Sequence record: NC_007023.1 | Origin: Escherichia phage RB43 | Strand: one strand, 5' to 3' | DNA length: 64,000 bases | Part shown: piece by piece, positions 1 to 64,000 of the stretch | Position numbering within the stretch: the stretch's first letter is position 1 | Layout: the number at the start of each line of letters is the position of its first letter | Notes under the pieces: generated by a model | Database searches by the model: none | What the model was told of the DNA's origin: nothing | Seen by the model: only the letters and a program-made list of their open reading frames with translations | Made by a program: the position numbers and the translations under genes

Positions 1-797
1 CGCTGTATGACGGCGGTGTTAAACTTAACGAAATCATCACCAACGTGTATAATGCGTTCGGTGATGTGCGTTTGCTGACTGCAAATGATGGTGTTGGTAC
101 AATGCTGCTTCATGCAACTGGATATTTCCAGAAGTTGCCAAGAACGTATTATTCAGCAAACCCGATCGAACTGGGTTCATTGCATGATATGGATACAGCA
201 ACAGGGCCAATTACGGTTGTTCTTCCGTCTGGTAAGGCTGGCGAAGGGTGCTATTTCATAAATAGTAACGGTAGTATTTCTGTTGATCGTCCTGTTGTAT
301 TTCGTCCTCAAGTAGGCGATAACATCAAAGGGGTTAAGGATCAGCTTTATATCACTTCTCCTTACACCCAGATTAAATTATGGTGTGTGAAGAAAGAAGG
401 TTCAGTAACCACATGGGATTATTCAGTCGAATCTATGTTCGGCTCTAAAACAATGCCCGTGGATACTACCAAACTAATTTTGAAAGCATCACCGACCGCA
501 ATTCCTTTATTCGGTTACAGTGAATTCAGCGGGGCTAAGTTGCTAGTATATGCTGAAAATATGACAGGTACAGTCAACAAAATGGCTGAACTTCTCCTGT
601 CTGTGGATCGTATCGCAAGGGGCGTATATTCTACGGAATATGCTGTACTGAAAAATAGCGATGATGACATGTATTCACTTACTTTCACTGTCGGTGCTGG
701 TGACATTGTATATGCAAACGTCCAATCGGTACTCGAAGATCGAATTAAGTTCTCGATTAAAGCGGTTGACACCATTAAATCAGGGATCGCAGCATGA
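1..797 (+). CDS. 9: baseplate wedge / tail-fibre connector protein gp9 (5' end cut by window edge)
   Basis: Frame is open to window start; translation (NAFGDVRLL...HATGYFQK...FINSNGSISV...SPYTQIKLWC) aligns with T4 gp9 as recalled; ATGA overlap with next gene. Confidence 0.85.
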   Translation, partial: LYDGGVKLNEIITNVYNAFGDVRLLTANDGVGTMLLHATGYFQKLPRTYYSANPIELGSLHDMDTATGPITVVLPSGKAGEGCYFINSNGSISVDRPVVFRPQVGDNIKGVKDQLYITSPYTQIKLWCVKKEGSVTTWDYSVESMFGSKTMPVDTTKLILKASPTAIPLFGYSEFSGAKLLVYAENMTGTVNKMAELLLSVDRIARGVYSTEYAVLKNSDDDMYSLTFTVGAGDIVYANVQSVLEDRIKFSIKAVDTIKSGIAA

Positions 798-2611
798 AAC
801 AAGAAATTATTATTGGTAACGTGGTTGATGATGGCGCTGGCGATTACTTACGCCGTGGTGGTCAGAAAACAAACGCGAACTTTACCGAACTATACGAAAA
901 GCTGGGTGATGGGGAGATCCCACACCCAGCGGGTGCATGGAAAACACATTCAGCACCGACTCTGAACCCGATTTTCGGTGATTCATGGGCGCTGAATACC
1001 AGCAACAACCGTATTACTGTAAACCTCCCTAAAGGCGGCGTAGGCGATTATAACAAGGTTATTCGTCTGCGTGACGTATGGAGTAAATGGGCTGTAAACA
1101 ACGTCCGTATTGTTCCTGCAACTGGTGATACCATCAAAGGATCACCAACTTACAAAGAACTGTACAAAGATTTCATGGATGTTGAGTTAGTTTATTGTGC
1201 GCCTGGTCGTTGGGAATATGTCGAAAACAAACAGGTTGACAAAATCACAACTTCCGATCTGGCTACTGTAGCAAAAGAAACATATATTGCTACACAAGGA
1301 CAGACAGATTTCCCGAATGTGTTTGGCCCTGGTAACTCGTACAACGTCCGTGCTCTGGAAGTTTACTATCGTGGTAACTTGCTGTACATCGACGACAAAA
1401 ACGGATTTGTTGAAGCAAACAGCGATTATGGTTCACCTGGTACAAACCCTGGAGAATTGATTGACCTTGATGGTACTAACATACGCCTTAAACGTCCGTG
1501 TAACGCTGGAGACACGCTTCAATTCGTAACCTATATGGATGGTATAGCGACATGGCGATCGACGTATGAGGCGCATACTATGCGCGTATACAACACGGGT
1601 GATACTGAACTGGTAAGCGTACCTGGTGAAATCTGGGTTGGCAACCTTGCAACCAAAAAAGAATTTACCACTGCTGAATTCGGGATCAGTTCTCGTGTAT
1701 TGATTAATCCGAACTCTTTCGAACTGCTGTTGAACGGTCGCCAACTTGTTAAAGCAGGTGACGCGGATCTTCCTACATTCGTGTGTGAAGGGGCAGAAGG
1801 TTATGATGAAGATAGCTGTTTAGCTAACTCCGGTGCGTGGGTTCCTTCTGGACAGGACTACAGTTTGATCTTTGTTGATTCCATTGTAACAGGTATCAAA
1901 TTCAGTCAACCTCTTGAAAGTCGCGATGTTGTTACGATCCGTTGGTTCAATAACGATATCGGAACTGTAATGGAATGGGAAGGTGTTGGCGGTATTAAAG
2001 AGCATACCGATAAAATCTATCTGAACAACGAAGAAGAGTTAACCCTAGTTGGACGGATTGAATATACCGACTATAACAACCCGTCGCAGAAAACGATGCG
2101 TAAAATTACGGAACCTTTCAGCGGTCGATTGCTGGATCTGCAAGCGTTTTTTGATGTGATTCATCCGATCGGGACGATCTACGAAAACGCGCATAACGAC
2201 GCAAACCCAGGCGAATACATGGGCTTCGGTATCTGGAAACGGTACGCAGAAGGTCAATTTATCGCTGGTTGGACAACTGATGCAGCAGATAGCGATTTTG
2301 GTTTAAACAACAACGATTTGGATGGTTCTGGACAGCCTACACACACAGCAGGTGGTTCTGGTGGTGAACGTGGTTATGAAATTCATCCGATCAACGTTCC
2401 ACAAATTGAATCAACCGATAAAGTTCTGATTAAGGACGACAACGGGATCATTATCATTGGTGGCTGTCAGGTTGACCCAGATGCAACAGGGCCAGGATAC
2501 ACTAAATACCGTGAGGATGTATTGAAAGTAAATCAGGGTAACACTACCCCAGATAAACTTAAAACGCTCCCTCCGTATATTACTGCACATCGCTGGATAA
2601 GGGTAGCATAA
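794..2611 (+). CDS. 10: baseplate wedge subunit / tail pin gp10
   Basis: 605 aa; N-terminus MKQEIIIGNVVDDGAGDYLRRGG and C-terminus PYITAHRWIRVA match T4 gp10 closely. Confidence 0.9.
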   Translation: MKQEIIIGNVVDDGAGDYLRRGGQKTNANFTELYEKLGDGEIPHPAGAWKTHSAPTLNPIFGDSWALNTSNNRITVNLPKGGVGDYNKVIRLRDVWSKWAVNNVRIVPATGDTIKGSPTYKELYKDFMDVELVYCAPGRWEYVENKQVDKITTSDLATVAKETYIATQGQTDFPNVFGPGNSYNVRALEVYYRGNLLYIDDKNGFVEANSDYGSPGTNPGELIDLDGTNIRLKRPCNAGDTLQFVTYMDGIATWRSTYEAHTMRVYNTGDTELVSVPGEIWVGNLATKKEFTTAEFGISSRVLINPNSFELLLNGRQLVKAGDADLPTFVCEGAEGYDEDSCLANSGAWVPSGQDYSLIFVDSIVTGIKFSQPLESRDVVTIRWFNNDIGTVMEWEGVGGIKEHTDKIYLNNEEELTLVGRIEYTDYNNPSQKTMRKITEPFSGRLLDLQAFFDVIHPIGTIYENAHNDANPGEYMGFGIWKRYAEGQFIAGWTTDAADSDFGLNNNDLDGSGQPTHTAGGSGGERGYEIHPINVPQIESTDKVLIKDDNGIIIIGGCQVDPDATGPGYTKYREDVLKVNQGNTTPDKLKTLPPYITAHRWIRVA

Positions 2612-3273
2612 TGACACAATTTATTTCAAAGACAAGGGAGGGGGCGAAAGTCCCTTCCCGTGAAGCAGACTTTTTGCAATATGAAATGGGTACTAAAGAC
2701 CCTCTTATCGGTGGTAAACGTACTATCGGTGGTGCAAACGTCGATCAGCTTCGTAAAGGGGTAGATTATCCCAACGTGCAATCAGCAATCGATGACCTGT
2801 ATACTCTGTCTCAACAGATCCCGATCAACGGGGTTATCATGATGACAGAAGACAGTCCTCCGACCGCTGTTCAGCAGGTAGAGACTATAACTTTTGATGG
2901 TACTGTACAAAACACAGATCCAGACCAGACAAAAGCAACAATTCATGTTTATGGATTCCCGTTCGTGTTCGATAACACAACGAACGCATCAACCGTATGC
3001 GAAACAGTCTACAACAAGTTTACTGAATTTGTCAATGACGAAAAATATTTCGATCTGGTAACTCGCAAGGGCTTGAACGGTGAAATTCTGGAAGTTCGGT
3101 TTATTGATTGTGTTCCGCATCCGGTAACAAATACTACTGAAAACGGAATATCTATGGTAGGAACAATCGATGTACAGGCACGATCTGGTTACGGTACGTG
3201 GTCGAAACTGGGTGAGGTGGATCTTGCTGTAACTCCGGCAGTTCCAATTTTCTACTTTAAACGTATTGCGTAA
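2611..3273 (+). CDS. 11: baseplate wedge subunit / tail pin gp11
   Basis: 220 aa ORF in the T4 gp11 position, start overlapping gp10 stop (ATAATG); size matches T4 gp11. Confidence 0.8.
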   Translation: MTQFISKTREGAKVPSREADFLQYEMGTKDPLIGGKRTIGGANVDQLRKGVDYPNVQSAIDDLYTLSQQIPINGVIMMTEDSPPTAVQQVETITFDGTVQNTDPDQTKATIHVYGFPFVFDNTTNASTVCETVYNKFTEFVNDEKYFDLVTRKGLNGEILEVRFIDCVPHPVTNTTENGISMVGTIDVQARSGYGTWSKLGEVDLAVTPAVPIFYFKRIA

Positions 3274-3282
3274 GGATAACCA

Positions 3283-4674
3283 ATGAGTAACAACACAATT
3301 AACCACGTAAGCGATGCGTCCGTTTACGTGACTTTTGATCCGGCAGGTACGCAATGGCCCTCGACTTTCGTCAACGTACAGCAAGCATTAGCCTCTATAG
3401 GCCCGTGGGCGCGTACTGATGTTGGTTTGCCTAACGCGGCTCCTGGTATGCGTGGTATTGCTGCTATTGCTACCGAGGCGATGATTGACGCAGGGACAGA
3501 CAACGAAACGATCGTTACTCCTGCATTGCTGGCATATCGTTTACAAAATCCTCATGCGTCACAAACCGTTTGGGGATATACCAAATACGCAACTGATGCG
3601 GAAGCGGTTGATGTCGCAAACGATCTGGTTTCATTAACTCCGCGTTCGATCAATGTGGTTTTCAATACCAGACACGCATCAGAAACCGTGTGGGGTTCTT
3701 CTAAACTGTCAACGACAGCACAGGCAACAGCGGGTACTGATGATACAACCTCAATGACACCATTGAAGGTAAAACAAGCAATCTCTGCTCTGGTTCCGGT
3801 ACAATCCAACGCAACAGAAAGCGCGTTCGGTTTGGTTCAGTTGGCTACGGTTTCAGAAGTCCGCGCGGGTACTATTCGCGACGGTTTCGCAATTTCACCG
3901 TATACGTTTATTCGTCTGAATGCAACAGAAAGCGATCTGGGTATTGTTCGCCTAGCAAGTCAGGCAGAAGTAAACGCAGGAACTGATGATACCAAAGCCG
4001 TTACCCCGTTAAAACTGGCTAACCTTAAAGGCTCCGGTGGTTCTTTCGGTTTGGTTAAATTATCAACAGAAGTAAACGCAGGGCTGGCTAACACTGCTCT
4101 TTCTGCGGGTGCTAACGTAGTACCGAGCAACCGTGACAGCGCTATCACTGGTGGTGCATTGTATCAGGGTTCAGTTGCTGCTGCTAATAAATACCAGACA
4201 CATAGCGATATCGAAGCATCGTTACCGATTGGCTGTATGATGATGGCTGCATTTAACTCCGATTACGGAAACCTGTGTATTGCCAACGGTCGCGGGATGT
4301 ATACATACGAATACCCTGAACTGTTTGCACTTATAGGTTATACGTATGGCGGTAGTGGTAACATTTTCAACCTTCCCGATATGCGAGGCGTGGTTGCTCG
4401 TGGATTTGATGCGGGACGTGGTTTAGACCCAGGTCGCGGTTTTGGTACATACCAGCATCACGAAGTACAGTCACATGAACACCCTCTGCAAATGATCTAT
4501 CAGTCTGGTGGTAACTTACCATCATGGCAGTGTGTTTATGAACTGCGTACTGCGGAGAAAAACGACCAGCAATTATACTGGCCTGATCCTTCACTCAGTA
4601 AAGCAATGGCTGTTGGCGGCAACGAAACGCGAATGAAGAACCTTGCGATCAACTATGTAATTCGAGTACGATAA
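3283..4674 (+). CDS. 12: short tail fibre protein gp12
   Basis: 463 aa; position after gp11; repeated ...A(T/G)TDDT..VTP(L/A)K... motifs typical of T4 gp12/gp34 fibre repeats; C-terminal His-rich receptor-binding-like region. Confidence 0.8.
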   Translation: MSNNTINHVSDASVYVTFDPAGTQWPSTFVNVQQALASIGPWARTDVGLPNAAPGMRGIAAIATEAMIDAGTDNETIVTPALLAYRLQNPHASQTVWGYTKYATDAEAVDVANDLVSLTPRSINVVFNTRHASETVWGSSKLSTTAQATAGTDDTTSMTPLKVKQAISALVPVQSNATESAFGLVQLATVSEVRAGTIRDGFAISPYTFIRLNATESDLGIVRLASQAEVNAGTDDTKAVTPLKLANLKGSGGSFGLVKLSTEVNAGLANTALSAGANVVPSNRDSAITGGALYQGSVAAANKYQTHSDIEASLPIGCMMMAAFNSDYGNLCIANGRGMYTYEYPELFALIGYTYGGSGNIFNLPDMRGVVARGFDAGRGLDPGRGFGTYQHHEVQSHEHPLQMIYQSGGNLPSWQCVYELRTAEKNDQQLYWPDPSLSKAMAVGGNETRMKNLAINYVIRVR

Positions 4675-4686
4675 AGGGGTTAATCC

Positions 4687-6975
4687 ATGATTTCAAAACT
4701 TAACCCGTTACCAAAGATCCCGTTTGTTGATGGTGTCCCTTCGGACACCACACAAACCCCGATCAACTGGATAATTAACGGCGAAACTCTCGATGGTGCT
4801 AAAACCAAAGTCACTAACGAGGGTTCTTTAAACAGGTGCGGTGTTCTGGTACAAAAGAACGCGGTGCAATTAGAAACCAACACCATTACACAGACTGCAA
4901 AAATCAACGAAGTTATCGATCAGGTTAACCTCATTAGTGAAAACCTCGCGGCTATTTCTGATGAAAGCGTGATTGACAAACTGGATCAGGTTGTTGCTGA
5001 TGTAGAAGTGTTGAAAGTTGATATGACTGCGGTTCAAGGTTCTACTGCAAGCAATACCCTGAAAATCCAGGATCTCGATAAAGAGATCGGGACGTGGGAC
5101 GCTTCAACAGATCCTAAACACCGTACCATTCGAAAAGATATTATTTTCCTGAAAGGGGAAATGGGTGCGTACCCTGGGTTTAACGAAAACGGCGACGTAG
5201 ATCCGACATCAACGGGTTCCGGCATGAAATACAAAATCATGACGAACGCGCAAGCGATTTCGATTCATGAAGGACGTATTACGCGCCTTGAAGATGATTG
5301 GGCTAACTCAGACGTAGGTCATTTAACTGATGAAGTAACCGATCTGCGTAACGAAATGGGGCCAAAACATTTAGCGACATTTGAATCTGTATATGTTCGC
5401 CTGAACACTATCGGTACTGAGATCACTGGTATCAATTCCGAACTAACCAGCATCAACCAATATATCGGTCGTACTGGCACGGGTGGAACTGGTAGTATTT
5501 CTGCGCGTATGACTACGGCAGAATCGAATATCGCAACCCTGCAAACGCAGATGAATGATTCTGCTACTGGTGTATTACCTCGCGTAATTTCTTTGGAAAA
5601 TGCTGTCGGTAACTCTCAGATCCCTGGTAGTATTCGTTACGACATCAGCGCAATCAAACGTGACATCGGTGATATCAACATGATCGTCGGTGAATCAAGC
5701 GATGATGGTCTTCGTGGGGAAATGGCTCAGGTTATGACCGATATCGGTACTGATTCACAGCCTACGAGCATCAAAGGCCGTTTGCTGAACGTTGAGAACA
5801 CCCAACGTGACGATCATCAGAAACTGATTGACGTTGAATCTGTTGTTGGTAATACTTCAAGTGGACTCGTTGCGGCTAATATCGCGATGGGTAAAGCTGT
5901 TTACGGTGATGCAACGAGTTCTGATCCATTCCTGAAAGACGGTATTCAGAAAACAGCGCGTGACAGTAAAGCGGCTATCGGTGTAAACACAACCGGATCT
6001 GAAACAGGGATCTATAAACTGATTTCGGATTTGACTGCTCGTGTTGCTGCACTTGAAAGCGGTACTGGTGGCGAACTTGAACAACGTGTTTCTGATTTGG
6101 AAACCAATAAAGCATCGCATCAGGACGTTGCAAACGCATTGGTTCCGTATATTACCGAAGCGGAAGCAGATGTTAAGTACGAACCGAAGAAAATTCCGTT
6201 ATCGTTTACGCAAAACCTTGTTGGGCGTGGCGATTATATCGAAGGTGATGACATTTCTTTCATGGTTACGGTAACAGGTGGTAAACTGCCTTATGTCTAC
6301 CAGTGGAAGAAAGGAACCGCTGATGTAGGTACTAACGCATCGAGCATTCTGATCCAAAGCATTACCTCTGCCGACGCTGGCGTGTATAAAGTTGTTGTTA
6401 CCGATGCAGACAACACCGTAATTACTTCTGACGAAGTGACGGTTGCTGTTTATCCGGTTCCTCAGTTTGATACTAACCTGGCTGACAAATCGGTGGTTGA
6501 CGGTGATCCTCTGACTCTGGAAGTTGTATACAGCGGTGGTAAACCTCCGTACACTTACGAATGGTTCAAAGATAACTCTGTTATCTCTGGGGAAACATCA
6601 GCAACATTTACCAAATCTGCTGTTACAAGCGCTGATGCTGGTGAATACTATGTTTCTGTAACTGACGCAATGAACAACCAAAACGATTCAGTGAAAGCAA
6701 CCGTGACTGTAACACCTCGTCCGGCTCTTGCATTCACTACGGATCTGAGTGCTACTAAATCATACAGCACAGGTGCTAACATGGATCTTGCTGTTGTCGT
6801 GACTGGTGGTAAAACACCATATACGTATAAATGGTTTAAAGACACTGCGGAAATTTCCGGTCAGACAGGTGCAAGCCTTACCACTGTAGCAGAAGATGGG
6901 GTGTATAAAGTCGAAGTGACGGATGCACTAACGACTAAAATCACATCAACTGAATGCACGGTAACTGTGGCATAA
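4687..6975 (+). CDS. wac: fibritin (whisker/neck fibre, wac) with atypical C-terminal triple Ig-like array
   Basis: N-terminus (PFVDGVPSD...INWIINGETLDGA) matches T4 fibritin; long heptad-rich middle; last ~255 aa form three ~85-aa Ig-like repeats (GGK.PY.Y.W.K...SADAGVYKV.VTD); no foldon-like sequence. Confidence 0.8.
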   Translation: MISKLNPLPKIPFVDGVPSDTTQTPINWIINGETLDGAKTKVTNEGSLNRCGVLVQKNAVQLETNTITQTAKINEVIDQVNLISENLAAISDESVIDKLDQVVADVEVLKVDMTAVQGSTASNTLKIQDLDKEIGTWDASTDPKHRTIRKDIIFLKGEMGAYPGFNENGDVDPTSTGSGMKYKIMTNAQAISIHEGRITRLEDDWANSDVGHLTDEVTDLRNEMGPKHLATFESVYVRLNTIGTEITGINSELTSINQYIGRTGTGGTGSISARMTTAESNIATLQTQMNDSATGVLPRVISLENAVGNSQIPGSIRYDISAIKRDIGDINMIVGESSDDGLRGEMAQVMTDIGTDSQPTSIKGRLLNVENTQRDDHQKLIDVESVVGNTSSGLVAANIAMGKAVYGDATSSDPFLKDGIQKTARDSKAAIGVNTTGSETGIYKLISDLTARVAALESGTGGELEQRVSDLETNKASHQDVANALVPYITEAEADVKYEPKKIPLSFTQNLVGRGDYIEGDDISFMVTVTGGKLPYVYQWKKGTADVGTNASSILIQSITSADAGVYKVVVTDADNTVITSDEVTVAVYPVPQFDTNLADKSVVDGDPLTLEVVYSGGKPPYTYEWFKDNSVISGETSATFTKSAVTSADAGEYYVSVTDAMNNQNDSVKATVTVTPRPALAFTTDLSATKSYSTGANMDLAVVVTGGKTPYTYKWFKDTAEISGQTGASLTTVAEDGVYKVEVTDALTTKITSTECTVTVA

Positions 6976-6982
6976 TTTAACA

Positions 6983-7001
6983 AGGGGCGCAAGCCCCTTT
7001 T
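6983..7001 (+). terminator. rho-independent terminator after wac
   Basis: GC hairpin AGGGGCGCAAGCCCCT followed by TTTT. Confidence 0.6.
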
Positions 7002-7010
7002 GAGGATCAT

Positions 7011-7934
7011 ATGATTACGAACAATCCTGAACAATTGAAGGATGAAATTCTTCGTCGTCTGGGCGCACCAATCATCAAAATCGAAATCACACAAGACCAG
7101 ATTTACGATTGCATTCAACGCGCACTGGATCTGTATGCGGAATATCACTACAACGGAACAAACAAAAGTTACATTATCCTTACGTTAGGCGAAGACAACC
7201 CGCGAAACGTATTTGATTTGAGTAAAGAACATATTTTCGCGGTTACAAAAGTATTGCGTACAAATATCGGTTCATTGGTTTCTATGGACGGTACAGCGGT
7301 TTATCCGTGGTTTACTGATTTCCTGATGGGGCTTACTGGTGGTTCTCTGGGCGGTCGCTGTGCATCAAGCGTGTACGGTATGAATGCATATGGCGCGGAT
7401 CTGGGGTATTTTACACAGATGATGTCATATCAACGTTCAATGCAAGAGTTGCTGGCTCCATTACCTGATTACTGGTACAACGATGACACTGGTCAGTTTT
7501 GTGTATGGGGTAAAGTCAACAACGGTGATATTATTGTCATTGAAGTGATGGTAAGATCCTTTGTCGATGTTCCTAGTGCCGTAGGAAGCGTTGCAGGATA
7601 CGCTACAGCGGGTTCTAACGCAGTAGAAGACCAATCCATAGCCGACATCTACGATAACCCGTATAACGCGGTTGTGGGCGGTGTACGAGCGGGACAGGGT
7701 ACAACTGTTACTGGTGGAACCTCTGCATATAACAACCGTTGGGTAAAAGACTACTCAACCGCGCTGGTAAAAGAAATCAACGGGCAAATTCTGGCTAAGT
7801 TTCAGGGTATGCAATTGCCTGGTGGTGTTGCTCCAGATGGAACACGACTGATTCAGGAAGCGGAAACCAAATTACAAGGATTGCGCGACGAACTGATTTC
7901 TATGTCTGACGCAGTTCCTATTATTATGGTGTAG
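7011..7934 (+). CDS. 13: neck protein gp13
   Basis: 307 aa; ...LGAPII.IE.T.DQIYDCIQRALDLY...NNRWVKDY..AL.KE.NGQILA... matches T4 gp13. Confidence 0.9.
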   Translation: MITNNPEQLKDEILRRLGAPIIKIEITQDQIYDCIQRALDLYAEYHYNGTNKSYIILTLGEDNPRNVFDLSKEHIFAVTKVLRTNIGSLVSMDGTAVYPWFTDFLMGLTGGSLGGRCASSVYGMNAYGADLGYFTQMMSYQRSMQELLAPLPDYWYNDDTGQFCVWGKVNNGDIIVIEVMVRSFVDVPSAVGSVAGYATAGSNAVEDQSIADIYDNPYNAVVGGVRAGQGTTVTGGTSAYNNRWVKDYSTALVKEINGQILAKFQGMQLPGGVAPDGTRLIQEAETKLQGLRDELISMSDAVPIIMV

Positions 7935-7942
7935 GGGGAATA

Positions 7943-8689
7943 ATGCAAAACTGGGATGAAAGTTTATTCGCTCAGTTGTCAACGGGGGAGGGAGTCGATC
8001 GCAACTTAAAGGATCAAGTCACTAACCCGTATGTAAACTGGTACAAATATAACCCAACACAACAGCTACATGATTCACTTACAGCAGAATCAATCCAGAT
8101 GAAATCACCTGATATGTATTATGTCAGACGTGAATTTGTGAATATAGATAAAATTCTGGGTGAAGACCGAGAGTCTAAATTCACGAAATCGTGGAAGATC
8201 GCTGCATATATTGAATCATATGCTAACTATGAAGGACAGCGGGACTTCTTTAGCAAATTCGGGTTGAGTTCTAACGACGAAATGACGCTGGTACTAAATC
8301 CGCGTTTATTTGCACATCAAACTGATGGTGGTATTCCGGTGCTGGGGGATTTGGTTTATTTCCCAATGGATAACAGCTTGTTTGAAATTACATGGGTGGA
8401 AGCAGATCCGTTCTATCAGTTCGGTGATCGTCCTCAACGTAAAATCAACCTGGCTAAATTCATCTACACGGGCGAAGAATTGGCTCCTGAATTGCAGCGA
8501 AACGAAGGAATCCATATCGAACCTGATGCAGAACTGGATCTTGAACCTATTCGAAATCTTGACGGGCTGGCAGATATTAACATTGAACAGTACGAAGAAG
8601 ACAAAGAATTTGAAAGAGAAGGTGACGAGTTTATCGAATCTTTTGATGTTGTCAACGGTCGCGGTTCTCCGTTTGCTACACTGCCCTAA
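7943..8689 (+). CDS. 14: neck protein gp14
   Basis: 248 aa ORF directly after gp13 in T4 order; good RBS (GGGGGAATAATG). Confidence 0.8.
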   Translation: MQNWDESLFAQLSTGEGVDRNLKDQVTNPYVNWYKYNPTQQLHDSLTAESIQMKSPDMYYVRREFVNIDKILGEDRESKFTKSWKIAAYIESYANYEGQRDFFSKFGLSSNDEMTLVLNPRLFAHQTDGGIPVLGDLVYFPMDNSLFEITWVEADPFYQFGDRPQRKINLAKFIYTGEELAPELQRNEGIHIEPDAELDLEPIRNLDGLADINIEQYEEDKEFEREGDEFIESFDVVNGRGSPFATLP

Positions 8690-8761
8690 ATACAAATAGG
8701 GGAAACCCTATATATGTTGGGGTGTATGGTGAAAACCTGCACCCGATTCAAAGAGGATCTT

Positions 8762-9376
8762 ATGATATACACAAAACTTAAAGAATGGTTGCCTCATGAT
8801 CTATACGTTGAGTATGTTGATATCATAACGGCTTCACCAAAAACAGAATACACAGAAAAACATCATATATTACCACGATCGCTATTTCCTGAATTTGAAA
8901 ACGACCCAGACAACTTAGTAGAACTTGATGTGATGAAGCATTTGATGGCTCATAGGACATTAGCAAAAACCAATGACCATAAAATGATTCTCGCGTTTTT
9001 CATGATGTTCACCTACGAACATAAACGTTATTCTACATTGTCAGAACAGGAACAACAATTTATTCTTGAAGAAAAGACAAAAGCCCGTGAAGCAATGCGT
9101 GTTGTTAAAAAAGAACAGATGAAAGGTAAATATGATGGTGAAAACAACCCATTTTACGGAAAACGACATACTGATGAATTTAAGAAAATGATGGGTTCTG
9201 TGCATAAAGGTAAGAAGTTATCACCAGAACATTTAGCAAATCTCGTTGCCGCACACAAAGGCAAAAAACGAGAAAAAGTAAAATGCCCCCATTGTGGGAT
9301 AATGTGCGCCGCTAATACAGCAAAGCGCTGGCACTTCGATAACTGTAAGTCTGGACTTGTCCAGCAGGGGGATTAG
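8762..9376 (+). CDS. free-standing HNH homing endonuclease with NUMOD-like repeats (start could be upstream ATG 8714)
   Basis: HHILPRSLFPEF...NLVELDVMKHLMAH HNH motif plus repeated NPFYGKRHT / GKKLSPEHL / GKKREK NUMOD3-like motifs; RBS AGAGGA before ATG 8762; sits between gp14 and gp15 where T4 has no gene. Confidence 0.75.
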   Translation: MIYTKLKEWLPHDLYVEYVDIITASPKTEYTEKHHILPRSLFPEFENDPDNLVELDVMKHLMAHRTLAKTNDHKMILAFFMMFTYEHKRYSTLSEQEQQFILEEKTKAREAMRVVKKEQMKGKYDGENNPFYGKRHTDEFKKMMGSVHKGKKLSPEHLANLVAAHKGKKREKVKCPHCGIMCAANTAKRWHFDNCKSGLVQQGD

Positions 9377-9427
9377 AAAATTTTCGGATATTGGTATAAT
9401 AGTTCGCTGCGTAACTATATCGTTCTT

Positions 9428-10203
9428 ATGGGACAATTGTTTAACCATGTTCAAGTTAAACGAGTGCGTGGCGAACAAGAAAAATTCATTAAGGTTCCGA
9501 TTACCTATGCTTCAAAAGAGAAGTTTCTCGCTTCCATGAACAAACTCAACTACACGTTGAGTCAGGAAAACGTAGCGAAAACGGAAACCATTTTACCGCG
9601 AATGAATCTATCACTGGTGGACCTGCAATATAACGCAATTCGTAAAACCAGTATCGCGGTTAACCAGAAAATGTCGCAGTTACAAGCACCGCGTAAAACG
9701 ATCACACAGTTTAACCCTGTGCCATATCGTCTAATCTTTGAACTGGGTGTGTACACTCGTTACGAAGACGATATGTTTCAGATCGCAGAACAGATTTTGC
9801 CTTATTTTCAACCGCATTTCAACTGCAAGATTACCGAACTGCATAAGAACGAAATCAAAGTTGACCGAGACATCAAAATTAGTCTCCAATCGGTTGCACC
9901 AGATACAACGTTTGAAGGTGATGTTACCCAGCGCCGACACGTTGAATGGTCTTTCATGTTTGAATTACAGGGTTATCTGTACCCGCCTGTGACTGATGTC
10001 AAAGGTGAAATCAGAACAGTATACACGGATTTCTTTGCAAATATGAACCCACTGGACAAGGATAACTTTGAATCAGTGGACAGTCAAGCAGATCCGGTTG
10101 ATTTACCGCTTCAAGATTATACAGGCGAAGAATACATTCAGACTTATTCGCGCAACACGCCGATCCCGTCTGGTGATGAACCTCCGAAGCCGAGGGGAAC
10201 ATA

Positions 10204-10204
<1 letters not shown>
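9428..10204 (+). CDS. 15: tail sheath stabiliser / completion protein gp15 (first ATG; conserved N-terminus continues upstream to 9380)
   Basis: Matches T4 gp15 (FIKVPITYASKE...ILPR.NL.LVD...YEDDMFQIAEQILPYFQPHFN...PPKPRGT); 17 further conserved codons upstream lack ATG/GTG/TTG (see finding). Confidence 0.85.
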
Positions 10205-12538
<2,334 letters not shown>

Positions 12539-12555
12539 ATTAGAGGAAATCTATA

Positions 12556-14550
12556 ATGGCTTTACAATCTCCAGGTATTGAAACCAAAGAAACATCGGTA
12601 CAATCTACCGTTGTTCGAAATTCAACTGGTCGCGCTGCCATTGTTGGTAAATTTTCATGGGGGCCAGCTTATCAGATCCGTCAGATTTCTAATGAAGTCG
12701 AACTGGTAAACTATTTTGGTGCTCCAGACAACCTAACCGCTGACTATTTCATGAGTGCTGTTAACTTCTTGCAGTACGGTAATGATCTCCGTCTGGTTCG
12801 TGTTGTTGATAAAGATGCCGCAAAAAACGCAAGCGCAATTTTTAACCAGATTAAAACAACTATCGCATCACAGGGTTCTAACTATAACGTTGGCGACGTG
12901 ATCAAGGTAAAATATAGCAACACCGTAGTAGAAGAAAACGGTAAAGTAACTCAGGTTGACAGTAACGGTAAGATCCTTGCGGTAACTATCCCCAAGCGAA
13001 AAAAATCGTTGCTCGTGCTAAACAGATCGGTACTTACCCAGATATTTCTACTGGTTGGAACTACTGAAATTGTTTCTCAGTCTTCCGGTGTATCTGCGTC
13101 AATCACGATCGATGGTATCGAAAGCGATTCTGGGATCACTCTGTTGAACCTGGACATTGCAAAAGAAACCATTCAGGGAACTTCGTTCCAGACGCTGACC
13201 CAGAAATATCAGATCCCGTCTGTTGTGGCTCTGTATCCTGGTGAACTGGGTTCTACTGTACAGGTAGAGATCATTTCCAAAGCTGCTTACGACACTGGCG
13301 CTATGATTTCCGGCTATCCTTCTGGGATCTCCGTTAAAAACAGCGGTCGTTCTGTGATGACCTATGGTCCACAAACCGATAATCAGTACGCTTTTGTTGT
13401 GCGTCGTGGTGGTATTGTACAAGAATCTTTCATCGTGTCAACCGATAAAACCGATAAAGATATCTATGGCGTAAATATCTACATGGATGACTTTTTCGCG
13501 AACGGTGGTTCTCAGTACGTATTCGGTACTTCTATGAACTGGCCTAAAGGTTTCTCCGGTATTCTGGAATTTGGCGGCGGTCTGTCTTCAAACGACACCG
13601 TAGGCGCTGATGAACTGATGACGGGTTGGGATATGTTCGCAGACCGCGAAGCCTTACACGTTCCGCTGCTGATTGCAGGTGGCTGTGCTGGTGAAAGCGT
13701 GGAAATCGCTTCTACTGTTCAGAAACATGTTATTTCAATCGGTGATGAACGTCAAGACTGTACGGTTTTCGTATCGCCTCCGCGCTCTCTTCTGGTTAAT
13801 ATTCCGCTGGCAACTGCGGTTGATAACATCGTTGAATGGCGTACTGGTTATAAAATCAGTGGTGGTACTCCGGTAGACAATAACCTGAACGTAAGTTCAA
13901 GCTATGGCTTCCTGGATGGTAACTATAAATATCAGTATGATAAATACAATGACGTGAACCGTTGGGTTCCGCTGGCAGGTGATATCGCTGGCCTGTGTGT
14001 TTACACTGATAGCGTTGCTAACCCGTGGATGTCTCCGGCTGGTTATAACCGTGGTCAGATCCGTAACTGTATTAAACTGGCTATTGAACCGCGCACAGCA
14101 CACCGTGACGCGATGTATCAGGTTCAGATTAACCCGGTAACTGGTTTTGCAGGTGGCTCTGGTTTCGTTCTGTACGGTGATAAAACACTGACTAGCGTTC
14201 CAAGTCCGTTCGATCGCATAAACGTTCGTCGCTTGTTCAACATGATCAAGAAAGACATTGGCGATAATGCGAAATACAAACTGTTCGAAAACAACGACGA
14301 TTTCACCCGTGCTTCGTTCCGTATGGATACTGGTCAGTACATGACGAATATTCGTGCGCTGGGTGGTTGCTATGATTACCGTGTAATCTGCGACACCACG
14401 AACAACACACCAGACGTAATCGATCGTAACGAGTTTGTAGCGACTGTTTACGTGAAACCGCCTCGTTCTATCAACTACATCACTCTGAACTTCGTAGCAA
14501 CGTCTACAGGTGCGGATTTCGATGAATTGGTAGGCCCACAAGCCGTATAA
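12556..14550 (+). CDS. 18: tail sheath protein gp18
   Basis: 664 aa; N-terminal MALQSPGIETKETSVQ... and overall length match T4 gp18. Confidence 0.95.
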   Translation: MALQSPGIETKETSVQSTVVRNSTGRAAIVGKFSWGPAYQIRQISNEVELVNYFGAPDNLTADYFMSAVNFLQYGNDLRLVRVVDKDAAKNASAIFNQIKTTIASQGSNYNVGDVIKVKYSNTVVEENGKVTQVDSNGKILAVTIPKRKKSLLVLNRSVLTQIFLLVGTTEIVSQSSGVSASITIDGIESDSGITLLNLDIAKETIQGTSFQTLTQKYQIPSVVALYPGELGSTVQVEIISKAAYDTGAMISGYPSGISVKNSGRSVMTYGPQTDNQYAFVVRRGGIVQESFIVSTDKTDKDIYGVNIYMDDFFANGGSQYVFGTSMNWPKGFSGILEFGGGLSSNDTVGADELMTGWDMFADREALHVPLLIAGGCAGESVEIASTVQKHVISIGDERQDCTVFVSPPRSLLVNIPLATAVDNIVEWRTGYKISGGTPVDNNLNVSSSYGFLDGNYKYQYDKYNDVNRWVPLAGDIAGLCVYTDSVANPWMSPAGYNRGQIRNCIKLAIEPRTAHRDAMYQVQINPVTGFAGGSGFVLYGDKTLTSVPSPFDRINVRRLFNMIKKDIGDNAKYKLFENNDDFTRASFRMDTGQYMTNIRALGGCYDYRVICDTTNNTPDVIDRNEFVATVYVKPPRSINYITLNFVATSTGADFDELVGPQAV

Positions 14551-14596
14551 CGTCAAGGGGGCTGAAAAGCCCCCATAAATAATCCGAGGTTAAAAA

Positions 14597-15082
14597 ATGC
14601 TTACTGACATTTTACGTGCCTTTGAATCCGGCGATTTCGCACGTCCGAACTTGTTCGAAGTAGAGATCCCGTATCTGGGCAAAAATTTTAGATTCAAATG
14701 TAAAGCGGCAACCATGCCAGCGGCTACAGTTGAAAAAGTTCCCGTAGGCTACCAGAACCGCAAAATAAACGTTGCTGGCGACCGTACCTATGACGATTGG
14801 ACAATCACAATCTATAACGATGACGCGCATAATACGCGTGATGCCCTGGTAGCATGGTCAAACATGATGCACGGAATGGGTGATCAGATTAGTGGTGATA
14901 TTCCAGCGAACTACAAGAAAACCGCTACGGTTAAACAGAAAAACCGTAACGATGAAATTACCGCTGAACATACCATTCATGGCCTTTTCCCGACCAACGT
15001 TGGTGAAGTAACCCTTGATTGGGACAGCAACAACGAAATCTCAACCTTTGAGTGTACGTTTGCGCTGGATTGGTGGGAATAA
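14597..15082 (+). CDS. 19: tail tube protein gp19
   Basis: 161 aa; matches T4 gp19 in size and position; strong RBS. Confidence 0.9.
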   Translation: MLTDILRAFESGDFARPNLFEVEIPYLGKNFRFKCKAATMPAATVEKVPVGYQNRKINVAGDRTYDDWTITIYNDDAHNTRDALVAWSNMMHGMGDQISGDIPANYKKTATVKQKNRNDEITAEHTIHGLFPTNVGEVTLDWDSNNEISTFECTFALDWWE

Positions 15083-15087
15083 AGAGT

Positions 15088-15095
15088 TATAAATA
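15088..15095 (+). promoter_or_regulatory. T4-type late promoter -10 box (TATAAATA) upstream of gene 20
   Basis: Exact TATAAATA about 40 nt upstream of portal start. Confidence 0.55.
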
Positions 15096-15096
15096 C

Positions 15097-15126
15097 AGGG
15101 GTAGCAATACCCCTATCATTATTTTT
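15097..15126 (+). terminator. hairpin plus T-run after gene 19
   Basis: AGGGGTAGCAATACCCCT stem-loop followed by ATCATTATTTTT. Confidence 0.5.
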
Positions 15127-15136
15127 CGGAGTTACT

Positions 15137-16711
15137 ATGAACTTTTTGGGCTTTGGCAATGTACTTAGCTTTTTCAAGAATTTCGCCCGTGAGGATGAAA
15201 TTGAACTTGAACAGCAATTAAAAAATGATACAGGTTCGGTCGCGCCTCCTAAAAATAATGATGGTGCATATGAAATTGAAACCGACCTGAATAACCAGAA
15301 ATATGCTGGTGTATTTCAGCAGTTTTATTCTGGACAAGATCCGGCGATTCAGAACAAAGAACAATTAATCAATACCTATCGCGGTATCATGTCTTATCCA
15401 GAAGTTGAAAACGCTGTTTCAGAAATTATTGACGATGCGATCGTTAATGAACAGGGTAAAGATATCATTACAATGGATTTGGCTAAGACTAATTTTAGTA
15501 AAGCAATCCAGGATAAGATCGTTGAAGAGTTTGACAACGTTCTAAATATCTATGACTTTGATAACATGGGCGCTCGCTTGTTCCGTGATTGGTATGTGGA
15601 TTCTCGAATCTACTTCCATAAAATCATGCACAAAGACGAGTCCAAAGGTATCCGTGAATTGCGCCAACTTGATCCGCGCTGCATGGAACTGATCCGCGAA
15701 TCTATCACAGAAACCCTTGACGGTGGCGTGAAAGTATTCCGTGGTTATCGCGAATTTTTTGTGTATAGCGCACCGAAAGCGGGCTATACATACAACGGGC
15801 AGATCTACCAGGCTAACCAGAAAATTAAAATCCCGCGTTCCGCTATCGTGTACGCACATTCTGGTCTGGAAGATTGCAGCAACAACATTATCGGATATCT
15901 GCACCGCGCTGTCAAGCCAGCAAACCAATTACGTTTGTTGGAGGATGCGATGGTCATTTACCGCATCACCCGCGCACCTGAACGCCGTGTGTTCTATATC
16001 GACGTAGGTCAGATGGGTGGCAACAAAGCTACACAGTATGTAAATAACATTGCACAGGGGCTTAAAAACCGCGTTGTGTACGATGCTCGCACGGGTACTG
16101 TGAAGAACCAGCAAAACAACCTGTCTATGACAGAAGATTACTGGTTGATGCGTCGTGACGGTAAAGCGATCACAGAAGTTTCTACACTGCCTGGCGGTCA
16201 GAACTTCTCTGATATGGACGATATCAAATGGTTTAACCGTAAGCTCTATGAAGCACTGCGTGTGCCGTTAAGCCGTATGCCTCGCGATGATGGGGGTATG
16301 CAAATTGGTGGGGGTGGTGAAATCACCCGTGATGAACTGAAATTTAGTAAGTTTATCCGCACACTGCAAATTCAGTTCAGCCCTGTGCTTTCCGATCCGT
16401 TAAAAACTAACCTGATCGCGAAGAAAATTATCACAGAGGATGAATGGGAAGAAAACGTAAGTAAAATTTCGTTTGTATTCCAGCAAGATTCATATTATGC
16501 CGAAGTTAAAGACATCGAAATACTTGAGCGTCGTCTGAATCTAATGTCTCAGGTTGAAGGTGTGGTCGGGAAATATGTCTCCCATAAATACATTATGAAA
16601 GAGATTCTTCGAATGTCCGACGAGGATATTGATGAACAGGCGAAACTGATCGAAGAAGAATCTAAAGAAGAACGTTTTAAAAATCCAGAAGCGGAAGAGG
16701 AAAACTTTTGA
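15137..16711 (+). CDS. 20: portal vertex protein gp20
   Basis: 524 aa, same length as T4 gp20; conserved blocks throughout. Confidence 0.95.
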   Translation: MNFLGFGNVLSFFKNFAREDEIELEQQLKNDTGSVAPPKNNDGAYEIETDLNNQKYAGVFQQFYSGQDPAIQNKEQLINTYRGIMSYPEVENAVSEIIDDAIVNEQGKDIITMDLAKTNFSKAIQDKIVEEFDNVLNIYDFDNMGARLFRDWYVDSRIYFHKIMHKDESKGIRELRQLDPRCMELIRESITETLDGGVKVFRGYREFFVYSAPKAGYTYNGQIYQANQKIKIPRSAIVYAHSGLEDCSNNIIGYLHRAVKPANQLRLLEDAMVIYRITRAPERRVFYIDVGQMGGNKATQYVNNIAQGLKNRVVYDARTGTVKNQQNNLSMTEDYWLMRRDGKAITEVSTLPGGQNFSDMDDIKWFNRKLYEALRVPLSRMPRDDGGMQIGGGGEITRDELKFSKFIRTLQIQFSPVLSDPLKTNLIAKKIITEDEWEENVSKISFVFQQDSYYAEVKDIEILERRLNLMSQVEGVVGKYVSHKYIMKEILRMSDEDIDEQAKLIEEESKEERFKNPEAEEENF

Positions 16712-16959
16712 TGAAAGAATTTATCGAAGCAATCAAAAGCGGCGATCTGGTGGAGGCTAAAAAGCAATTTTACTCCATCATGGAAGACCGTACCGAAGCC
16801 CTTCGCCAAGAAATGCGCGTTGAAATTGCAGAAGCAGTACGAATCGAAGGTGAAACCGACGAAGACGACAGCGACGACGACAAAGACGACAAAGAAAATG
16901 GCGACGGCGACAAAGAAAAAGACAAAAAGCCGTCTGATAAAGACGACAAAGACGAATAA
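16711..16959 (+). CDS. 67: prohead core protein gp67
   Basis: Small protein with IEAIKS.DLV.A...F N-terminus and highly acidic D/E/K-rich tail, as in T4 gp67; ATG overlaps gp20 stop. Confidence 0.8.
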   Translation: MKEFIEAIKSGDLVEAKKQFYSIMEDRTEALRQEMRVEIAEAVRIEGETDEDDSDDDKDDKENGDGDKEKDKKPSDKDDKDE

Positions 16960-16971
16960 GAGGTGTAAATA

Positions 16972-17379
16972 ATGCAACTCGAACTCGAAGAAATTAGTGT
17001 TGAAGAACTCGAACCCCATTTAACCGAAGCGAAAGCCCGTGTTGATATTCTGGGGATCGATGAAGCCACTATTAAGATCATCGAAAATTTGGCGGTCGAT
17101 GAACCTCATTTAGCACTTGCGATGATGTCCATTGTCGAGGGTTTGAGTTTAGATGAAGTCATTGTTAAACACGTTGATTCTCGTGGTAATGTTGAGCGTC
17201 GAAAAGACCGCAAAACCCGTGAACGTAACGCGTATCAAACAACTGGCCTTACTAAGTCTCAACGTCGCCAAATCGCGCGTCGTGCTATGAAAACGAAACG
17301 TGCAAATCCTTCTATTACAACCCGCGCACAACGTAAGCGCAAAAAAGCGCTCCGTAAACGCGCCGCATTGGGGCTATAA
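16972..17379 (+). CDS. 68: prohead core protein gp68
   Basis: 135 aa ORF between gp67 and gp21 in T4 order; basic C-terminus. Confidence 0.75.
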   Translation: MQLELEEISVEELEPHLTEAKARVDILGIDEATIKIIENLAVDEPHLALAMMSIVEGLSLDEVIVKHVDSRGNVERRKDRKTRERNAYQTTGLTKSQRRQIARRAMKTKRANPSITTRAQRKRKKALRKRAALGL

Positions 17380-17381
17380 AT

Positions 17382-18029
17382 ATGAATGAATCCCAACTCA
17401 ATGAAAACGGCGATATGCTGCTAATCGAGGAATGGGGTTTACCTTGTGCGGATATTTCTGATTCTATTTTGGAATCGGTCGGAACGTCGAAAGACGGTAA
17501 ACTTAGGATTGAAGGTATTTTCCTGCAAGCCGAAAAAGTTAACCGAAATAAACGACTGTATCCGAAAAAAGTATTAGAAGAAGCAGTAAATGACTATATC
17601 AGAACTCAGGTTAATACCCGTCAAGCTCTGGGTGAAATGAATCACCCGCCGCGACCGAACGTCGATCCGCGTAATGCTTGCATCCTCATTGAAAAAATGT
17701 GGTGGAAGGGTAATGACGTTTGGGGCCGTGCTGTTGTTGTCGAAGGTGACAATGGTGATGGTGATAAACTTGCAGCGTTAATTCGTGCTGGTTGGGTTCC
17801 TGGTGTTTCTTCTCGCGGATTAGGTAAACTTGCCGATTCTGGTAAAGGTTACGGTATCGTACAAGAAGGTTTTAAATTGGCAGTAGGTGTTGATGTTGTT
17901 TGGGGGCCAAGCGCTCCAGATGCTTACGTTAAGCCAATTACCGAATCTCAGCAGACAAAACCGCTTGTTGAGAATATTAGTGCTGATGACGCTTTCAGAA
18001 AACTTTCTGAACGTTTGAAAGGTCTATAA
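17382..18029 (+). CDS. 21: prohead core scaffold protein and protease gp21
   Basis: 215 aa; NRNKRLYPKK.LE.AV.DYI...ALGE.NHPPRPNVDP...WWKGNDV.GRA.V.EGD.G.GDKLAA.IRAGW.PGVSSRGLG matches T4 gp21. Confidence 0.95.
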   Translation: MNESQLNENGDMLLIEEWGLPCADISDSILESVGTSKDGKLRIEGIFLQAEKVNRNKRLYPKKVLEEAVNDYIRTQVNTRQALGEMNHPPRPNVDPRNACILIEKMWWKGNDVWGRAVVVEGDNGDGDKLAALIRAGWVPGVSSRGLGKLADSGKGYGIVQEGFKLAVGVDVVWGPSAPDAYVKPITESQQTKPLVENISADDAFRKLSERLKGL

Positions 18030-18032
18030 ATA
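18025..18032 (+). promoter_or_regulatory. T4-type late promoter -10 box (TATAAATA) upstream of gene 22
   Basis: Exact TATAAATA about 28 nt upstream of gene 22 ATG. Confidence 0.5.
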
Positions 18033-18059
18033 ATATCATATCAAACAGGAAACTTAGAA

Positions 18060-18848
18060 ATGCTAAAAGAACAACTGTTGGCAGAAGCCCAGAACCTGGA
18101 TACCCCAGTTGAGTTAGACAGCATTTTCGAATCAGTTGAACTTTCTGATGAAGTGAAAGCGAATTTCACCACTGTATTCGAACAAGCTGTAAAAGCAAAC
18201 GCTGTTAAACTCGCTGAATCCCATATCAATCAGATCGCGGAACGTTCCGACGAATTGGTTGAAGCCCAGGTTGCCGAAAAAGCTGGCGAAATCGAAACAC
18301 GACTGTACGAAGATGCAAATAAATACTTCGACCACATCGCGCAAGAATGGCTCTCTGAAAATAAAGAAGCCGTATCCCGCGATATTAAGGCCGACCTATT
18401 CGAATCTCTGGTTACTGGCATGAAAGAATTGTTCGTTGATCACAACGTAATTATTCCAGAAGCCCAGGTTGATGTTGTTGCAGAACTCGAAGATGAACTG
18501 ACCGAAAATCAGCAGGAAGTTAAACGCCTGTTCGAAGCAAATCAGGCTCAGGCTAAAGAGATCGCCAACATGAAACGCGATACCATCGTTTCAGAAAAAA
18601 CCAAAGATTTAACTGAATCTCAGGTTGAGAAAGTTCACAATCTGATCGAAGGTTTGGAATATTCCGACAAGTTCGAATCCAAACTGACCGCAATTGTCGA
18701 AATGGTAGCGACTAAAGCGGAAAAACAGGTTGACGAGAGTACCACTACTCAGACAACCAAAGACGATTTTGTTCCGGTGAATGAAAACACTCCGGCAGAG
18801 AAATCGAAGATCAATAAATATGTTGAAGCGGCTAAACGCCTTTCCTAA
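18060..18848 (+). CDS. 22: prohead core scaffold protein gp22
   Basis: 262 aa acidic helical protein in the T4 gp22 position. Confidence 0.85.
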   Translation: MLKEQLLAEAQNLDTPVELDSIFESVELSDEVKANFTTVFEQAVKANAVKLAESHINQIAERSDELVEAQVAEKAGEIETRLYEDANKYFDHIAQEWLSENKEAVSRDIKADLFESLVTGMKELFVDHNVIIPEAQVDVVAELEDELTENQQEVKRLFEANQAQAKEIANMKRDTIVSEKTKDLTESQVEKVHNLIEGLEYSDKFESKLTAIVEMVATKAEKQVDESTTTQTTKDDFVPVNENTPAEKSKINKYVEAAKRLS

Positions 18849-18869
18849 TCTTTTATAAGGTAAGAAACA

Positions 18870-20444
18870 ATGTCTAAGAAAAACGAATTGATGGAAAAAT
18901 GGAACGATCTTCTGGAATCTCAGGAAGGTTTACCGGATATCGCTACCAAATCCAAAAAACAACTGGTTGCTGCCATTCTGGAAGCCCAGGAAAAAGACGC
19001 TGAAACCGATCCGGTTTATCGCGACGAAAAAATCGTGGAATCCTTCGGTGGTTTCCTGGCCGAAGCAGAAATTGCTGGCGACCACAACTATGACCAGACT
19101 AACATCGCGTCTGGTAAATCCAGCGGTGCTATCACCAACATCGGTCCTGCTGTAATCGGTATGGTTCGCCGTGCGATCCCTAACCTGATTGCATTCGACA
19201 TTTGCGGTGTTCAGCCTATGACTGGCCCTACTGGTCAGGTGTTCGCTCTCCGTGCTGTCTACGGTAAAGATCCTCTGGCTGGCGGTACTCCGGCAGATGT
19301 TCGTGAAGCGTTCCATCCGATGTTTGCCCCGGATACCATGTATTCTGGTGAAGGTGCTCACACCGCATTCGCGAAAATCACCACTGGTACAGCGATCGCT
19401 ACTGGCGCTATCGTATACCACATTTTCCAGGAAACTGGTATTGCATACTTCCAGAACGTTACCTCCGGCAACGTGACTGTAACTGGTGCTGATCCGGCTG
19501 CTCTGGATGCTGCTGTAATCGCAGAGAACGAAAAAGGTACTCTGGCTGAAATCTCTGTTGGTATGGCTACCAGTGTAGCAGAACTGCAAGAGAACTTCAA
19601 CGGTTCTAGCGCTAACCCGTGGAACGAAATGGCTTTCCGTATCGACAAACAGGTTATCGAAGCCCGTAGCCGCCAACTGAAAGCACAGTATTCTGTTGAA
19701 CTGGCACAGGATCTTCGCGCTGTTCACGGTATGGATGCTGACGCAGAACTGTCTGCAATTCTGGCAACTGAAATCATGCTGGAAATCAACCGCGAAATCG
19801 TTGATCTGATCAACTATACCGCTCAGGTTGGTAAATCTGGTTTCACCCAGACCGTAGGCTCTAAAGCTGGTTCCTTCGACTTCCAAGATCCGGTAGATAT
19901 TCGCGGCGCTCGTTGGGCTGGTGAAAGCTACAAGGCTCTGCTGATTCAGATCGACAAAGAAGCAAACGAAATCGCACGTCAGACAGGCCGTGGTGCTGGT
20001 AACTTCATCATCGCTTCCCGTAACGTGGTTTCCGCTCTGGCTCGTATCGACAGCGGCATCACTCCGGCAAGTCAAGGTCTCCAGAAGACTCTGAACGTTG
20101 ATACCACGAAAGCAGTATTCGCTGGTGTTCTGGGTGGCACTTACAAAGTGTACATTGACCAGTACGCACGTCAGGATTACTTCACCGTTGGCTTCAAGGG
20201 CGACAACGAAATGGATGCTGGTATCTACTACGCGCCATACGTTGCACTGACCCCGCTGCGTGGTTCTGATCCGAAGAACTTCCAGCCAGTAATGGGCTTC
20301 AAAACTCGTTACGGTATCGGTATCAACCCGTTTGCGAACTCTCGCTCTCAGGCTCCGGCAGATCGTATCACCTCTGGTATGATCAGCAAAGAAATGTGCG
20401 GTAAAAACGCATACTTCCGTAAGGTCTGGGTTAAAGGTCTGTAA
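18870..20444 (+). CDS. 23: major capsid protein gp23
   Basis: 524 aa; near-identical blocks to T4 gp23 (AEAEIAGDHNYDQTNIA, RRAIPNLIAFDICGVQPM, YIDQYARQDYFTVG). Confidence 0.97.
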   Translation: MSKKNELMEKWNDLLESQEGLPDIATKSKKQLVAAILEAQEKDAETDPVYRDEKIVESFGGFLAEAEIAGDHNYDQTNIASGKSSGAITNIGPAVIGMVRRAIPNLIAFDICGVQPMTGPTGQVFALRAVYGKDPLAGGTPADVREAFHPMFAPDTMYSGEGAHTAFAKITTGTAIATGAIVYHIFQETGIAYFQNVTSGNVTVTGADPAALDAAVIAENEKGTLAEISVGMATSVAELQENFNGSSANPWNEMAFRIDKQVIEARSRQLKAQYSVELAQDLRAVHGMDADAELSAILATEIMLEINREIVDLINYTAQVGKSGFTQTVGSKAGSFDFQDPVDIRGARWAGESYKALLIQIDKEANEIARQTGRGAGNFIIASRNVVSALARIDSGITPASQGLQKTLNVDTTKAVFAGVLGGTYKVYIDQYARQDYFTVGFKGDNEMDAGIYYAPYVALTPLRGSDPKNFQPVMGFKTRYGIGINPFANSRSQAPADRITSGMISKEMCGKNAYFRKVWVKGL

Positions 20445-20460
20445 TCGACTTTACACTAAA

Positions 20461-20488
20461 AGGCAACCTACGGGTTGCCTTTTTTGTT
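20461..20488 (+). terminator. strong rho-independent terminator after gene 23
   Basis: AGGCAACCTACGGGTTGCCT hairpin followed by TTTTTTGTTTG. Confidence 0.75.
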
Positions 20489-20537
20489 TGTGTAAATAGA
20501 TACAGGTAAAACACCATATAATTCAGGAACCATAGAA

Positions 20538-21860
20538 ATGAGTGATAAACACTACACAATTCACAAGTTGATGCGTCAGTCTACGCTTCCGTCTGGTAAA
20601 CGCGAAAAGGTTATCAACGAAGCAACAGGCACGACAGATATCAACGTACAGAACACGCGCCCAGAACTGGTTTCTTTAACTCGCGCCGTGAACAACCTGA
20701 TCTATCATGAACTGGTTGCAGTACAAGAAACTGATTTACCAGTAGCAACGCTTTTTGGTGTTCGTTATCGTAACCCTAACGGCGATATGACTTTCTCCAG
20801 CGCTGCAACCTATTCAGGCCGAATTTCAGGGCGTACAGGCATCGATGATATCGATCTGGCTAAAGCATACGTTAAGGGTGATTTATTCAAGCACGATGTC
20901 ACTGACGTTGTTTATGAGGTTATCGCACCGATTACGCTAAACACCCTGGATACTGACAAAGACACCGCACTGATGAAAGGTGTTTTCCAAAGTAAAATTC
21001 GTCTGGTGAGTGAAGCCGCTGATACATCGAAATACGAAACAAGCGAAGATATCGCATCAACTTCGTTCCAGATGGATCGCTGGAATATTCCGGTACGCTC
21101 TCGTAAGTTTAAAACCGAAATGACGGTTGAACTTATACAGGATCTGGAAGCAAACCAGTTTGAAGCAGATGGGGTTATCGAGGATATTCTGGGTACTGTT
21201 GCCAGTGAAGAAGTTAACAAAGATATCATCCAGACTCTGATCACCGTATCTAAGCGTTATAACGTTAACGGTGTTGTGACTGACGGTATTTTTGATGCTA
21301 CCACGTCTTACACTGCTGCTGATGCTCCGGCATTAGGCCGTATGCTGTATCAATTAGCGTGTGAAATGGGGCAGGAAATGAATAAAACCACTTCATTTGA
21401 TGCTACCTACGTCCTTTGCTCTGCTCGCGTCACAGGCATTCTGGCTGCGTCTGGTTGGATGACCGAAACTGACGAACAACACCCGCTGGCAACTGGTAAG
21501 CTACAGAACGGTTATTATGTCTATACAGACACGAACACCCCGTTTGATTATCTGCTGACAGGCTGTAAGTACGATCTGGGTGATATGGACCATGTTGGTT
21601 CTCTGTTCTTCACTCCGTACACCGAAGCCGACGAAGCAGGTTCAATCAAGGTATCCGTAGATCCGGCATCACTGCAACCGAAAGTAGCAATTCTGATGCG
21701 TTACGGTTTGTCTGTGAACCCGTATACAACTGAAACCGATTCTGATCGCCTGATCAAAGGTGACGATTGGTCTAACCTCGCAGGTAAATCTAAATTGAGT
21801 CAGATCGTAGGTGTTAAATTACCTACCTGGGTTAATCATGTTTTGAGAAGACCATTATAG
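20538..21860 (+). CDS. 24: capsid vertex protein gp24
   Basis: 440 aa gp23 paralogue following gene 23, as in T4. Confidence 0.9.
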   Translation: MSDKHYTIHKLMRQSTLPSGKREKVINEATGTTDINVQNTRPELVSLTRAVNNLIYHELVAVQETDLPVATLFGVRYRNPNGDMTFSSAATYSGRISGRTGIDDIDLAKAYVKGDLFKHDVTDVVYEVIAPITLNTLDTDKDTALMKGVFQSKIRLVSEAADTSKYETSEDIASTSFQMDRWNIPVRSRKFKTEMTVELIQDLEANQFEADGVIEDILGTVASEEVNKDIIQTLITVSKRYNVNGVVTDGIFDATTSYTAADAPALGRMLYQLACEMGQEMNKTTSFDATYVLCSARVTGILAASGWMTETDEQHPLATGKLQNGYYVYTDTNTPFDYLLTGCKYDLGDMDHVGSLFFTPYTEADEAGSIKVSVDPASLQPKVAILMRYGLSVNPYTTETDSDRLIKGDDWSNLAGKSKLSQIVGVKLPTWVNHVLRRPL

Positions 21861-21879
21861 TAATAAAGATCAACAAGGT

Positions 21880-22051
21880 CAAATGAGCGAAGCGAATTTT
21901 CACGAACGAAGTGAGTGATAGGAACTACATAATTATATTTTAATATTTTATATATAGAGAAAAATGTAGTTTTTGGTATGGTTTTTAACCAGATGTAAAC
22001 TAACATTCACTCACTACGTTCGTTCATGTACTCGCTTCGCTCGTAAATTTG
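21880..22051. repeat. large imperfect inverted repeat (about 40-bp arms) enclosing a nested 8-bp inverted repeat and an AT-rich core
   Basis: Left arm CAAATGAGCGAAGCGAATTTTCACGAACGAAGTGAGTGA (21880-21918) pairs with reverse complement of right arm (22007-22051); inner AACTACAT/ATGTAGTT at 21923-21971. Confidence 0.7.
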
Positions 22052-22076
22052 ACTTCTTGATCATAGTGGTTATAAT
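22049..22076 (+). promoter_or_regulatory. sigma70-like promoter upstream of uvsY
   Basis: TTGACT, 16-nt spacer, TATAAT; about 24 nt upstream of uvsY ATG; -35 overlaps the right arm of the inverted repeat. Confidence 0.55.
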
Positions 22077-22099
22077 GATTCTTTGTTTTGAGGTGATAC

Positions 22100-22522
22100 A
22101 TGACTGAACTAAAACTTGAAGATTTACAGGCTGAACTCGAACAGGATATGTTGATTGATCCTCTGAAACTACAGAGTGAATCAGCAGACATTCCGAAGAT
22201 TTGGTCAAAATGGCTTCGATATCATTCGAATGCTAAGAAAAAACTGATCCAGCTACAGGCCAGGAAAGAAGCAGATGTTAAAGAACGTCTTCTGTATTAC
22301 ACTGGACGGCATGAGACTGAAATGACTGATGTCATTTACACAGGTTCAGGTGAAATTAAGATTGCGATCAATGGTGATCCGAAAATTGTTGAGGTTAACA
22401 AGCTGATCCAGTATTTCGAATTGATTGCAGAATTCACCAGCAAAGCGCTGGACATTGTTAAGAACAAAGGATATTCTATCAAAAATATGTTGGAAATCCG
22501 AAAACTTGAGAGTGGTGCATAA
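22100..22522 (+). CDS. uvsY: recombination mediator UvsY
   Basis: 140 aa; LEDLQAELEQD..IDPLKLQSE......SKWL..HS..KK.L..L.A.KE...K.RL.YY.GR matches T4 UvsY. Confidence 0.85.
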   Translation: MTELKLEDLQAELEQDMLIDPLKLQSESADIPKIWSKWLRYHSNAKKKLIQLQARKEADVKERLLYYTGRHETEMTDVIYTGSGEIKIAINGDPKIVEVNKLIQYFELIAEFTSKALDIVKNKGYSIKNMLEIRKLESGA

Positions 22523-22523
22523 A

Positions 22524-22715
22524 ATGTCAAATCAATTTGAAAGCCAGCACGACGCTAAATGCGTGGTGTGCAAACGTCCAATGGTAACAGCTACTGGGTT
22601 TGTTACCGAATCCGGTCCCGTTTGTGGTCCTATCTGTGCTCAGTATCTGATTGAGCGTGATAAATCTGGACTGAACGAAGCCGACGATCTGAACGAAGTT
22701 CAAATGTTGCTGTAG
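22524..22715 (+). CDS. small hypothetical protein with CxxC...CxxxC zinc-ribbon-like motif
   Basis: ATG immediately after uvsY stop; 63 aa; Cys pairs CVVCKRP...CGPIC. Confidence 0.5.
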   Translation: MSNQFESQHDAKCVVCKRPMVTATGFVTESGPVCGPICAQYLIERDKSGLNEADDLNEVQMLL

Positions 22716-23032
22716 GTGGGAATATGAACACGGAAGATGTTGACTTTTTCGACGAAAGGCCGGATCTGATTGATTCCGGTTGTTTCGAAGATGAACACCC
22801 AGATTTTTAATCAGTAAATAGATGTGTACCCCTTGTTGGGCTTGGGCTTGCCGTATGGCGTACCCATTTGCGCCGTCCGATAGAATTTACTTTCGGCGGG
22901 GTGATTGGTAAAATACCTTCGAGTAAAGGCCAGTGAATAGTAATTCGGAATAGTACCGCACCGAAATAAATAAATGTACTTCCTCGCGGTTCTGTTATGC
23001 CGCTGTTTATATGACTGCGGTTATATAAAATT

Positions 23033-23066
23033 AAAGCCCCTTCCTTTCGGTTGGGGCTTCTTTTTT
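23033..23066. terminator. bidirectional hairpin terminator between convergent transcripts
   Basis: AGCCCC...GGGGCT stem with T-run downstream on plus strand and A-run upstream; overlaps uvsW.1 stop. Confidence 0.6.
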
Positions 23067-23295
23067 AGAACTTCTCTTCTTCTCCGGTTTCAAGTTCGGC
23101 TTTGAGTTCTTCACGCCGTCCCTTGATCGCGTCACGCATTGAAATGTCATCGGATGCTGCAACTTCAACTTCCTTGACCCGCGTATTGTAATACTTTTCC
23201 AACTCTTTCAAACCGTCCAATGTACGGCACGAAGCAACTTTATTCATGAAATCATCAATTGCGGCTTCGTTAACGAATTCAGTAAAACTTTTCAT
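23065..23295 (-). CDS. uvsW.1: UvsW.1 (small protein encoded downstream of uvsW)
   Basis: 76 aa minus-strand ORF right after uvsW; good RBS AAGAGG; same size as T4 UvsW.1. Confidence 0.7.
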   Translation of the reverse strand: MKSFTEFVNEAAIDDFMNKVASCRTLDGLKELEKYYNTRVKEVEVAASDDISMRDAIKGRREELKAELETGEEEKF

Positions 23296-23304
23296 CTTAA
23301 CCTC

Positions 23305-24804
23305 TTAAATTTCTACCTGTTTGATCACGTAGTCGAATCGTTCTTCATTGTAGATCCGCACACGTTCCATAGCATGTTTCATGCCGTAGTTAGTTGCACT
23401 ATATTTATTTTTGGCTGTCTTCGACTTCGCCAGCGTTGCCAGGTTATCGACGATATCCCATACAGTAGCCAGCGCTTTCGAACCATGCTTACGCAACACG
23501 CGCCCGATCGACTGCTTAACAACAACGGCAGATTTGCAAGGGTGTGCAAAAATGATGTGATGCAGGTTCTTGATTGAAATACCTGTACTCAGTACCCCGA
23601 TCGAACCGATTACAATCAAACCCTTTGTTGATTCCGCAATCTTTTTCATTTCGTTGCGGTCGTCAATGTCCGTATCGCCGTTGATCAACACAACGTTGTC
23701 ATAAACCTTGCTCAACTTCTCGTACAGCCATTTTCCGTGTTCTTTATACCGGAACATCACGAATGTGTTTTCGTTCTTCTCACGGGCTAATTTAAGCGCT
23801 AATTTTAGAATCCATGCGTTGCGCCGTGTATGGCTTGTAACGTACTTGATTTCTGTCTGGTAGTCCGCACCTTTTAACTTCTTAACCTCTTCTTCTTTGT
23901 ATCGAAGAAAGATTGTGTTAATTTTCAGGTTGGTGACTTGTCCATCATCCATCAAACGACGCGTATCAACTGGTTTAAAGACTTTACCGAACGCACCGAT
24001 GTATTGCATCATGTTCGTTTTCCCTTCTTTCAGGGAACCGGATAACCCCAGTTTGAAAATGCACTGATCCATTGTGTCGATAATCTTTTTGATGCTCAAC
24101 CCTGTTGAGAGGTGGCATTCATCAACCATCAGGCACATGAACTGCTGGAACCACTCAGCAGGCATTTTAACCGCTGATTGCCAGGTTGAAACATAGATTA
24201 GCGCGTTGCTGTTCTTAGCAGTACCGGAACGAATACCCAGCATTGCCGATTTCGGAAACAGTCGATAGTTTGCGATGTCCTCGATCATTTGGTCAACCAG
24301 CGCCGTAGTTGGAACGATAATCAGCACTTTACCGCTGTAATGTTCCAGACACCAACGGGAGATAAGACCCTGAATCAGTGATTTACCCGCTGACGTTGGC
24401 AGGTTCAGAACACCTCGACGGTTTTTGATACCGTGGAATACGGATTCGCGTTGATACCAGTAAGGATCGATCTTTTTGTCGCCGTCATAAACTGGATGCT
24501 CGTTTACCCACTTGTCAAAATCTTCTTGCGTGATATCCTCTGTCTCGTGGATCTTCGGATCTACCCAGATTGAATACCCGCGCGATTCTGCGAATTTTGC
24601 TACCAGATAGGCTAATCCATACGGGAGTTTTCCGTTGTAGTCCATCAGGTAAATGTACCCGTTCCATCCACCATATTTGTACTTGTTTTGGTACTGATAG
24701 CCTGGAGGCTGGAATGAAAAATAGTCACGCAGTTCATAGACAATGTTTGCTTCTGCCTGAATCTGTACGTGGCTTGTGTTTAAATATTTGACTTCAATAT
24801 CCAC
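23305..24804 (-). CDS. uvsW: UvsW RNA-DNA and DNA helicase (apparent GTG start)
   Basis: 499 aa; LNLPTSAGKSLIQ, KVLIIVPTTAL, DECH, GSLKEGK.N.MQY, IGRVLRKHGSK.ATVWD match T4 UvsW; first codon is GTG. Confidence 0.9.
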   Translation of the reverse strand: MDIEVKYLNTSHVQIQAEANIVYELRDYFSFQPPGYQYQNKYKYGGWNGYIYLMDYNGKLPYGLAYLVAKFAESRGYSIWVDPKIHETEDITQEDFDKWVNEHPVYDGDKKIDPYWYQRESVFHGIKNRRGVLNLPTSAGKSLIQGLISRWCLEHYSGKVLIIVPTTALVDQMIEDIANYRLFPKSAMLGIRSGTAKNSNALIYVSTWQSAVKMPAEWFQQFMCLMVDECHLSTGLSIKKIIDTMDQCIFKLGLSGSLKEGKTNMMQYIGAFGKVFKPVDTRRLMDDGQVTNLKINTIFLRYKEEEVKKLKGADYQTEIKYVTSHTRRNAWILKLALKLAREKNENTFVMFRYKEHGKWLYEKLSKVYDNVVLINGDTDIDDRNEMKKIAESTKGLIVIGSIGVLSTGISIKNLHHIIFAHPCKSAVVVKQSIGRVLRKHGSKALATVWDIVDNLATLAKSKTAKNKYSATNYGMKHAMERVRIYNEERFDYVIKQVEI

Positions 24805-24875
24805 TATGATTACCCTATGTACAAAGTATATAGGTATTTATTGCCTAAATATTGAATAAACACTGGAGATAGACA

Positions 24876-25796
24876 ATGAAAATTGATTACGAATTGGTAG
24901 AAGGGTTCCGTGCTCTGCCTACTAAAGAACAGAAAGGCGCACTGGCTGACTACGCTCAAAGCACCTTTGAAGTAAAATTGAACAAACAAAAATCATTCGA
25001 TAACATGCTGGCTGATCTGGAAGCTGCTGTACCAGCGGAAGAAGAAAAACCGGAACTGCTGATTGATTCCCCAGAATCCGCGATCGTTTCGTACACTGGT
25101 AGCGTTGCAATGGATGAACCTGTTGTTAACGCTCCGAACATTCCTGATGTTGTTGTCGATGTGTCGCAGGACTTTATGGATTACGTCAAAGACGTTGCGC
25201 CGGAAGTGGCTGATCAGATTAAATTAGTCCCTGATGTTGTTGTCGATGTGTCGCAGGACTTTATGGATTACGTCAAAGACGTTGCGCCGGAAGTGGCTGA
25301 TCAGATTAAATTAGTCCCTGATGTTGTTGTCGATGTGTCGCAGGACTTTATGGATTACGTCAAAGACGTTGCGCCGGAAGTGGCTGATCAGATTAAATTA
25401 GTCCCTGATGTTGTTGTCGATGTGTCGCAGGACTTTATGGATTACGTCAAAGACGTTGCGCCGGAAGTGGCTGATCAGATTAAATTAGTCCCTGATGTTG
25501 TAGAAGCGTCTGTAACCGCTTCTGACGAGTCCAAAGCTGATATGGCATGGTTGGACGGGTTTAGCCCTACAATCGTTCTGATGGGGCGTAGCGCTCGTTC
25601 TAACGGCTATTATACGTGTCCCTGGTGGATCTACGATTGGATTAAGAAAAATCCAGATTGGTACAAAGATCCTGACCAGTGTCCACACTACAGCGCACGG
25701 GATACCCTGAAATCGCTGGTGTACTACATCAAACGTGATGGTCAAGTTACTGTGCGTGAAACGCGCAACAGCAGTTTCGATACCTTCAAATTTTAG
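24876..25796 (+). CDS. Hoc-like capsid decoration protein with C-terminal capsid-binding domain and internal 4 x 29-aa perfect tandem repeat
   Basis: C-terminal ...YYTCPWWIYDWIKKNPDWYKDPD...RDGQVTVRETRN resembles T4 Hoc capsid-binding domain (AYIWCGWWVMDEI...GKDW...DVQESRNGY) as recalled; location next to uvsW as for T4 hoc; RBS GGAGA. Confidence 0.6.
   Translation: MKIDYELVEGFRALPTKEQKGALADYAQSTFEVKLNKQKSFDNMLADLEAAVPAEEEKPELLIDSPESAIVSYTGSVAMDEPVVNAPNIPDVVVDVSQDFMDYVKDVAPEVADQIKLVPDVVVDVSQDFMDYVKDVAPEVADQIKLVPDVVVDVSQDFMDYVKDVAPEVADQIKLVPDVVVDVSQDFMDYVKDVAPEVADQIKLVPDVVEASVTASDESKADMAWLDGFSPTIVLMGRSARSNGYYTCPWWIYDWIKKNPDWYKDPDQCPHYSARDTLKSLVYYIKRDGQVTVRETRNSSFDTFKF
25143..25501 (+). repeat. 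perfect 87-bp direct tandem repeat, 4 full copies plus 11-bp partial, in-frame inside the Hoc-like gene
   Basis: Copies start at 25143, 25230, 25317, 25404; each encodes PDVVVDVSQDFMDYVKDVAPEVADQIKLV. Confidence 0.95.
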
Positions 25797-25896
25797 CACT
25801 TTTTGCTAAAAATCTGGTTGACTCGTACCCCGCTTTAAAGTATATTTGTACTCGAAGGCGGGGGAAAGGCTCTCGCAGTGAAAGAAGGAAAGCAAA

Positions 25897-26214
25897 ATGA
25901 AAAACGAAATGATGAAAAATGCTTATTATCCGGTTTTGTTTGTTTGGGGCGGGGAAAAAGTTAAAACTATCGTTAATTCACAAGCTCCGTATTACACTGT
26001 AGGTGAAGCACTTCGTCACGCCGCCGAAGCTGATTATCCGGTATCATTTGAACCTGGTTATGCTCGTTGGAACGGTTCTAAGTGGGTTGCTGATAGCTGG
26101 GACAACTACGAAGAATCAAGAATGGAACATGATCCTGATTATGTTTCTCGCCAGATGGAAGCGCACATGATTGCAGACCGTCGCCTCGATAATGAAGCTC
26201 GCGGATTCTGGTAA
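25897..26214 (+). CDS. hypothetical protein
   Basis: 105 aa ORF with RBS GAAGGAAAG; followed by hairpin terminator. Confidence 0.5.
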   Translation: MKNEMMKNAYYPVLFVWGGEKVKTIVNSQAPYYTVGEALRHAAEADYPVSFEPGYARWNGSKWVADSWDNYEESRMEHDPDYVSRQMEAHMIADRRLDNEARGFW

Positions 26215-26220
26215 AATTTA

Positions 26221-26243
26221 AGGGGGCGAAAGCCTCCTTTTTT
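26221..26243 (+). terminator. rho-independent terminator
   Basis: GGGGGCGAAAGCCTCC hairpin followed by TTTTTT. Confidence 0.5.
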
Positions 26244-26287
26244 ATAGGTGAATAATGAATAAATAAAATCATGAATGTCTGAAAGAT

Positions 26288-26824
26288 TTGTCAGATGGTA
26301 AAGAAATCGAGAACGTTATATTCCTCGATATTGACGGCGTGTTAAATAATATGCGCTCTATGAAATTCGGTGAACATATGGACATCGAATGTGCGCGACA
26401 TCTACGCCGGATCGTCAACCATGCAAATTGTGATATCGTTGTTTCTTCAACGTGGCGCATTGGGAACACGACACACACCCTACGCGAAATCCTGTACCCC
26501 TGGGGCTTGTATCGCGTTATCGGTCGAACCTGTAGCAACATGGTTGGTAATTGTGTGCGTGGTGATGAAATAAAGGCGTGGATCGATACGTTCGGATGTA
26601 AGAACTACATGATCCTTGATGATGATTGTGATATGTTGCCAGAACAAAAAGATCACTTCGTCAGAACAGATCCTGAAATCGGGCTTACCGAAGAACAATC
26701 AACCTTTGCGATCCGCAATATATTTGGAGTAACAACCCCGTTTTGTCCTGAATGCAACGGCTATGGGCGCGTGAACCAATACGATAAATGCGGTAGCTGT
26801 AACGGTAAAAAATTGCGTCTATAA
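26288..26824 (+). CDS. HAD-superfamily phosphatase with C-terminal Cys-rich zinc-ribbon (apparent TTG start)
   Basis: N-terminal FLDIDGVLN (HAD motif I), SSTWR, ILDDD motifs; C-terminal CPECNGYG...CGSCNGKK; no in-frame ATG upstream of motif I. Confidence 0.6.
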   Translation: MSDGKEIENVIFLDIDGVLNNMRSMKFGEHMDIECARHLRRIVNHANCDIVVSSTWRIGNTTHTLREILYPWGLYRVIGRTCSNMVGNCVRGDEIKAWIDTFGCKNYMILDDDCDMLPEQKDHFVRTDPEIGLTEEQSTFAIRNIFGVTTPFCPECNGYGRVNQYDKCGSCNGKKLRL

Positions 26825-26827
26825 ATA
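26820..26827 (+). promoter_or_regulatory. T4-type late promoter -10 box (TATAAATA) upstream of second Hoc-like gene
   Basis: Exact TATAAATA about 25 nt upstream of ATG 26852. Confidence 0.5.
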
Positions 26828-26851
26828 CAGAAAAACTAAGAGGTTTCAATA

Positions 26852-27355
26852 ATGGCTACTGAAAAATGGACTACGGTTCACCCTATCCCGTGGCGTAACA
26901 CCAGCTTTACCTATCTTCCGTGGTGGATCTATGATATCATCGTTGCTGCTAATACGGCAGGTGGAGATTGGCGTGATTACGCAGAAGAAAAATATGCGAA
27001 AGAATTCGTCACGCTGAAACAAGCATACATCGACTAGACCGATGTTGATTTCATCGAATCTCGCAACGGCTACCTGTACAAACTCAGTGATTTTACTCCG
27101 GCTGATCCGGTTGTTACTATCACCCCGAAAACTGCCCCTGCTGATTTTAAAGTAGGCGATCCTGACCTTGCTGCAACCGATCTGTTTACTATCGATCCGA
27201 GCGGTACGGCTATGACTCTGACTGTGGATTCCTCTGGTCATGCGTCGATCGTTGGCGGTAAACTCCATGCTATAAGCGCTGGTGATGTTGTTGTAACGGC
27301 GACCTCCGGTTCTGTTACTGCAAACCTGACTGTAAATGTTAAAGTTGCTCCATAA
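26852..27355 (+). CDS. second Hoc-like gene: N-terminal capsid-binding domain interrupted by in-frame TAG (27035-27037), then Big_2-type Ig-like domain
   Basis: ATG 26852 to TAG gives 61 aa (VHPIPWRNTSFTYLPWWIYDII...GGDW...); same frame stays open to TAA 27353-27355 encoding ...FIESRNGYLYKL... plus Big_2-like domain; homology to Hoc spans the TAG. Confidence 0.5.
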
Positions 27356-27370
27356 CTAAGAAGGTAAAAC

Positions 27371-27871
27371 ATGCTTCTATTCGAATTCAATGATGTATTC
27401 GCGAAGTTTAGTGATGCAATTCAGGCAAAATTCGGCAAACGTCCCGAAAACATGACAGAAACAGAATACAATACTGCTGTTTCGTCCCTGGTTCGTACAG
27501 ATTTCTATGAAAAGCTGGCGATCGAGGTGTTGGGCTGGGACATGATGAAATGGGGTATGACTTATCGCGATCGCGAAGTTGGTTTCATTCTCGTCAATGA
27601 GGTTAAAAGCCCTCTGTGGGTAAACAACCAAAAAGTTGCATACATGGATAAGGTGTGTGCGGAAATGGGTATTGTGCGTCTGGATTTCTGGACGTGTAAG
27701 GATCTGAATGAACTGAAAGGTCATGCTTATCGTTGCCCTCTGATTTCTCGCAATGAGAAACATCGTCAAGCATGGGATAGCGCTGGCAAGTATCGCAGTG
27801 TATATCTGAATGATGACATGAACATCACTATTCAGGATGTGAACCGCGCCTTTGCGGATTACACACCATAA
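27371..27871 (+). CDS. hypothetical protein
   Basis: 166 aa ORF, RBS AAGAAGG, followed by terminator. Confidence 0.55.
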   Translation: MLLFEFNDVFAKFSDAIQAKFGKRPENMTETEYNTAVSSLVRTDFYEKLAIEVLGWDMMKWGMTYRDREVGFILVNEVKSPLWVNNQKVAYMDKVCAEMGIVRLDFWTCKDLNELKGHAYRCPLISRNEKHRQAWDSAGKYRSVYLNDDMNITIQDVNRAFADYTP

Positions 27872-27878
27872 ACAAAAA

Positions 27879-27906
27879 AGGGAACCGCAATGGTTCCCTT
27901 TCTTTT
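27879..27906. terminator. bidirectional rho-independent terminator
   Basis: GGGAACCGCAATGGTTCCC hairpin flanked by A-run and T-run; between convergent genes. Confidence 0.7.
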
Positions 27907-28367
27907 TACAGCTTTCTAACTTCTTTCAACGCTTCTTCTTTGCTACCAACGAAGAGGATCGCTTTTCCTCCCGCTTTCCTGAAAGGTAGTACCGCTTTCG
28001 CTCTGTCATCGAACAGTACACCCTGACCTGCATAGGCTGCTTTTTCGCCGCTGCTTTTGGTGTAGTGGAATTCAGGCAGATATCCTAACAGTTTAACAAG
28101 CGCTTTGCGTTTTTGTTCTGCAACTTCTTCGGAATTGTATTTACCGACACTGGTCAAGATCGCAACCTCGCCTAATGTTCTCATATGGCAGAACAGCGCA
28201 ACACCTTCTTCAATCGGTTTTAAATTTTCGTAGAAGTCGGTTTTAGATATTGCCTCTTTTGCCTTTTTGAGTTCATCCTGTGGCATTCTTGCTGGATCAC
28301 CATACATCGGTATGAAAGAACCTTCCCAATCAAACAGTACACCATCCATATCAAAGAAAAATTTCAT
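27906..28367 (-). CDS. HAD-family phosphatase, 5'(3')-deoxyribonucleotidase-like
   Basis: Starts MKFFFDMDGVLFDW (HAD motif I of the 5'-nucleotidase type); ...VLFDDR... near C-terminus; RBS GAGGAA. Confidence 0.6.
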   Translation of the reverse strand: MKFFFDMDGVLFDWEGSFIPMYGDPARMPQDELKKAKEAISKTDFYENLKPIEEGVALFCHMRTLGEVAILTSVGKYNSEEVAEQKRKALVKLLGYLPEFHYTKSSGEKAAYAGQGVLFDDRAKAVLPFRKAGGKAILFVGSKEEALKEVRKL

Positions 28368-28416
28368 ATCAATTCCTCGCTTTGTGTGTGCATCATATTC
28401 ATATATGTTCTCATTG

Positions 28417-29250
28417 TCAACCCCATGTATCGGTTTTGGGTGCGTATGCTGCAACTTTAGCAACCAATTCCTTATCAAGCTGGTCAATAGATTTCTGTGC
28501 TTTACCTTTTGACTTAACTTTGATGTAGTTAGACTTGACAACAAACATACCGCCTTTGTCAGATTTTTTGATCTCGCTATCGATACCAACTTTGTTAAAG
28601 CTGATCCAGATATCACCATCCATATACTGTTTCAGTGAATCGCCCATGTTCAGGATCTTAGCCATAGTAAGAGCGGCCCCTTCGTGGGTATCCATGAGGA
28701 TCTCTTTAGGAACCACACGGTCACGTTTCAGGTTCTGCTGCATAGCAATATGAACATCGTTCATTACCCAAACGATATGGATGTTTTCTTTATGGTATCC
28801 CAGCGTTTCAACGTCACGGGCAATGCTTGCCAGCTTGCTCATGCTTTTTAGGGTAACGTCGAAAATCAGGTTTGGTTTGCGGTCTTCTGGTGCTGCTGCA
28901 ATACCAGCATAAACACGCGCCTGGTTTTTGTTGGATACGTTGAAAACGTCTGCGATCACATGATGCAGGGTTGCCACGTTATCCGGGTTTTTCAGGTTCA
29001 TGGTTTTAACATCATGACCAGTTTTAGCTTTGATTTCTGCCGCCAGTTTGGTGCTACCCATTACCAGCTTTTTCAGTGCGTCAACGTCCAGTGTGATTCC
29101 TTCGATACCTAACAGTTTTTCGAGGGTAAAACCTTTACCGGAACCCGCACCGCCAGCCAGGATCACAACCTGACCAAATTTAGGATATGCCTTGCCGCCA
29201 AACGTAATCAACGCTTCGTCAAGGGATACAAAGTCTTTGAATGATTTCAT
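28417..29250 (-). CDS. P-loop NTPase, putative nucleotide/nucleoside kinase
   Basis: Walker A VVILAGGAGSGKGF; hydrophobic-D Walker B-like LIFDVT; 277 aa; RBS GGAG; immediately upstream of the HAD nucleotidase. Confidence 0.5.
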   Translation of the reverse strand: MKSFKDFVSLDEALITFGGKAYPKFGQVVILAGGAGSGKGFTLEKLLGIEGITLDVDALKKLVMGSTKLAAEIKAKTGHDVKTMNLKNPDNVATLHHVIADVFNVSNKNQARVYAGIAAAPEDRKPNLIFDVTLKSMSKLASIARDVETLGYHKENIHIVWVMNDVHIAMQQNLKRDRVVPKEILMDTHEGAALTMAKILNMGDSLKQYMDGDIWISFNKVGIDSEIKKSDKGGMFVVKSNYIKVKSKGKAQKSIDQLDKELVAKVAAYAPKTDTWG

Positions 29251-29362
29251 CTTAGAACTCCAGGGTTATTTTAATATATTTATTGACACCGTTTATTGGT
29301 TGGGTTTATAGTGAAGTTGTTCGACGGATAAGCCGGAAGAACTTAACCATAAGGTAAACATC

Positions 29363-30283
29363 ATGAAACTTGAATTAAACCGCTTCATCAAAGCCGCTGC
29401 TGCTGGCGACCAGTCAAAATACAAATCCCGTCGCGATACCCTGATTGACGATTTCTGTAATCTGCTGGGGTTCAAGCGCTGGCATACTCCGTCTATGCGT
29501 CCAGACTGTGATCCAAAATGGGATTACTTCAAATGGACTCCCCGCGATCGTGGTTATGTCGATAACGTCCGCGTAATGACATTCACTCATATGTACGCAA
29601 ATGCAATAATAGAAGTTGCCAAACGTAATAATTCTACGTACCCGAACGGGTGGAAGGTTGCAGAAGTCATTGAAACCCTGATGCAACTGCGCCGTGAATA
29701 TAAAGCTGGAATGATGATGCAACTGCGCCGTGAATATAAAGCTGGAATGATACGTAAATTGGAAGAACAATCCGAAAGACATGAATATAAAGAATGGTCT
29801 ATCGTCGCAAAATATCTGCTGAACATCACCTATTCGGTTTTCTGTCGCTTCGGAACAAAAGAAATCGGGTTCGGTTCTCATGATATCATTGCAGAAGCCC
29901 GTCATCGCCTGACATACGCGATCCTGAAAATTCAAAATTCCGGTGGTCTTGTTCTGGCTGCATTCTGTGATGAAATTGTGTACTACGGCGATCAGGTTGA
30001 AGTTGAAGGTGTTCACCACGAAAAATTCAACAAACTTGTGTTCGGACAATATAACAGCTATTCATACGGAAACGATATCCGCGTGATGATGCACCCGCGT
30101 ATTATGCTGGATATGGAAGGGTGGGAACCTGGACACGGGATCGGTGATATCGAAAGCCAGCGTGAACGCCGTGTTCGTTCTGTCGCAAAAGCTCGCGAAT
30201 TGATGACGGGTAGCCTTACTGATTACCTGTTCAGAACAAAAGAAGACGTTGAAAAAGAATTTGTTGACTTGTCGGGCGAATAG
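29363..30283 (+). CDS. hypothetical protein (contains 12-aa in-frame tandem duplication)
   Basis: 306 aa ORF; LMQLRREYKAGM duplicated. Confidence 0.55.
   Translation: MKLELNRFIKAAAAGDQSKYKSRRDTLIDDFCNLLGFKRWHTPSMRPDCDPKWDYFKWTPRDRGYVDNVRVMTFTHMYANAIIEVAKRNNSTYPNGWKVAEVIETLMQLRREYKAGMMMQLRREYKAGMIRKLEEQSERHEYKEWSIVAKYLLNITYSVFCRFGTKEIGFGSHDIIAEARHRLTYAILKIQNSGGLVLAAFCDEIVYYGDQVEVEGVHHEKFNKLVFGQYNSYSYGNDIRVMMHPRIMLDMEGWEPGHGIGDIESQRERRVRSVAKARELMTGSLTDYLFRTKEDVEKEFVDLSGE
29681..29752 (+). repeat. 36-bp direct tandem duplication (2 copies)
   Basis: ATGCAACTGCGCCGTGAATATAAAGCTGGAATG repeated with 36-bp period. Confidence 0.9.
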
Positions 30284-30350
30284 CGATAAGCTGTAATCAC
30301 TGAAAACAAGGAGATAACCATGAATACCATTCACTGCCGCAAAGAGTTCG

Positions 30351-30638
30351 TTGAGTTCTATCACGGATCATGTACTGCTGCCGGAATCGAAAGGCATGTT
30401 GTTACCTCCTTGTGCGTCTGAAACTCTGTCAGAGAAAGGCAGAAAGAAAAACTTAGACCGTGTTTTCTTCACCGCTGATATAGGTTTAGCCCGTATCTAT
30501 GCTGGAAGGGCTGCACGGTCAATCGGTGGTGATCCGGTACTGTATCGGGTTGTGTGTCCAGTTGACGCGGTATGTATGAACGACGACAAAGGCGCGAGTG
30601 TTTATCATGCTGCATGGGCTTTTTGTGAGGAAATATAA
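30351..30638 (+). CDS. hypothetical protein (TTG start in ORF track; alternative ATG at 30396)
   Basis: 95-aa ORF; overlaps a 33-codon ATG-initiated ORF (30320-30421) in another frame; start uncertain. Confidence 0.35.
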   Translation: MSSITDHVLLPESKGMLLPPCASETLSEKGRKKNLDRVFFTADIGLARIYAGRAARSIGGDPVLYRVVCPVDAVCMNDDKGASVYHAAWAFCEEI

Positions 30639-30775
30639 TGGAAATTTTGGTTCCTTTACTTGTTATTATGTTTATCGTGGTTTGGGTTATTGGTCCACTC
30701 ATTTTCATAGGTTATATCCTTTCAGAACACCAAAAATTTAACGAATGTTTGCGAAAAGGAATAAAATATGAATGA
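30638..30775 (+). CDS. small hydrophobic (membrane) protein, 45 aa
   Basis: ATG overlaps upstream stop (TAATG); translation MEILVPLLVIMFIVVWVIGPLIFIGYIL... is a single TM helix. Confidence 0.35.
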   Translation: MEILVPLLVIMFIVVWVIGPLIFIGYILSEHQKFNECLRKGIKYE

Positions 30776-30935
30776 TCGTGTTTTAGCAATTCTCGTTTTC
30801 CTTCTGGGGTATCGGGTTGAGGTGTTCGGTGGACACATGATGCTTAATGGTGACTTGACCGCAATTTGGATGGTTGCTGTTGGTGTTATGTTCACTTTCT
30901 TATCATTTGCGATTGTCAACGAGGCTACCCAATGA
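30768..30935 (+). CDS. small hydrophobic (membrane) protein, 55 aa
   Basis: ATG overlaps previous ORF; MNDRVLAILVFLLGY...IWMVAVGVMFTFLSFAIV two hydrophobic segments. Confidence 0.35.
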   Translation: MNDRVLAILVFLLGYRVEVFGGHMMLNGDLTAIWMVAVGVMFTFLSFAIVNEATQ

Positions 30936-31258
30936 AACTATTTCATGTAGTGTATAGCGGTATGGTTAATGTTGATGTTCCCTTGCTTTCCGTCGAAACG
31001 ATTGATACACTCGAAGGGAAGATCGGAAAACGTTTTAAAACTACCGTATCCGAAATCAGTACGGTGTTTGTTGACCATCCGTCAGATCTGGAAAATTTAA
31101 TCAACACTCTCGATGATTTACAAATCCCGTTTGCGGAAATTTTTCATCATCAATCGGGGCTGTATCTGATTGTGACATTTGTTCTAAAAAATGTTGACAG
31201 CAGAAATCCAGAAGTGCTAGATTTTATCCGTAACATTGATTCAAACAAAGGAAAGTGA
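30932..31258 (+). CDS. hypothetical protein
   Basis: 108 aa from ATG overlapping previous stop (ATGA); ORF track gives longer TTG-initiated version from 30866. Confidence 0.5.
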   Translation: MKLFHVVYSGMVNVDVPLLSVETIDTLEGKIGKRFKTTVSEISTVFVDHPSDLENLINTLDDLQIPFAEIFHHQSGLYLIVTFVLKNVDSRNPEVLDFIRNIDSNKGK

Positions 31259-31260
31259 TT

Positions 31261-31599
31261 ATGAAAATCGTTCAGCGTAATATCAGCGAAGTTAGCCAGG
31301 AAGAAAAAGTTCAGATCCATTTCAAATTCAATGATCTGAAACGTGGTTATGCAGAAATTGCCCGTGTTCATAAGTTGGACAATGGCGACATTTATATGAT
31401 TGTCCAAGAAATTGAACGAATCCGCGCTTTCCGTGCCGAAAACCCGAAAGTAAAACGTGTTCTTCGTCGTGTGTATGTGAATAAACATCGTAAGGCTGCG
31501 AAACCAGTTAAACCAAAACGCGAACCGCGTCCAGACAACAAACGCAAAGCAATTAACGGTGCTATGGCGCTGGCTTTCCAGGAAGCAGGTTTAGTGTAA
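31261..31599 (+). CDS. hypothetical protein with basic C-terminus
   Basis: ATG 31261 with RBS AAGGAAAG; Lys/Arg-rich tail (KHRKAAKPVKPKREPRPDNKRK). Confidence 0.5.
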   Translation: MKIVQRNISEVSQEEKVQIHFKFNDLKRGYAEIARVHKLDNGDIYMIVQEIERIRAFRAENPKVKRVLRRVYVNKHRKAAKPVKPKREPRPDNKRKAINGAMALAFQEAGLV

Positions 31600-31608
31600 G
31601 GGGTTAAC

Positions 31609-32136
31609 ATGAGTCGTAGAAATATGGAACGCTGGAATACTATTGTAACCAGCAGTATCAAACCAGTTGCGCCAGCGTTCAAGGAAGTTGTAGAAGAAAC
31701 TCCAGTTAAAACACAGACTGTTGTATCTTTGTGTGAAGAAGATTTAGAGCACCGTCGCCGTGCGAATCAAATTGAATTCGATCTGCGTATTGCCCGTTCA
31801 TACAACAGTAAAAACGATGATGCGCGTAGCCGTAACCTGCAATTTGCTCTTACGTTGAGCGATTGGACTGTGTTAATGAGTCAAACTACTTGTGCGTATT
31901 CCGGTAAGGTGTTTAGCACTCGCGGAGACAGCCCGAACTCTCGAACGATGGAACGTATTAACCCGATGTTGGGTTATACCCCAGAAAACACGATCGCAGT
32001 GACAAAAGCCGCTAACAGTGAAAAATCATCACTTGATGCGTTCATGAAGGGTTCTGTAATCCTTCCTGAAGTAAAACTGAAATTGTTACGCAAAGCCGCG
32101 TACCAAATTGAAAAACAATTGAAAATTAAAGGTTAA
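31609..32136 (+). CDS. hypothetical protein (possible degenerate HNH / His-Me-finger-like motif)
   Basis: 175 aa; ...CAYSGKVF...MERINPMLGYTPENTIAVTKAANSEK loosely resembles HNH core; weak. Confidence 0.45.
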   Translation: MSRRNMERWNTIVTSSIKPVAPAFKEVVEETPVKTQTVVSLCEEDLEHRRRANQIEFDLRIARSYNSKNDDARSRNLQFALTLSDWTVLMSQTTCAYSGKVFSTRGDSPNSRTMERINPMLGYTPENTIAVTKAANSEKSSLDAFMKGSVILPEVKLKLLRKAAYQIEKQLKIKG

Positions 32137-32140
32137 TATT

Positions 32141-33184
32141 ATGTTTGTGAAATATTCTTCTCTTACGAACCATTATGAAGGTAAATTCATCAATGGTGTG
32201 ATCATGAATGGTTTGACGGGCGGTGTGTGGGTTGCTCGTGAAAAGATCCACGGTGCTAACTTTAGTCTGATTACTTCTGACGGCGAAAGGGTTATTCCGG
32301 CAAAGCGTAGCGGTGAAATCCTTCCTACTGAACAGTTTTACGGTTGCGAACCTGTTGTTGCCCGATATGCCCCAGCAATCCGCAAACTGTGGGATGTCAT
32401 CAATACCGCACAACAGGTTAGCGGGATTTACGTTGATTCTCTGGTAATTCAGGTGTATGGTGAATTTGCGGGGCGCGGTGTTCAGAAAGATGTTGATTAC
32501 GGTGAAAAAGATTTCTACGTGTTCGATATCCGCGTAAATGGTAAATTCCTGCATGATAACATCGTTGCGGTGTATGCAAAAACTGTTGGCTTGAAAATGG
32601 CCCCGCTGTTAGCATACGGTACTTTTGACGAGATCCGAGCACTTCCGATCACGTTTGATTCAGTGGTTAACCTGGCGAACTCCGGCGCGATTCCTGCACA
32701 TAACGGGGTTGAACCTGAATTCAAAAACTTCATGACGCTGAAAGATGGTGAAGGTGAGAACATCGCAGAAGGTTTTGTTATGAAGCCCGTACACCCTGCT
32801 TTCATGCCGAACGGTGAACGTGTTGCAATTAAATGCAAAACGACGAAGTTTAGCGAGAAGAAAAACAAACAAGCGAACCGCTTCAATGCTCCGGCTGAAC
32901 TGTCGGAAAATGATAAAGTTAAACTGGATGTGTTCACCTGCTACCTGACAGAAAACCGCGTTAAAAACGTCCTGTCTAAAATTGACAGCACGAACCTTAC
33001 CGCGAAAGACTTCGGTCGCGTCATGGGGCTGACTGTACAGGATGCTCTTGAAGAAATCGAACGCAACTACGGACCGTTTATCGAACAGTTTGAAAACCCG
33101 ACGCTGGCGAAGAAAACTTTCACCAACGAAGCCTCAAGCCTGATTCGTACAAACTGGGGCGCAATCCTGAACAATGAATTTTAA
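32141..33184 (+). CDS. rnlB: RNA ligase 2 (RnlB)
   Basis: 347 aa; N-terminus ...KYSSL.NHY..KFI......GLTGG.WVAREKIHG.NFSLI (nucleotidyltransferase Lys motif) and ...KPVHPAFMPNGERVAIKCK..KFSEKK... match T4 Rnl2. Confidence 0.9.
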   Translation: MFVKYSSLTNHYEGKFINGVIMNGLTGGVWVAREKIHGANFSLITSDGERVIPAKRSGEILPTEQFYGCEPVVARYAPAIRKLWDVINTAQQVSGIYVDSLVIQVYGEFAGRGVQKDVDYGEKDFYVFDIRVNGKFLHDNIVAVYAKTVGLKMAPLLAYGTFDEIRALPITFDSVVNLANSGAIPAHNGVEPEFKNFMTLKDGEGENIAEGFVMKPVHPAFMPNGERVAIKCKTTKFSEKKNKQANRFNAPAELSENDKVKLDVFTCYLTENRVKNVLSKIDSTNLTAKDFGRVMGLTVQDALEEIERNYGPFIEQFENPTLAKKTFTNEASSLIRTNWGAILNNEF

Positions 33185-33322
33185 AACTGTTCTCGAAAAC
33201 GCAAAAACGGCTACCCTGATCGGTAGCCGTGAACCCCCCGAACGTATAGCAAACATCGCTATCAAGATCGGACGGCATTAAGTGATCGAGACATTTTAGC
33301 TTATTCTGGTGGTGCTCCTGGA

Positions 33323-33757
33323 ATGGATAGCCATTTCTTGTTTGACTACGCACCAGAAAGACGGCGCATAATTCTCCCTGAAAACGGTTTTAACGGGCTT
33401 TACTCGAATGGTATGGATATCATCGACTATAACGAGTTAGACACGTACAAAGCCGCTGACGAAGCGAGAAAGGTAGCTGGGAACTTCGATTACCAAAATG
33501 AATGGACACAAAGGCGTTATGCGAGAAATGCAGTTCAGATATTGCGCGAAAATTTAGACAGCCCGACTGACTTCGTGTTATTTTGGGCTATCGAAAAGGA
33601 TTTTTGTGTCAAGGGCGGTACGGCTATCGCAACACGCCTTGCACGATTATACGGTGTTCCCAGTTTCAACCTGTGGAAAGAAAACGTATTGAATGATGTT
33701 TGTGATACTTTGGGGATTAATATCAAACCTCCAACTTTGGATTTTCTCTGGTGCTAA
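33323..33757 (+). CDS. SLOG/DprA-like Rossmann-fold protein, 3' portion (conserved 5' part lies in another frame from ATG 33174)
   Basis: ORF from ATG 33323; same frame is open from 33233 (..LAYSGGAPGMDSH); ATG 33174 ORF (MNFKTVLENAKTATLIGSREPP...) ends 33281; together resemble GSR...SGGAxGxD pattern; assignment tentative. Confidence 0.4.
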   Translation: MDSHFLFDYAPERRRIILPENGFNGLYSNGMDIIDYNELDTYKAADEARKVAGNFDYQNEWTQRRYARNAVQILRENLDSPTDFVLFWAIEKDFCVKGGTAIATRLARLYGVPSFNLWKENVLNDVCDTLGINIKPPTLDFLWC

Positions 33758-33823
33758 CTCCCGAACAATCACGTAATTACGAACGCCTCTCAGTTGAAGA
33801 GGCACTTAAAAAGGTTAAGAACA

Positions 33824-34027
33824 ATGGTAGAGATCAACGGAATCGGGGTGAACCCGAACGCATTAATTTCAAAGAACGATCCTCGTTGCGGTCGTAGTCC
33901 TACGCTGGCAGAACGTGCGCGTAAGCTGGTAGAGGAAACAAACGGCAAGATGTTTGAAACATGCCGTGAAGAAATCACCCGCAACATTCTAAGTTTTCCA
34001 ACAAAACAATCATACACGTTGATATGA
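33824..34027 (+). CDS. hypothetical protein
   Basis: 67 aa from ATG 33824 (ORF track has upstream alternative start 33794). Confidence 0.4.
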   Translation: MVEINGIGVNPNALISKNDPRCGRSPTLAERARKLVEETNGKMFETCREEITRNILSFPTKQSYTLI

Positions 34028-34245
34028 AACGTTTTGTTGGTACGACGATGGGGCAAGAATGCACCAAACGTGCGTTTGATATGATCGGGGAATGGCTGAC
34101 CGAAGAAGGTTTAACCTATGAAACCCAAGCGGTAAGAACGTCTGCCGCAATACAATATGCAATGAGTAACCGCCGTATTTCAGGAAACGCCCCTGTAACT
34201 GAAAGAACTGGGTATAGCGAATACACGTATTTCATCACCTGGTAA
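34024..34245 (+). CDS. hypothetical protein
   Basis: 73 aa ORF with ATGA overlap to upstream ORF. Confidence 0.45.
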   Translation: MKRFVGTTMGQECTKRAFDMIGEWLTEEGLTYETQAVRTSAAIQYAMSNRRISGNAPVTERTGYSEYTYFITW

Positions 34246-34264
34246 AAAAGTTTGAAATAGTTGT

Positions 34265-34291
34265 TGACGGGAGTTCTGATTATGATAAGAT
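34265..34291 (+). promoter_or_regulatory. putative sigma70-type early promoter
   Basis: TTGACG, 15-nt spacer, TAAGAT; same TTCTGAT..TAAGAT architecture recurs at 45641-45668. Confidence 0.35.
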
Positions 34292-34332
34292 AGCTCCCGT
34301 AGACAAGACAACTAACCCAGAAGGAAAACATC

Positions 34333-34590
34333 ATGGAAATCAAATTAATCCCTACTTGCGCTGGTTACTGCTTGGCACTGAACGGTGTAGCAAACAACGG
34401 CAAAGGCTTACGGGCTAACGTTGAAGCAATGCTGAATGAACTGGCGTTGCGGAGTGAACCTGGGATGCAGTATGAGTATGATGACGTTGCAACCAGCGTT
34501 AAAATCTCTAATCTGGTGATGAATGGTGTTGACTGTGCGGGTGGTGGGATTGCTACATCGACTATGCAGACAATCGGGTTTTCTTACTGA
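34333..34590 (+). CDS. hypothetical protein
   Basis: 85 aa ORF with RBS AAGGAAAAC. Confidence 0.5.
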   Translation: MEIKLIPTCAGYCLALNGVANNGKGLRANVEAMLNELALRSEPGMQYEYDDVATSVKISNLVMNGVDCAGGGIATSTMQTIGFSY

Positions 34591-34619
34591 CCAGCAACTA
34601 AGGAATGTTATGAAAGATT

Positions 34620-35020
34620 ATATTTCAGAAGCAGAAGCGCTTGAAGAAAGCGGTTTTCAAGTCACCATTGACGATGAAGAAGATGGTGGCTATGATGGCG
34701 GTGTTATGTGGGGGCTTAAACGTCCACAACGTAAAACCCCTGTTCAATATTCTGATGGTTCAGTAAGATACGAAACGGTTGTTAAAGAAGTAAACGGGCG
34801 CGTCATTACGTCCGAACGGCAGAAGGACATTAAACAATTGTATGATGTCGCAAAAGCCGCTAAAGTAGGAACCGAGATTGTTTGTCCGGTGTGCAAAGAG
34901 AAACACAAGAAGACGACCTATCATAAGGTGTTCTGCTCTAATGGCAAAAAATCCAGGAAAGACTGCAAGAGTAAATACTGGAACACGATTCATCCTGAAC
35001 GTTTGGATCGTATCTTTTAA
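34620..35020 (+). CDS. hypothetical protein with CxxC motif
   Basis: 133 aa from ATG 34620 (RBS AAGGAA); CPVCKEK...C; ORF track has longer GTG/TTG version from 34523. Confidence 0.5.
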
Positions 35021-35042
35021 TCAAAACGTGGAGTACGTTTAA

Positions 35043-36473
35043 ATGCAAACTTTTAATGAACTGAATAGCATCATCACCTCAACCGATTCCTACAAAGTGT
35101 CTCACTGGATGCAGTATCCGCAAGGCACTGATGCAGCGATGTTCTATATCGAATCTCGCGGTGGTAAATTTGATGAAGTAGTAACCGCTGGCGTTAACTA
35201 CGTTGCGCGGGTTCTCGCTGAACCAATTACCATGAAGCAGGTTGAGTTAGCGCGGGTACTTTACCGTAAACACTTCGGAAAAGAGATCTTTAACTACGAA
35301 GGGTGGAAAAAGATTGCTGAACTGGGTTACACCCCTGTAATTTTCCGTGCGATCCCAGAAGGTACGGTGTTCCGGGAAAAATGCCGTGCGACTGTGTACG
35401 CCGAAAACGAATTCTCGTGGCTGGCTGGGTGGCTGGAGACAATGACGATTCGCGGTATTTGGTATCCGTCATCTGTAGCAACGCTATCGCGTGAGTGTAA
35501 AAAGGTTCTGGCACACTACCTGGATATGACTTCTGACCTTACTGGCGAAGCATATAACATCACACTGGGTACACGTCTGCATGATTTTGGGGCGCGGGGC
35601 GCGACCTCTGCTGAATCTGCTGGCATTGGTGGGCTGGCACACCTTTATAACTTCATCGGCACTGATACCGTAGAAGGGATGATTATGGCAATCAGCCTCT
35701 TTGCGGATTATCAAACACTGTTTGATGAAGTTGAAAACGTAGAAGTAGCTGGGGTTTCCATCCCTGCTCGTGAGCATTCAACTACGATTTCCTACGGTAA
35801 AGAAAACGAAGACGAAGCATATAAAAACAGCATTGAAATGTTCGGTGATGGGTTCTACGCTTGCGTATACGATTCATGGGACTACAAAGCCGCTGTTGAC
35901 CGGATCGATAGTTATAAAGAGAAAATCATTGCATCTGGCGGTGTGTTGGTAGTGCGTCCAGACTCAGGGGATATGATAGACAACATCATGTACACCTTGC
36001 GCAAACTGGGGCAAATCTTCGGATATACTGTCAACTCCAAAGGGTACAAAGTTCTTCATAACTCTGTTCGTATCATCCAGGGTGACGAGATCCACGGGCC
36101 TGAAACAATCAACCGTGTATTAAGCTGGATGGAAGCGAACAAATGGTCGAGCGAAAACATTGCGTTCGGTATGGGTGGCGGTTTGCTGCAAGAAGTTACC
36201 CGCGATACCCAGAAATATGCTGAAAAACTTTGCGCTATCCGTATCAACGGTGTGTGGAAAGGCGTTTACAAATGCCCGAAAGGTTCGGAATGGAAAAAGA
36301 GCAAGAAAGGTTTATTGATGACCATCACTAACGGGATGGAATTCAAGACAATCGATTCTCTCGAAGAATCTATTCCTGCTGGGTGGTTTGATGCGATGGT
36401 AACTTATTATGACAATGGTTATCTGAACAAAACTGACACTTTAGGGGAAATTCGTGAGCGTAGCCGGATTTAA
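35043..36473 (+). CDS. nadV: nicotinamide phosphoribosyltransferase (NadV/NAMPT family)
   Basis: 476 aa; N-terminal ...TDSYKVSHW...YPQGT..., GTRLHDFGARGATS, IRPDSGD, RIIQGDEI, FGMGGGLLQ motifs typical of NAMPT/NAPRTase family. Confidence 0.8.
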   Translation: MQTFNELNSIITSTDSYKVSHWMQYPQGTDAAMFYIESRGGKFDEVVTAGVNYVARVLAEPITMKQVELARVLYRKHFGKEIFNYEGWKKIAELGYTPVIFRAIPEGTVFREKCRATVYAENEFSWLAGWLETMTIRGIWYPSSVATLSRECKKVLAHYLDMTSDLTGEAYNITLGTRLHDFGARGATSAESAGIGGLAHLYNFIGTDTVEGMIMAISLFADYQTLFDEVENVEVAGVSIPAREHSTTISYGKENEDEAYKNSIEMFGDGFYACVYDSWDYKAAVDRIDSYKEKIIASGGVLVVRPDSGDMIDNIMYTLRKLGQIFGYTVNSKGYKVLHNSVRIIQGDEIHGPETINRVLSWMEANKWSSENIAFGMGGGLLQEVTRDTQKYAEKLCAIRINGVWKGVYKCPKGSEWKKSKKGLLMTITNGMEFKTIDSLEESIPAGWFDAMVTYYDNGYLNKTDTLGEIRERSRI

Positions 36474-36762
36474 TATCCGCGCCAACGATAACGGATCTGT
36501 AATCTTCTATAACAATCAGCCCCTTGTTGCTCGCAAGGGGCTTTTTTGTAAGTTAGTTGGGTATGGGTTCAAGTTGGAACAGGTGGATAATGCAACACTA
36601 AAAGAGATCGTGCGCATAGCCTATCTCCTGAAAGATAAGAAAGATGAACATAAGGCGGTTGCAATGCTGGAGAAATTGGGAGAAAATCATTGCTTCATCA
36701 TAAATCGTGGATACAAATACGATACAATCGCTTTATTTGAAAAAGGGCTTAGTGAACTATGA
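36454..36762 (+). CDS. hypothetical protein (GTG start)
   Basis: 102-aa ORF; SD AGGGGA 5 nt upstream of GTG; overlaps 3' end of nadV. Confidence 0.4.
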   Translation: MSVAGFNIRANDNGSVIFYNNQPLVARKGLFCKLVGYGFKLEQVDNATLKEIVRIAYLLKDKKDEHKAVAMLEKLGENHCFIINRGYKYDTIALFEKGLSEL

Positions 36763-37610
36763 ATTATTTGGGTGTGATACCTTACACGGGCAACAAACAG
36801 GATCTATTGCATAAGTTGTTTGAACTGTTTCCCGACCACCGACACTATCGTAGATTTGTCGATTGCTTCTGTGGTGGATTGAGCGTGTCGTTAAACGTTC
36901 CCAAACCAGTTCTAAGCAACGATTTCGATAAGACACTGATTGATGTATATAAGGTTCTTAAACGCGCTCCTGATCTCTCAGAGGTGCGAGAATTGATTGC
37001 TAAGAAGGGACTGAACAAAGAAAACAAAGATGCGTACCTGGCTTTTCGTGAAGAATACAACCAGCATCGCGATCCGCTGTGGCTGTACGTTCTGATCCTT
37101 CATTCATTCAGCAATGTCAACCGCACCAATGAGAAGGGAGAGTTTAACGCGCATTTTGGATACCGGACGATAAACGCATCAACGGTTAAGCGCTTTGAAC
37201 ACTTCAAGGCAAACGTAGCCGGAATTGAATTCACTTCTGGTTCTTACTCTGATATTGAAATCAGGGACACCGATTTTGTATACTGCGATCCTCCGTACCT
37301 GATTACGGATGCGGTGTATAATAAATTCTGGAATGCTGATCGCGAACGCGAGTTATACGCATTTCTTGACTCGCTTAACGAGCGGGGCATTTGGTTTGGA
37401 TTGTCCAACGTGACACACCATGCCGGAAAACAAAACGATATCCTGATTGAATGGATGAAGAAATACACCGTTCACAACCTGGATAAAAAGTATCTGTTAG
37501 GCCAGCATACAGAATCCTATGAGCAAAACAAAACTCAGGAGGTGTACGTGTGCAACTATCAGAAACGTGATGTAAATACATTCCCCTTAACACTCGATGA
37601 TTTAATGTAG
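36759..37610 (+). CDS. dam: DNA adenine methyltransferase (Dam)
   Basis: 283 aa; ...YTGNKQ.LL..L...FP....F.D.FCGGLSVSLNV..PVL.ND... and DPPY motif match T4 Dam. Confidence 0.9.
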   Translation: MNYLGVIPYTGNKQDLLHKLFELFPDHRHYRRFVDCFCGGLSVSLNVPKPVLSNDFDKTLIDVYKVLKRAPDLSEVRELIAKKGLNKENKDAYLAFREEYNQHRDPLWLYVLILHSFSNVNRTNEKGEFNAHFGYRTINASTVKRFEHFKANVAGIEFTSGSYSDIEIRDTDFVYCDPPYLITDAVYNKFWNADRERELYAFLDSLNERGIWFGLSNVTHHAGKQNDILIEWMKKYTVHNLDKKYLLGQHTESYEQNKTQEVYVCNYQKRDVNTFPLTLDDLM

Positions 37611-37616
37611 GTTAAC

Positions 37617-37889
37617 ATGTTTAAAATTTATGGTTATATTCCATCCGTTTATAATTGCGCTCCATGCCTGAACTGTAAGCGACTGCTGGACGCGAAAAAA
37701 CATGAATATGAATTCGTATCCGTTGCCGATTCCAAAGGCGAAGACGGGAAGCCGATCCTGAATGAATCGGTGATTGACGAACTCGAAGGACTGTTAGGAA
37801 CACGCCGGATGACCATGCCTCAGATTTTCCATGACGGGAAACACATTGGCGGGTTTGACCAACTTCGGGATTACGTTCGCACCCTGTGA
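37617..37889 (+). CDS. nrdC: thioredoxin/glutaredoxin NrdC-like
   Basis: 90 aa; MFKIYGY...C..C..AKRLL..KK..YEF...TMPQIF..G.HIGGFDQLR.Y matches T4 NrdC. Confidence 0.8.
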   Translation: MFKIYGYIPSVYNCAPCLNCKRLLDAKKHEYEFVSVADSKGEDGKPILNESVIDELEGLLGTRRMTMPQIFHDGKHIGGFDQLRDYVRTL

Positions 37890-37923
37890 TAAATAATGAC
37901 ACCTTACTTTGAATGGTGTTATT

Positions 37924-38406
37924 ATGCTGACGAAACGAATTACCAAAAAAGATTACCCCTCAATCAAGCAAGCTCTCTTTGACAAACAAGGGGGCTGCTG
38001 TGCTTTATGCAAGCGTCCTTTAGAGGGAGACATTGAAAAACATCACCTCGATCATGACCATGCTTTAGACGGCGAAAACGCCGGACGTGTGCGCGGCCTA
38101 CTGTGTAACCTATGCAACGGTACAGAAGGTATTGTAAAGCACAAATTTAACCGATCCGGTCTTGTGTCTCGTGATGTTGATTATATTGTCTGGTTGGAAA
38201 ACCTGCTTGCATATCTGAAACAAGATTATTCCGAAAACCGTATTCATGACAAATTCATACCAGATAAGGTAAAATGGTTTTCAAGACTTACCAAACCTGA
38301 TATGATTGCCGAAATGGTTTCTATGGGCTTCGAGTACGCCGAAAAAGACGAACGCAAAGCCTTAACCGCAAAATATAGAAAGCAATTAATGAAGGCAACG
38401 AAATGA
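37924..38406 (+). CDS. 49: endonuclease VII (gp49), Holliday-junction resolvase
   Basis: ...GGCCALCKRPL......HLDHDHAL.G..AG.VRGLLCNLCN..EG..KHKFNRSGL...VDY..WLENLL.YLK.DY..N.IH..F...K..FSRL matches T4 gp49; ORF track start 37909 is an alternative. Confidence 0.85.
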   Translation: MLTKRITKKDYPSIKQALFDKQGGCCALCKRPLEGDIEKHHLDHDHALDGENAGRVRGLLCNLCNGTEGIVKHKFNRSGLVSRDVDYIVWLENLLAYLKQDYSENRIHDKFIPDKVKWFSRLTKPDMIAEMVSMGFEYAEKDERKALTAKYRKQLMKATK

Positions 38407-38909
38407 ATGAAAAATATACGGAACTTGATGAACTTCTCAAGTGCGTAAGTGTAGACATTTGTAGCGGTGTTGTTACGTGGACTAAGCCAACAAACCGAAA
38501 AATTTGTATAGGCCAATCTGCTGGTGTTGTTGATAAAAACGGGTATACTGTTATCGGGTTCAAAGGGAAGAAATTCTTCCGACACCACGTTATATGGTAT
38601 GCGATTCATGGTACACTACCAGAAAAACCGTATGTTATTGATCATGTTCACGGAGTTGAACGTGGCGATGGGGTTTCGAACCTACAAAAGATTACACAAC
38701 AACAAAACATCATGAAGAAAAAGGTTCAGAGAAATAATAAATCTGGACATAAAGGCGTACATTGGTGCAACACATACAACAAATGGGTTGCAAAAATAAA
38801 GTTCAATGGAAAATCAATTTATATCGGAGAGTATGACGATTTGAATGATGCTATCAACGCAAGAATTCGCAAATCTCAAGAACTCTTTGGTGAGTTTGGA
38901 GAAATATAA
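38403..38909 (+). CDS. free-standing HNH homing endonuclease with AP2-type DNA-binding domain
   Basis: HHVIWYAIHGTLPEKPYVIDHVHGVERGDGVSNL (HNH) then GHKGVHWCNTYNKWVAKIKFNGKSIYIGEYDDLNDAINAR (AP2-like); inserted between gene 49 and nrdD. Confidence 0.75.
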   Translation: MNEKYTELDELLKCVSVDICSGVVTWTKPTNRKICIGQSAGVVDKNGYTVIGFKGKKFFRHHVIWYAIHGTLPEKPYVIDHVHGVERGDGVSNLQKITQQQNIMKKKVQRNNKSGHKGVHWCNTYNKWVAKIKFNGKSIYIGEYDDLNDAINARIRKSQELFGEFGEI

Positions 38910-41032
38910 TGCTTGTAGAAAAACGCGACGGCAAAACCGTTGATTTTGATAAAGAAAAAATCCGTATTGCTGTAGAAAAAGCTGGCGGGACTATGACGGA
39001 TGCTGATGCCGCAATCATGCTGGTTCAGTACAATCAGATCCGCGATGGTAGCGCAATGAAGATCGCCCGTATCCAGGAACTCGTTGAAGAATCCCTGATG
39101 AAAACGAACCCAGCGGTCGCCCGTGCATACATCGAATATCGTCACGATCGCGATATTGCCCGTGAACAGAAAAGTAAGCTGTTCAAAGATATCTCCGGTA
39201 TGGTGAATCTGTCCAACAAAGAGATCACCAACGAGAACGCGAACAAACACGCAAGGGTATTCCCGACACAGCGCAATTTGCTGGCGGGTATTGTAGCGAA
39301 GCATTTCGCCCGTAATCATATCCTTCCGAAACATATCGTAGAAGCGCATGACTCCGGCGACATCCACTATCATGATCTGGATTACAGCCCGTTCACGCCA
39401 TACACAAACTGCTGTCTGGTGGATTTGAAAGGTATGCTGGCTAATGGCTTCAAGATGGGTAACGCAGACATCGAACCCCCGAAATCAATCGGTGTTGCGA
39501 CTGCTCTTATGGCACAGATCACCGCACAGATTGCTTCTCACCAGTACGGCGGGACAACCTTTGCAAACGTGGATAAAGTGCTGGCTCCGTATGCAGAAAT
39601 GACATATGAAAAGCATGTTAAGGATGCTAAAAAGTATAAAATTTCGTTAGATCGTACATATGCGATGGAAAAGACTGAAAAAGATGTGTTTGATGCTTTC
39701 CAATCGTATGAATACGAAGTTAACACGCTGCATACTGCCAACGGACAAACACCTTTCGTTACTATTACTTTCGGTACTGGTACGGGAATGTTTGAACGGA
39801 TGATCCAGAAAGCTATTCTGAAAAACCGTATCCGTGGCCTGGGTAAAAAAGGTATTACTCCGGTATTCCCTAAACTGGTTATGTTCATGGAAAAAGGCAT
39901 TAACCTTGATCCAGAGGATCGCAACTATGACATCAAACAACTGGCTCTGGAATGCGCTTCAAAACGTATGTACCCAGATATCATTAGTGCATATAATAAC
40001 CGTCGCATCACTGGTTCTAGCGTTCCTGTATCTCCTATGGGTTGTCGCAGTTTCCTTAGTGTGTGGCATGATGATAACGGTAATGAAGTTCTGGATGGAC
40101 GTAATAACCTGGGTGTGGTGACAATCAACCTCCCGCGTATTGCTCTTGAAGCACAATCGCAGGAAGATGAAGACGCACATGACGCATTCTGGCGTATCCT
40201 TGATGAACGTCTGGAACTGTGCTTTGAAGCCCTGATGACTCGCATCGATAGCCTACGCGGTGTTAAAGCCAGTGTAGCCCCGATCCTGTACACGGAAGGT
40301 GCATTCGGTGTTCGTCTGAATCCTGATGATGAAATCCTGGAACTGTTCAAAAATGGGCGTAGCTCTATCAGTCTGGGTTATATCGGATTGCATGAAACGC
40401 TGTTAATGTTCGGCTCCGGTCAACATCCGTTCGATCGTATTGGCTCTCAAAATGTGGGTAAACTGATTCTGGAATATCTACGCGCCGCGACCGAGGCATG
40501 GAAAAAGAAAACTGGATTTGGTTTCAGTCTGTATTCAACCCCTGCCGAATCTCTCTGCCATCGCTTCTGTAAGCTGGACTTTGAGAAGTTCGGGAGTGTG
40601 AAAGGGATCACGGATAAAGGCTGGTACACAAACAGTTTCCATCTGGACGTAGACCGCACAGTGACACCGTTCGAGAAAATCGACTATGAAGCCGATTATC
40701 ATTACATTGCATCTGCTGGTCATATCAGTTATGTCGAATTCCCTGATATGAAAAACAACCTGCAAGCCCTGGAAAAAGTCTGGGATTATGCAATGGAAAA
40801 ACTGGACTATTTCGGAACTAACCTTCCGGTCGATAAGTGCTTTGAATGTGGTGCTGATGATGAATTCACTCCTACAGAAGACGGTTTCCACTGTAAACAT
40901 TGTGGTAATCACGATCCGGCAAAAATGAGCGTTACACGCCGTACATGCGGTTATCTGGGTGCTCCTGCTGTCCGTGGTTTCAACGAAGGTAAGAACAAAG
41001 AAATGATGCACCGCACTAAGCATCAAAATTAA
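38909..41032 (+). CDS. nrdD: anaerobic ribonucleoside-triphosphate reductase NrdD
   Basis: 707 aa; ATP-cone N-terminus (VEKRDGK.V.FD..KI), conserved catalytic blocks, C-terminal CxxC...CxxC zinc site and glycyl-radical region; uninterrupted (no intron). Confidence 0.92.
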   Translation: MLVEKRDGKTVDFDKEKIRIAVEKAGGTMTDADAAIMLVQYNQIRDGSAMKIARIQELVEESLMKTNPAVARAYIEYRHDRDIAREQKSKLFKDISGMVNLSNKEITNENANKHARVFPTQRNLLAGIVAKHFARNHILPKHIVEAHDSGDIHYHDLDYSPFTPYTNCCLVDLKGMLANGFKMGNADIEPPKSIGVATALMAQITAQIASHQYGGTTFANVDKVLAPYAEMTYEKHVKDAKKYKISLDRTYAMEKTEKDVFDAFQSYEYEVNTLHTANGQTPFVTITFGTGTGMFERMIQKAILKNRIRGLGKKGITPVFPKLVMFMEKGINLDPEDRNYDIKQLALECASKRMYPDIISAYNNRRITGSSVPVSPMGCRSFLSVWHDDNGNEVLDGRNNLGVVTINLPRIALEAQSQEDEDAHDAFWRILDERLELCFEALMTRIDSLRGVKASVAPILYTEGAFGVRLNPDDEILELFKNGRSSISLGYIGLHETLLMFGSGQHPFDRIGSQNVGKLILEYLRAATEAWKKKTGFGFSLYSTPAESLCHRFCKLDFEKFGSVKGITDKGWYTNSFHLDVDRTVTPFEKIDYEADYHYIASAGHISYVEFPDMKNNLQALEKVWDYAMEKLDYFGTNLPVDKCFECGADDEFTPTEDGFHCKHCGNHDPAKMSVTRRTCGYLGAPAVRGFNEGKNKEMMHRTKHQN

Positions 41033-41035
41033 TCA

Positions 41036-41069
41036 AAAAGCCCCTTGCGAAAGTGAGGGGCTTTTGTTA
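41036..41069 (+). terminator. rho-independent terminator after nrdD
   Basis: AGCCCCTTGCGAAAGTGAGGGGCT hairpin followed by TTTTG. Confidence 0.7.
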
Positions 41070-41103
41070 TATTACACATACCGAAACGATGGAGGATGAA
41101 AAG

Positions 41104-41337
41104 ATGAAACTGACAAGAAAAATGACTGATGTTGTTGGGTGTGCATTCGCTTTGGGTTATGAAGTGAAAAATCATCCTACTCGTATTGAGATCATCAACC
41201 CTATCAAGGGTCGCGCGGGGTTGGTTCTGTGTGAAGATGGTACAGCATATCGTAATGATGTTCAGTTGGATCTGGCTATCGCTCTGCGTACCGCAAAACA
41301 AATGAAAGACGTGCTTATAGCAGGTGCTAAAAAATAA
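41104..41337 (+). CDS. hypothetical protein
   Basis: 77 aa from ATG 41104 with RBS GGAGGA; ORF track lists longer TTG/GTG version from 41053. Confidence 0.5.
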   Translation: MKLTRKMTDVVGCAFALGYEVKNHPTRIEIINPIKGRAGLVLCEDGTAYRNDVQLDLAIALRTAKQMKDVLIAGAKK

Positions 41338-41347
41338 GGGTTATATT

Positions 41348-41674
41348 ATGTACTGGACAAAAGACAAATTCGTGTTTCGTGATGATGAAAGTTTTGGCAC
41401 GGTATACCGAAATTTAGCTTTGCGTGGTAGTGCTTTATCACCAAATCAACTATCGTCTGTTGTAATGCCGATAAAGGTTACTCACTGTGACCGTTTTGGT
41501 GTCAATGGTCTTGTTGATTCCGCTGGCACTTCCTGGTATTCGAACTGTTCTTATCTGTTAGACAACAACGATCGTGATCTCTTCAAGAAAGCTGTCCCAG
41601 TTGTTAAGAAGTCAAGAATCTGGATGTTCAAAACTTCTGGACTGTGCGCATCTTCTGGGACGAGTTTACGTTAA
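41348..41674 (+). CDS. hypothetical protein
   Basis: 108 aa from ATG 41348; 3' end overlaps next ORF by about 100 nt in a different frame. Confidence 0.45.
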   Translation: MYWTKDKFVFRDDESFGTVYRNLALRGSALSPNQLSSVVMPIKVTHCDRFGVNGLVDSAGTSWYSNCSYLLDNNDRDLFKKAVPVVKKSRIWMFKTSGLCASSGTSLR

Positions 41675-41825
41675 TGGAAAACTGGTCACAAAACAGGGTG
41701 ATCTTGAAAAATATCTTCGTAAACAACGTGAAGTTGCGTTGAAAGAAACAGAAAAAACAGTCAATCGGTTGACCAAATCGTTAGCCGAAGAAACAAAAAA
41801 TCTGAAACTGTTACGGGGTGAATGA
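41574..41825 (+). CDS. hypothetical protein (GTG start, no obvious RBS; may be continuation of previous ORF via +1 shift)
   Basis: 83-codon frame, protein-like from ...YVNGKLVTKQGDLEKYLRKQREV...; no in-frame ATG. Confidence 0.3.
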   Translation: MISSRKLSQLLRSQESGCSKLLDCAHLLGRVYVNGKLVTKQGDLEKYLRKQREVALKETEKTVNRLTKSLAEETKNLKLLRGE

Positions 41826-42064
41826 TGTTTCCATTAAAAGCGCGTGTTCGCAACAAAACAGGAACACAGGAATGGATGGAATGTATACGGGAAACAAAAC
41901 ATTTCTACATTTCTCAGGCAGTGGACAACAACGGAAAGAACATCCGTTATAATAAAGTTGGTGGTAAACGTGTGGGTATGGATCAATATCTCCAGGTTGG
42001 TACTGTTCGGCCTGTCAACGTTCCATTTGATTTAAGAATTCCTAACGGTAAACCTGTGATATGA
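41822..42064 (+). CDS. hypothetical protein
   Basis: 80 aa, ATGA overlaps with flanking ORFs. Confidence 0.5.
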   Translation: MMFPLKARVRNKTGTQEWMECIRETKHFYISQAVDNNGKNIRYNKVGGKRVGMDQYLQVGTVRPVNVPFDLRIPNGKPVI

Positions 42065-42570
42065 TCGGGAAAATCCTTGATATCCTGTTTCCCTCCCGTG
42101 TACGTGAGCGGGAGAAACAACAACAATTCGACGACATGTTAGAAGAAGTTATGTTCAATTCTTTTATGATGTGGAAGAAAAAACGCGAAGACGAGAAGCA
42201 CCCAAACGCACAAATGGCAAAGGGTGTTTCTAAATGCGCGGTTGGTCGTTACTGGGTTGAAAAAGATTATATTGATCTGATAGGCGCTATAGCTCCTGGG
42301 GTAACGCTGGAAGACTTTTCCCGTGCAACGGGGCGTTCGTATACTGGCTGCATCAATCGTCTGCGTATGCTGTCTATAGTGGTGCGTAGCAAGAATTACG
42401 GATATCGTGATGTTATCCGTCCGGTGATTCCGGTAAGCCGATTAAAAATTCACACGGCTAACGGAAAAAGACTTGACCTGACGGATGAAATGTGTAGAAT
42501 AGGCTATATCAGAGAGGGGAAAGTGTTAAAAGCCCCTGAATGGCTCACTAAACAATTTGAAATAAGGTAA
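42061..42570 (+). CDS. hypothetical protein
   Basis: 169 aa ORF, start overlapping previous stop. Confidence 0.5.
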   Translation: MIGKILDILFPSRVREREKQQQFDDMLEEVMFNSFMMWKKKREDEKHPNAQMAKGVSKCAVGRYWVEKDYIDLIGAIAPGVTLEDFSRATGRSYTGCINRLRMLSIVVRSKNYGYRDVIRPVIPVSRLKIHTANGKRLDLTDEMCRIGYIREGKVLKAPEWLTKQFEIR

Positions 42571-42574
42571 TCAC

Positions 42575-43167
42575 ATGATTAAGAAAATATTTTCGTTCCT
42601 CAACAACAAAGTAGAAACCGTCATCGAGCAAAACACCTCCCCAGAGGACGCATGGCGTAGCGCTGCACGTATCCTGATCAAGAGATTGACCGTCTGCAAC
42701 ATACCCGCATCACGGCTGCTCATGAGATCGCGAAACTAAGCAAAAAAGTTGTTGAGCACAAAGCTCTGCATGAAAGCAAAGAAGCAGAAATCAAAAAACT
42801 GCTGGCTGCTTCTCAGGAAGTTTCAAACAGTCATTACATTCTGGCACTGCAACACCGCAATATCTGGCAGGGGTTGAAAGAAAAGATCAATGAACTGGCA
42901 GAAATGAACAAACAGATCGATCTGTCTGTTGTTGAACTCGATAAAAAACTGGCTGATGTCAAAATGAACCTGGAAATTATCGAACTGAACAAACAGACTG
43001 AAAGCCTGGGTCTGACTGTGCCGGAAGATGTGATTGCAAGCGTGGGTCATACCTCCGTGAACGTCGATACTATCGTAACGAAGATTGATGTTCTGCTGGG
43101 TGGTAAGAACGCCGCCTCCGTGACTTCCGCTGATGTAAGTGCATACATCGAAGCCCTGAAAGCATAA
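42575..43167 (+). pseudogene. coiled-coil protein gene with apparent -1 frameshift about 35 codons in (5' part 42575-42739 in one frame, remainder open 42661-43167 in the -1 frame)
   Basis: ATG 42575 ORF stops at 42739; -1 frame has no start until TTG 42874 yet encodes protein-like helix ...QEIDRLQHTRITAAHEIAKLSKKVVEH... from 42661. Confidence 0.4.
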
Positions 43168-43173
43168 TGAGGA

Positions 43174-43193
43174 AGGGGCGCAAGCCCCTTTTT
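43174..43193 (+). terminator. rho-independent terminator
   Basis: AGGGGCGCAAGCCCCT hairpin followed by TTTTT. Confidence 0.65.
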
Positions 43194-43197
43194 GCCT

Positions 43198-43395
43198 ATG
43201 TATTATATTGAGCGTGATGAATTCGATAATTACTTTGTTGTTGATACTGTCCGTATGATTCATGAACCTCTGCCGTTGACTTGGTACTATTTGACCGAAT
43301 CTAAAAGGAAGAGATCGCGAATCAAGTTTACAGAGATGCGCTGTATGCGAAAACCGATATCAAAAGCGCGGCAATACAATCCAAATGTGAATTGA
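43198..43395 (+). CDS. hypothetical protein
   Basis: 65 aa from ATG 43198. Confidence 0.4.
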   Translation: MYYIERDEFDNYFVVDTVRMIHEPLPLTWYYLTESKRKRSRIKFTEMRCMRKPISKARQYNPNVN

Positions 43396-44117
43396 TGAAA
43401 GCCCAAACAACAATCAATGTTAGTAGACTTCTTGTTGATGGCAATCAACCGTTTGGTTATAATTGTATAGAAGATGCTTATACAAAAGAGGATGAAAAAA
43501 TGATGTGGGAACCTGGATTATCTGAACCGAAAAAGAAATTGTCCTATTCTTCTTGGAAAGAAAAGTACAAAGAACCTTTACAACACCTTCCGTTCAAAGA
43601 AAAGATCTTTGAGTTGCTTAATCCACATACGTATTCTTCTTCGTCATGGGTGTATGAAGGTCCGATCCTCGTCGGTGGATTTCTGGGGTATGTTGTTGAA
43701 ACATATAAATTGAAAGATTCTCTTGATGCTATCATGAGTTCTCCGTACATTGAAGATGTTAGTATTCCATACATCGCTACATCACAATACAGCGCACCGG
43801 GTAATATATCTTCGGATCGTTTGCAAGTTATCGCCTCTGATAATAAGTTTAAGTTTTCTGATGTATCGAGAGGTAGCAGAACTGTACTGATTGCTCTTGA
43901 CATAACAACTTCTGATCAGGACAAAGTAAACCTTATCATTGCATGTGATAGTGTAACTGACGTTACTCAATATTTTGGCGATAATTTCGAACGCAGACTG
44001 AAAGCAAAACAGCTTGAAAAGTTCATTCATAGCTGTAAAAAGAACGTGATGGAAAAATATGATCCGTCACTATCATACACGAAAATTGATGATGACCTGG
44101 TAGGTGAATTATGTTAA
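43395..44117 (+). CDS. hypothetical protein (noticeably AT-rich relative to neighbours)
   Basis: 240 aa from ATG 43395; Lys/Ser-rich; composition differs from flanking genes. Confidence 0.5.
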   Translation: MKAQTTINVSRLLVDGNQPFGYNCIEDAYTKEDEKMMWEPGLSEPKKKLSYSSWKEKYKEPLQHLPFKEKIFELLNPHTYSSSSWVYEGPILVGGFLGYVVETYKLKDSLDAIMSSPYIEDVSIPYIATSQYSAPGNISSDRLQVIASDNKFKFSDVSRGSRTVLIALDITTSDQDKVNLIIACDSVTDVTQYFGDNFERRLKAKQLEKFIHSCKKNVMEKYDPSLSYTKIDDDLVGELC

Positions 44118-44392
44118 TGAATAGTGCTCAATGCAAAGCCCTGAACTTTTTGATCCATGAACTGATTGAATGCGACATTCCTTTTGAGTTCGTTGATCCA
44201 ATCAATTCAGAACACCGCGTTTCTCTTTTCTGGGCTTCTGGTGATAGCAGTATCGACGCGGTGAATAACATCGTTGAACGCGCACAGAAGGATAATGTTA
44301 TTGTGATGATTGGTAGCGTTAACGCCTCCACCTGGAACAATGCTGATGCGTATTTCATCGGATACAAAAAACCGTTGACAGTGAAAGCATGA
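44111..44392 (+). CDS. hypothetical protein
   Basis: 93 aa ORF overlapping previous stop. Confidence 0.5.
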   Translation: MLMNSAQCKALNFLIHELIECDIPFEFVDPINSEHRVSLFWASGDSSIDAVNNIVERAQKDNVIVMIGSVNASTWNNADAYFIGYKKPLTVKA

Positions 44393-44435
44393 TCGCGTAA
44401 TATGCCCCTGTAGACAACAATATAGGGGCTAAATC

Positions 44436-44627
44436 ATGAAAATCAAAAATACTGCTACTGAAAATCTTTGCAACGAAATCGCTGCGACCTACTGGAAAGA
44501 AGGTCATCCAAAGGCAATGAAGGATTTTCAAAAGTGGTGTGACACCCAGAAATTATCAAAATGGGAATACATCGTAATCGTGGAACGGATCAGAGAACTG
44601 ATCCTTGATAAGAAAGGTATAAAATGA
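44436..44627 (+). CDS. hypothetical protein
   Basis: 63 aa ORF preceded by a GC hairpin (44404-44431). Confidence 0.45.
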   Translation: MKIKNTATENLCNEIAATYWKEGHPKAMKDFQKWCDTQKLSKWEYIVIVERIRELILDKKGIK

Positions 44628-45154
44628 TTCAGCTTACATCATACACCAACGCGATCAACAGCCTGTTCCCAGAAGGGACAGAAGCACGGCTTAATTTACA
44701 GGCTGCTGTGATCAAAAACATCGTTGATAGCGTTGTCGGTAAGAAGGTGACGGAAGAAATCGATAACTGTATTGTCACCCATGTTAGCGCGATGATGCCA
44801 CCAAAGCATGAGATCGAAAAGATTGTTCAAAATCAATTTGCCGATTACATTCAGAAACGCTACACATACAGCAATGTGTTTGATGCTAATTACAGTGGCA
44901 TTCGTCAGATTAAAGACGTGATCACCGAAAACGTTAAACAGCAATGCGCTAACCTGATTGAATCTATCAAACTTGATGCGATCGACAGCGCAAGCAAAAA
45001 CCTCAAAGAAGGCGAAGAAGCGTTTATTGCTCGTGTAACCAAAAATCTAGAAGTGACGGTTCGTAAAGAAATCATCGCTCGCGTGAACACCCAGTTCCCG
45101 CAAATCATCGACGAAGCAATCAAAGCCCGTCTGTTCCCAGAGGATAAAGGCTGA
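44624..45154 (+). CDS. hypothetical protein
   Basis: 176 aa ORF, ATGA overlaps on both sides. Confidence 0.5.
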   Translation: MIQLTSYTNAINSLFPEGTEARLNLQAAVIKNIVDSVVGKKVTEEIDNCIVTHVSAMMPPKHEIEKIVQNQFADYIQKRYTYSNVFDANYSGIRQIKDVITENVKQQCANLIESIKLDAIDSASKNLKEGEEAFIARVTKNLEVTVRKEIIARVNTQFPQIIDEAIKARLFPEDKG

Positions 45155-45600
45155 TGAACTTTGACCGCATCTATAACATGGATGTGGTCAACGGTAAAGG
45201 AATCCGTGTGGTGTTGTTTGTAACCGGATGCAATCATAAGTGTGATGGTTGCTACAACAAAAGCACATGGAATCCACGCAACGGTAAACCGTATACCGAA
45301 GAGACTGAAAACGAGTTGATCAGACTCCTTTCAAATCCTCATGTGGACGGATTGACGCTTACAGGTGGCGATCCGTTTTACCGCACCAATCATCCTGTAC
45401 TGTTAAAACTGCTCCAGCGCGTCCGTAACGAGTTGCCTGGTAAGAATGTATGGGTTTGGACGGGGTACACCCTCGAAGCCTTACAGAGTGATACAGAACG
45501 TTGTAAGCTACTTCCTTTTATCGATGTTCTGATCGATGGGAAGTATGAAAAGATTTACCGACTAAGAAACCGTTTCGCGGTTCGGACAATCAGCGATTGA
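45154..45600 (+). CDS. nrdG: anaerobic ribonucleotide reductase activating protein NrdG (radical SAM)
   Basis: 148 aa; ...DRIY..D.VNG.G.RVVLFVTGC.HKC.GCYN.STWN.RNG......LTLTGGDP...WTGY...IDGKYEK... matches T4 NrdG with CxxxCxxC cluster motif. Confidence 0.9.
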   Translation: MNFDRIYNMDVVNGKGIRVVLFVTGCNHKCDGCYNKSTWNPRNGKPYTEETENELIRLLSNPHVDGLTLTGGDPFYRTNHPVLLKLLQRVRNELPGKNVWVWTGYTLEALQSDTERCKLLPFIDVLIDGKYEKIYRLRNRFAVRTISD

Positions 45601-45640
45601 TTGAGTTTCAAAAGGATTCAATCGAAATTAAAAATATCGC

Positions 45641-45668
45641 TTGACCTGGTTGGTGATTCTGATAAGAT
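45641..45668 (+). promoter_or_regulatory. putative sigma70-type early promoter
   Basis: TTGACC, 16-nt spacer, TAAGAT; upstream of ATG 45710. Confidence 0.4.
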
Positions 45669-45709
45669 GTACCTCGTAACAAAACATAAACTAATTGAGA
45701 GATAATATT

Positions 45710-46636
45710 ATGATCCTGAATTTCAAAACCCGTAAAGAAGCCCGTGAATACTGCTGGAAATGGGGCATTCCCCTGAAAAGCATCACCAAAACCGCTAACA
45801 GTTCAAATCTTCCGTGGCGCGTGACTACCGAAGAAACCATGTTTAAAACTGGTCGTGATTATGAACTGGTTGATGTTGAAGGGTTTACCAATAACGGCAA
45901 AAACAAAGCCAACGTTACCCAGGCAAAACAGATCAAACAACACCTGAACGGTGTGATCACTATCATCAGTAAAGACGGCGACAAGTTCGAATTCAAATCG
46001 CCTGAATGCGTAGTGATGGACATCGTGCGTCCGTGGGAAGCGGTATTCTTCAAAGAGGTCAAACCGACCGTCAATGCGAAACCACGTAGCGCTAAACCTG
46101 CACCTGTTCAAGCTGACACGGTTGATGCGGTAGTTGATGATCTGGATGCGGCGCTGGATGGGGGCGTAAACCTCGCACCTGTTGAAGCGGTAGCACAGGA
46201 AGCATGGCCTACCCTCTTTGTGTGCAACATCCCGTATGTTCTGATTGATGAAGCGGGTTTCATTGCTGCACATGGCGCAAATAAAACAATCGTTGATTTC
46301 ATGAAAGAAAATAACGGTGTTTTGACATTTGAATGTGTTGATTCCGATGGTGATGCTACTATCAAAACATTCAAGCGCAATATTCCGATGGTGATGCACA
46401 GCGAACGTAAATATTTCCGCGAACTGGGTACTGGTAAAGTTCCTGCTCCGGCTGTACAGGTTGTTGATGTAACCGAAGAAGTTAACAAGAACCTTCATGA
46501 ACGTAAGATCATTGAAGCTGCACAGAAAGTTGAAGACGCGTTAGCAGAACATCAAAAAGCGATCGTAGTCGTACAACAAGCCGCTCGTGCTGTTCGCGAA
46601 GCTGCACAAGAACTTGCGCTCCTGTCTCGTAAGTAA
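45710..46636 (+). CDS. hypothetical protein
   Basis: 308 aa from ATG 45710; followed by hairpin terminator. Confidence 0.55.
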   Translation: MILNFKTRKEAREYCWKWGIPLKSITKTANSSNLPWRVTTEETMFKTGRDYELVDVEGFTNNGKNKANVTQAKQIKQHLNGVITIISKDGDKFEFKSPECVVMDIVRPWEAVFFKEVKPTVNAKPRSAKPAPVQADTVDAVVDDLDAALDGGVNLAPVEAVAQEAWPTLFVCNIPYVLIDEAGFIAAHGANKTIVDFMKENNGVLTFECVDSDGDATIKTFKRNIPMVMHSERKYFRELGTGKVPAPAVQVVDVTEEVNKNLHERKIIEAAQKVEDALAEHQKAIVVVQQAARAVREAAQELALLSRK

Positions 46637-46644
46637 TACAATTT

Positions 46645-46674
46645 GGGGGTGCTGAAAAGCATCCCCTTTTTATT
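46645..46674 (+). terminator. rho-independent terminator
   Basis: GGGGTGCTGAAAAGCATCCCC hairpin followed by TTTTTATTT. Confidence 0.65.
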
Positions 46675-46685
46675 TGAGGTATATT

Positions 46686-47399
46686 ATGGAATTGTTAGCT
46701 GGAAAAACTTACGGGTTGACCGTATCCCCAGAAGTATTTGCAGAGAAAACCTGGAAAACTGGTATCGCTGCAATCATTCGTAACAAAGGTTACATTCTCA
46801 TTGACCGTACATCCATCGGTGAATTCGAAGATAAAGCGTTTGTGCTGGATGGTGAATTCGAATACGAAATCCCACAATCCGAATGGAAATGGTTTAAAGA
46901 AGTATCGCCGGAAGATGGTGAATTCGTCGAGAAAGAACCGGAAGTTAAATCCGACACCAAAGAAATGAACGGTTCTATTGCTCAGGACATAACTAAACTG
47001 GACATTCCAAACTACACATTTAAAGCTGATGGTGTCGGTACGTTTGAAATTAAACCATATAACCCGTATAAGAATCTGGATATTCAGATCGCGTTCGGTA
47101 AGTCTCTCGAAGAGATTCGTGTTGTTCCCGATCCGTGCGACAAATCAGGTGAATATTTGCGTTTCGCGTTGCAACACCTTTTCAATGGTGGTAGCATCTA
47201 TTACATCGATATGGAAAAATCTATCGATATGCAGGAAGAAAAGATTGCTGAACTGTTCAATCTGCATAACCGATTGGAAGCAGTCGAAAACATCGAAAAA
47301 CTGTTAGGTAAAGAGAAAGCAAGGATCTTGGAAGACCTCAAGCCATACGGAAAGAAAAATGAAAGTAGAAATTTACGGAATTCCCGAAAACATTCATAA
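46686..47399 (+). CDS. hypothetical protein
   Basis: 237 aa from ATG 46686. Confidence 0.5.
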   Translation: MELLAGKTYGLTVSPEVFAEKTWKTGIAAIIRNKGYILIDRTSIGEFEDKAFVLDGEFEYEIPQSEWKWFKEVSPEDGEFVEKEPEVKSDTKEMNGSIAQDITKLDIPNYTFKADGVGTFEIKPYNPYKNLDIQIAFGKSLEEIRVVPDPCDKSGEYLRFALQHLFNGGSIYYIDMEKSIDMQEEKIAELFNLHNRLEAVENIEKLLGKEKARILEDLKPYGKKNESRNLRNSRKHS

Positions 47400-47637
47400 G
47401 TGTTATGGATGTATCGAGGCACAAAAGCTACTTAACGAAAAAGGGATAGAATATCATTTTTATCCCGTTCTGAAAGAAGCAAAAAATGATTTAGGCTTTG
47501 AATACGATCGACCACGTATCGAAGAGTTAGCAAAACGGGCACGACAACGCAGTTTGGCGTTCCAGTATCCGAGAATTTTTGTCGATAATGTTCTTATCGG
47601 CGGTTATATGCAACTGAAACAACTTATTGGTGACTAA
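47359..47637 (+). CDS. glutaredoxin-like protein (NrdH/Grx family)
   Basis: 92 aa; MKVEIYG.P.N..KCYGC..A..LL...GIEY......RIFVDNVLIGGY..L... has CxxC and Grx-like fold signature. Confidence 0.65.
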   Translation: MKVEIYGIPENIHKCYGCIEAQKLLNEKGIEYHFYPVLKEAKNDLGFEYDRPRIEELAKRARQRSLAFQYPRIFVDNVLIGGYMQLKQLIGD

Positions 47638-47949
47638 ATGAGCCGTGAAATTTTACTCCCTGCTGCAAACGCTATCCACGCTGAAACAATGGAATACATG
47701 GAAAAGTTCGTCGAGAATGACAACACGGACATTATCACGCCAATCCATTTGGACGCACTGGAAAACAAACTGCATAAGAAAATTAAAGATCAGTTCCCAG
47801 AAAAAGTTAGTCGCAATTTTGTTCGTCAGGAAATTGTAGCAATGATCCTCAAACACTACGGGATCGAAATGTTCGGTGTTAAACCGATTGCATCAAAAAG
47901 CAATGAAATTTCTGAAAAGACGATTAAGAAATACGCTAAGAAGAAATGA
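47638..47949 (+). CDS. hypothetical protein
   Basis: 103 aa ORF starting 1 nt after previous stop. Confidence 0.5.
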   Translation: MSREILLPAANAIHAETMEYMEKFVENDNTDIITPIHLDALENKLHKKIKDQFPEKVSRNFVRQEIVAMILKHYGIEMFGVKPIASKSNEISEKTIKKYAKKK

Positions 47950-49373
47950 TTTTTAAAACGATTGAATGTGTTCCGTCAAGTGGTAAGACAAAGGCGATTC
48001 TGAACCATATCAATCAAACGGGCGAAAAAGCAATCATAGCGTCGATTTCCATGATGTTATCAAAACAGTCTTATGACTATTACATCAATGAAGTTAAAGG
48101 GAAACGCGCTGTGATTGTGGACACGGATCACCGAACAAAACGAACCAACAACGATGCGCTGAAAGAAGTCATAAAAGATTTTGATGTGATTTTTATCACC
48201 CATGCAGCGCTAAAAAACATCGATGACTTTGATTTGTATAAGGATTATTCCTTGTATATTGATGAAGTTCCCGATCTGGTATCGTTCGAAAGTCTGCGAT
48301 TTAATAGCAATATCAAGCACATACGCGAGATTTGCTTGCCGTTTAGTTGCAATGCCGATGATATCGTTGATTTAAAACTTGACGAAGAAAAACGAGAACT
48401 GGTTACACGATTGGCCTACGATGGATTACGCAAACGTGATGATATAGCCGTTAAGATGTTTCCACTATACCGCGCTCTGTTGGGCGAAATTCCGGTAAAG
48501 ATGCAATGCAGCGATTCGGGCTATGTTTGCTACTTCGTAGAAGACCATGATGTTAGTCAGTGGAAGTTTAAAAATGTGACCATTGCTTCATCCAATATCA
48601 GAGATACGATTACAGGCAAGATCCTGAACAAGTTTCATGATGTGGAATTCGAAGAATCACCATTACAAAAGCTGGTTGACTTCAAGCAATACAAAAACAC
48701 AGGGCGCATACATATACATGTGCTCGCAGAGGGGGATTATTCGCGTTATACGGGCGATCTTTCTCAATCTGGGACGACAGTATACACTCAGATTAAAAAA
48801 CGCGTAGAGGCGCTTCTGGGAGGCGAACAGTTCATATACTGTACCAATACGTACCGATCGAAATTTAGCGACGGGCAGGAAATCCCGTATAACTCGCATG
48901 GTTTGAACTTCTATTCAAGCTATACAAACGTAGTTGCTTTGTTCAGTTACAACCCGTTACCCTGGCTGCGTCAAATGCTCCGAGCGGTTGCGGTTTCCTC
49001 CGGTTTAGAAGAGGAAGAATTAGTTGATGCGTATGTTGTCAGTAAATATTATGAACCAGCTTTCCAGTTATGCGCACGTTCTGATATTCGACACAATAAC
49101 AGCAAACGTAAAATTAATTTGTTTGTTCCTGATATGCGGTTAGCGAAATACATGAAGGAGAAGTATTTTCCTGATGCTGTAATCGAAACCTCAGAAGCAG
49201 TACAAACGAAAAGGCAGCGCAAATCATTTCAGTCTCTTTTCCAGATGACAGCACAAGAAATTAATGCTTTCAACTGGTATAAAAAGAAACACAAATTAGA
49301 TTTCGCTAATCCTCTTCACCACGCGATTGTAAAAGACTGGCTTAACAATTACCGTGAGAAAAAGGCGACTTGA
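47946..49373 (+). CDS. hypothetical protein with deviant Walker-A-like (PSSGKT) and Walker-B-like (YIDEVP) motifs
   Basis: 475 aa ORF immediately upstream of the tail-fibre module; function not recognised. Confidence 0.5.
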   Translation: MIFKTIECVPSSGKTKAILNHINQTGEKAIIASISMMLSKQSYDYYINEVKGKRAVIVDTDHRTKRTNNDALKEVIKDFDVIFITHAALKNIDDFDLYKDYSLYIDEVPDLVSFESLRFNSNIKHIREICLPFSCNADDIVDLKLDEEKRELVTRLAYDGLRKRDDIAVKMFPLYRALLGEIPVKMQCSDSGYVCYFVEDHDVSQWKFKNVTIASSNIRDTITGKILNKFHDVEFEESPLQKLVDFKQYKNTGRIHIHVLAEGDYSRYTGDLSQSGTTVYTQIKKRVEALLGGEQFIYCTNTYRSKFSDGQEIPYNSHGLNFYSSYTNVVALFSYNPLPWLRQMLRAVAVSSGLEEEELVDAYVVSKYYEPAFQLCARSDIRHNNSKRKINLFVPDMRLAKYMKEKYFPDAVIETSEAVQTKRQRKSFQSLFQMTAQEINAFNWYKKKHKLDFANPLHHAIVKDWLNNYREKKAT

Positions 49374-49388
49374 TGGTCGCCTTTTTTG
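49362..49388 (+). terminator. rho-independent terminator overlapping stop of upstream gene
   Basis: GGCGACTTGATGGTCGCC hairpin followed by TTTTTTG. Confidence 0.6.
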
Positions 49389-49390
49389 TT

Positions 49391-49398
49391 TATAAATA
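49391..49398 (+). promoter_or_regulatory. T4-type late promoter -10 box (TATAAATA) upstream of gene 34
   Basis: Exact TATAAATA about 30 nt upstream of gp34 ATG. Confidence 0.55.
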
Positions 49399-49428
49399 TC
49401 AGTATTGAATAGATAAAGGAAAACGATA

Positions 49429-52400
49429 ATGGTAGCTAAATCATTCCGCGCCACAAGTGGCCTTGATGCTGCTGGCGAAAAGGTTATCAACGTTGGTAAA
49501 GCATCCCGCTCTGTGTTGAGCGACGGCGTGAACGTTGACTTTTTTAACGAATTTAACACCGTACAACAGTACGATCCTGCTCGCGGTTATTCTGCGTTTA
49601 TGGCTATCATATATGCGCGTCGTATTTGGTATGCTCGTGCGGATATTGCATCACCAGCAGGGGCTTTTGATGAAACAAAATGGATTTCAACCCGTAACGA
49701 TCCGAAATGGGTTTATAACAACGTAACAAGTGTTGATGGTCTTCCCGTTGAATCCGGTACATACTTAATGGCTGATGGTCGTTTCTCTGAACTGACTTAT
49801 ATTCTGCCAGATGCACCAGTAGAAGGGGATATTATCACGATTAAAGATGGCGGCGGGATGGTTGGTATCAACAGTATGTTGGTACGTTCTAACACTCGTC
49901 AGATCCGTCTGCGTGATGTTCAATCCAGTTCTTACCGACTAACTCACCCATATATGACCGTTGCGTTTATTTTTAACGGTAACTTATGGCGCGTTGCTGA
50001 AATGTTAGACAACCGAGATTCACAGTTTGTGAACGCAACTGGTGCTGGATCTTTCCAGATGCAATCCGGTATGACTACATTCCGTAATAGCGGTACTGGT
50101 AAAATCACTCTTCAATTGCCGAAGTATGCAAACGATGGTGACTCCATCACAACTTACGACCTTGATAAACTGAGTTCGGTAAACGTTGCAACATTACAGG
50201 TATATCCTGGTAGCGGTCATACGATCACTTATGATAGCATTAACGGCGTAACCTCTGTTGCTTCACAGCGTTCCGGTTATGGTGTATTCATCTTTGACCA
50301 GACTAACAACCGCTGGGTTGTGTATGATGGTGATAACCGCGTTCGTCTGCGTCGTATCAGTTATGACCTGAACATGCTCCCGAACGATTATGTTTTCGTT
50401 ACTCCGATTGCTGGGAACCCTCCAACTATCCGTAACGTAACATTAACCCTCCCGCAAGATGTTGCAGAAGGGGATCGCGTGTACATCAGTATGTACATGA
50501 TGGGTAAAACACAGAACTGTACGATCAAAGTTAAAGATGGTTCCGGTGAAACAATCCGCACCAACAAAAACATGATGCAGTTCCCACAGCGTAAAGACTA
50601 TCCACCTGATGATTGGTTTAGCGTGACTACGCTTTCGTTTAACGCAGATACTGACTATCTTCCATATATGGAGTTGTCTTACCTGAAAGCAACGAAAGAA
50701 TGGGTTGTTGCACAGTATCGACCACTGGTTGAACGTGTTGATCCAACTAACCGTTCTCGTTTGGGTGTTATTGCGCTTGCTACTCAGGCAGAAGTAAACA
50801 AAAACCTGGAAGATTTGCCGTCTGATGAACTGGCAGTAACCCCGCGTACACTGGCGAATAAAACCGCTACTGAAACGCGCCGTGGTATCGCTCGCCTGGC
50901 GACGACAGCAGAAGTAAACCAGAACACTACGGCTACTTTTTTGGATGATATAATCGTAACGCCTAAAAAGCTGAACGAACGTACAGCAACAGAAGATCGT
51001 CGCGGTATACTGGAAATTGCTACTCAGGCAGAAACTAACGCTGGCACGGATGACACTACCGCAATCACGCCTAAAAAGCTCGATACGCGTCGTGCAACCG
51101 AAACCCTAGCAGGTATCGGAAAACTCGTCACCACGGGTGCTACGACTGCTGAGGGGGCTTTACGTGGGGATGCTGGTACTAACGTCTACAACTTCAATAA
51201 CGGTGTTGATCTGATCACTCCGAAATCGTTGAACGAGAAGACAGCAACCGAGAAATCGAAAGGTTTGGTTGTGCTGGCGACGGAAAACGAAGTTATTACG
51301 GGCGCTGCTGCTGGATCTGCTTCAATGCCGATCGTAGTTACTCCTGAAATGTTACATCGTAAAACGTCTACTGAGGCGCGGATCGGTTTGATTGAGATCG
51401 CAACTCAGACAGAAACCAACACAGGAACCGATGATACTCGTGCGGTAACGCCTAAAAAGCTGAATGATCGTAAAGCGACAGAAACGCTTGATGGTATTAT
51501 TGCACTGGCAACCACTGCGGAAGTTGCAGCGGGTACAGTAACGAATAAAGCGGTTGTTCCGGTTAAGTTGAAAGAGTTTTTCGACGTTGCTGGTCATATT
51601 GCTGTTGCAACTGCTGATGGTTTGACTCAATCCGGTACTATCTGGACTACGGTTAACCTGGGGATCGCGGCTGCTACTGAAACTCAACGTGGTACTTTGC
51701 GCGTTGCTACTCAGGCAGAAACAAACGCGGGTACTCTTGATACTGTTATCATCACTGCGAAGAAATTGCAAGCTAAAAAAGCTACCGACACAGCAGAAGG
51801 TATTATTCGCTGTGCAACGAATAGCGAAGCGGCTGCGGGTACTTCTACAAACCTGGCAATTACTCCGGCAACAATGCAGTATCTGAACGGTAACGATCCG
51901 GCGTGGGGTGCAACAACTACTCGTCGCGGTGCTGTATTCATTACCACTAAATCGAATACGTTCATTGGTGATAATCTGGTTGGTTCTACTCAACCTGTAG
52001 ACAGTTACCTTGAAGATTTCTATGCTGTATCGCCTCGCGGTCTTAACTTTGCCCTGCAAAACTTCTTACCGAAAATGGCAACAGCACAGAATAGCTTGAG
52101 TCTGGGTGGTGTGGTTGCTGCAAGTTGGATGCGTCGTGATGCTGATCAAACCGTAACGGGGAACAACAAGTATAACGGCACAAGCACTTTCGTGGGTAAC
52201 GTAGTTACTAACGGGACGCTGACGGCAAATGCTGCTGTAACCGTTAACGCAACAGTGACAACGAACAACAACATTAACCAATCTGCGAAAGCAAATACGG
52301 TTTATGCGAATACTGTTCTGGGTACTGCTGCTGCTGGAACCAAAAACCTGCTTCGTACTTTCCGTGGTGGTACAACGGATACTACATGGCATGAAACGGT

Positions 52401-53088
52401 TCAGGGTTCAGTGTATCGCATGGCAACGGGTGCAACTGATTTGGTTGATGTTCTGACGGTCGGTGATGTTGGTAATGGTGTGCTGGCTTACTACGGTAAT
52501 ACATTGCGCCTGAACAGCAAAGCCCTGGCAAACATTAACGCAAACGGTGATGTTACTATTGCGAGTGATGCAAGCCCTACGGTACAATTACGGACTGCTG
52601 CAACTAATGGCTGGAACGGTGTTACCATCAGTAACGACAAAGGGACAACCACAGCAACGGTGATCAACACCAGAAACTTTACCCAGCACCTTGACAGTAC
52701 GTATGTCAACGTAACGGGTGATACCATGACGGGTGCGCTGTCTGTCAACGTTAGTGGTACTGGTGGACGCTTTACCAGTGTAAGCGGTACAGCACATATT
52801 CAGGCGGGTGATTTCTCTGGCCCGATCCAGAAAATGCGCTTAACGGGTATTAACGATCAGGTATTGACTGAGTTTAACATCAATATCACCGATTACACCA
52901 AAGCGATGATCAACGGGAACCTGATTTACCATGCAGGTCGCAAACCTACTCCGGCAGAAATCGGGGCTGTTGCGGTTGCTGGTTCGACAGTAGACACGCT
53001 GGTAGTTCGCAACTACATCAAGATCGGAAACGTAAAAATCTACGCAAACCCAGTCACTAAGACTTGTGAGTTTGAGTGGGAGGAATAA
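49429..53088 (+). CDS. 34: long tail fibre proximal subunit gp34
   Basis: 1219 aa; N-terminus (...GLDAAGEKVINVG...DGVNVD...NTVQQYDPARGY...PAGAF), repeats (TLANKTATETRRGIARLATTAEVNQNTT..F.DDIIVTPKKLNERTATE) and C-terminus (IKIGNVKIYANPVTKTCEFEWEE) match T4 gp34. Confidence 0.92.
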   Translation: MVAKSFRATSGLDAAGEKVINVGKASRSVLSDGVNVDFFNEFNTVQQYDPARGYSAFMAIIYARRIWYARADIASPAGAFDETKWISTRNDPKWVYNNVTSVDGLPVESGTYLMADGRFSELTYILPDAPVEGDIITIKDGGGMVGINSMLVRSNTRQIRLRDVQSSSYRLTHPYMTVAFIFNGNLWRVAEMLDNRDSQFVNATGAGSFQMQSGMTTFRNSGTGKITLQLPKYANDGDSITTYDLDKLSSVNVATLQVYPGSGHTITYDSINGVTSVASQRSGYGVFIFDQTNNRWVVYDGDNRVRLRRISYDLNMLPNDYVFVTPIAGNPPTIRNVTLTLPQDVAEGDRVYISMYMMGKTQNCTIKVKDGSGETIRTNKNMMQFPQRKDYPPDDWFSVTTLSFNADTDYLPYMELSYLKATKEWVVAQYRPLVERVDPTNRSRLGVIALATQAEVNKNLEDLPSDELAVTPRTLANKTATETRRGIARLATTAEVNQNTTATFLDDIIVTPKKLNERTATEDRRGILEIATQAETNAGTDDTTAITPKKLDTRRATETLAGIGKLVTTGATTAEGALRGDAGTNVYNFNNGVDLITPKSLNEKTATEKSKGLVVLATENEVITGAAAGSASMPIVVTPEMLHRKTSTEARIGLIEIATQTETNTGTDDTRAVTPKKLNDRKATETLDGIIALATTAEVAAGTVTNKAVVPVKLKEFFDVAGHIAVATADGLTQSGTIWTTVNLGIAAATETQRGTLRVATQAETNAGTLDTVIITAKKLQAKKATDTAEGIIRCATNSEAAAGTSTNLAITPATMQYLNGNDPAWGATTTRRGAVFITTKSNTFIGDNLVGSTQPVDSYLEDFYAVSPRGLNFALQNFLPKMATAQNSLSLGGVVAASWMRRDADQTVTGNNKYNGTSTFVGNVVTNGTLTANAAVTVNATVTTNNNINQSAKANTVYANTVLGTAAAGTKNLLRTFRGGTTDTTWHETVQGSVYRMATGATDLVDVLTVGDVGNGVLAYYGNTLRLNSKALANINANGDVTIASDASPTVQLRTAATNGWNGVTISNDKGTTTATVINTRNFTQHLDSTYVNVTGDTMTGALSVNVSGTGGRFTSVSGTAHIQAGDFSGPIQKMRLTGINDQVLTEFNINITDYTKAMINGNLIYHAGRKPTPAEIGAVAVAGSTVDTLVVRNYIKIGNVKIYANPVTKTCEFEWEE

Positions 53089-53094
53089 TATAAA

Positions 53095-54681
53095 ATGGCG
53101 AATAACGAATTCATGGCGTTATTCGGCCCTGATAGCTTTACGGCGAATGTGTTTTCAGAAGCAAACGCCGTAAAATATCGATTGGTTGTGCGTGGGGCTA
53201 ATTTAAGCTCCACACTCAACGCAATTGAGGTTTCTATCAATGGGGCTGATATTATAAACAGAAACACACAACGAGATCGCGGAATTAACCTGGCGATTAT
53301 TGATGGAACAACGTTAGCATTACTGGATTATAAGACATTTGATATGTATGGTGATCCTACTACGAACGGGAACGCGCTTAGGGACTATTTGGGTTCTCTT
53401 CCAGCGAATCGCATTGTGTGTTTTTATAGTTACGACGCAATAGGAAGTAACGCCAACTTTACCGCAATTATGCGTAAAATTGGTTCTGTTGCATGGCCGG
53501 AAGAACGTTTTTTCTCAACCGATGATCGTCGTCGTTCGTCGTATTCTGCCATATATTCATCAACCATGAAGAAAATCTGTATGGAAAACTTCGTGGGTGG
53601 ATCTGGCAGTATATCACAGGATGATACGAGAAGTTTTGTTGAAGTTGTGTTTGACGAATTCAGCGACATCGGCGTTACTGGTATTCCTGAACGTATGGTC
53701 GATGATGTACAAACGTATCAGAACAGCGGTTCATTATATGGATATCATGGGTATGGTTCATGGAATATAGGAACCGATGTTTTTCGTGGGGATATATTCA
53801 AAGTAACTGGTGATCTGTATTGTTCACAAGAACTTCGTGACGCTGGCGGGGATACGTATCTGTATATCTGGACAGAAACTGCTGGTGCGCAATGGGTAGC
53901 GTCTTCTCTGTTGCGTACAACAAACTTAACTCCTGATACGTGGCATTCTTTGTCTATATATTTCACGATCCCGCAAGGCACAGAAAATGTCAAGATGGGT
54001 TGTCAAGTATATCATTATCCGTCAACCGTAAACGTAGGTCTTTCTCAATGTCGAAATGTACAAATCAGTAAAGTACCGCGTGAAGAAGTAAACAGAAACG
54101 GTGCTGCAATTGGTGTGAACGGTGTGCGTATGCAGACGCTTTCCGAAGTTGACACAACCGGAACTGAAAACCCGATTGAACAGTTACTTTCATTGCCTGT
54201 ATCACCTGCTGGAACTCCGAGCAATAAAACGATTGTTTCGCATAACTTCACAGAACTTGATTATCTTGTTGCAGATCCAACGGAATATACATCAACCGAT
54301 ACAACCCAATATCTTGTTAAAGAGTGGGCTAATAAACAATATGACTTTGCAAAAGTGTCATTGAGTAGTGTCGGGGCTAAACCTGGTGATGTCATCCGTA
54401 TTGCGGGACAGCTTAAACGCGATGCGACCGCGATTGCCAACAATAAACGAGCATTCATAATCATGCAGTTCCTTGATGCGAATAATCAGTATATTGGCGC
54501 ACCACAACCAGTTATTATCCAGGATGTAAGCACAGTACCAAACGTGTATACATTCTATAAAAGCGAAGGTGTCGTTCCTGCTGGTGCTGTGAACTTTGAT
54601 TTCGGTTTTTATCGTTATCCGAGCAACACAAGCACAGGATCGGTGTCAGTTAAAGACGTTAAATTGTCTATCGTTCGTTAA
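53095..54681 (+). CDS. 35: long tail fibre hinge connector, gp35-like (by position)
   Basis: 528 aa ORF between gp34 and distal-fibre genes; no strong motif recognised; assignment by synteny. Confidence 0.55.
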   Translation: MANNEFMALFGPDSFTANVFSEANAVKYRLVVRGANLSSTLNAIEVSINGADIINRNTQRDRGINLAIIDGTTLALLDYKTFDMYGDPTTNGNALRDYLGSLPANRIVCFYSYDAIGSNANFTAIMRKIGSVAWPEERFFSTDDRRRSSYSAIYSSTMKKICMENFVGGSGSISQDDTRSFVEVVFDEFSDIGVTGIPERMVDDVQTYQNSGSLYGYHGYGSWNIGTDVFRGDIFKVTGDLYCSQELRDAGGDTYLYIWTETAGAQWVASSLLRTTNLTPDTWHSLSIYFTIPQGTENVKMGCQVYHYPSTVNVGLSQCRNVQISKVPREEVNRNGAAIGVNGVRMQTLSEVDTTGTENPIEQLLSLPVSPAGTPSNKTIVSHNFTELDYLVADPTEYTSTDTTQYLVKEWANKQYDFAKVSLSSVGAKPGDVIRIAGQLKRDATAIANNKRAFIIMQFLDANNQYIGAPQPVIIQDVSTVPNVYTFYKSEGVVPAGAVNFDFGFYRYPSNTSTGSVSVKDVKLSIVR

Positions 54682-54700
54682 GGGGCTTCGGCCCCTTTTT
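54682..54700 (+). terminator. rho-independent terminator
   Basis: GGGGCTTCGGCCCC hairpin followed by TTTTTC; followed by CATAAATA late-promoter-like box. Confidence 0.6.
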
Positions 54701-54773
54701 CATAAATACAGTCATTATAGGAGAATTTTATGGCTGATTTGAAATTAGGCACAACGTTAGGTGGTGCTGCTAT

Positions 54774-57002
54774 TTGGAGTGCTTCGAATCTCCGTTATTG
54801 CCGTCAGGTGGACAAATAACGTATAAAGGCTGGCGTATCTATACCGAAAATGATCGCCCGACAGCGGAAGATATAGGGGCGTTGTCTCTTGCTAATGGTG
54901 GTACTGTTAACAATGATACGACATTCACGAAAAATATAACCGTAGGCGTTAATGCTGTTGCGGGTGCATTGTTTTCTAGATCGTACATCGATATTACTCG
55001 CGCCGGAAGTGAACCAAACATTGTTTTTCGTCGTTCTGATGTTACTACTACGCCGACGACAGAACAAGCCCTTTTAATACTTAATGCTATGAATGGGGCT
55101 AACGTTACTGCGGGTACGTTTAATATTCATGCGCGTACTGATGGCGGGAACAAAGTTTATATTACTGCGTATAAATCGGGATCACAAAATACATCATTAA
55201 CGCTAGATTCGCAACTTCAACAGGTAACGGTAGAACAAGGCACTTTCCGTGTCACTGGAAATACTGTTCTTGCTGGTGCAACTGCAACCACGTTAAACGT
55301 TACTGGGGCGTTGACTGCACAAACGGTTACTCCGGCGAACTGGCAAAATCACGATGTTCGTTATATGACGGGTATTCCGACCAACATGCAGGGAAATAGC
55401 CTAAGCGCTGCTGTTGTTACCGAAAAGAATGATGTTCTTTCCGTAAACGGTAACTTGGTTGATGGTCCTTATGGCGATAATACCTACGTGGGCCAGGTGG
55501 TAAACTATCGCCGCACGTCGAATGCGAGCAACTCGATCACTCAGTTCTTCCTTGATGGTACTGCTTTCCATATCCGTACAGGTTCTGGATCTCCTGGTGC
55601 TTGGTCTTGGACGGGTGGAGGTGCTAACGGTTGGCGTAAAGTGTATGATGAAAGTCACAAACCTACTCCGGCAGAAATCGGTGCATTGAAAAATACTACC
55701 GATACATTGAACGGTGAATTGGGTGTTATCGGTGATGTTTCTTTAAAATCACCTACAGGTCGTCATATTAAATTCGTGTATACGAAAAATGATGGTACTC
55801 AGATTGTTGATGGGTTTATCTACAAAGACGGACCTGATGCTGGTAATCGTCGTTCCGGTATTCGCATTAACTGTTATACGCCGAATAAAGAAACTGGTAA
55901 TGGGGAGTTTTCCGGTGAATTCATTTTCAACGAAAATGGTAGCTTTATTCTTCCTCCTGGCGGCACAATATATCAGGAAGGTATAACACCAGGTCTTTAC
56001 GCAAACGTTATATTAAGTGCCGCTGCTGCTGGTACTACATCATACCTTCGTAAATTCCGAGGTGGTGGCCCTGATACAATATGGCATGAGGCAGTTCGAT
56101 CTAACGTATACGCTTTGGGAACTGGCGCGACATATTCAAATGAAGTAATGACTCTCGATGACACTGGTAATCTGTCTATCAAAGGAACCCCGTCAACATC
56201 AACGAACGTTTTCCTGGATAGTGACGCAAAATCTGTTATTTGGTTTAGACATTCCGGCGGTGCGGAAAAAGGCGTTGTGTGGGCAGAGAGTGATGGTAAA
56301 TTAAAATTACGCGCAAATGCTGGCGGTTCTGCTACTTATGAGTTTTATGCTGGTATGATACACTCACAATACCCCGTATCAGGTACAGATCGCGGTATTA
56401 TTCGCGGTACTCCTGATGGGGGTGGTTGGGATCAATGGCGTGAACGTTCTGCTGCTGTATCTGTTGATGTTCCCGGTGTCAATAATAGCGCATACAGTAT
56501 CTGGAAAGCAACTTCATGGAATAACACCTATGTTGCTGCAATTGGATGTTCATATGCCCGAACTTTACACCAGGCGCCGGCCCGTGTTCGTCTGGTTCTG
56601 CAAAGTTCTGTTGCTTTCTACTTCGATGGTGATGGTAGCTTTAGTACAAGTACAGGGAACATCACGGCAGGTAATAGTGGTTACTTTAACGATGTGTATA
56701 TTCGTTCTGATGAAAAATTGAAAAGCAATTTCAATAAGATTGAAAACGCATTGGATAAGGTTGAACTGTTGAATGGTTTGACTTATGATAAAGCAAGCTA
56801 TATCGGTGGCGAAACTGTTAAGCGCGAAGCTGGTTTGATCGCACAGGAACTGCAAAAGGTATTACCGGAAGCCGTATCTGTTGGTAAGGATACCAAAGAA
56901 AACGAAGTGCTTGTTATTTCGCCAACTGCAACTATTGCATTACTGGTCGAAGCAATCAAAGAACTGCGTGAAGAAGTAAGGGAACTCAAATCCCGACAAT
57001 AA
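54774..57002 (+). CDS. long tail fibre distal subunit paralogue A (gp36/gp37-like) with C-terminal intramolecular chaperone domain; conserved N-terminus is in another frame from ATG 54730
   Basis: ORF track start is TTG 54774; upstream ATG 54730 frame encodes MADLKLGTTLGGAAIWSASN (gp36-type N-terminus) then stops 54819; body has GG.PDTIWHEAVR and C-terminal ...DVYIRSDEKLKSNF...GREAGLIAQELQKVLPEAV (S74-type chaperone). Confidence 0.7.
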   Translation: MECFESPLLPSGGQITYKGWRIYTENDRPTAEDIGALSLANGGTVNNDTTFTKNITVGVNAVAGALFSRSYIDITRAGSEPNIVFRRSDVTTTPTTEQALLILNAMNGANVTAGTFNIHARTDGGNKVYITAYKSGSQNTSLTLDSQLQQVTVEQGTFRVTGNTVLAGATATTLNVTGALTAQTVTPANWQNHDVRYMTGIPTNMQGNSLSAAVVTEKNDVLSVNGNLVDGPYGDNTYVGQVVNYRRTSNASNSITQFFLDGTAFHIRTGSGSPGAWSWTGGGANGWRKVYDESHKPTPAEIGALKNTTDTLNGELGVIGDVSLKSPTGRHIKFVYTKNDGTQIVDGFIYKDGPDAGNRRSGIRINCYTPNKETGNGEFSGEFIFNENGSFILPPGGTIYQEGITPGLYANVILSAAAAGTTSYLRKFRGGGPDTIWHEAVRSNVYALGTGATYSNEVMTLDDTGNLSIKGTPSTSTNVFLDSDAKSVIWFRHSGGAEKGVVWAESDGKLKLRANAGGSATYEFYAGMIHSQYPVSGTDRGIIRGTPDGGGWDQWRERSAAVSVDVPGVNNSAYSIWKATSWNNTYVAAIGCSYARTLHQAPARVRLVLQSSVAFYFDGDGSFSTSTGNITAGNSGYFNDVYIRSDEKLKSNFNKIENALDKVELLNGLTYDKASYIGGETVKREAGLIAQELQKVLPEAVSVGKDTKENEVLVISPTATIALLVEAIKELREEVRELKSRQ

Positions 57003-57003
57003 G

Positions 57004-57030
57004 AAAAGCCCTTCGGGGCTTTTTCTTTTT
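57004..57030 (+). terminator. rho-independent terminator
   Basis: AGCCCTTCGGGGCT hairpin followed by TTTTCTTTTT. Confidence 0.65.
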
Positions 57031-57037
57031 ATAAATA
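57030..57037 (+). promoter_or_regulatory. T4-type late promoter -10 box (TATAAATA) upstream of second distal-fibre gene
   Basis: Exact TATAAATA 27 nt upstream of ATG 57064. Confidence 0.5.
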
Positions 57038-57063
57038 TCATAAAAGCATTTGAGGATCTAATA

Positions 57064-59502
57064 ATGGCAGATTTAAAATCCGGTACTACCATAGGCGGTA
57101 ATACTATCTGGAGTCAGGCTAATTTGCCTTTACTCCCTACTGGAAACACACTAACGTATAAAGGCTTCAAAGTCTATACGGAAAATGATAAGCCTACAAA
57201 AGCTGAAATAGGATTAGGTAACGTTACCAACGACGCACAGGTCAAAAAATCCGGCGATGAAATGACGGGTGATCTGACACTAAAGAACAATACTCAGTTA
57301 ACGGTTCCTCGCCGTATTAACCTGATTGCTGATACTGCGGGGAATGCTCCTTATCTGTTAACTACTCGTTCAGATAACAACGCGGTTACAGATCCGTTCC
57401 CGTCACAGCATACTCGCACGTTTACTTTGTTTGTCAACACAAAATCGAATACTTCCGATCCTTTTGGTGGTGCTAACCTTGCTGCTCTATTATCGCATCA
57501 GTCAACTACTGGGGCAGGTTCTATCGAACTGCAAGCATATGATGCACCAAACAAGACAACAGGCGCTACGGGAATTCTACGCGCTCAGATTGGGCTTAAT
57601 GGGTGGGATGGTTCAATTAACCTTTCCGGTGCTTCGTTAAACGTTGGTATGAGTACAACGGTCAGTGGTAACTTAACAGGAACCCAACTGATCACAAAAG
57701 GCGACGGAAACCGTAACGTCGAATTCCGTGATGCTGGCGGTAACGAATTAGCAATGATATTTGCTGATACTGGTAAAAACTTATATGTTCGTTCAGGTGG
57801 TTCTTATGTAACACGTTTCGCTGCTGATGGTACTCTTATTCTGGCAAACGGTTTGACCGCACCACGTCAAATTTTTGTTAATGGTGCTGGATTGCCAGCA
57901 AACAACAGCTTGATTCGACTTGATACAAGCACTGATGGAAACGCCTCTGGTGACGGCGCAACGCATCTTGGTGTGAAAGCTGATGATGGGAAATTTTATC
58001 ATTATTTCCGTGGTGCTGGTACGATGTTCATCGACGTGAAAGGTGGAATATCTTCTTCAACCCCGTTGTATATGAATGGAGTTGATCAGGCATTACCCAA
58101 AATTGAAATGTTGTCAACTGGTGCGGCTGGCGGTAAAAACTTACTACGTCGATTCCGTGGTGGTCTTCCTGATATTATATGGCATGAAACTGTTCAGCAG
58201 GGTGAATATAAGCTGATGACGGGTAACACCGATAGTGAAATGCAACTATGGGTTAGTGCTAGTGGTGCTGGTCGAGGTGGTGCAATTTACGGTGGTACGT
58301 TTACGGCTGATCGCGGTAATGATGGATTCAAGATCCGTTATAAACCTGCAACAGAATCAGCAATGTTCCAGATATGGAACAGAGATACGAGTGTATTGAA
58401 CTCTTATTTCGGATACGGGTCAAGTAATCAGGCAACAATTAACCTGTATAACCGATTAGGTGATATTGCTGTTTCTACTCCGAACGCTGCGTTCCGGTTA
58501 GATAATACTTTATTAACGCTTGGTAGTTCATCGTCAGCACAAGCCAGTAGTCAAACATTCTATATCCAAAACTGGGGTAATTCTGGTCGTCCTGCTGTGT
58601 TTGAAGTACATGATGATACGGGTTATCATTTTTATTCACAACGAATGCCTAATGGAAACGTAGAATTTCAAACTTCTGGCAATCTGACCGTCAGTAACGG
58701 CGCATACATTTATGGCGGCAATGGCCTAGAAATTCGTTCTAATGGAAACCGTCATGTATGGTTTAAAGATAACGCAGGTAGTGAAAAGGTTGTTATTTAC
58801 GCCGAAGATGATGGCGGGTTGAAAATCCGTACTACGAGTCAGCAATATTCAACTCGTTTTGGTGACGGCATGATTCTAACTACAGGTGCTGCAACCACTG
58901 GAGGTGATAAAGGTTTACTCCGTGGTACTGTTCAGGGTGGTGCGTGGGTCGCATGGCGTGACCGTGCTGCTGGGTTGTTGGTGGATTGTCCTAACTCCAG
59001 AAACGAAGCATACAGCATCTGGAAAGCTACACACTGGGGCGATCAGCATATTGCCGCAATGGATGTCTATGCGGGTGGCGGCAATCCAGTTGTAGTTATG
59101 CACGTTGGTGGTGCTGATTTTTCCTTCGACAATGGTGGTCAATTCAAAGCCAGTGGTTATATTTACTCAGGGGCACATGGTGATTTTAACGATGTGTATA
59201 TTCGTTCTGATATCAGGCTGAAATCTAACCTAGTTGAACTGAAAGATGCACTGAGTAAAGTCGAACAGCTTAAAGGTTATATCTACGATAAGAAACTGAA
59301 AGTCGAAGATGATGAACCTAATGGTCGTGAAGCGGGTATTATTGCTCAGGATCTTCAAAAGGTTTTACCGGAAGCAGTAAGAGAAAACGAAGAAACCGGA
59401 ATGTTGACGATCTCCCCGTCAAGTGTTAACGCGCTTCTGATTACGGCAATCAATGAATTGCGTGAACGTCTGGAAGCAATCGAACGGAAAATAGGGGCGT
59501 AA
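57064..59502 (+). CDS. long tail fibre distal subunit paralogue B (gp36/gp37-like) with C-terminal intramolecular chaperone domain
   Basis: 812 aa; N-terminus MADLKSGTTIGGNTIWSQANLPLLPTGNTLTYKGFKVYTEN matches T4 gp36 N-terminus; GGKNLLRRFRGGLPDIIWHETVQ and ETVFEVHDDTGYHFYSQR like T4 gp37; C-terminal DVYIRSDIRLKSN...GREAGIIAQDLQKVLPEAV chaperone domain. Confidence 0.8.
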   Translation: MADLKSGTTIGGNTIWSQANLPLLPTGNTLTYKGFKVYTENDKPTKAEIGLGNVTNDAQVKKSGDEMTGDLTLKNNTQLTVPRRINLIADTAGNAPYLLTTRSDNNAVTDPFPSQHTRTFTLFVNTKSNTSDPFGGANLAALLSHQSTTGAGSIELQAYDAPNKTTGATGILRAQIGLNGWDGSINLSGASLNVGMSTTVSGNLTGTQLITKGDGNRNVEFRDAGGNELAMIFADTGKNLYVRSGGSYVTRFAADGTLILANGLTAPRQIFVNGAGLPANNSLIRLDTSTDGNASGDGATHLGVKADDGKFYHYFRGAGTMFIDVKGGISSSTPLYMNGVDQALPKIEMLSTGAAGGKNLLRRFRGGLPDIIWHETVQQGEYKLMTGNTDSEMQLWVSASGAGRGGAIYGGTFTADRGNDGFKIRYKPATESAMFQIWNRDTSVLNSYFGYGSSNQATINLYNRLGDIAVSTPNAAFRLDNTLLTLGSSSSAQASSQTFYIQNWGNSGRPAVFEVHDDTGYHFYSQRMPNGNVEFQTSGNLTVSNGAYIYGGNGLEIRSNGNRHVWFKDNAGSEKVVIYAEDDGGLKIRTTSQQYSTRFGDGMILTTGAATTGGDKGLLRGTVQGGAWVAWRDRAAGLLVDCPNSRNEAYSIWKATHWGDQHIAAMDVYAGGGNPVVVMHVGGADFSFDNGGQFKASGYIYSGAHGDFNDVYIRSDIRLKSNLVELKDALSKVEQLKGYIYDKKLKVEDDEPNGREAGIIAQDLQKVLPEAVRENEETGMLTISPSSVNALLITAINELRERLEAIERKIGA

Positions 59503-59513
59503 TGCCCCTCTTT
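59494..59513 (+). terminator. hairpin terminator overlapping stop
   Basis: GGGGCGTAATGCCCC followed by TCTTT. Confidence 0.45.
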
Positions 59514-59527
59514 AAAGAGGTAAAATT

Positions 59528-60052
59528 ATGGCAATTGTTGGAGTACCCGGATGGATCGGGTCGTCTGCGGTAGCAGAAACAGGACAGCGTTGGATGTCTG
59601 CGGCGGGTAGCGCTGTTCGAATTGGTGCGCCTTTCTGGATGTCCCAAATGGCAAACCAATCAGTATATAATATTTCAATACCAATATTCGAACGATATTA
59701 TAAAGGTATTCGTTATCGTGGTTGTTGGAATACTGGATGGAATCTCCCTTTATCTAAACCTGGTTGGAACGCTACTCCTGGTGGTAGTTTTAACGGGCTG
59801 GCTTACGGGACTTGTGTTGCAGTGCAAAACTATCTCGATGGTGAATATAGCGTATTAACTATTCAAAGTGGTCCTGCTGCAAACTTTCGACTCACTACTG
59901 ATGACGGTGCGGTGTTTAACTTTATTGATACCGGACGATATGACGCAGGATATCGAAACTACAAAATCGATCCTAGTCAACATGTGGCATGGTTCGACTA
60001 CCTTAATGCTCGTATAGGACAAACAAGACAAGGACTAGTTGCTATAAGATAA
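59528..60052 (+). CDS. 38: gp38-like tail fibre adhesin/assembly protein
   Basis: 174 aa; N-terminus MAIVGVPGWIGSSAVAETGQRWMSAAGSAVRIG matches T4 gp38 N-terminus; no glycine-rich segments. Confidence 0.8.
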   Translation: MAIVGVPGWIGSSAVAETGQRWMSAAGSAVRIGAPFWMSQMANQSVYNISIPIFERYYKGIRYRGCWNTGWNLPLSKPGWNATPGGSFNGLAYGTCVAVQNYLDGEYSVLTIQSGPAANFRLTTDDGAVFNFIDTGRYDAGYRNYKIDPSQHVAWFDYLNARIGQTRQGLVAIR

Positions 60053-60112
60053 ATATGTTCGGGGGTTGGGAATCCCCGACCGAGGGTATAAAATGGCGCT
60101 ATACAAGATAAA

Positions 60113-60736
60113 TTGGCTGTGCTTGAACGGGTAATGTCGTTCATCATGGCGGTCAAAACGTGGAAACAGCTTTTCATCAAATTGATTCTTATCGTAACAA
60201 TTTTCATTATGTTTATTACATGGTACAAATGGGATGACCTGTTTGCAGTATGGAAATCATCTTCGAGCGTGATCGATGTTCCCACAATGGAGATCGAAAA
60301 AGCAAAAAAGTTTGAATCCGCATCCATTGAACAGTTAAACATAGTGCATTTAACTACGGGTGCGGATTTTTCGGCAGTCTTTGGGTTCAGACCTAATAAT
60401 GTCAATTATTTTGTTGATATAATTGCGTATGAAGGGAAGTTACCGCAACAGATTGATCCGAAAAATCTGGGTGGCTATCCTATAGATAAGACATCGGAAG
60501 AATACAACAGACATATAAACGGGCTACCGTATATCTCAGATATCGCAAGCCCGTACCTTCCGACAAAAAATCTTGTTCCGGTAGTCTACACCTTTAGTTG
60601 TCCTTACTTCAATCTCGAAAACTACTATTCAGGATCAATCTTAATGGAATGGTATAAACAGAAGCCCGAAGTCACCGACATGAAGTTAATGATCGTGTGC
60701 AATCAGGCCGCTAGAATTTTAGGCAGGATTCGATGA
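60113..60736 (+). CDS. t: holin (t), lysis inhibition-type; true start uncertain (TTG 60113, ATG 60134, or ATG 60093 with frame change)
   Basis: ...ESASIEQLNIVHLTTGADFSAVFGFRPNNVNYFVDIIAYEGKLP...LGGYPIDKT...SCPYFNLENYYSGSI...QAARILGR matches T4 holin T; conserved residues (DKLAVLERV) extend upstream of first canonical start. Confidence 0.85.
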   Translation: MAVLERVMSFIMAVKTWKQLFIKLILIVTIFIMFITWYKWDDLFAVWKSSSSVIDVPTMEIEKAKKFESASIEQLNIVHLTTGADFSAVFGFRPNNVNYFVDIIAYEGKLPQQIDPKNLGGYPIDKTSEEYNRHINGLPYISDIASPYLPTKNLVPVVYTFSCPYFNLENYYSGSILMEWYKQKPEVTDMKLMIVCNQAARILGRIR

Positions 60737-60760
60737 TAATTTCAGTTTCGTTTTTTCCAA

Positions 60761-60799
60761 AGCCCGATTGATGAAGTTTTTAACTTTCGTCATCGGGCT
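60761..60799. terminator. long hairpin between convergent genes (bidirectional terminator)
   Basis: AGCCCGAT...ATCGGGCT 8-bp stem with partially paired interior; T/A-rich flanks. Confidence 0.55.
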
Positions 60800-60993
60800 T
60801 TTATCGTATATATCCCACGTTCGCATAAGTTCATACGGTGTAGGAATATATTCATCGTTCCAGTACCCACATTCCCTATCGTAATGCGCCGGAAACCAGC
60901 CTCTGCGGTGTAATATACAAAGAACCCAGCCTTACCCACAGGCGCTACCTTAAAACCTCGTGTAGCGGCTTTCATTGCTTCTTCGTGTGTCAT
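60790..60993 (-). CDS. hypothetical protein
   Basis: 67 aa from ATG overlapping upstream stop (TAATGA); ORF track lists TTG-extended version to 61008. Confidence 0.4.
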   Translation of the reverse strand: MTHEEAMKAATRGFKVAPVGKAGFFVYYTAEAGFRRITIGNVGTGTMNIFLHRMNLCERGIYTIKAR

Positions 60994-61280
60994 TACGCAC
61001 CACTCCAATAATTTATAAAGCGACGAACACCGTATGCTTCCATTTCGATAAAATGGAGTGTCCCGTGTAGCATATCATGATTTTCGTCTTCATCGACAAT
61101 ATCCCAATCGGTAGCTTTCTGTTCTTCAACACTGGCAATGAATACCTGGTTGATTTCGATTTTGCGGTGAGACCGTCTAATGATCGTATCCCCTTCACGG
61201 AACACGATCACATCTGGAACAGTCGGACGGTACGCGGTTTTACCCGCGCACACTTCGTTTAGCATTTCTTCATATGTCAT
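60993..61280 (-). CDS. hypothetical protein
   Basis: 95 aa minus-strand ORF, ATG at 61280. Confidence 0.45.
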   Translation of the reverse strand: MTYEEMLNEVCAGKTAYRPTVPDVIVFREGDTIIRRSHRKIEINQVFIASVEEQKATDWDIVDEDENHDMLHGTLHFIEMEAYGVRRFINYWSGA

Positions 61281-62065
61281 TCTAATACCTTTACGCGTTG
61301 AACGATGGTCTGTTTCACGTCTTTGTATTCCCCGTGTTCTTTAACAGTGGCCTTGAAAGTGATTACGTCACCTTCTTCTGCAATGTTATTACCGAAGTAA
61401 ACAACAACATTACCATCAACATTAATTTTGGTCATGAATCTTTCTACTTCTGTGTAGTAAGAAACTTGAGTGTATCCCAGTGAAATCACTTTCTCAACAG
61501 TACCCGTCATTTGCAGACGCTGTTTGATTTCCCCGATGTGTTTTGCTGCGGCAATCTTCGCCTGGCGTTCTGCTTCCCATTCTGCACGGATTTCTTCACG
61601 TTTAGCGATGTAATCCTTATCCAGCGCAACCCCCATGCAGTAAGCGCAAATGGCGCTGAATACTGGGTCATTGTTCTTTTCGCTGGACTGATCAGCCCAC
61701 CATAGAACAGTAAACATCGGCATATCTGCAATCACTTCGCCTTTACGCTTACCGATTGGCATTATGCCTTGTTCCAGCAGTTCCAGTTTTTCAGTATCGT
61801 ATACTGACAGTTTGCCGCGACGTTCGAACAGATCGAAGTCTGCGAAGCCCTGGAAAACCATTTCGAAACTTTCTGATTGAGTCAAACGACTCACCATGCG
61901 ATCGTAGTATTCACGCGCTTTCTCTTCTGCTTTGTCTGGATCAGTAGACAGGTTGCAGATATAGTTATCAGAAGTATATCCACCTCCCCGACGCTCTACA
62001 CGAAGAGTGTACATAGCATTTTTACGACCAGAAGAAATGAAGTAAGTAGCGGTAACTTTAGTCAT
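61277..62065 (-). CDS. hypothetical protein
   Basis: 262 aa from ATG 62065 with RBS AAGGAG; ORF track version extends to 62104. Confidence 0.55.
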   Translation of the reverse strand: MTKVTATYFISSGRKNAMYTLRVERRGGGYTSDNYICNLSTDPDKAEEKAREYYDRMVSRLTQSESFEMVFQGFADFDLFERRGKLSVYDTEKLELLEQGIMPIGKRKGEVIADMPMFTVLWWADQSSEKNNDPVFSAICAYCMGVALDKDYIAKREEIRAEWEAERQAKIAAAKHIGEIKQRLQMTGTVEKVISLGYTQVSYYTEVERFMTKINVDGNVVVYFGNNIAEEGDVITFKATVKEHGEYKDVKQTIVQRVKVLE

Positions 62066-62113
62066 GGTGAATCTCCTTTGAACGTTTCGTTTCGACAAGA
62101 CCAATATAGCAAA

Positions 62114-62142
62114 AGCCCCCGACCGAAGTCAAGGGCTTTTTT
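62114..62142. terminator. hairpin with flanking A/T runs (bidirectional terminator)
   Basis: AAAAGCCC...GGGCTTTTTT. Confidence 0.45.
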
Positions 62143-62145
62143 AAA

Positions 62146-62475
62146 TTACAGGAATAAACCTGTTCGAATTACCAAATCGATTTTGTTCGTCGGTTCAACC
62201 GGATACTTTTCGACCAGATTGCTGTTGACGTACATCCCGACATACTCATGAGGAATGTTTGATTCATTCGCCCATGCCAGATTGTCATCTGTACGCGGCC
62301 CCAGCATCAGGTTAACAATATCTACAGCGCGATCCTGTTCTGGAGTGTTGTCGCATCCATTCACATATCGCCCGTGTGCGGTTTTGAGGATTTCAACTGT
62401 TTTTTCGTCTGCTTCGACGAGATACAGATTAATGTTTTCTGGGATTTCCTCAAAGATGATCAAAACATTTTTCAT
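62146..62475 (-). CDS. hypothetical protein
   Basis: 110 aa from ATG 62475 with RBS AAAGG; ORF track version extends to 62562. Confidence 0.45.
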   Translation of the reverse strand: MKNVLIIFEEIPENINLYLVEADEKTVEILKTAHGRYVNGCDNTPEQDRAVDIVNLMLGPRTDDNLAWANESNIPHEYVGMYVNSNLVEKYPVEPTNKIDLVIRTGLFL

Positions 62476-62625
62476 CAAACTTACCTTTGTGTTTTTGTTT
62501 ACGTTTTGCTTCTTTAGAATCTCGCTTGCGATCGGCGTGAGTTGAAGCGCGGTTAAAATCATGTTTTGCTACCGGATTGTTCATCGAGGATATAATATCA
62601 CATGATGTTGAATACTGACTTCACC

Positions 62626-62790
62626 ATACAGTTTTACGATAGTTAGGCTATCAGACCCTTTAACAATTCTGTATTTTTCAGGAACAACGCGGTCGATTTC
62701 TTTTTGACGAAGTTAAGCAATCCGAAGTCATCTATATCTTTTGGTGCTTGGGAAATAGAAGACAGCGATACTCGTTGACGCGAATCGTAG
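62626..62790 (-). CDS. small hypothetical protein (54 aa)
   Basis: Not in ORF track (<60 aa); ATG with RBS AAGGAAAA at good spacing. Confidence 0.3.
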
Positions 62791-62854
62791 TACGAAGAAA
62801 TTACAAACATATATTATTTTCCTTATTGGGGCTTTTTAGCCCCATTTTAACTAA

Positions 62855-63118
62855 TTAATCCAGCAGTTTGCGGATCTTATCCGCGATACGTCCGGCACGG
62901 GTTGCGCTTGCGGTATGATCACTTTCTTTGGTAGCCAGTTCAGCCAGTTTGCGCTGATGTTCTTCTTCCGCTGCTTTGCGGTCTGCTGCAACCTGTGCAA
63001 CCTGATCGTTGTCGTGTTGAATACGCGCTTCCAGTTCGGTCAGAGTTTTGTCGAACGTTGCAACGATTTCATCAACAGAGCGGATTTTAGAAGAAAAAGG
63101 ATTCAGTTTCATATTCAT
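62855..63118 (-). CDS. hypothetical protein (helical, charged)
   Basis: 87 aa minus-strand ORF. Confidence 0.5.
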   Translation of the reverse strand: MNMKLNPFSSKIRSVDEIVATFDKTLTELEARIQHDNDQVAQVAADRKAAEEEHQRKLAELATKESDHTASATRAGRIADKIRKLLD

Positions 63119-63126
63119 AGTCTCAA

Positions 63127-63567
63127 TTAGTATGGTTGGAATTCAAAGTCAAACAGGTCATTTAAAGCACGGTTGTATTCAGTGTAGTTCTCACCATCAC
63201 CGAAACGCATCTGAATTGCGCTTTCCGCTATTGTACCAGTAAGATTTGAGAAACCAAAGAGGTTTTTAATCTTATCGTGTGCAACGAAGTACAGAGAAGC
63301 ACTATCCAGCAACGCAACCATCGCAGACGGTTCGTGCTCGCGGCGTTTAATACGTAACAGGGTACGATTTGCACCAGTCTTGCGGCGTTGATTCGGTGCT
63401 ACGTAGAAACGAAATACTACTTTGCCCGTTTTATCATCAACTACCAGGTAGAAACCATGTTCTTTCAGGTCAACTCCTTCGAACTTGGTGAACTCACCGC
63501 GTTTCATGTCACCTATCTTAACAGCATATTTGTGGATGTCAAGCCTTGTCAGAATTCTTTTCGTCAT
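63127..63567 (-). CDS. hypothetical protein
   Basis: 146 aa minus-strand ORF. Confidence 0.5.
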   Translation of the reverse strand: MTKRILTRLDIHKYAVKIGDMKRGEFTKFEGVDLKEHGFYLVVDDKTGKVVFRFYVAPNQRRKTGANRTLLRIKRREHEPSAMVALLDSASLYFVAHDKIKNLFGFSNLTGTIAESAIQMRFGDGENYTEYNRALNDLFDFEFQPY

Positions 63568-63955
63568 TTTCTTTTACCAGTTTATTTCCGAATTTGGTGT
63601 TCACACCAGTTTTTGCATTAACGGTCAGCATAACCAGGACAATTGGTGATGATACCAGCAGGATCACAACACCAAAAAACAGACGTATCAAACGTATGGA
63701 TAACGTACCCAGCCACACAAGAGATTTTTCAGCCCAGCGATTAACCGTTCCGAGTACCAGCATAGCATATGCCATGTTAAATGCAAGTGCTACTGCGATA
63801 TATCCGTAAGGTTTTTTGAAATATGTTTGTTTTCCGTCTTCTGAATGACCAGCAAGAGGATTTCCATCATTCCACAGGTCTTTAGAATCTTGTAACGCAC
63901 TTTTTCCGCGTTCAATATATTCCCAGTAATCGGGAACGCCTTGCAGTAATTTCAT
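63539..63955 (-). CDS. hypothetical membrane protein
   Basis: ATG 63955 with RBS AGGAT; two hydrophobic segments (IAVALAFNMAYAMLVLG, FGVVILLVSSPIVLVMLTV). Confidence 0.5.
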   Translation of the reverse strand: MKLLQGVPDYWEYIERGKSALQDSKDLWNDGNPLAGHSEDGKQTYFKKPYGYIAVALAFNMAYAMLVLGTVNRWAEKSLVWLGTLSIRLIRLFFGVVILLVSSPIVLVMLTVNAKTGVNTKFGNKLVKENDEKNSDKA

Positions 63956-64000
63956 AATCAAATCCTATGCGCCTGAATCGCTCCAGGCGCTGTTGTTGGG

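What the first reader, a model, noticed from the sequence alone, without database searches (positions are those of the whole stretch)
33174..60140. Recurring pattern: four genes have conserved 5' ends one nucleotide out of frame (-1) from the gene body, all within the first ~35 codons
(a) Holin t: ATG 60093 is in frame 0, but the conserved body (NGAIQDKLAVLERV..., matching the T4 holin N-terminal region) is in the -1 frame from 60095, at a GG run. (b) Tail fibre A at 54792 (CC run). (c) SLOG/DprA-like gene: the ATG 33174 frame (..LIGSREPPERIANIAIKIGRH stop) and the -1 frame open from 33233 (..LAYSGGAPGMDSHF..) overlap around a C6 run at 33234-33239. (d) Coiled-coil gene: the ATG 42575 frame ends at 42739 while the -1 frame carries the remaining ~165 codons from 42661. 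All four are consistent with a missing base (or -1 ribosomal slippage), while the long structural genes are intact. This is either a systematic homopolymer under-call in the assembly or genuine early frameshifts that attenuate or regulate expression. A fifth, +1 case may exist at 41574-41674.
Basis: partly seen in the sequence, partly recalled or inferred. Interest (0 to 1): 0.55.

Follow-up and report, generated by a model that had tools for sequence, protein, structure and literature searches.

The report
Sequencing errors in RB43 reference genome
The "early frameshifts" are real in this sequence, but they are single-base errors private to the old public genome record of phage RB43; every other sequence of the same phage and of its relatives has the base that keeps each gene in one frame, so this is an artefact and not gene regulation.

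Summary
The window is the last 64 kb of the public phage RB43 genome (NC_007023/AY967407). Its oddly truncated ORFs match that record's annotated proteins exactly. All four frame breaks and the "fifth" case exist.

I compared the window base by base with Illumina-sequenced RB43-GVA. I also used an independent Toulouse record of RB43 (AY266307) and three related phages (RB16, Miller, GuL6).

- The window carries 23 single-base indels (16 bases missing, 7 extra). At every one, all other sequences that have the region agree against the window.
- Fifteen of the 19 substitutions are also private to the window, and 12 of those are transversions. RB43-GVA has only two private changes.
- Twelve genes are frameshifted, not four. 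The sites lie anywhere from codon 4 to the third-last codon of a gene.
- Three further genes (tail sheath gp18, NAMPT, tail fibre gp36-37.1) carry compensated triple indels that scramble residues invariant in the relatives.
- None of the four upstream mini-ORFs contains a slippery heptamer.

Verdict: these are base-calling errors in a 2005 shotgun/PCR-closed record. They are not programmed frameshifting or attenuation. The interest is low, beyond flagging a faulty reference whose annotation appears to have been copied into other records.

The parts
60093..60736 (+). Holin gene t. One T is missing after 60101 (CTA^TAC, codon 4 of 214). The true N-terminus is MALLQDKLAVLERV.
   Evidence: RB43-GVA, AY266307, RB16, Miller and GuL6 all read CTATTAC. 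Relatives annotate a 213-214 aa holin.
54730..57002 (+). Distal long tail fibre gene gp36-37.1. One T is missing after 54790 (ATC^TCC, codon 21 of 756). Three extra bases at 56542, 56557 and 56577 are net in frame and scramble 12 aa.
   Evidence: AY266307 (independent Toulouse record), GVA, Miller and GuL6 agree against the window at all four positions.
33174..33757 (+). DprA-like gene (the public record annotates only the 144-aa tail, RB43ORF250w). One T is missing after 33274 (GGACG^GCATT, codon 34 of 194). The C6 run at 33234-33239 is unchanged.
   Evidence: There is a 194-aa single ORF in GVA, RB16, GuL6 and Miller.
42575..43167 (+). Coiled-coil gene of unknown function. One A is missing after 42679 (ATC^AAG, codon 36 of 197).
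   Evidence: The gene is an intact 594-nt ORF in GVA, Miller and GuL6.
41348..41825 (+). A 159-aa gene is broken by two missing A's after 41605 and 41629 (codons 87 and 95). The public record annotates the 108-aa stump as RB43ORF263w.
   Evidence: ORF263w is a singleton cluster among 15 billion proteins.
43198..44117 (+). A 306-aa gene is broken by a missing A after 43302 (codon 36). The stump is annotated as RB43ORF267w (65 aa).
33824..34245 (+). A 140-aa gene split into RB43ORF251w (67 aa) and RB43ORF252w (73 aa) by a missing T after 34018.
34333..34590 (+). RB43ORF253w. A missing T after 34541 (codon 70 of 89) gives 85 aa instead of 89.
   Evidence: Nearly all other listed cluster members are 89 aa (11 of 14).
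45154..45600 (+). nrdG. A missing A after 45547 (codon 132 of 163) gives 148 aa instead of 163.
   Evidence: All 14 other listed cluster members are 163 aa.
20538..21860 (+). gp24 capsid vertex gene. A missing C after 21825 (codon 430 of 432) gives 440 aa instead of 432.
30320..30421 (+). A 105-aa gene truncated to 33 aa by an extra G at 30393 (codon 25).
12556..14550 (+). gp18 tail sheath. Extra bases at 12993, 12999 and 13059 are net in frame. The invariant segment SEKIVARAKQIGTYPDISTGW reads KRKKSLLVLNRSVLTQIFLLVG.
   Evidence: The window protein is 664 aa. Thirteen of the 14 other listed cluster members are 663 aa, and one is annotated at 669 aa.
35043..36474 (+). Nicotinamide phosphoribosyltransferase gene. 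Three missing T's after 35368, 35375 and 35386 are net in frame. VVPVKNAVA reads VFREK-CRA.
60719..60993 (-). A 91-aa gene on the minus strand, broken by a missing base after 60864 (codon 44).
62581..62810 (-). A 76-aa gene on the minus strand, broken by a missing base in a T6 run after 62700 (codon 37).

Best explanation
The window is the 3' 64 kb of the 2005 public genome record of coliphage RB43 (NC_007023/AY967407). The frame breaks are base-calling or finishing errors in that record: 16 dropped bases, 7 spurious bases and about 15 miscalled bases. They concentrate in a stretch rich in small 'novel' ORFs. The original authors said that regions containing such ORFs were poorly represented in their shotgun plasmid libraries and were only identified by PCR gap closure.

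The real phage encodes each of these genes as one uninterrupted ORF. The apparent 5' bias probably arises in part because a frameshift near a gene end leaves a near-full-length ORF. Such an error escapes both the original finishers and a reader scanning for ORFs. Errors in the middle of recognisable genes survive only where three of them happen to restore the frame.

Shown here: the window is identical to the public record's proteins. Every indel is private to the window. The relatives have intact ORFs. There are no slippery sites.

Inferred: the cause is technical and not mutation in the sequenced stock, and low read coverage explains the clustering.
For: 1. Identity of the record. Nine aberrant window ORFs are exact matches to proteins of the 180,500-bp RB43 record: ORF250w, gp24 at 440 aa, NrdG at 148 aa, ORF251w, 252w, 253w, 263w and 267w, and gp18 at 664 aa.

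2. Comparison with RB43-GVA. The whole window is 99.9% identical to Illumina-sequenced RB43-GVA, with 23 one-base indels and 19 substitutions. At all 23 indel sites, GVA and every available outgroup (RB16, Miller, GuL6) agree against the window. The independent Toulouse record AY266307 also agrees against the window at all 5 indels it covers, including the holin and tail-fibre sites. AY266307 shares the wild-type gp38 Gln100 with the window.

3. Asymmetry. There are 38 window-private changes against 2 GVA-private changes. Both GVA-private changes are transitions, and one is the published host-range change at gp38 residue 100. Window-private substitutions are 12 transversions to 3 transitions.

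4. Scrambled conserved segments. Compensated triple indels scramble segments that are invariant in four other phages, in the essential tail sheath and in NAMPT and gp36-37.1.

5. Uniqueness of the products. The frameshifted products are unique. ORF263w, 267w and 252w are singleton clusters. RB43 gp24 and NrdG are the odd lengths among 106-121 cluster members.

6. Clustering by type and place. Six consecutive losses of a T directly 3' of G lie at 33274-35386. Five consecutive A-run under-calls lie at 41605-45547 (runs test p=0.036). Twelve indels and all 15 private substitutions lie in 26-46 kb.

7. Literature. Perrody et al. 2012 report that two Illumina RB43 genomes share 106 differences from the published sequence (PMC3486835). 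Nolan et al. 2006 say novel-ORF regions were under-represented in shotgun libraries and recovered by PCR gap closure (PMC1524935).

8. No slippery sites. None of the four upstream ORFs contains a canonical X_XXY_YYZ heptamer.
Against: No raw reads or traces of the original project were available, so real mutations in the DNA preparation that was sequenced cannot be excluded site by site.

The three indel clusters that each sum to exactly three bases are unexpected for purely random error. They need the extra assumption that finishers accepted only frame-preserving versions of recognisable genes.

The published comparison (PMC3486835) reports the differences without calling them errors.

The GVA genome may have been assembled by mapping to the published sequence, which makes it weaker evidence for repeat copy number, though not for small indels.
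Confidence: 0.93

Rival explanations
1. These are genuine mutations in the sequenced stock. On this view, the laboratory lineage of RB43 sequenced in 2005 really carried these frameshifts, as pseudogenes or restart-dependent genes accumulated during propagation.
For: The window keeps the ancestral gp38 Gln100, so it is a separate lineage from RB43-GVA. Many affected genes are small accessory ORFs that could be dispensable. Twenty-one of the 23 indels are run-length changes, which is also the spectrum of polymerase slippage.
Against: This would require 23 indels and 15 mostly transversion substitutions in 64 kb in one lineage, against 2 transitions in the sister lineage that was propagated separately for about 20 years (PMC3157838). 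The hits include the holin at codon 4 with no Shine-Dalgarno-preceded restart, NrdG, gp24 and a tail-fibre gene. A 22-aa invariant tail-sheath segment is scrambled. The Toulouse parent stock sequence AY266307 lacks all 5 indels in the region it covers.
Confidence: 0.04
2. This is programmed -1 ribosomal frameshifting or transcriptional slippage. On this view, the short 5' ORFs are real and full-length protein is made by recoding, which attenuates expression.
For: All four focal cases need a -1 shift. All four have 40-79 nt of overlap between the two open frames. A C6 run lies in the DprA-like overlap.
Against: The arrangement is absent from every relative, including two other sequences of the same phage. 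No X_XXY_YYZ heptamer is present. The conserved protein sequence follows frame 0 exactly up to the missing base and then frame -1. For example, ERIANIAIKIGR downstream of the C6 run is still in frame 0, so a slip at C6 would not give the conserved protein. The same window also has +1 indels, a double -1, and 3'-terminal shifts that no recoding model explains.
Confidence: 0.01
3. The errors lie in the other records. On this view, RB43-GVA and the relatives were 'polished' or assembled so as to close ORFs, and the window is correct.
For: RB43-GVA may have been assembled by mapping to the published genome (PMC3486835 speaks of 'approximately 99% coverage').
Against: Mapping to the published reference would bias GVA towards the window's bases, not away from them. 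Five independent projects on different platforms and in different years (AY266307 in 2003, RB16, Miller, GuL6, GVA) agree with each other at every site. Cluster members from many further phages and metagenome assemblies have the GVA-type protein lengths.
Confidence: 0.01

Closest known systems
Interrupted coding sequences caused by sequencing errors in early shotgun genome records (for example the Mycobacterium smegmatis ICDS study, PMC1852416, and the Treponema pallidum resequencing, PMC3769245; both seen only as search results and not read)
   Same: One-base indels private to a single deposited record split or truncate genes that are intact in resequenced isolates and relatives. The fragments are annotated as separate 'hypothetical' ORFs.
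   Different: Nothing essential differs. Here the evidence is comparative (two resequenced genomes, one independent partial record, three relatives) and not a re-reading of the original traces.
Programmed -1 ribosomal frameshifting in phage genes (for example the tail-assembly chaperone G/GT-type sites, and the X_XXY_YYZ motifs analysed in PMC4066793, which was seen only in the search list)
   Same: There are two overlapping open frames, with the downstream part in -1.
   Different: There is no slippery heptamer, no conservation of the two-frame arrangement, and no alternative product conserved in relatives. The relatives encode a single ORF.
Published comparison of RB43 (Geneva, Illumina; HE858210 and HE981739) with the published RB43 genome (Perrody et al. 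2012, PMC3486835)
   Same: That paper reports at least 107 nucleotide differences genome-wide. The 42 point differences found here in 64 kb (35% of the genome) are in proportion to that count.
   Different: That paper neither polarises the differences nor lists their effect on genes. The outgroup comparison here assigns nearly all of them to the published record.

Membership tests
Programmed -1 ribosomal frameshift site | A slippery heptamer X_XXY_YYZ (or at least Z_ZZN) in the 0 frame within the overlap of the two ORFs | tested here: not met
   None of the four upstream ORFs contains a heptamer. Only isolated tetramers occur (AAAT, TTTG, CCCC), and none coincides with the point where the conserved protein changes frame.
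Programmed -1 ribosomal frameshift site | The two-frame arrangement is conserved in homologous genes of related genomes | tested here: not met
   There is a single ORF in RB43-GVA, AY266307, RB16, Miller and GuL6 at every site.
Programmed -1 ribosomal frameshift site | A trans-frame protein product is detected | not testable with these tools
   This needs proteomics or ribosome profiling.
Sequencing or base-calling error in a deposited record | The variant is private to one record and absent from independent sequences of the same organism | tested here: met
   All 23 indels are absent from HE858210.2. The holin and DprA-like sites were also checked in HE981739. The 5 indels covered by AY266307 are absent there too.
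Sequencing or base-calling error in a deposited record | Outgroups carry the alternative state, so the variant is derived in the suspect record | tested here: met
   23 of 23 indels; 15 of 19 substitutions.
Sequencing or base-calling error in a deposited record | The change spectrum is atypical of natural divergence (excess of indels and transversions, disruption of essential or conserved sequence) | tested here: met
   There are 23 indels to 15 substitutions, and 12 transversions to 3 transitions. Invariant gp18, NAMPT and gp36-37.1 segments are scrambled. The holin is shifted at codon 4.
Sequencing or base-calling error in a deposited record | Raw reads or traces show the correct base or low quality at the site | not testable with these tools
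   The original traces were not available.
Genuine pseudogenisation in the sequenced stock | The same alleles are recovered on resequencing the stock or in its parent stock | tested here: not met
   The Toulouse RB43 record AY266307, which shares gp38 Gln100 with the window, lacks the window's 5 indels at 54790-60101. The other sites are not covered by that record.

The most novel reading that the evidence does not exclude
A minority of the window-private differences could be real features of the RB43 lineage sequenced in 2005. The main candidates are the perfect 4.1-copy 87-nt tandem repeat in the inh (prohead-protease inhibitor) gene and perhaps one or two frameshifts in dispensable accessory ORFs. 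That would make this lineage a natural knock-out set for those genes. Nothing in the evidence supports recoding.
Probability: 0.05. Interest if true: 0.25.

Novelty: not a real feature. Interest (0 to 1): 0.07.

Why it matters
There is no new biology here. The practical point is curation. The RB43 reference record (NC_007023) carries at least 23 indel errors and about 15 substitution errors in its last 64 kb.

- These errors split or truncate 12 genes and corrupt three more. They produce spurious ORFs that count as separate genes: ORF251w and ORF252w are halves of one gene, and ORF263w and ORF267w are stumps.
- They yield aberrant reference proteins for gp18, gp24, NrdG, the holin and a tail fibre.
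- The mis-annotation appears to have spread. Miller and IME-CF2 annotate the DprA-like gene as the 144-aa fragment, although Miller's 194-aa ORF is intact. IME-CF2's ORF was not checked.

Anyone using RB43 as a type genome for Pseudotevenvirus should use HE858210 instead.

Tried and rejected
- I scanned the four upstream mini-ORFs for -1 slippery heptamers and tetramers. There were no heptamers, and the tetramers do not coincide with the frame switch.
- I tested whether frameshift positions are biased to gene 5' ends. They are not (KS p=0.48, 13 sites).
All are identical in RB43-GVA, and the missing bases lie elsewhere.
- I looked for a paper that explicitly calls the published RB43 sequence erroneous. 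I found only the count of at least 107 differences (PMC3486835) and the library-representation remark (PMC1524935). The spanin paper (PMC6139136) mentions RB43 and sequencing errors only in unrelated passages.
- I tried to find how the public record annotates the holin and the tail-fibre 5' ends by exact look-up of candidate products. Neither holin candidate tried (TTG 60113, ATG 60134) nor the 29-aa tail-fibre 5' mini-ORF (54730-54816) is in the collection. The downstream tail-fibre starts were not looked up. The annotated starts of these two genes remain unknown.
- I did not use structure prediction, Rfam or remote-homology searches, because they could not bear on the question.
Full report
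**What is in the sequence**

ORF listings and the raw sequence confirm the four frame breaks.
- Holin t: ATG 60093, frame-0 stop at 60132, 207-codon body in the -1 frame.
- Distal tail fibre gp36-37.1: ATG 54730, stop at 54817, 742-codon body in -1.
- DprA-like gene: ATG 33174, stop at 33279, body in -1, with the longest conventional ORF at 33323-33757.
- Coiled-coil gene: ATG 42575, stop at 42737, remainder in -1.
- The suspected fifth case (41324/41348-41674 and 41574-41825) is also there.

**What the window is**

A megablast of two of the regions finds Pseudotevenvirus RB43 records HE858210.2 and HE981739.1 at 99.9% identity. In both regions 901 window bases align to 902 record bases.

Exact-sequence look-ups show that the odd ORFs of the window are the annotated proteins of the 180,500-bp public RB43 record (AAX78xxx / YP_239xxx, i.e. 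AY967407/NC_007023):
- RB43ORF250w, the 144-aa tail of the DprA-like gene;
- gp24 at 440 aa;
- NrdG at 148 aa;
- ORF251w, 252w, 253w, 263w and 267w;
- gp18 at 664 aa.

The alignment to RB43-GVA ends exactly at the end of both sequences. The window is therefore most likely the last 64 kb of that record (inference).

**Base-by-base comparison**

Against HE858210.2 the window shows 19 substitutions and 23 single-base indels: 16 bases missing in the window and 7 extra. It also has three additional copies of an 87-nt tandem unit.

- Holin: T missing after 60101 (CTA^TAC).
- Tail fibre: T missing after 54790 (ATC^TCC).
- DprA-like: T missing after 33274 (GGACG^GCATT).
- Coiled-coil: A missing after 42679 (ATC^AAG).
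- Fifth case: two A's missing, after 41605 and 41629. This is why it looked like a +1 shift.

**Polarity of the differences**

I fetched the homologous 50 kb of RB16, Miller and GuL6, and the independent 5.5-kb Toulouse record of RB43 (AY266307), which covers gp36-37.1, gp36-37.2, gp38 and the start of t.

At all 23 indel positions, every sequence that has the region agrees with RB43-GVA and against the window. AY266307 covers five of the indels, including the tail-fibre and holin sites. It lacks all five, while sharing the wild-type gp38 Gln100 (CAA) with the window. So a sequence of the non-Geneva lineage also has the intact frames.

Of the 19 substitutions, 15 are private to the window (12 transversions, 3 transitions) and 2 are private to GVA. 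Both GVA-private changes are transitions. One lies in gp38 codon 100, the published host-range position (PMC3157838). Two substitutions are undecided.

The tally is 38 private changes in the window lineage against 2 in its sister. The indel-to-substitution ratio is 23:15.

**Consequences for genes**

Mapping the sites onto the RB43-GVA CDSs, all of which are free of internal stops, shows 12 genes with uncompensated shifts.

| Gene | Shifted at codon |
|---|---|
| gp24 | 430 of 432 |
| 105-aa ORF | 25 |
| DprA-like | 34 of 194 |
| 140-aa ORF | 66 |
| 89-aa ORF | 70 |
| 159-aa ORF | 87 and 95 |
| Coiled-coil | 36 of 197 |
| 306-aa ORF | 36 |
| NrdG | 132 of 163 |
| gp36-37.1 | 21 of 756 |
| Holin t | 4 of 214 |
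| Minus-strand ORF (91 aa) | 44 |
| Minus-strand ORF (76 aa) | 37 |

(The 159-aa ORF carries two sites, hence 13 sites in 12 genes.)

Relative positions run from 0.02 to 1.0 and do not differ from a uniform distribution (KS p=0.48). The '5' end within 35 codons' pattern comes from which cases are easy to see.

Three further clusters of three same-sign indels restore the frame but scramble residues that are identical in GVA, RB16, Miller and GuL6.
- Tail sheath: SEKIVARAKQIGTYPDISTGW becomes KRKKSLLVLNRSVLTQIFLLVG.
- NAMPT: VVPVKNAVA becomes VFREK-CRA.
- gp36-37.1: MDVHMPNFTPGA becomes IGCSYARTLHQAP.

The frameshifted products are unique in a 15-billion-protein collection. ORF252w, 263w and 267w are singleton clusters. 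RB43 gp24 and NrdG are the only odd lengths listed among clusters of 121 and 106 members.

**Recoding test**

None of the four upstream ORFs contains an X_XXY_YYZ heptamer. The conserved protein sequence follows frame 0 right up to the missing base and frame -1 immediately after. For example, in the 194-aa Miller, RB16, GuL6 and GVA proteins...REPPERIANIAIKIGR|ALSDRDI... switches at 33274 and not at the C6 run. No relative has the two-ORF arrangement.

**Why an artefact and not real mutation**

1. The spectrum is wrong for natural divergence: excess indels, a 4:1 transversion-to-transition ratio, and 38 versus 2 private changes.
2. The damage falls on essential functions: the holin at codon 4, the tail sheath, gp24 and NrdG.
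3. The five covered indels are absent from the Toulouse parent-stock sequence.
4. The errors cluster by type and place. Six consecutive losses of a T immediately 3' of G lie at 33274-35386 (chance about 0.001 given that 33% of T-runs follow G). Five consecutive A-run under-calls lie at 41605-45547 (runs test p=0.036). Six substitutions fall within 87 nt at 44556-44642. Twelve indels and all 15 private substitutions lie in 26-46 kb.

That stretch is rich in small 'novel' ORFs. [quoted passage not shown] The link to low coverage is my inference.

Perrody et al. reported that two Illumina RB43 genomes share 106 differences from the published sequence (PMC3486835). The 42 point differences in this 35% of the genome fit that count.

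**What remains unproven**

I had no traces or reads of the original project. Mutation in the sequenced DNA preparation therefore cannot be excluded for each individual site.

The three exactly frame-restoring triplets need an extra assumption: that finishers resolved ambiguous calls so as to keep recognisable long ORFs open. That same assumption would explain why uncompensated shifts in recognisable genes survive only near gene ends (holin codon 4, tail fibre codon 21, gp24 codon 430, NrdG codon 132).

**Comparison with known things**

This is the classic 'interrupted coding sequence' artefact of early shotgun genomes. It is not a programmed frameshift, because two defining features were tested and not met. 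It is not a new kind of regulation.

**Verdict**

The positions of the shifts were mis-assigned, and the 5' pattern is an ascertainment effect. Novelty: not a real feature. Interest is about 0.07, limited to reference-genome curation and to the likely spread of the truncated annotation. For example, Miller annotates the DprA-like gene as 435 nt although its 585-nt ORF is intact.

Noticed in passing
window 25143-25501 (+), inside the inh (prohead protease inhibitor / minor head protein) gene: There is a perfect 87-nt (29-codon) tandem repeat with 4.1 copies at 100% identity. RB43-GVA has 1.1 copies. The inh genes of RB16, Miller and GuL6 are 654-660 nt, so the window's gene is 261 nt longer. 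This could be a real in-frame expansion in the sequenced stock or an assembly or cloning artefact. A short-read GVA assembly could also have collapsed the repeat.
   Followed up: partly
L007 (Citrobacter phage Miller NC_025414.1) 20536-21120; also IME-CF2 AKR16073.1: Miller and IME-CF2 annotate the DprA-like gene as the 144-aa fragment, the same as RB43ORF250w. Miller's full 194-aa ORF starting at the rnlB stop overlap is intact. The truncated RB43 annotation appears to have been copied into later records.
   Followed up: partly
window 59825-59827 (gp38 codon 100); L004 and L002: gp38 codon 100 is CAA (Gln) in the window and in AY266307, CGA (Arg) in HE858210.2 ('wild type'), and AAA (Lys) in HE981739.1 (orf057::gfp). 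Perrody et al. 2012 state the opposite assignment (Lys in the wild type, Arg in the mutant), so either the records or the text are swapped.
   Followed up: partly
L005 (AY266307.1) 3606-5059, corresponding to window 58299-59752 (gp36-37.2 and gp38): The Toulouse partial record differs from both the window and RB43-GVA at 12 positions. These include a cluster at 58299-58319 and gp38 codon 75 (TTC Phe against TTA Leu). Either it has its own errors, or it comes from a slightly different (RB42-like) stock.
   Followed up: no
window 44556-44642: Six window-private substitutions fall within 87 nt, spanning the junction of two small ORFs (GVA 160270-160461 and 160458-160988). This looks like a low-quality read end and will alter the predicted residues of both proteins in the public record.
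   Followed up: no
window 33824-34245: The public record's RB43ORF251w (67 aa) and RB43ORF252w (73 aa) are two halves of one 140-142-aa gene that is conserved in RB16, GuL6, KKP_3664 and RB43-GVA. RB43's published count of 'novel ORFs' is inflated by such splits.
   Followed up: yes

Follow-up and report, generated by a model that had tools for sequence, protein, structure and literature searches.

The nadV gene of Escherichia phage RB43 very probably encodes the Nampt half of a NARP2 pathway

The closest described relative of the locus studied here is found in phage KVP40, whose NadV and NatV form the founding NARP2 system (Lee, Li and Miller 2017, in the account given by Osterman et al. 2024). 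The KVP40 Nampt makes NMN from nicotinamide and PRPP, an Nmnat is also present in 94% of the phages with a KVP40-like Nampt, and KVP40 NARP2 defeats the Thoeris and DSR2 defences (Osterman et al.). A further pathway, NARP3 of Bas30, consists of a PnuC-like transporter and a NadR-like enzyme and imports nicotinamide riboside (PMC13464706); like NARP2 it ends in NAD+ and follows a proposed counter-defence logic, while its enzymes and substrate differ. Neither NadR nor PnuC is listed in the annotation of the RB16 genome, which stands here for RB43.

RB43 is a T4-like phage (Pseudotevenvirus), and we analysed a stretch of 64,000 nucleotides of its genome (NC_007023.1), referred to below as the window. 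Our analysis indicates that the nadV gene in this window is very probably the Nampt half of NARP2, with natV located elsewhere in the same genome (Table 1). The RB43 pathway is an ordinary, already known copy of the two-enzyme pathway described for T4-like phages.

Table 1. Features of the nadV locus and the partner gene natV. Positions refer to the window except for natV, which is given in HE981739.1.
Feature	Position	Strand	Description	Basis
Promoter candidate	34264..34291	+	sigma-70-like, TTGACG-16-TAAGAT, TG-extended; in the 88-nt gap 5' of orf85	weak candidate
orf85	34333..34590	+	85 aa, 5' of nadV, context only	phrog_7372
orf136	34610..35020	+	136 aa, context only	phrog_7424
Shine-Dalgarno-like GGAG	35030..35033	+	9 nt 5' of the nadV ATG	direct sequence reading
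nadV	35043..36473	+	Nampt, predicted first NARP2 enzyme	ORF, Pfam, NCBIfam, PHROG, PDB, KVP40 identity
orf102	36454..36762	+	ORFan, GTG start	phrog_7497
Terminator-like hairpin	36518..36548	+	10-bp stem, 5-nt loop, T-run; 45 nt past the nadV stop	
dam	36759..37610	+	D12-class N6-adenine DNA methyltransferase, outside the pathway	Pfam MethyltransfD12, 1.8e-35
natV/nadM	HE981739.1 78938..79996	-	bifunctional NMN adenylyltransferase/Nudix, 352 aa	Pfam, NCBIfam, PDB

Identity of the nadV product

The ORF list gives nadV an ATG start and a product of 476 aa, whose translation contains all four motifs on which a first-pass annotation, made from the letters of the window, had relied in naming the gene NadV (TDSYKVSHW, LGTRLHDFGARGATS, VVRPDSGD and FGMGGGLLQ). 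Pfam detects NAMPT_N (PF18127, 2.1e-24, residues 10-93) and NAPRTase (PF04095, 3.2e-38, residues 178-425), and RB43 NadV thus has the two-domain NAMPT architecture of NAMPT_N plus a type II PRTase barrel. The protein scored 442.7 bits against NCBIfam NF006629/PRK09198 over residues 8-475, exceeding the curated equivalog cut-off of 405, and matched PHROG 448 ('nicotinamide phosphoribosyl transferase') at 1.5e-158. It is 50% identical to KVP40 NadV, and its matches in the PDB include the Xanthomonas NAMPT 7YQO (5.5e-101, 342 bits) and mammalian NAMPT entries at approximately 283 bits. A PncB-type nicotinate PRTase was considered and rejected, since the NF006696 score of 14.6 bits falls far short of the 503 required and the equivalent of Asp219 is kept.

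For the residue comparison, we used a phmmer alignment of RB43 NadV to 2gvl_A, a 491-residue chain in native numbering, together with a four-way alignment. All key NAMPT residues are kept in the RB43 protein, and most of them are invariant in the four-way alignment. In human NAMPT we take H247 to be the catalytic histidine, Tyr18 and Phe193 to stack on nicotinamide, Asp219 to confer amide specificity, and R196, R311, D313, G353-D354, G383-G384, R392, K400, K415 and K423 to be phosphate/ribose ligands; the RB43 counterparts are, in the same order, H245, Y17, F182, D208, R185, R305, D307, G347/D348, G378/G379, R387, K395, K410 and K418. Both lines of evidence that could have spoken against the name NadV, a better fit to another PRTase subfamily and missing catalytic residues, had been singled out by the first-pass annotation itself, and neither was found. 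Sequence comparison thus fully supports a genuine NadV/Nampt, for which Nampt activity is predicted.

The fold family and the catalytic and substrate-binding residues are common to RB43 NadV and the bacterial and mammalian NAMPTs (7YQO; rodent/human 2GVL, 2H3B), while an insertion that the mammalian enzymes have near residues 42-51 is absent from the phage protein, and human Ser275 is replaced by Ala273, as it is by Ala in the Xanthomonas enzyme. KVP40 NadV carries some 20 additional C-terminal residues that the RB43 protein lacks, and the loop around residues 217-235 is longer in RB43 NadV.

The partner enzyme and the proposed pathway

The first-pass annotation had reported no NMNAT or Nudix signature in the window and no obvious partner for nadV. 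The former statement holds, since a six-frame phmmer search and a Pfam sweep of the window both came out blank. In the six-frame search, queries with RB43 NatV, RB43 NudE and two Adps proteins all failed to match the window at E<=1, and NMNAT, Nudix, PRPP synthetase, NADAR, Macro and ART were absent among the 17 Pfam families of 36 further non-structural window ORFs. The latter statement is correct for the window but not for the genome: RB43-GVA, a genome 99.8% identical in which we read natV, has a full-length NMNAT/Nudix gene about 36 kb ahead of the window start and about 71 kb from nadV. Hence, nadV looks partnerless in the window because natV lies beyond the window boundary, and its 'orphan' appearance is an effect of seeing just 64 kb of a genome of 180 kb. 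The NadV proteins of RB43-GVA and the window share 98.7% identity, and the window therefore represents an RB43 isolate that differs slightly from RB43-GVA.

NatV carries the Pfam domains CTP_transf_like and NUDIX and has full-length matches to bifunctional NMNAT/Nudix models of NCBIfam (best 3.8e-75). Because its equivalog scores lie under the curated cut-offs (253 bits vs 354-449), we regard it as a divergent phage member that belongs to no bacterial-subfamily equivalog. The best PDB match is 2qjo, the Synechocystis NadM-Nudix enzyme (2.7e-55, residues 2-349), the GRFQPFHNGH and LSATDLR motifs and the Nudix box are all intact, and identity to KVP40 NatV is 41% over the full length. The gene was present as a single copy in a six-frame scan of the window plus RB43-GVA 1-120,000.

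Homologues with at least 60% identity occur in about 175 phage records for NatV and about 178 for NadV, and the two proteins co-occur almost one-to-one across the lineage. Orthologues in RB16, Slopekvirus and other Pseudotevenvirus members (including the nadM/NAMPT pair of vB_KP_P4) are 72-95% identical and agree in locus order; in these relatives natV maps near 77-79 kb and nadV near 150 kb. The RB43 pair shows practically no difference from these pairs, and RB43 nadV is a further allele of one gene. KVP40 is likewise T4-like (Straboviridae) and has matching NadV and NatV domain architectures, and in both phages the two genes are unlinked, lying about 43 kb apart in KVP40; the hosts (Enterobacteria for RB43, Vibrio for KVP40) and the genomic neighbourhoods differ. 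RB43-type coliphages would therefore carry a full NARP2 at two distant loci, as KVP40 does. Assignment to NARP2 is supported both by the Nmnat homologue in the same phage genome, read via RB43-GVA, and by the placement of RB43 NadV in the Nampt clade, closer to the KVP40 Nampt than to Namat enzymes. In Table S2 of Osterman et al., the RB16 orthologue HM134276_00238 is listed as 'Nmnat-associated' (NARP2).

In the proposed pathway, NadV would form NMN from nicotinamide and PRPP, and NatV would use ATP to adenylate NMN, yielding NAD+. If it acts as in KVP40 NatV, the Nudix domain would hydrolyse ADP-ribose to AMP and ribose-5-phosphate, from which host Prs could make PRPP again. With NMN made by NadV, NAD+ made by NatV and recycling through Nudix and Prs, the pair would therefore be able to rebuild NAD+ from the products that NADase effectors of host defence leave behind; alternatively, it may raise NAD+ generally during infection.

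The latter role, in which NARP2 boosts NAD+ for phage replication rather than countering defence, would involve identical biochemistry and differ in its selective reason. NARP2 raised NAD+ in defence-free cells too (Osterman et al.), consistent with earlier KVP40 reports, and nadV lies in a nucleotide-metabolism neighbourhood with rnlB, dam, nrdC, nrdD and nrdG. However, the abolition of Thoeris and DSR2 defence by KVP40 NARP2 speaks against a purely metabolic role, as does the narrowed host range of a related NAMPT-carrying Straboviridae Klebsiella phage, vB_KP_P4, upon deletion of nadM, an experiment done without complementation (PMC13505451). We therefore consider the purely metabolic explanation possible but rather unlikely. 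The two roles are compatible and not mutually exclusive, and RB43 NARP2 may act against host defences. As RB43 infects E. coli, it offers a convenient native-context system for studying NARP2 against NAD+-depleting defences.

Small genes and regulatory elements around nadV

The position of nadV between small uncharacterised ORFs and Dam was described correctly by the first-pass annotation; Pfam assigns the Dam protein to the D12 class, and the RB16 annotation also names dam downstream of nadV. The single unit that it had placed at 34333-35020 is in fact two genes, orf85 and orf136. Homologues of orf85 at the equivalent position are confined to RB16 and Slopekvirus Roth23. The orf136 product, whose RB16 counterpart RB16p238 has the same 136 aa, combines an acidic N-terminus with a conserved C-terminal four-cysteine domain (CxxC...FCSN...CK..YWN), in which C92, C95, C109 and C119 are invariant. 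Its AlphaFold2 model has a mean pLDDT of 66, with C-terminal blocks at 86-91, and a Foldseek comparison of this model with the PDB gave nothing significant (best E 0.58). On the other side of nadV, the start of orf102 overlaps the final 20 nt of nadV, an arrangement shared by RB16, JC221, Phynn and a metagenomic contig (L016), and orf102 is probably translationally coupled to nadV. Its homologues form only eight clusters, all at least 68% identical and none with a Pfam domain (0/8), and its AlphaFold2 model is unusable (pLDDT 45).

The terminator-like hairpin sits inside orf102, within its first 30 codons. Its fold energy is -24.4 kcal/mol (z = -2.28), and RB16 and Roth23 have an identical stem (100%), the sole change in Roth23 being a synonymous loop base. 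Scans of the region yielded 12 terminator-like sites where 9.2 were expected and 23 promoter sites vs 19.8 +/- 4.9 from shuffles, neither number being above chance. No T4-type late promoter (TATAAATA) was found between 26827 and 49391, which fits non-late expression of the nadV region, and nadV may be co-expressed early with its neighbours. One could imagine that orf136, nadV and orf102 form a regulated unit, in which orf102 is coupled to nadV, the hairpin acts as an attenuator of nadV-to-dam read-through, and one of the small proteins is a NadV modulator or a separate anti-defence factor; we regard this combination as improbable.

The three small ORFs might assist NadV, as regulators or by adding steps to the pathway. 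The gene order orf136-nadV-orf102 recurs across RB43, RB16, Slopekvirus, JC221 and metagenomic relatives, and the nadV stop is overlapped by the orf102 start. However, the entire 10-kb locus is syntenic in the phages that share this order, and the linkage is therefore explained by common descent. Furthermore, homologues of all three ORFs are missing from the surroundings of nadV in Aeromonas phages and KVP40, two genes on the opposite strand separate nadV from the orf136 homologue in Phynn, and the orf136 C-terminal domain also turns up at sites remote from nadV, in phages of the Felix-O1-like, Erwinia, Karamvirus and KVP40-like groups and in contigs. KVP40 NadV and NatV are moreover sufficient by themselves (Osterman et al.). 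Pfam and NCBIfam gave no match for orf85, orf136 or orf102, the PHROGs give no function, and a large-database search returned close phage homologues only, without domains; 0/3 have a detectable domain or an informative fold match. An accessory role is consequently very unlikely. The first-pass annotation had also proposed the flanking ORFs as candidates for the rest of the pathway, and this found no support: they lie beside nadV in one syntenic clade only, and Pfam, NCBIfam, PHROGs, homologues and the orf136 fold search pointed to no NAD-related function. They may or may not have the anti-defence function that it had offered as the other option. Of the search for NMNAT and Nudix domains that it had advised, the part directed at these neighbours gave no Pfam or NCBIfam match and the part directed at the rest of the genome led to NatV.

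Host conversion of NMN and the distinction from Namat

E. coli has NMN-processing enzymes, and some flux through them is plausible. NadV might then act as an orphan, with host NadR, or PncC together with NadD and NadE, converting NMN to NAD+. The window, which has no NMNAT or Nudix gene, agrees with such an arrangement, but the full-length NMNAT/Nudix gene of RB43-GVA with its intact motifs and the nearly constant company of NatV and NadV across the lineage make it highly unlikely.

A NARP1-type Namat would use nicotinamide and ADPR-pyrophosphate, supplied by a Prs-like Adps, in place of PRPP. Namat and Nampt have identical Pfam domains and identical annotation, and the Namats of SpBetaL1 (9W5X), Bas63 and FADO share NAMPT_N, NAPRTase and the catalytic core with RB43 NadV; in addition, about 79% of phage homologues are Adps-associated, and the KVP40 Nampt has minor ADPR-PP activity (Osterman et al.). 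NARP1 is set apart by a selectivity-clamp helix with aromatic residues and by an Adps gene next to that of the Namat; RB43 lacks both. The published Namat signature, GSxPhixPhixPhiTRD (PMC12774641), in which aromatic residues occupy the x positions, fits the helices of the validated FADO (GSFTYQYNTRD) and Bas63 (GSYTYQYMTRD) enzymes, whereas RB43 NadV (GGGLLQEVTRD) and KVP40 NadV (GGGLLQQLDRD) are both of the Nampt type (GGGLLQxxxRD). RB43 NadV is 25-31% identical to the validated Namats, and it scored 126-186 bits against Namats (Bas63 126, FADO 177, SpBetaL1 185.6) vs 283-428 bits against Nampts (KVP40 NadV 427.7, PDB NAMPTs 283-342). The Adps proteins of Bas63 and FADO found no match at E<=1 in the six-frame translation of the window plus RB43-GVA 1-120,000, and the RB16 annotation contains no Adps or Prs-like gene. 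Given the helix motif, the identity pattern and the missing Adps, together with the Nmnat in the genome and the Nmnat-associated label of the RB16 orthologue, Namat is strongly disfavoured by sequence and was ruled out as an exceedingly improbable reading.

For the NARP2 assignment itself, the importance is mainly one of annotation, with little beyond correct naming. The RB43-GVA records that now read 'protein of unknown function' could be renamed NadV and NatV, and RB16p129, currently a 'cytidyltransferase', could be renamed NatV.

Identity of NadV

The ORF assigned to nicotinamide phosphoribosyltransferase (NadV) in the first-pass annotation is present, and its translation contains all the motifs quoted there. 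The protein matches the Pfam families NAMPT_N and NAPRTase. With NCBIfam NF006629/PRK09198 it scores 442.7 bits, above the curated threshold of 405, and PHROG 448, 'nicotinamide phosphoribosyl transferase', is hit at 1.5e-158. Its best relatives of solved structure are the bacterial NAMPT 7yqo (5.5e-101) and mammalian NAMPT entries (about 283 bits). Residues were mapped by aligning the protein with chain 2gvl_A (491 residues), for which native numbering was used. All mapped human positions are conserved, namely (RB43 residue in brackets) Y18 (Y17), F193 (F182), R196 (R185), D219 (D208), H247 (H245), R311 (R305), D313 (D307), G353/D354 (G347/D348), G383/G384 (G378/G379), R392 (R387), K400 (K395), K415 (K410) and K423 (K418). 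From the structural literature on NAMPT, we take these to be nicotinamide, PRPP or NMN binders or the autophosphorylation site. A PncB-type nicotinate PRTase was rejected as an alternative identity, the corresponding model giving just 14.6 bits (cut-off 503). The assignment was thus correct, with neither a different PRTase subfamily nor a missing catalytic residue found.

Phage NAMPT-family proteins form two groups: Nampt, which together with Nmnat constitutes the NAD+ rebuilding pathway NARP2 (prototype KVP40 NadV and NatV), and Namat, which together with a Prs-like Adps constitutes NARP1 and uses ADPR-pyrophosphate, not PRPP (Osterman et al. preprint). A structural study (PMC12774641) distinguishes Namat from Nampt by a helix, the 'selectivity clamp', that Nampt does not have; its motif is GSxPhixPhixPhiTRD, where each x is aromatic. 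We aligned RB43 NadV with KVP40 NadV and the Namats of Bas63 and FADO, whose Adps sequences were also fetched. At the helix, RB43 reads GGGLLQEVTRD and KVP40 GGGLLQQLDRD; FADO and Bas63 read GSFTYQYNTRD and GSYTYQYMTRD, respectively. By phmmer, KVP40 NadV scored 427.7 bits against RB43 NadV (50% identity by BLASTP), FADO Namat 177 and Bas63 Namat 126, while the SpBetaL1 Namat structure 9W5X reached 185.6 bits and genuine NAMPTs 283-342. Judged by these comparisons, RB43 NadV is a Nampt, and its expected partner is therefore an Nmnat.

The distant partner natV and the predicted pathway

The first-pass annotation had described NadV as lacking an obvious partner NMN adenylyltransferase in the window. 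For the window this was borne out, as a six-frame phmmer search found no NMNAT or Nudix match at E<=1 and a Pfam sweep of 36 further ORFs found no NAD-related domain. That NadV has no partner did not hold up: natV is encoded outside the window, and it appeared to be missing because of where the window is cut. In RB43-GVA, a near-identical isolate (record HE981739.1), natV precedes the window start by about 36 kb and is separated from nadV by about 71 kb. Its product, CCL97602.1, corresponds to the 353-aa 'cytidyltransferase' RB16p129 of the RB16 RefSeq record (77,775-78,836). It contains the Pfam domains CTP_transf_like and NUDIX. Seven NCBIfam models named 'bifunctional nicotinamide-nucleotide adenylyltransferase/Nudix' match it over the full length, the top one (3.8e-75, 253 bits) scoring under the lineage-specific equivalog cut-offs. 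Aligned with its top PDB match, Synechocystis NadM-Nudix 2qjo (2.7e-55, residues 2-349), the protein shows the nucleotidyltransferase motif GRFQPFHNGH, an ISSTxxR-type motif (LSATDLR) and an intact Nudix box. Identity to KVP40 NatV is 41% over the full length. When six-frame translations of the window and RB43-GVA 1-120,000 were searched with phmmer, NadV, NatV and a NudE-type Nudix protein each turned up once, and no Adps/Prs-like sequence was found.

As in RB43, the two genes are unlinked in KVP40, where natV (94,507-95,532) and nadV (138,214-139,707) are 43 kb apart. Homologues of at least 60% identity were found by tblastn in about 175 phage records for NatV and about 178 for NadV, in the same Pseudotevenvirus and Slopekvirus groups; in records oriented as RB43, natV maps to about 76-79 kb and nadV to about 148-151 kb. 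Adjacent copies occur in a few other phages, such as Mesorhizobium phage Cp1R7A-A1 (natV 49,248-50,261; nadV 50,267-51,508). Across these records, a distant natV and nadV is evidently the usual layout.

RB43 NadV and NatV are both members of their families with intact motifs. In the proposed mechanism, NadV would convert nicotinamide and PRPP to NMN, which the N-terminal domain of NatV would adenylate to NAD+. On the KVP40 model, the NatV Nudix domain may convert ADP-ribose to AMP and ribose-5-phosphate, and host Prs would recycle the latter to PRPP, so that NAD+ would be rebuilt from what the NADase effectors TIR, SIR2 and SEFIR produce. The KVP40 genes abolish Thoeris and DSR2 defence and also increase NAD+ in defence-free cells (Osterman et al. 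preprint); for the RB43 pair, we infer enzyme activity and a counter-defence role. The RB43 nadV locus is an ordinary, already known member of the NARP2 pathway, because published work covers the pair: the RB16 orthologue HM134276_00238 is listed as 'Nmnat-associated' (Osterman et al. Table S2), and a 176-kb Straboviridae Klebsiella phage carries nadM (natV) and NAMPT at distant ORFs, with deletion of nadM, without complementation, narrowing the host range (2026 paper, PMC13505451).

Flanking ORFs and a hairpin 3' of nadV

nadV belongs to a plus-strand run consisting of srd-like, rnlB, dprA-like, small ORFs, nadV, orf102, dam, nrdC, endonuclease VII, a probable homing endonuclease and nrdD. 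No T4-type late promoter motif was found within 26,827-49,391; a sigma-70-like site lies upstream of orf85 (34,264-34,291), in a promoter scan that was not enriched over shuffles.

Features of the nadV locus (window positions) and of natV (RB43-GVA positions)
Feature	Position	Strand	Description
orf85	34333..34590	+	small ORF upstream of nadV
orf136	34610..35020	+	small ORF upstream of nadV
Shine-Dalgarno	9 nt upstream of nadV ATG	+	GGAG; sequence reading
nadV	35043..36473	+	476 aa
orf102	36454..36762	+	GTG start overlaps last 20 nt of nadV
Terminator-like hairpin	36,518-36,548	+	10-bp stem, 5-nt loop, T-run; inside orf102, 45 nt past nadV stop
natV	78,938..79,996	-	CCL97602.1, 352 aa; annotated 'protein of unknown function'; counterpart of RB16p129

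The neighbours of nadV had been proposed to supply the rest of the pathway or an anti-defence function. The upstream stretch 34333-35020 comprises two plus-strand genes, orf85 and orf136. The overlap of orf102 with nadV recurs in RB16, JC221, Phynn and one metagenomic contig. None of the three ORFs has a match in Pfam or NCBIfam, and the PHROGs to which they belong have no assigned function. Their homologues adjoin nadV in RB16 and Slopekvirus, and none was found beside nadV in the Aeromonas (Biquartavirus) or KVP40 loci. This linkage carries no independent information, since the whole 10-kb locus is syntenic in every phage where these ORFs flank nadV. Homologues of orf102 form only eight clusters, all at least 68% identical, and its AlphaFold2 model (pLDDT 45) is unusable. 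The N-terminus of orf136 is acidic and variable; its C-terminal domain (residues ~68-136, CPxC...KTTYHKVFCSNGK...CK..YWN) is conserved and contains four invariant Cys. This domain is found away from any nadV in Felix-O1-like, Erwinia, Karamvirus and KVP40-like phages and in short contigs, and by its distribution is a widespread small phage domain without a Pfam model. It is confidently predicted in the AlphaFold2 model of orf136 (pLDDT 66), for which Foldseek found nothing significant in the PDB (best E 0.58). Domain matches, linkage and the orf136 fold thus give no support to a completion of the NAD+ pathway by these neighbours, which may have an anti-defence role unrelated to it.

In Klebsiella phage Roth23 (Slopekvirus, locus L012), the orf102 homologue (L012 4912..5214) is annotated from an ATG at L012:4969. 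The true start probably lies further upstream: the frame remains open, and is conserved in the manner of coding sequence, as far as a GTG located 14 nt ahead of the nadV stop, which agrees with the overlap in RB43 and RB16.

The stem of the hairpin is 100% identical in RB43, RB16 and Roth23. The Roth23 sequence flanking it has many differences, several of them synonymous, and the sole change within the hairpin is a synonymous loop base. With a fold energy of -24.4 kcal/mol (z = -2.28), the hairpin fits a constrained RNA structure within a coding stretch, a lead from three sequences. It may serve as a partial terminator, an attenuator or an RNA-stability element in the interval from nadV to dam.

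Related genomes and other genes of the region

By megablast against a phage collection, segment 34000-37700 is 99.8% identical (100% coverage) to two Pseudotevenvirus RB43 (isolate RB43-GVA) records, 98.4% to Buttiauxella phage GuL6 and 94.6% to RB16. Bases 1-3,909 match HE981739.1 exactly from 116,092, which makes the window the rightmost third of a ~180-kb T4-like genome. Since NadV is only 98.7% identical to that of RB43-GVA (~6 residues differ) and the alignment offset shifts, the window comes from a slightly different RB43 isolate. Base 1 corresponds to 116,092 and base 34,000 to 149,828; the offset thus changes by a net 263 bp, indicating at least one indel within window positions 3,909-34,000.

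The match of the DprA-like ORF (33323..33757, plus strand, 144 aa) to phrog_768 begins only at profile position 44, and the orthologues of this ORF in RB16, Roth23, Phynn and JC221 have 193-194 aa and start inside the rnlB end; the RB43 copy may be truncated N-terminally or have an upstream start in another frame. The plus-strand ORFs 33794..34027 and 34024..34245 (77 and 73 aa) correspond to the N- and C-terminal halves of phrog_7671 (145 positions). Because these halves sit on two ORFs and the RB16 gene is whole (RB16p236, 142 aa), we read the pair as a frameshifted or split gene in this isolate, or as a sequencing error. Between the endonuclease-VII-like gene (37909..38406) and nrdD (38909..41032) lies a 168-aa plus-strand ORF (38403..38909), probably the source of HNH_3/AP2 Pfam matches and probably a homing endonuclease. 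At this site JC221 has no insert, Roth23 has endonuclease VII directly followed by nrdD, and RB16 has one larger homing endonuclease.

Further upstream, ORF 26288..26824 (plus strand) encodes a HAD_SAK_2 domain ('Swiss Army Knife' RNA-repair HAD phosphatase, 9.8e-29) and a C-terminal DnaJ-type CXXCXGXG zinc motif; the adjacent genes RB16p225 and RB16p226 at the equivalent locus are annotated 5'-3' deoxyribonucleotidase. One of the 36 swept ORFs matches Pfam Zeta_toxin (P-loop kinase, 2.7e-07). This is most likely the 277-aa minus-strand ORF 28417..29250, given its synteny with a 277-285-aa minus-strand gene labelled 'Zeta_toxin (faint)' in three compared relatives' loci (L014-L016); the RB16 counterpart is annotated hypothetical. 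Finally, within the 306-aa plus-strand ORF 29363..30283 an 11-residue segment is perfectly duplicated in tandem (MQLRREYKAGM MQLRREYKAGM).

Follow-up and report, generated by a model that had tools for sequence, protein, structure and literature searches.

A free-standing HNH-AP2 homing endonuclease gene between gene 49 and nrdD of coliphage RB43, with an imported tract consistent with homing and co-conversion

The open reading frame at 38403-38909 was interpreted as a functional, free-standing homing endonuclease gene (HEG) that has spread by homing and co-conversion, next to an ancestral nrdD-nrdG interval in which the frameshifts are errors of the sequence record; a probability of roughly 0.8 was attached to this joint reading. 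The window, i.e., the whole 64-kb stretch of DNA that was analysed, was 99.8% identical to RB43-GVA and was thereby identified as coliphage RB43. The features around the HEG were as follows.

37924-38406, plus strand: gene 49, recombination endonuclease VII (Pfam Endonuclease_7 and Endonuc-dimeris; start per the RB43-GVA annotation)
38392-38406, plus strand: last 15 nt of gene 49, conserved junction, AAGGCAACGAAATGA
38403-38909, plus strand: free-standing HEG, 168 aa (Pfam, PHROG 99, AF2, Foldseek)
38580-38708, plus strand: HNH_3 domain of the HEG (aa 60-102)
38742-38861, plus strand: AP2-fold domain of the HEG (aa 114-153)
38898-38911, plus strand: GGAG Shine-Dalgarno (38898-38901) and TAATG stop/start overlap, read directly from the sequence
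38909-41032, plus strand: nrdD, large subunit of anaerobic ribonucleotide reductase, 707 aa (Pfam NRDD, ATP-cone, Gly_radical)
41036-41065, plus strand: intrinsic terminator hairpin, 13-bp stem followed by UUUUGUUAU (terminator scan)

An earlier note, made from the sequence alone, had described this frame as an HNH endonuclease with an AP2-type domain, and profile searches agreed: the protein matched Pfam HNH_3 at 29.6 bits (cut-off 24.8) and PHROG 99 ('HNH endonuclease') at 3.7e-52, while the AP2 sequence match remained sub-threshold (21.2 bits, cut-off 33.3). The AF2 model (pLDDT 94.1) had I-HmuI (1u3e) and AtERF1 (1gcc) as its best Foldseek matches, with probabilities of 1.00 and E-values above 1e-3. 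I-HmuI, an HNH endonuclease from Bacillus phage SPO1 that nicks DNA, aligned over 96 columns of the N-terminal two-thirds (25% identity); in both proteins the HNH motif comes after an N-terminal beta-sheet region that contacts DNA. An intron encodes I-HmuI, which has a helix-turn-helix domain at its C-terminal end, whereas the RB43 protein comes from a free-standing gene and has an AP2 fold there. Residues D80, H81, N93 and N102 of the I-HmuI-like HNH domain were intact, and were kept across 62 homologues. The gene had a lower G-C content (36–40%) than its neighbours (43–50% in nrdD). It belongs to a family of 80,300 representative proteins (E <= 1e-3), and is annotated in relatives as 'putative homing endonuclease RB16 6'. 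The HNH-AP2 class (Magnani et al. 2004; RB49ORF040c, RB43ORF027c) has the same two-domain architecture, with nothing essential differing, and Table 5 of Petrov et al. 2010 (PMC2993671) gives three HNH-AP2 HEGs for RB43 and six for RB16; the gene at 38403-38909 is one of these listed members. Within the 64-kb window the family profile found this copy only, and the label of 'second' HNH-AP2 gene therefore does not hold for the window.

The HEG overlaps both neighbours, as had been proposed: at its 5' end, ATGA combines its ATG (38403-38405) with the TGA stop codon of gene 49 (38404-38406), and at its 3' end, TAATG combines its TAA (38907-38909) with the ATG of nrdD (38909-38911). The terminal 15-mer of gene 49, AAGGCAACGAAATGA, supplies the following gene with a Shine-Dalgarno-like AAGG and an ATG, and in relatives this 15-mer is found at the end of gene 49, of ORF327 and of the GIY-YIG substitute. 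In phages without the HEG, nrdD is instead translated from this AAGG...ATGA junction. The HEG would be a cassette without a promoter in the dam-nrdC-49-nrdD transcription unit, which captured the ATG that serves nrdD in endonuclease-free phages; given the ATGA overlap, it may be translated at a low level through coupling. The cassette also carries a GGAG (38898-38901) within its 3' end, 7 nt 5' of the nrdD ATG, and because it thus brings a new ribosome-binding site together with the TAATG overlap, nrdD expression would be kept. The nrdD gene itself matched Pfam NRDD contiguously (1-562/562), and an Rfam search of 36000-47500 found no intron or other RNA family, which agreed with the earlier view that it is uninterrupted. 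T4 I-TevII (GIY-YIG) is likewise a selfish endonuclease associated with nrdD, but is encoded by a group I intron inside the gene, whereas RB43 nrdD is intron-free.

The distribution of the HEG among relatives was that of a mobile element. Of 175 related phage records, 9 carried it, in every case at the gene 49-nrdD junction and with 96–100% identity on backbones that were about 85% identical; two metagenome contigs had it in the same context. GuL6, the closest relative of RB43 in the collection, lacked it, with the gene 49 stop codon directly overlapping the nrdD start, and precise empty sites were seen in GuL6, Miller, CfP1, Lw1, GAP161, Kp_GWPR59 and EkoM5VN. Near-identical copies were found at this one junction on at least three backbones, each with a patch of identity anchored at the HEG. 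The 5' side of nrdD, rather than the nrdD-nrdG interval, was the most variable single junction in the sample.

Comparison of mismatches between RB43, IME-CF2 and GuL6 delimited the DNA that appeared to have moved with the gene.

38204-39799, no strand: co-converted import, about 1.58 kb long: the HEG, flanked by about 195 bp from the 3' end of gene 49 and about 880 bp from the 5' end of nrdD

RB43 resembled GuL6 up to a switch between 38203 and 38215, then IME-CF2, and GuL6 again after a second switch between 39784 and 39799. Mismatches with IME-CF2 numbered 12 in 38204-39798 but 68 to its left (37600-38203) and more than 50 to its right (39799-40400), while the mismatch with GuL6 was approximately 1% outside the tract and 15% across 38914-39784. 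The HEG therefore looks like a recent import with about 1 kb of flanking DNA, and an IME-CF2-like patch on a GuL6-like backbone fits homing with co-conversion. A comparison of IME-CF2 with Miller showed that the tracts were nested. The donor of the HEG and its flanks (about 195 bp on the upstream side, about 880 bp within nrdD) to a GuL6-like ancestor would have been IME-CF2-like, of the Miller lineage, and may itself have taken the HEG and about 0.5 kb from a donor resembling Enterobacter phages at an earlier time.

Such a tract could also be made by ordinary recombination, since comparison of RB43 with GuL6 also showed mosaic patches lacking a HEG in the same 11 kb (41800-42150 and 46100-46400). 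The gene might then be inert, or have been domesticated as a DNA-binding protein, and have been carried along by homologous recombination between co-infecting phages, and no cleavage, inheritance or biochemical work on the RB43 protein was found in the literature searched. This was considered quite unlikely, given the intact catalytic D-H...N...N motif, a dN/dS of 0.13 between the RB43 and vB_CRKPVQ_22 copies (indicating purifying selection), the recurrence of the gene with its identity patch on different backbones, and the clean empty site in GuL6.

Under homing, and by analogy with Mob and Seg of T4, the enzyme would nick or cut an endonuclease-free allele near the gene 49-nrdD junction during mixed infection, and recombinational repair from a HEG-carrying genome would copy the gene and its flanks into the cut genome. 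Free-standing HEGs of T4 are cassettes that lack a promoter, overlap the genes upstream of them and spread by double-strand-break repair with co-conversion; the HNH Mob enzymes nick, and mob genes are inherited together with flanking markers (PMC2988022). For the RB43 protein, enzyme activity, target site and the choice between nicking and cutting are inferred. When the first 1.2 kb of nrdD was compared between four closely related alleles with the HEG and eight without it, fixed differences occurred in codon 2 only, and VQ22 also differed from the HEG-free alleles at this codon. As the insertion and codon 2 were the only features separating the two groups, the recognition site most likely spans the gene 49-nrdD junction and is lost on insertion, to judge from these alleles.

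An active enzyme that cuts at a distance within nrdD, in the manner of T4 Seg and Mob, with carriers immune through nrdD polymorphisms rather than junction disruption, was a possible but less favoured explanation. In T4, the cleavage sites of free-standing HEGs typically lie hundreds to thousands of bp away from where the gene is inserted (PMC2988022), and that they are usually hundreds of bp away is a point against a junction target; the strong asymmetry of the tract (about 195 bp into gene 49 on the left, about 880 bp into nrdD on the right) could likewise mean a break inside nrdD. With only four HEG-free genomes, synonymous positions 39175, 39325, 39352 and 39358 also split carriers from non-carriers. 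However, these four differences disappeared with eight HEG-free genomes, leaving only codon 2 at the junction fixed, and Miller, GAP161, Kp_GWPR59 and EkoM5VN, which lack the HEG, had nrdD 5' ends 95–100% identical to the HEG-bearing allele. The asymmetry is also explicable through a block of 50–62% identity (38969-39089) in the GuL6-type allele, by which resolution would be shifted rightward.

With the junction as the likely target, the RB43 HEG would differ from T4 MobE and other mob products, whose targets lie at a distance. It otherwise resembles MobE, an HNH enzyme encoded between nrdA and nrdB, in being free-standing between two conserved nucleotide-metabolism genes, promoter-less, and joined to the preceding gene by a stop/start overlap (UAAUGA in mobE, ATGA in RB43). 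It is unlike T4 mob genes in that its DNA-binding module is an AP2 fold, and its HNH subfamily (PF13392, HNH_3) differs from that of mobC (PF01844). According to Sandegren et al. 2005, as cited in PMC2988022, mobC and SegH are HEGs similarly tied to anaerobic ribonucleotide reductase genes, but these lie between nrdD and nrdG of T-even phages, whereas the RB43 gene is 5' of nrdD and of another family. Unlike T-even phages, RB43 had no HEG in its nrdD-nrdG interval, which held the following genes.

41104-41337, plus strand: ORF1, 77 aa, PHROG 12911, facultative cassette
41348-41825, plus strand: ORF2, 159 aa when intact, PHROG 8646; broken in the window
41825-42064, plus strand: ORF3, 79 aa, PHROG 6990, facultative
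42061-42570, plus strand: ORF4, 169 aa, PHROG 10107
42575-43167, plus strand: ORF5, 197 aa when intact, PHROG 1203, T4 e.6 homologue per relatives' annotation; broken in the window
43198-44117, plus strand: ORF6, 306 aa when intact, PHROG 10543, AT-rich, fast-evolving; broken in the window
44117-44392, plus strand: ORF7, 91 aa, PHROG 7412
44436-44627, plus strand: ORF8, 63 aa, PHROG 5072
44624-45154, plus strand: ORF9, 176 aa, PHROG 3806, facultative cassette
45154-45644, plus strand: nrdG, activase, 163 aa when intact (Fer4_12 profile)

The earlier note had placed about ten small ORFs in this spacer; there were nine genes, seen as approximately twelve ORF pieces, and all nine matched a PHROG over their full length once the sequence was corrected. 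The AT-rich gene that it mentioned was ORF6 (35–39% G-C; its AF2 model, with a pLDDT of 61, was unusable), and the separation of about 4 kb was confirmed, since nrdG starts at 45154 and the spacer is approximately 4.1 kb (4125 nt in RB43-GVA). ORF9 gave a weak PADLOC match to PbeC (E = 1.2e-5). The terminator hairpin begins 4 nt past the nrdD stop codon (fold energy -21 kcal/mol, z = -5.07), and the annotations of CfP1 and Miller also have a terminator at this position after nrdD.

It had been suggested that the interval is an insertion hotspot, where some ten foreign ORFs recently split a contiguous nrdDG unit. In T4, indeed, the HEG mobC is all that lies between nrdD and nrdG, and the gene ends overlap; the RB43 spacer is the longest of 12 genomes; and part of the content is facultative. 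ORF1 was shared only with GuL6 among 11 relatives (homologues in 108 phage records), ORF3 was missing from GuL6 and Lw1 (matches in 36 records), ORF9 had matches in 30 records, and a Seg-like GIY-YIG HEG took the place of ORF2-4, directly 3' of nrdD, in 24 records. Yet a spacer of 3.2–4.1 kb was present in all 12 genus members examined (RB43 and 11 relatives), as were ORF5 to ORF8, while ORF2 and ORF4 had orthologues in 7 of the 11 relatives; comparison across relatives therefore gave conserved spacing and a conserved core, with ORF1, ORF3 and ORF9 coming and going. Each of the nine genes has its place in an established family of phage proteins, and ORF5, being annotated as a T4 e.6 homologue, indicates relocated T4-type content rather than foreign DNA. 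Since the spacer and ORF5-8 occurred in every genome examined, the split would be ancestral to RB43/RB16/KP15-type phages and predate the genus. A recent split was accordingly judged unlikely; from the genomes compared, the interval is a separate ancestral nine-gene block behind a strong terminator, with some cassette turnover.

Five single-A omissions relative to RB43-GVA, at about 41605, 41629, 42679, 43302 and 45547, accounted for the broken genes. The first two disrupted ORF2, the third ORF5 and the fourth ORF6, so that three genes were broken in the window, rather than the two 'possibly frameshifted' ORFs noted before, with nrdG truncated as well. The omission at about 45547 shifts nrdG into a false stop codon at 45600 (148 aa), the position at which the range given in the earlier note ends; the intact frame ends at 45644, and only the corrected sequence covered the Fer4_12 profile fully (1-137/137). 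Real frameshifts, through pseudogenisation of dispensable genes in laboratory passage or through programmed or transcriptional slippage at A-runs, were thought distinctly improbable. All five omissions do remove one A within an A-run, the window and RB43-GVA represent different laboratory lines, and nrdG and the small ORFs may well be dispensable in aerobic culture. Against this, the A-runs (3–5 nt) are too short for known slippage sites, and every alignable relative has the extra base at each of the five sites, the omissions being unique to the window. Furthermore, 23 single-base indels were scattered over the 64 kb alongside few substitutions, and included compensated triplets in the tail-sheath gene, which is the signature of base-calling errors; the five omissions are therefore probably sequencing errors of the record.

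In part, then, the earlier observation stood, with respect to the HEG frame, its overlaps, the intron-free nrdD, the spacer and the AT-rich gene; the gene counts and the 'second' copy did not. The biology of the region is ordinary and essentially known, and what is added to prior knowledge is evidence at the population level: the empty sites, the nested co-conversion tract and the anatomy of the junction.

Comparison with related phages gave good support to the reading, already made in the earlier note, that the 168-aa ORF between gene 49 (endonuclease VII) and nrdD in RB43 is a homing endonuclease gene (HEG). It lies in the following gene order:

36759-37610, + strand, dam
37617-37889, + strand, nrdC-like redoxin
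37924-38406, + strand, gene 49, endonuclease VII
38403-38909, + strand, HEG ORF
38909-41032, + strand, nrdD
between nrdD and nrdG, + strand, nine small genes (ORF1-ORF9)
from 45154, + strand, nrdG

A 10-kb query around the HEG matched RB43-GVA, the record of a second RB43 isolate, over its full length (99.8% identity), Buttiauxella phage GuL6 at 95% identity, and ~170 other Pseudotevenvirus/Slopekvirus-type phages (Citrobacter, Enterobacter, Cronobacter, Klebsiella) at ~85% identity. The HEG sequence itself was found in 9 of 175 related records, always upstream of nrdD, and these records represented seven phages: RB43 (two isolates), IME-CF2, EC-W2, EC-F2, CPRSA, CPRSB and vB_CRKPVQ_22. The HEG copies were 96-100% identical, while the backbones of the phages that carry them were ~85% identical; the same context, with gene 49 and nrdD as neighbours, was present in two metagenome contigs. 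G-C content was 36-40% in the HEG and 43-50% in nrdD. Clean empty sites were also identified. GuL6, which was 98-100% identical to RB43 across most of the ~11-kb region, had no HEG, and its gene 49 stop codon directly overlapped the nrdD start (GAAATGAAAGTAGAAAA); the same empty junction occurred in Miller, CfP1, Lw1, GAP161, Kp_GWPR59 and EkoM5VN.

The flanks of the HEG displayed a pattern of co-conversion. Between RB43 and IME-CF2 there were 68 mismatches in 37600-38203, 12 in the 1595 nt of 38204-39798 and more than 50 in 39799-40400, with ~10-11% mismatch outside the tract. The comparison with GuL6 produced the opposite pattern, i.e., ~1% mismatch up to the insertion, ~15% across 38914-39784 and ~1% thereafter, and the two comparisons together placed the crossovers at 38203-38215 and 39784-39799. 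These reciprocal patterns indicate that RB43 is a GuL6-like genome with an IME-CF2-like patch of ~1.58 kb, comprising ~195 bp of gene 49, the HEG and ~880 bp of nrdD. Since the patch segment at 39400-39790 was identical to the HEG-less phages Miller and CfP1, the donor would have been a phage of the Miller lineage; the one difference between IME-CF2 and Miller was a shorter patch, reaching to ~39400, that was Enterobacter-phage-like. The tracts in IME-CF2 and RB43 thus appear nested, as expected for serial homing with co-conversion, and the putative chain would run from an Enterobacter-phage-like donor to a Miller-like phage and then to a GuL6-like phage, giving RB43.

The length of the tract to the right may be explained by a divergent block in nrdD, which would push resolution downstream. 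This ~120-nt segment encoding the ATP-cone (38969-39089) belonged in GuL6 and Lw1 to a shared, highly divergent allele with 50-62% identity to the common one; apart from VQ22, every other phage in the sample, with or without the HEG, was 93-100% identical to RB43 here, and the NrdD N-terminus therefore falls into two sharply distinct allele classes. Two further mosaic patches distinguished RB43 from GuL6, its near-twin, at 46100-46400 and 41800-42150, where identity was 70-88% or an ORF was absent; neither had an associated endonuclease gene.

The earlier description of an HNH-AP2 ORF at 38403-38909, with start and stop codons that overlap its neighbours, was exact in position, and its two domains differed in profile score. 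The HNH_3 match (PF13392) reached 29.6 bits against a cut-off of 24.8, and the protein matched PHROG 99, 'HNH endonuclease', at 3.7e-52; the AP2 match (PF00847, aa 114-153) scored 21.2 bits (E = 3.6e-4), below the gathering threshold of 33.3. When 62 homologues of similar size were aligned, H81 and N93 were invariant and D80, L94 and N102 were at least 90% conserved. All five residues are present in the RB43 protein, and its catalytic motif, of the D-H...N...N form, is intact. The C-terminal half corresponded to the signature NNxSGxKGV...KW...G...A. An AlphaFold model built from the same alignment (pLDDT 94.1) had strands at 119-122, 127-134 and 137-144 and a helix at 147-165, i.e., a three-stranded sheet packed on a C-terminal helix, as in the AP2/ERF fold. 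Foldseek found the HNH homing endonuclease I-HmuI (1u3e) as the best PDB match for the N-terminal part and, for the C-terminal part, AtERF1 (1gcc; TM 0.69 on target, rmsd 1.3 A over 52 columns) as well as the AP2 domains of TEM1 and WRINKLED1; the best matches had a probability of ~1.0, yet E-values of 3e-3 to 7e-2. Given these AP2/ERF matches, the HNH plus AP2 architecture holds at the level of the modelled fold, although the AP2 sequence score misses the Pfam cut-off.

An exhaustive search returned 80,300 cluster representatives for this family at E <= 1e-3, and family size is taken from it, a word-indexed search having given six matches only. A sequence search of the PDB gave only noise, and no paralogue was detected in the 64-kb window by tblastn or by comparing a family HMM with all six-frame ORFs. 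The HEG copies of RB43 and vB_CRKPVQ_22 differed at 20 codons, of which 13 were synonymous (dN/dS 0.13), and the ORF is therefore under purifying selection. The product would work like T4 MobE and mobC but lies outside their HNH family, since T4 mobC matches PF01844 and PHROG 655, neither of which was matched by the RB43 protein. In relatives the ORF carries the annotation 'putative homing endonuclease RB16 6'. The RB43 genome is published, and AP2-HNH elements of RB43 and RB49 were noted by Nolan et al. 2006 (PMC1524935). In the list of Petrov et al. 2010 (PMC2993671), RB16 has six HNH-AP2 HEGs; RB43 has three, plus one that is mob-like.

At the junction, the ATG of the HEG (38403-38405) overlaps the TGA of gene 49 (38404-38406), and its TAA (38907-38909) overlaps the nrdD ATG (38909-38911). 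The HEG has captured the ATG that serves as the nrdD start where the site is empty, and a GGAG within the 3' end of the HEG precedes the relocated nrdD ATG by 7 nt. No promoter belonging to the HEG was evident: between 36 and 47 kb there was no T4-type late promoter (TATAAATA), and sigma-70-like sites were not enriched (27, compared with 21.8 +/- 4.8 in shuffles). T4 HEG cassettes that lack a promoter and have overlapping starts are translated weakly, through coupling; the HNH Mob enzymes nick a single strand, as does I-HmuI, and repair from the HEG+ genome copies the HEG and its flanking markers (PMC2988022). The RB43 HEG may work in the same way, through coupled low-level translation, a nick, and repair that copies the HEG with its flanks.

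Five nrdD alleles from phages with the HEG (HEG+) were compared with eight from phages without it (HEG-) over the first 1.2 kb, and codon 2 (AAA to CTT or CGT), situated right at the junction, was the only position to separate them. The nrdD 5' sequence in Miller, GAP161, Kp_GWPR59 and EkoM5VN was 95-100% identical to the HEG+ allele. For both reasons, a recognition site that spans the junction of gene 49 and nrdD, and is split by HEG insertion, is predicted; the empty junction around ATGAAAGTAGAAAAACGCGACGG is the candidate target. Confidence in this prediction is moderate because such a site would be atypical: characterised free-standing T4 endonucleases usually cut at a distance from the insertion site (PMC2988022), whereas the RB43 enzyme may target its own insertion junction. 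Four putative immunity polymorphisms within nrdD (39175, 39325, 39352 and 39358) had been suggested by a comparison with four HEG- genomes, and disappeared when eight were used.

Other cassettes were observed at the same junction. Seventy-three related records had a 327-nt ORF there, with >=99% identity in 56 (L013:2745-3071 at the Klebsiella phage HMGUkp1 locus, corresponding to 38403-38406 in the window); its 108-aa product belonged to PHROG 22516, which assigns no function, and had no Pfam match. The final 15 nt of gene 49 (AAGGCAACGAAATGA) recur at the 3' end of this ORF, resulting in direct-repeat flanks and a regenerated coupling junction for nrdD. In RB16, leE, Cronuts, KLB1/KLB21, KP13MC5-1 and CPRSA/B, gene 49 was replaced by a 359-aa GIY-YIG-type ORF (RB16, L021:2276-3355; CPRSA, L009:1324-2178), which also ends in AAGGCAA(C/T)GAAATGA; replacement of endonuclease VII was noted previously by Petrov et al. 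2010 as RB16ORF270c (PMC2993671). The conserved 15-nt sequence is the shared 3' end of gene 49, of the 327-nt ORF and of the GIY-YIG replacement. CPRSA stacks three cassettes upstream of nrdD: GIY-YIG, the 327-nt ORF and HNH-AP2. Further upstream, an N4-cytosine DNA methyltransferase gene lay directly before dam in several relatives (263-1102 in loci L007, L013, L014 and L015, the first from EC-W2) and was missing from the Citrobacter phages as well as from RB43 and GuL6. The operon that includes dam has here one more presence/absence cassette.

Tentatively, and with the odds against it, these features may be combined in a single proposal: the HNH-AP2 enzyme may recognise the junction as a site that it destroys itself, and AAGGCAACGAAATGA may be a portable docking and translational-coupling module. 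HEG insertion would then abolish its own recognition site, which is intron-like behaviour, and the module would allow different cassettes to replace one another, or to be placed in series, ahead of nrdD, CPRSA being an example.

The absence of an intron from nrdD, as the earlier note stated, was borne out: the 707-aa product had a contiguous NRDD match (1-562/562) with ATP-cone and Gly_radical profiles, and no intron, riboswitch or other RNA family was matched in Rfam at E <= 0.1. In this RB43 differs from T4, which has a sunY-type intron in nrdD. The T4 genes run 49-nrdD (with the I-TevII intron)-mobC-nrdG and overlap at their ends, while RB43 has a nine-gene spacer. A strong intrinsic terminator was found 4 nt after nrdD (13-bp stem, -21 kcal/mol, z = -5.07), and CfP1 and Miller have annotated terminators at the corresponding position.

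The ~4 kb of small ORFs described previously between nrdD and nrdG proved right in extent (~4.1 kb) and in need of correction in detail, with nine genes annotated in RB43-GVA. Each matched a PHROG family over its full length, all of unknown function; nothing rose above threshold in Pfam, and PADLOC gave no reliable match, only a weak PbeC match for ORF9 and otherwise sub-threshold noise. Their distribution was as follows.

Occurrence of interval genes among 11 relatives
ORF5 (annotated T4 e.6 homologue), ORF6, ORF7, ORF8, + strand: 11/11
ORF2, ORF4, + strand: 7/11
ORF9, + strand: 7/11 (30 matching phage records)
ORF3, + strand: 5/11 (36 matching phage records)
ORF1, + strand: GuL6 only (homologues in 108 phage records)

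This distribution bears on the suggestion that an insertion hotspot had split an nrdDG unit. The spacer measured 3.2-4.1 kb in all 11 relatives, and a contiguous nrdDG operon was found neither in RB43 nor in any of them. As nrdD and nrdG are usually adjacent in phages (PMC3653736), their separation is unusual for phages generally, yet it is ancestral to this lineage, which contradicts a recent split; of the hotspot, weakly supported overall, what survives is a small number of exchangeable cassettes. Judged by gene content, the interval comprises a conserved core with few such cassettes, and RB43 has the longest spacer because it has all three facultative ORFs. In four sampled relatives ORF2-4 were replaced, directly after nrdD, by a Seg-like HEG of GIY-YIG/NUMOD3/I-TevI type, which was full-length in 24 records (23 at >=99% identity). 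The EC-W2 copy (L007:5415-6266, equivalent to a window position just after 41065) had a partial GIY-YIG, a NUMOD3 and an I-TevI DNA-binding domain. Phages of Klebsiella, Enterobacter, Cronobacter and Escherichia carry this gene, and RB43 does not; nrdD and nrdG are known to attract seg and mob endonucleases (PMC2988022). ORF6 (43198-44117), which is AT-rich (35-39% GC) and restricted to RB43-related phages (9 clusters), was the fastest-evolving interval gene, with 40-58% amino-acid identity to relatives against 83-96% for its neighbours; an AF2 model from 10 homologues (pLDDT 61, residues 54-132 disordered) was too poor for a fold search.

Two of the small ORFs had been thought possibly frameshifted. 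Frameshifts were indeed present, and they affected three ORFs and nrdG. Relative to RB43-GVA, a single A was missing at ~41605, 41629, 42679, 43302 and 45547, breaking ORF2, ORF5 and ORF6 and replacing the last ~30 residues of NrdG; the frameshift creates a false nrdG stop at 45600, which is why the region flagged earlier ended there, and only the intact frame, to 45644, covered the whole Fer4_12 profile. In BLAST alignments the extra base was present at each of the five sites in every relative that could be aligned. The rest of the 64 kb held 18 more single-base indels (23 in all), beside 7 substitutions outside the ~11-kb region and about 16 within it. Given scattered indels among few substitutions, compensated triplets, and the agreement of relatives with RB43-GVA, the frameshifts can very probably be put down to miscalled bases in one of the two RB43 records, most likely the older.

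The further indels lay at 12993-13059, 21825, 30393-35386 and 54790-62700 and included compensated triplets at 12993/12999/13059 (tail-sheath gene), 35368/35375/35386 and 56542/56557/56577, which points to systematic differences in base calling between the window and RB43-GVA records. At 25240-25404 the alignment with RB43-GVA broke and subject coordinates overlapped (25630 vs 25533), indicating a length or repeat-copy difference of ~100-260 bp. Six substitutions were clustered in 87 nt at the ORF8/ORF9 boundary (44556-44642), with almost none elsewhere in the window; these could represent a small recombination patch or a local cluster of errors.

The kind of biology seen at the HEG locus was known before, as were most of its particulars, and current understanding of homing endonucleases and of anaerobic ribonucleotide reductase is left unchanged. 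What is added are the empty sites, the nested co-conversion tracts with narrow breakpoints, the anatomy of the junction and the correction of the frameshifts. For annotators, the broken ORFs and short nrdG of the RB43 record are very probably sequence errors, and the separation of nrdD from nrdG should be treated as a lineage trait rather than damage. The searchable literature yielded no cleavage data on an HNH-AP2 enzyme from any phage, and the empty junction of gene 49 and nrdD provides a concrete substrate for a first biochemical test of one. The HEG locus is a clean natural example in which a chain of homing events may be reconstructed from sequence alone, with breakpoints resolved to ~12-15 bp.
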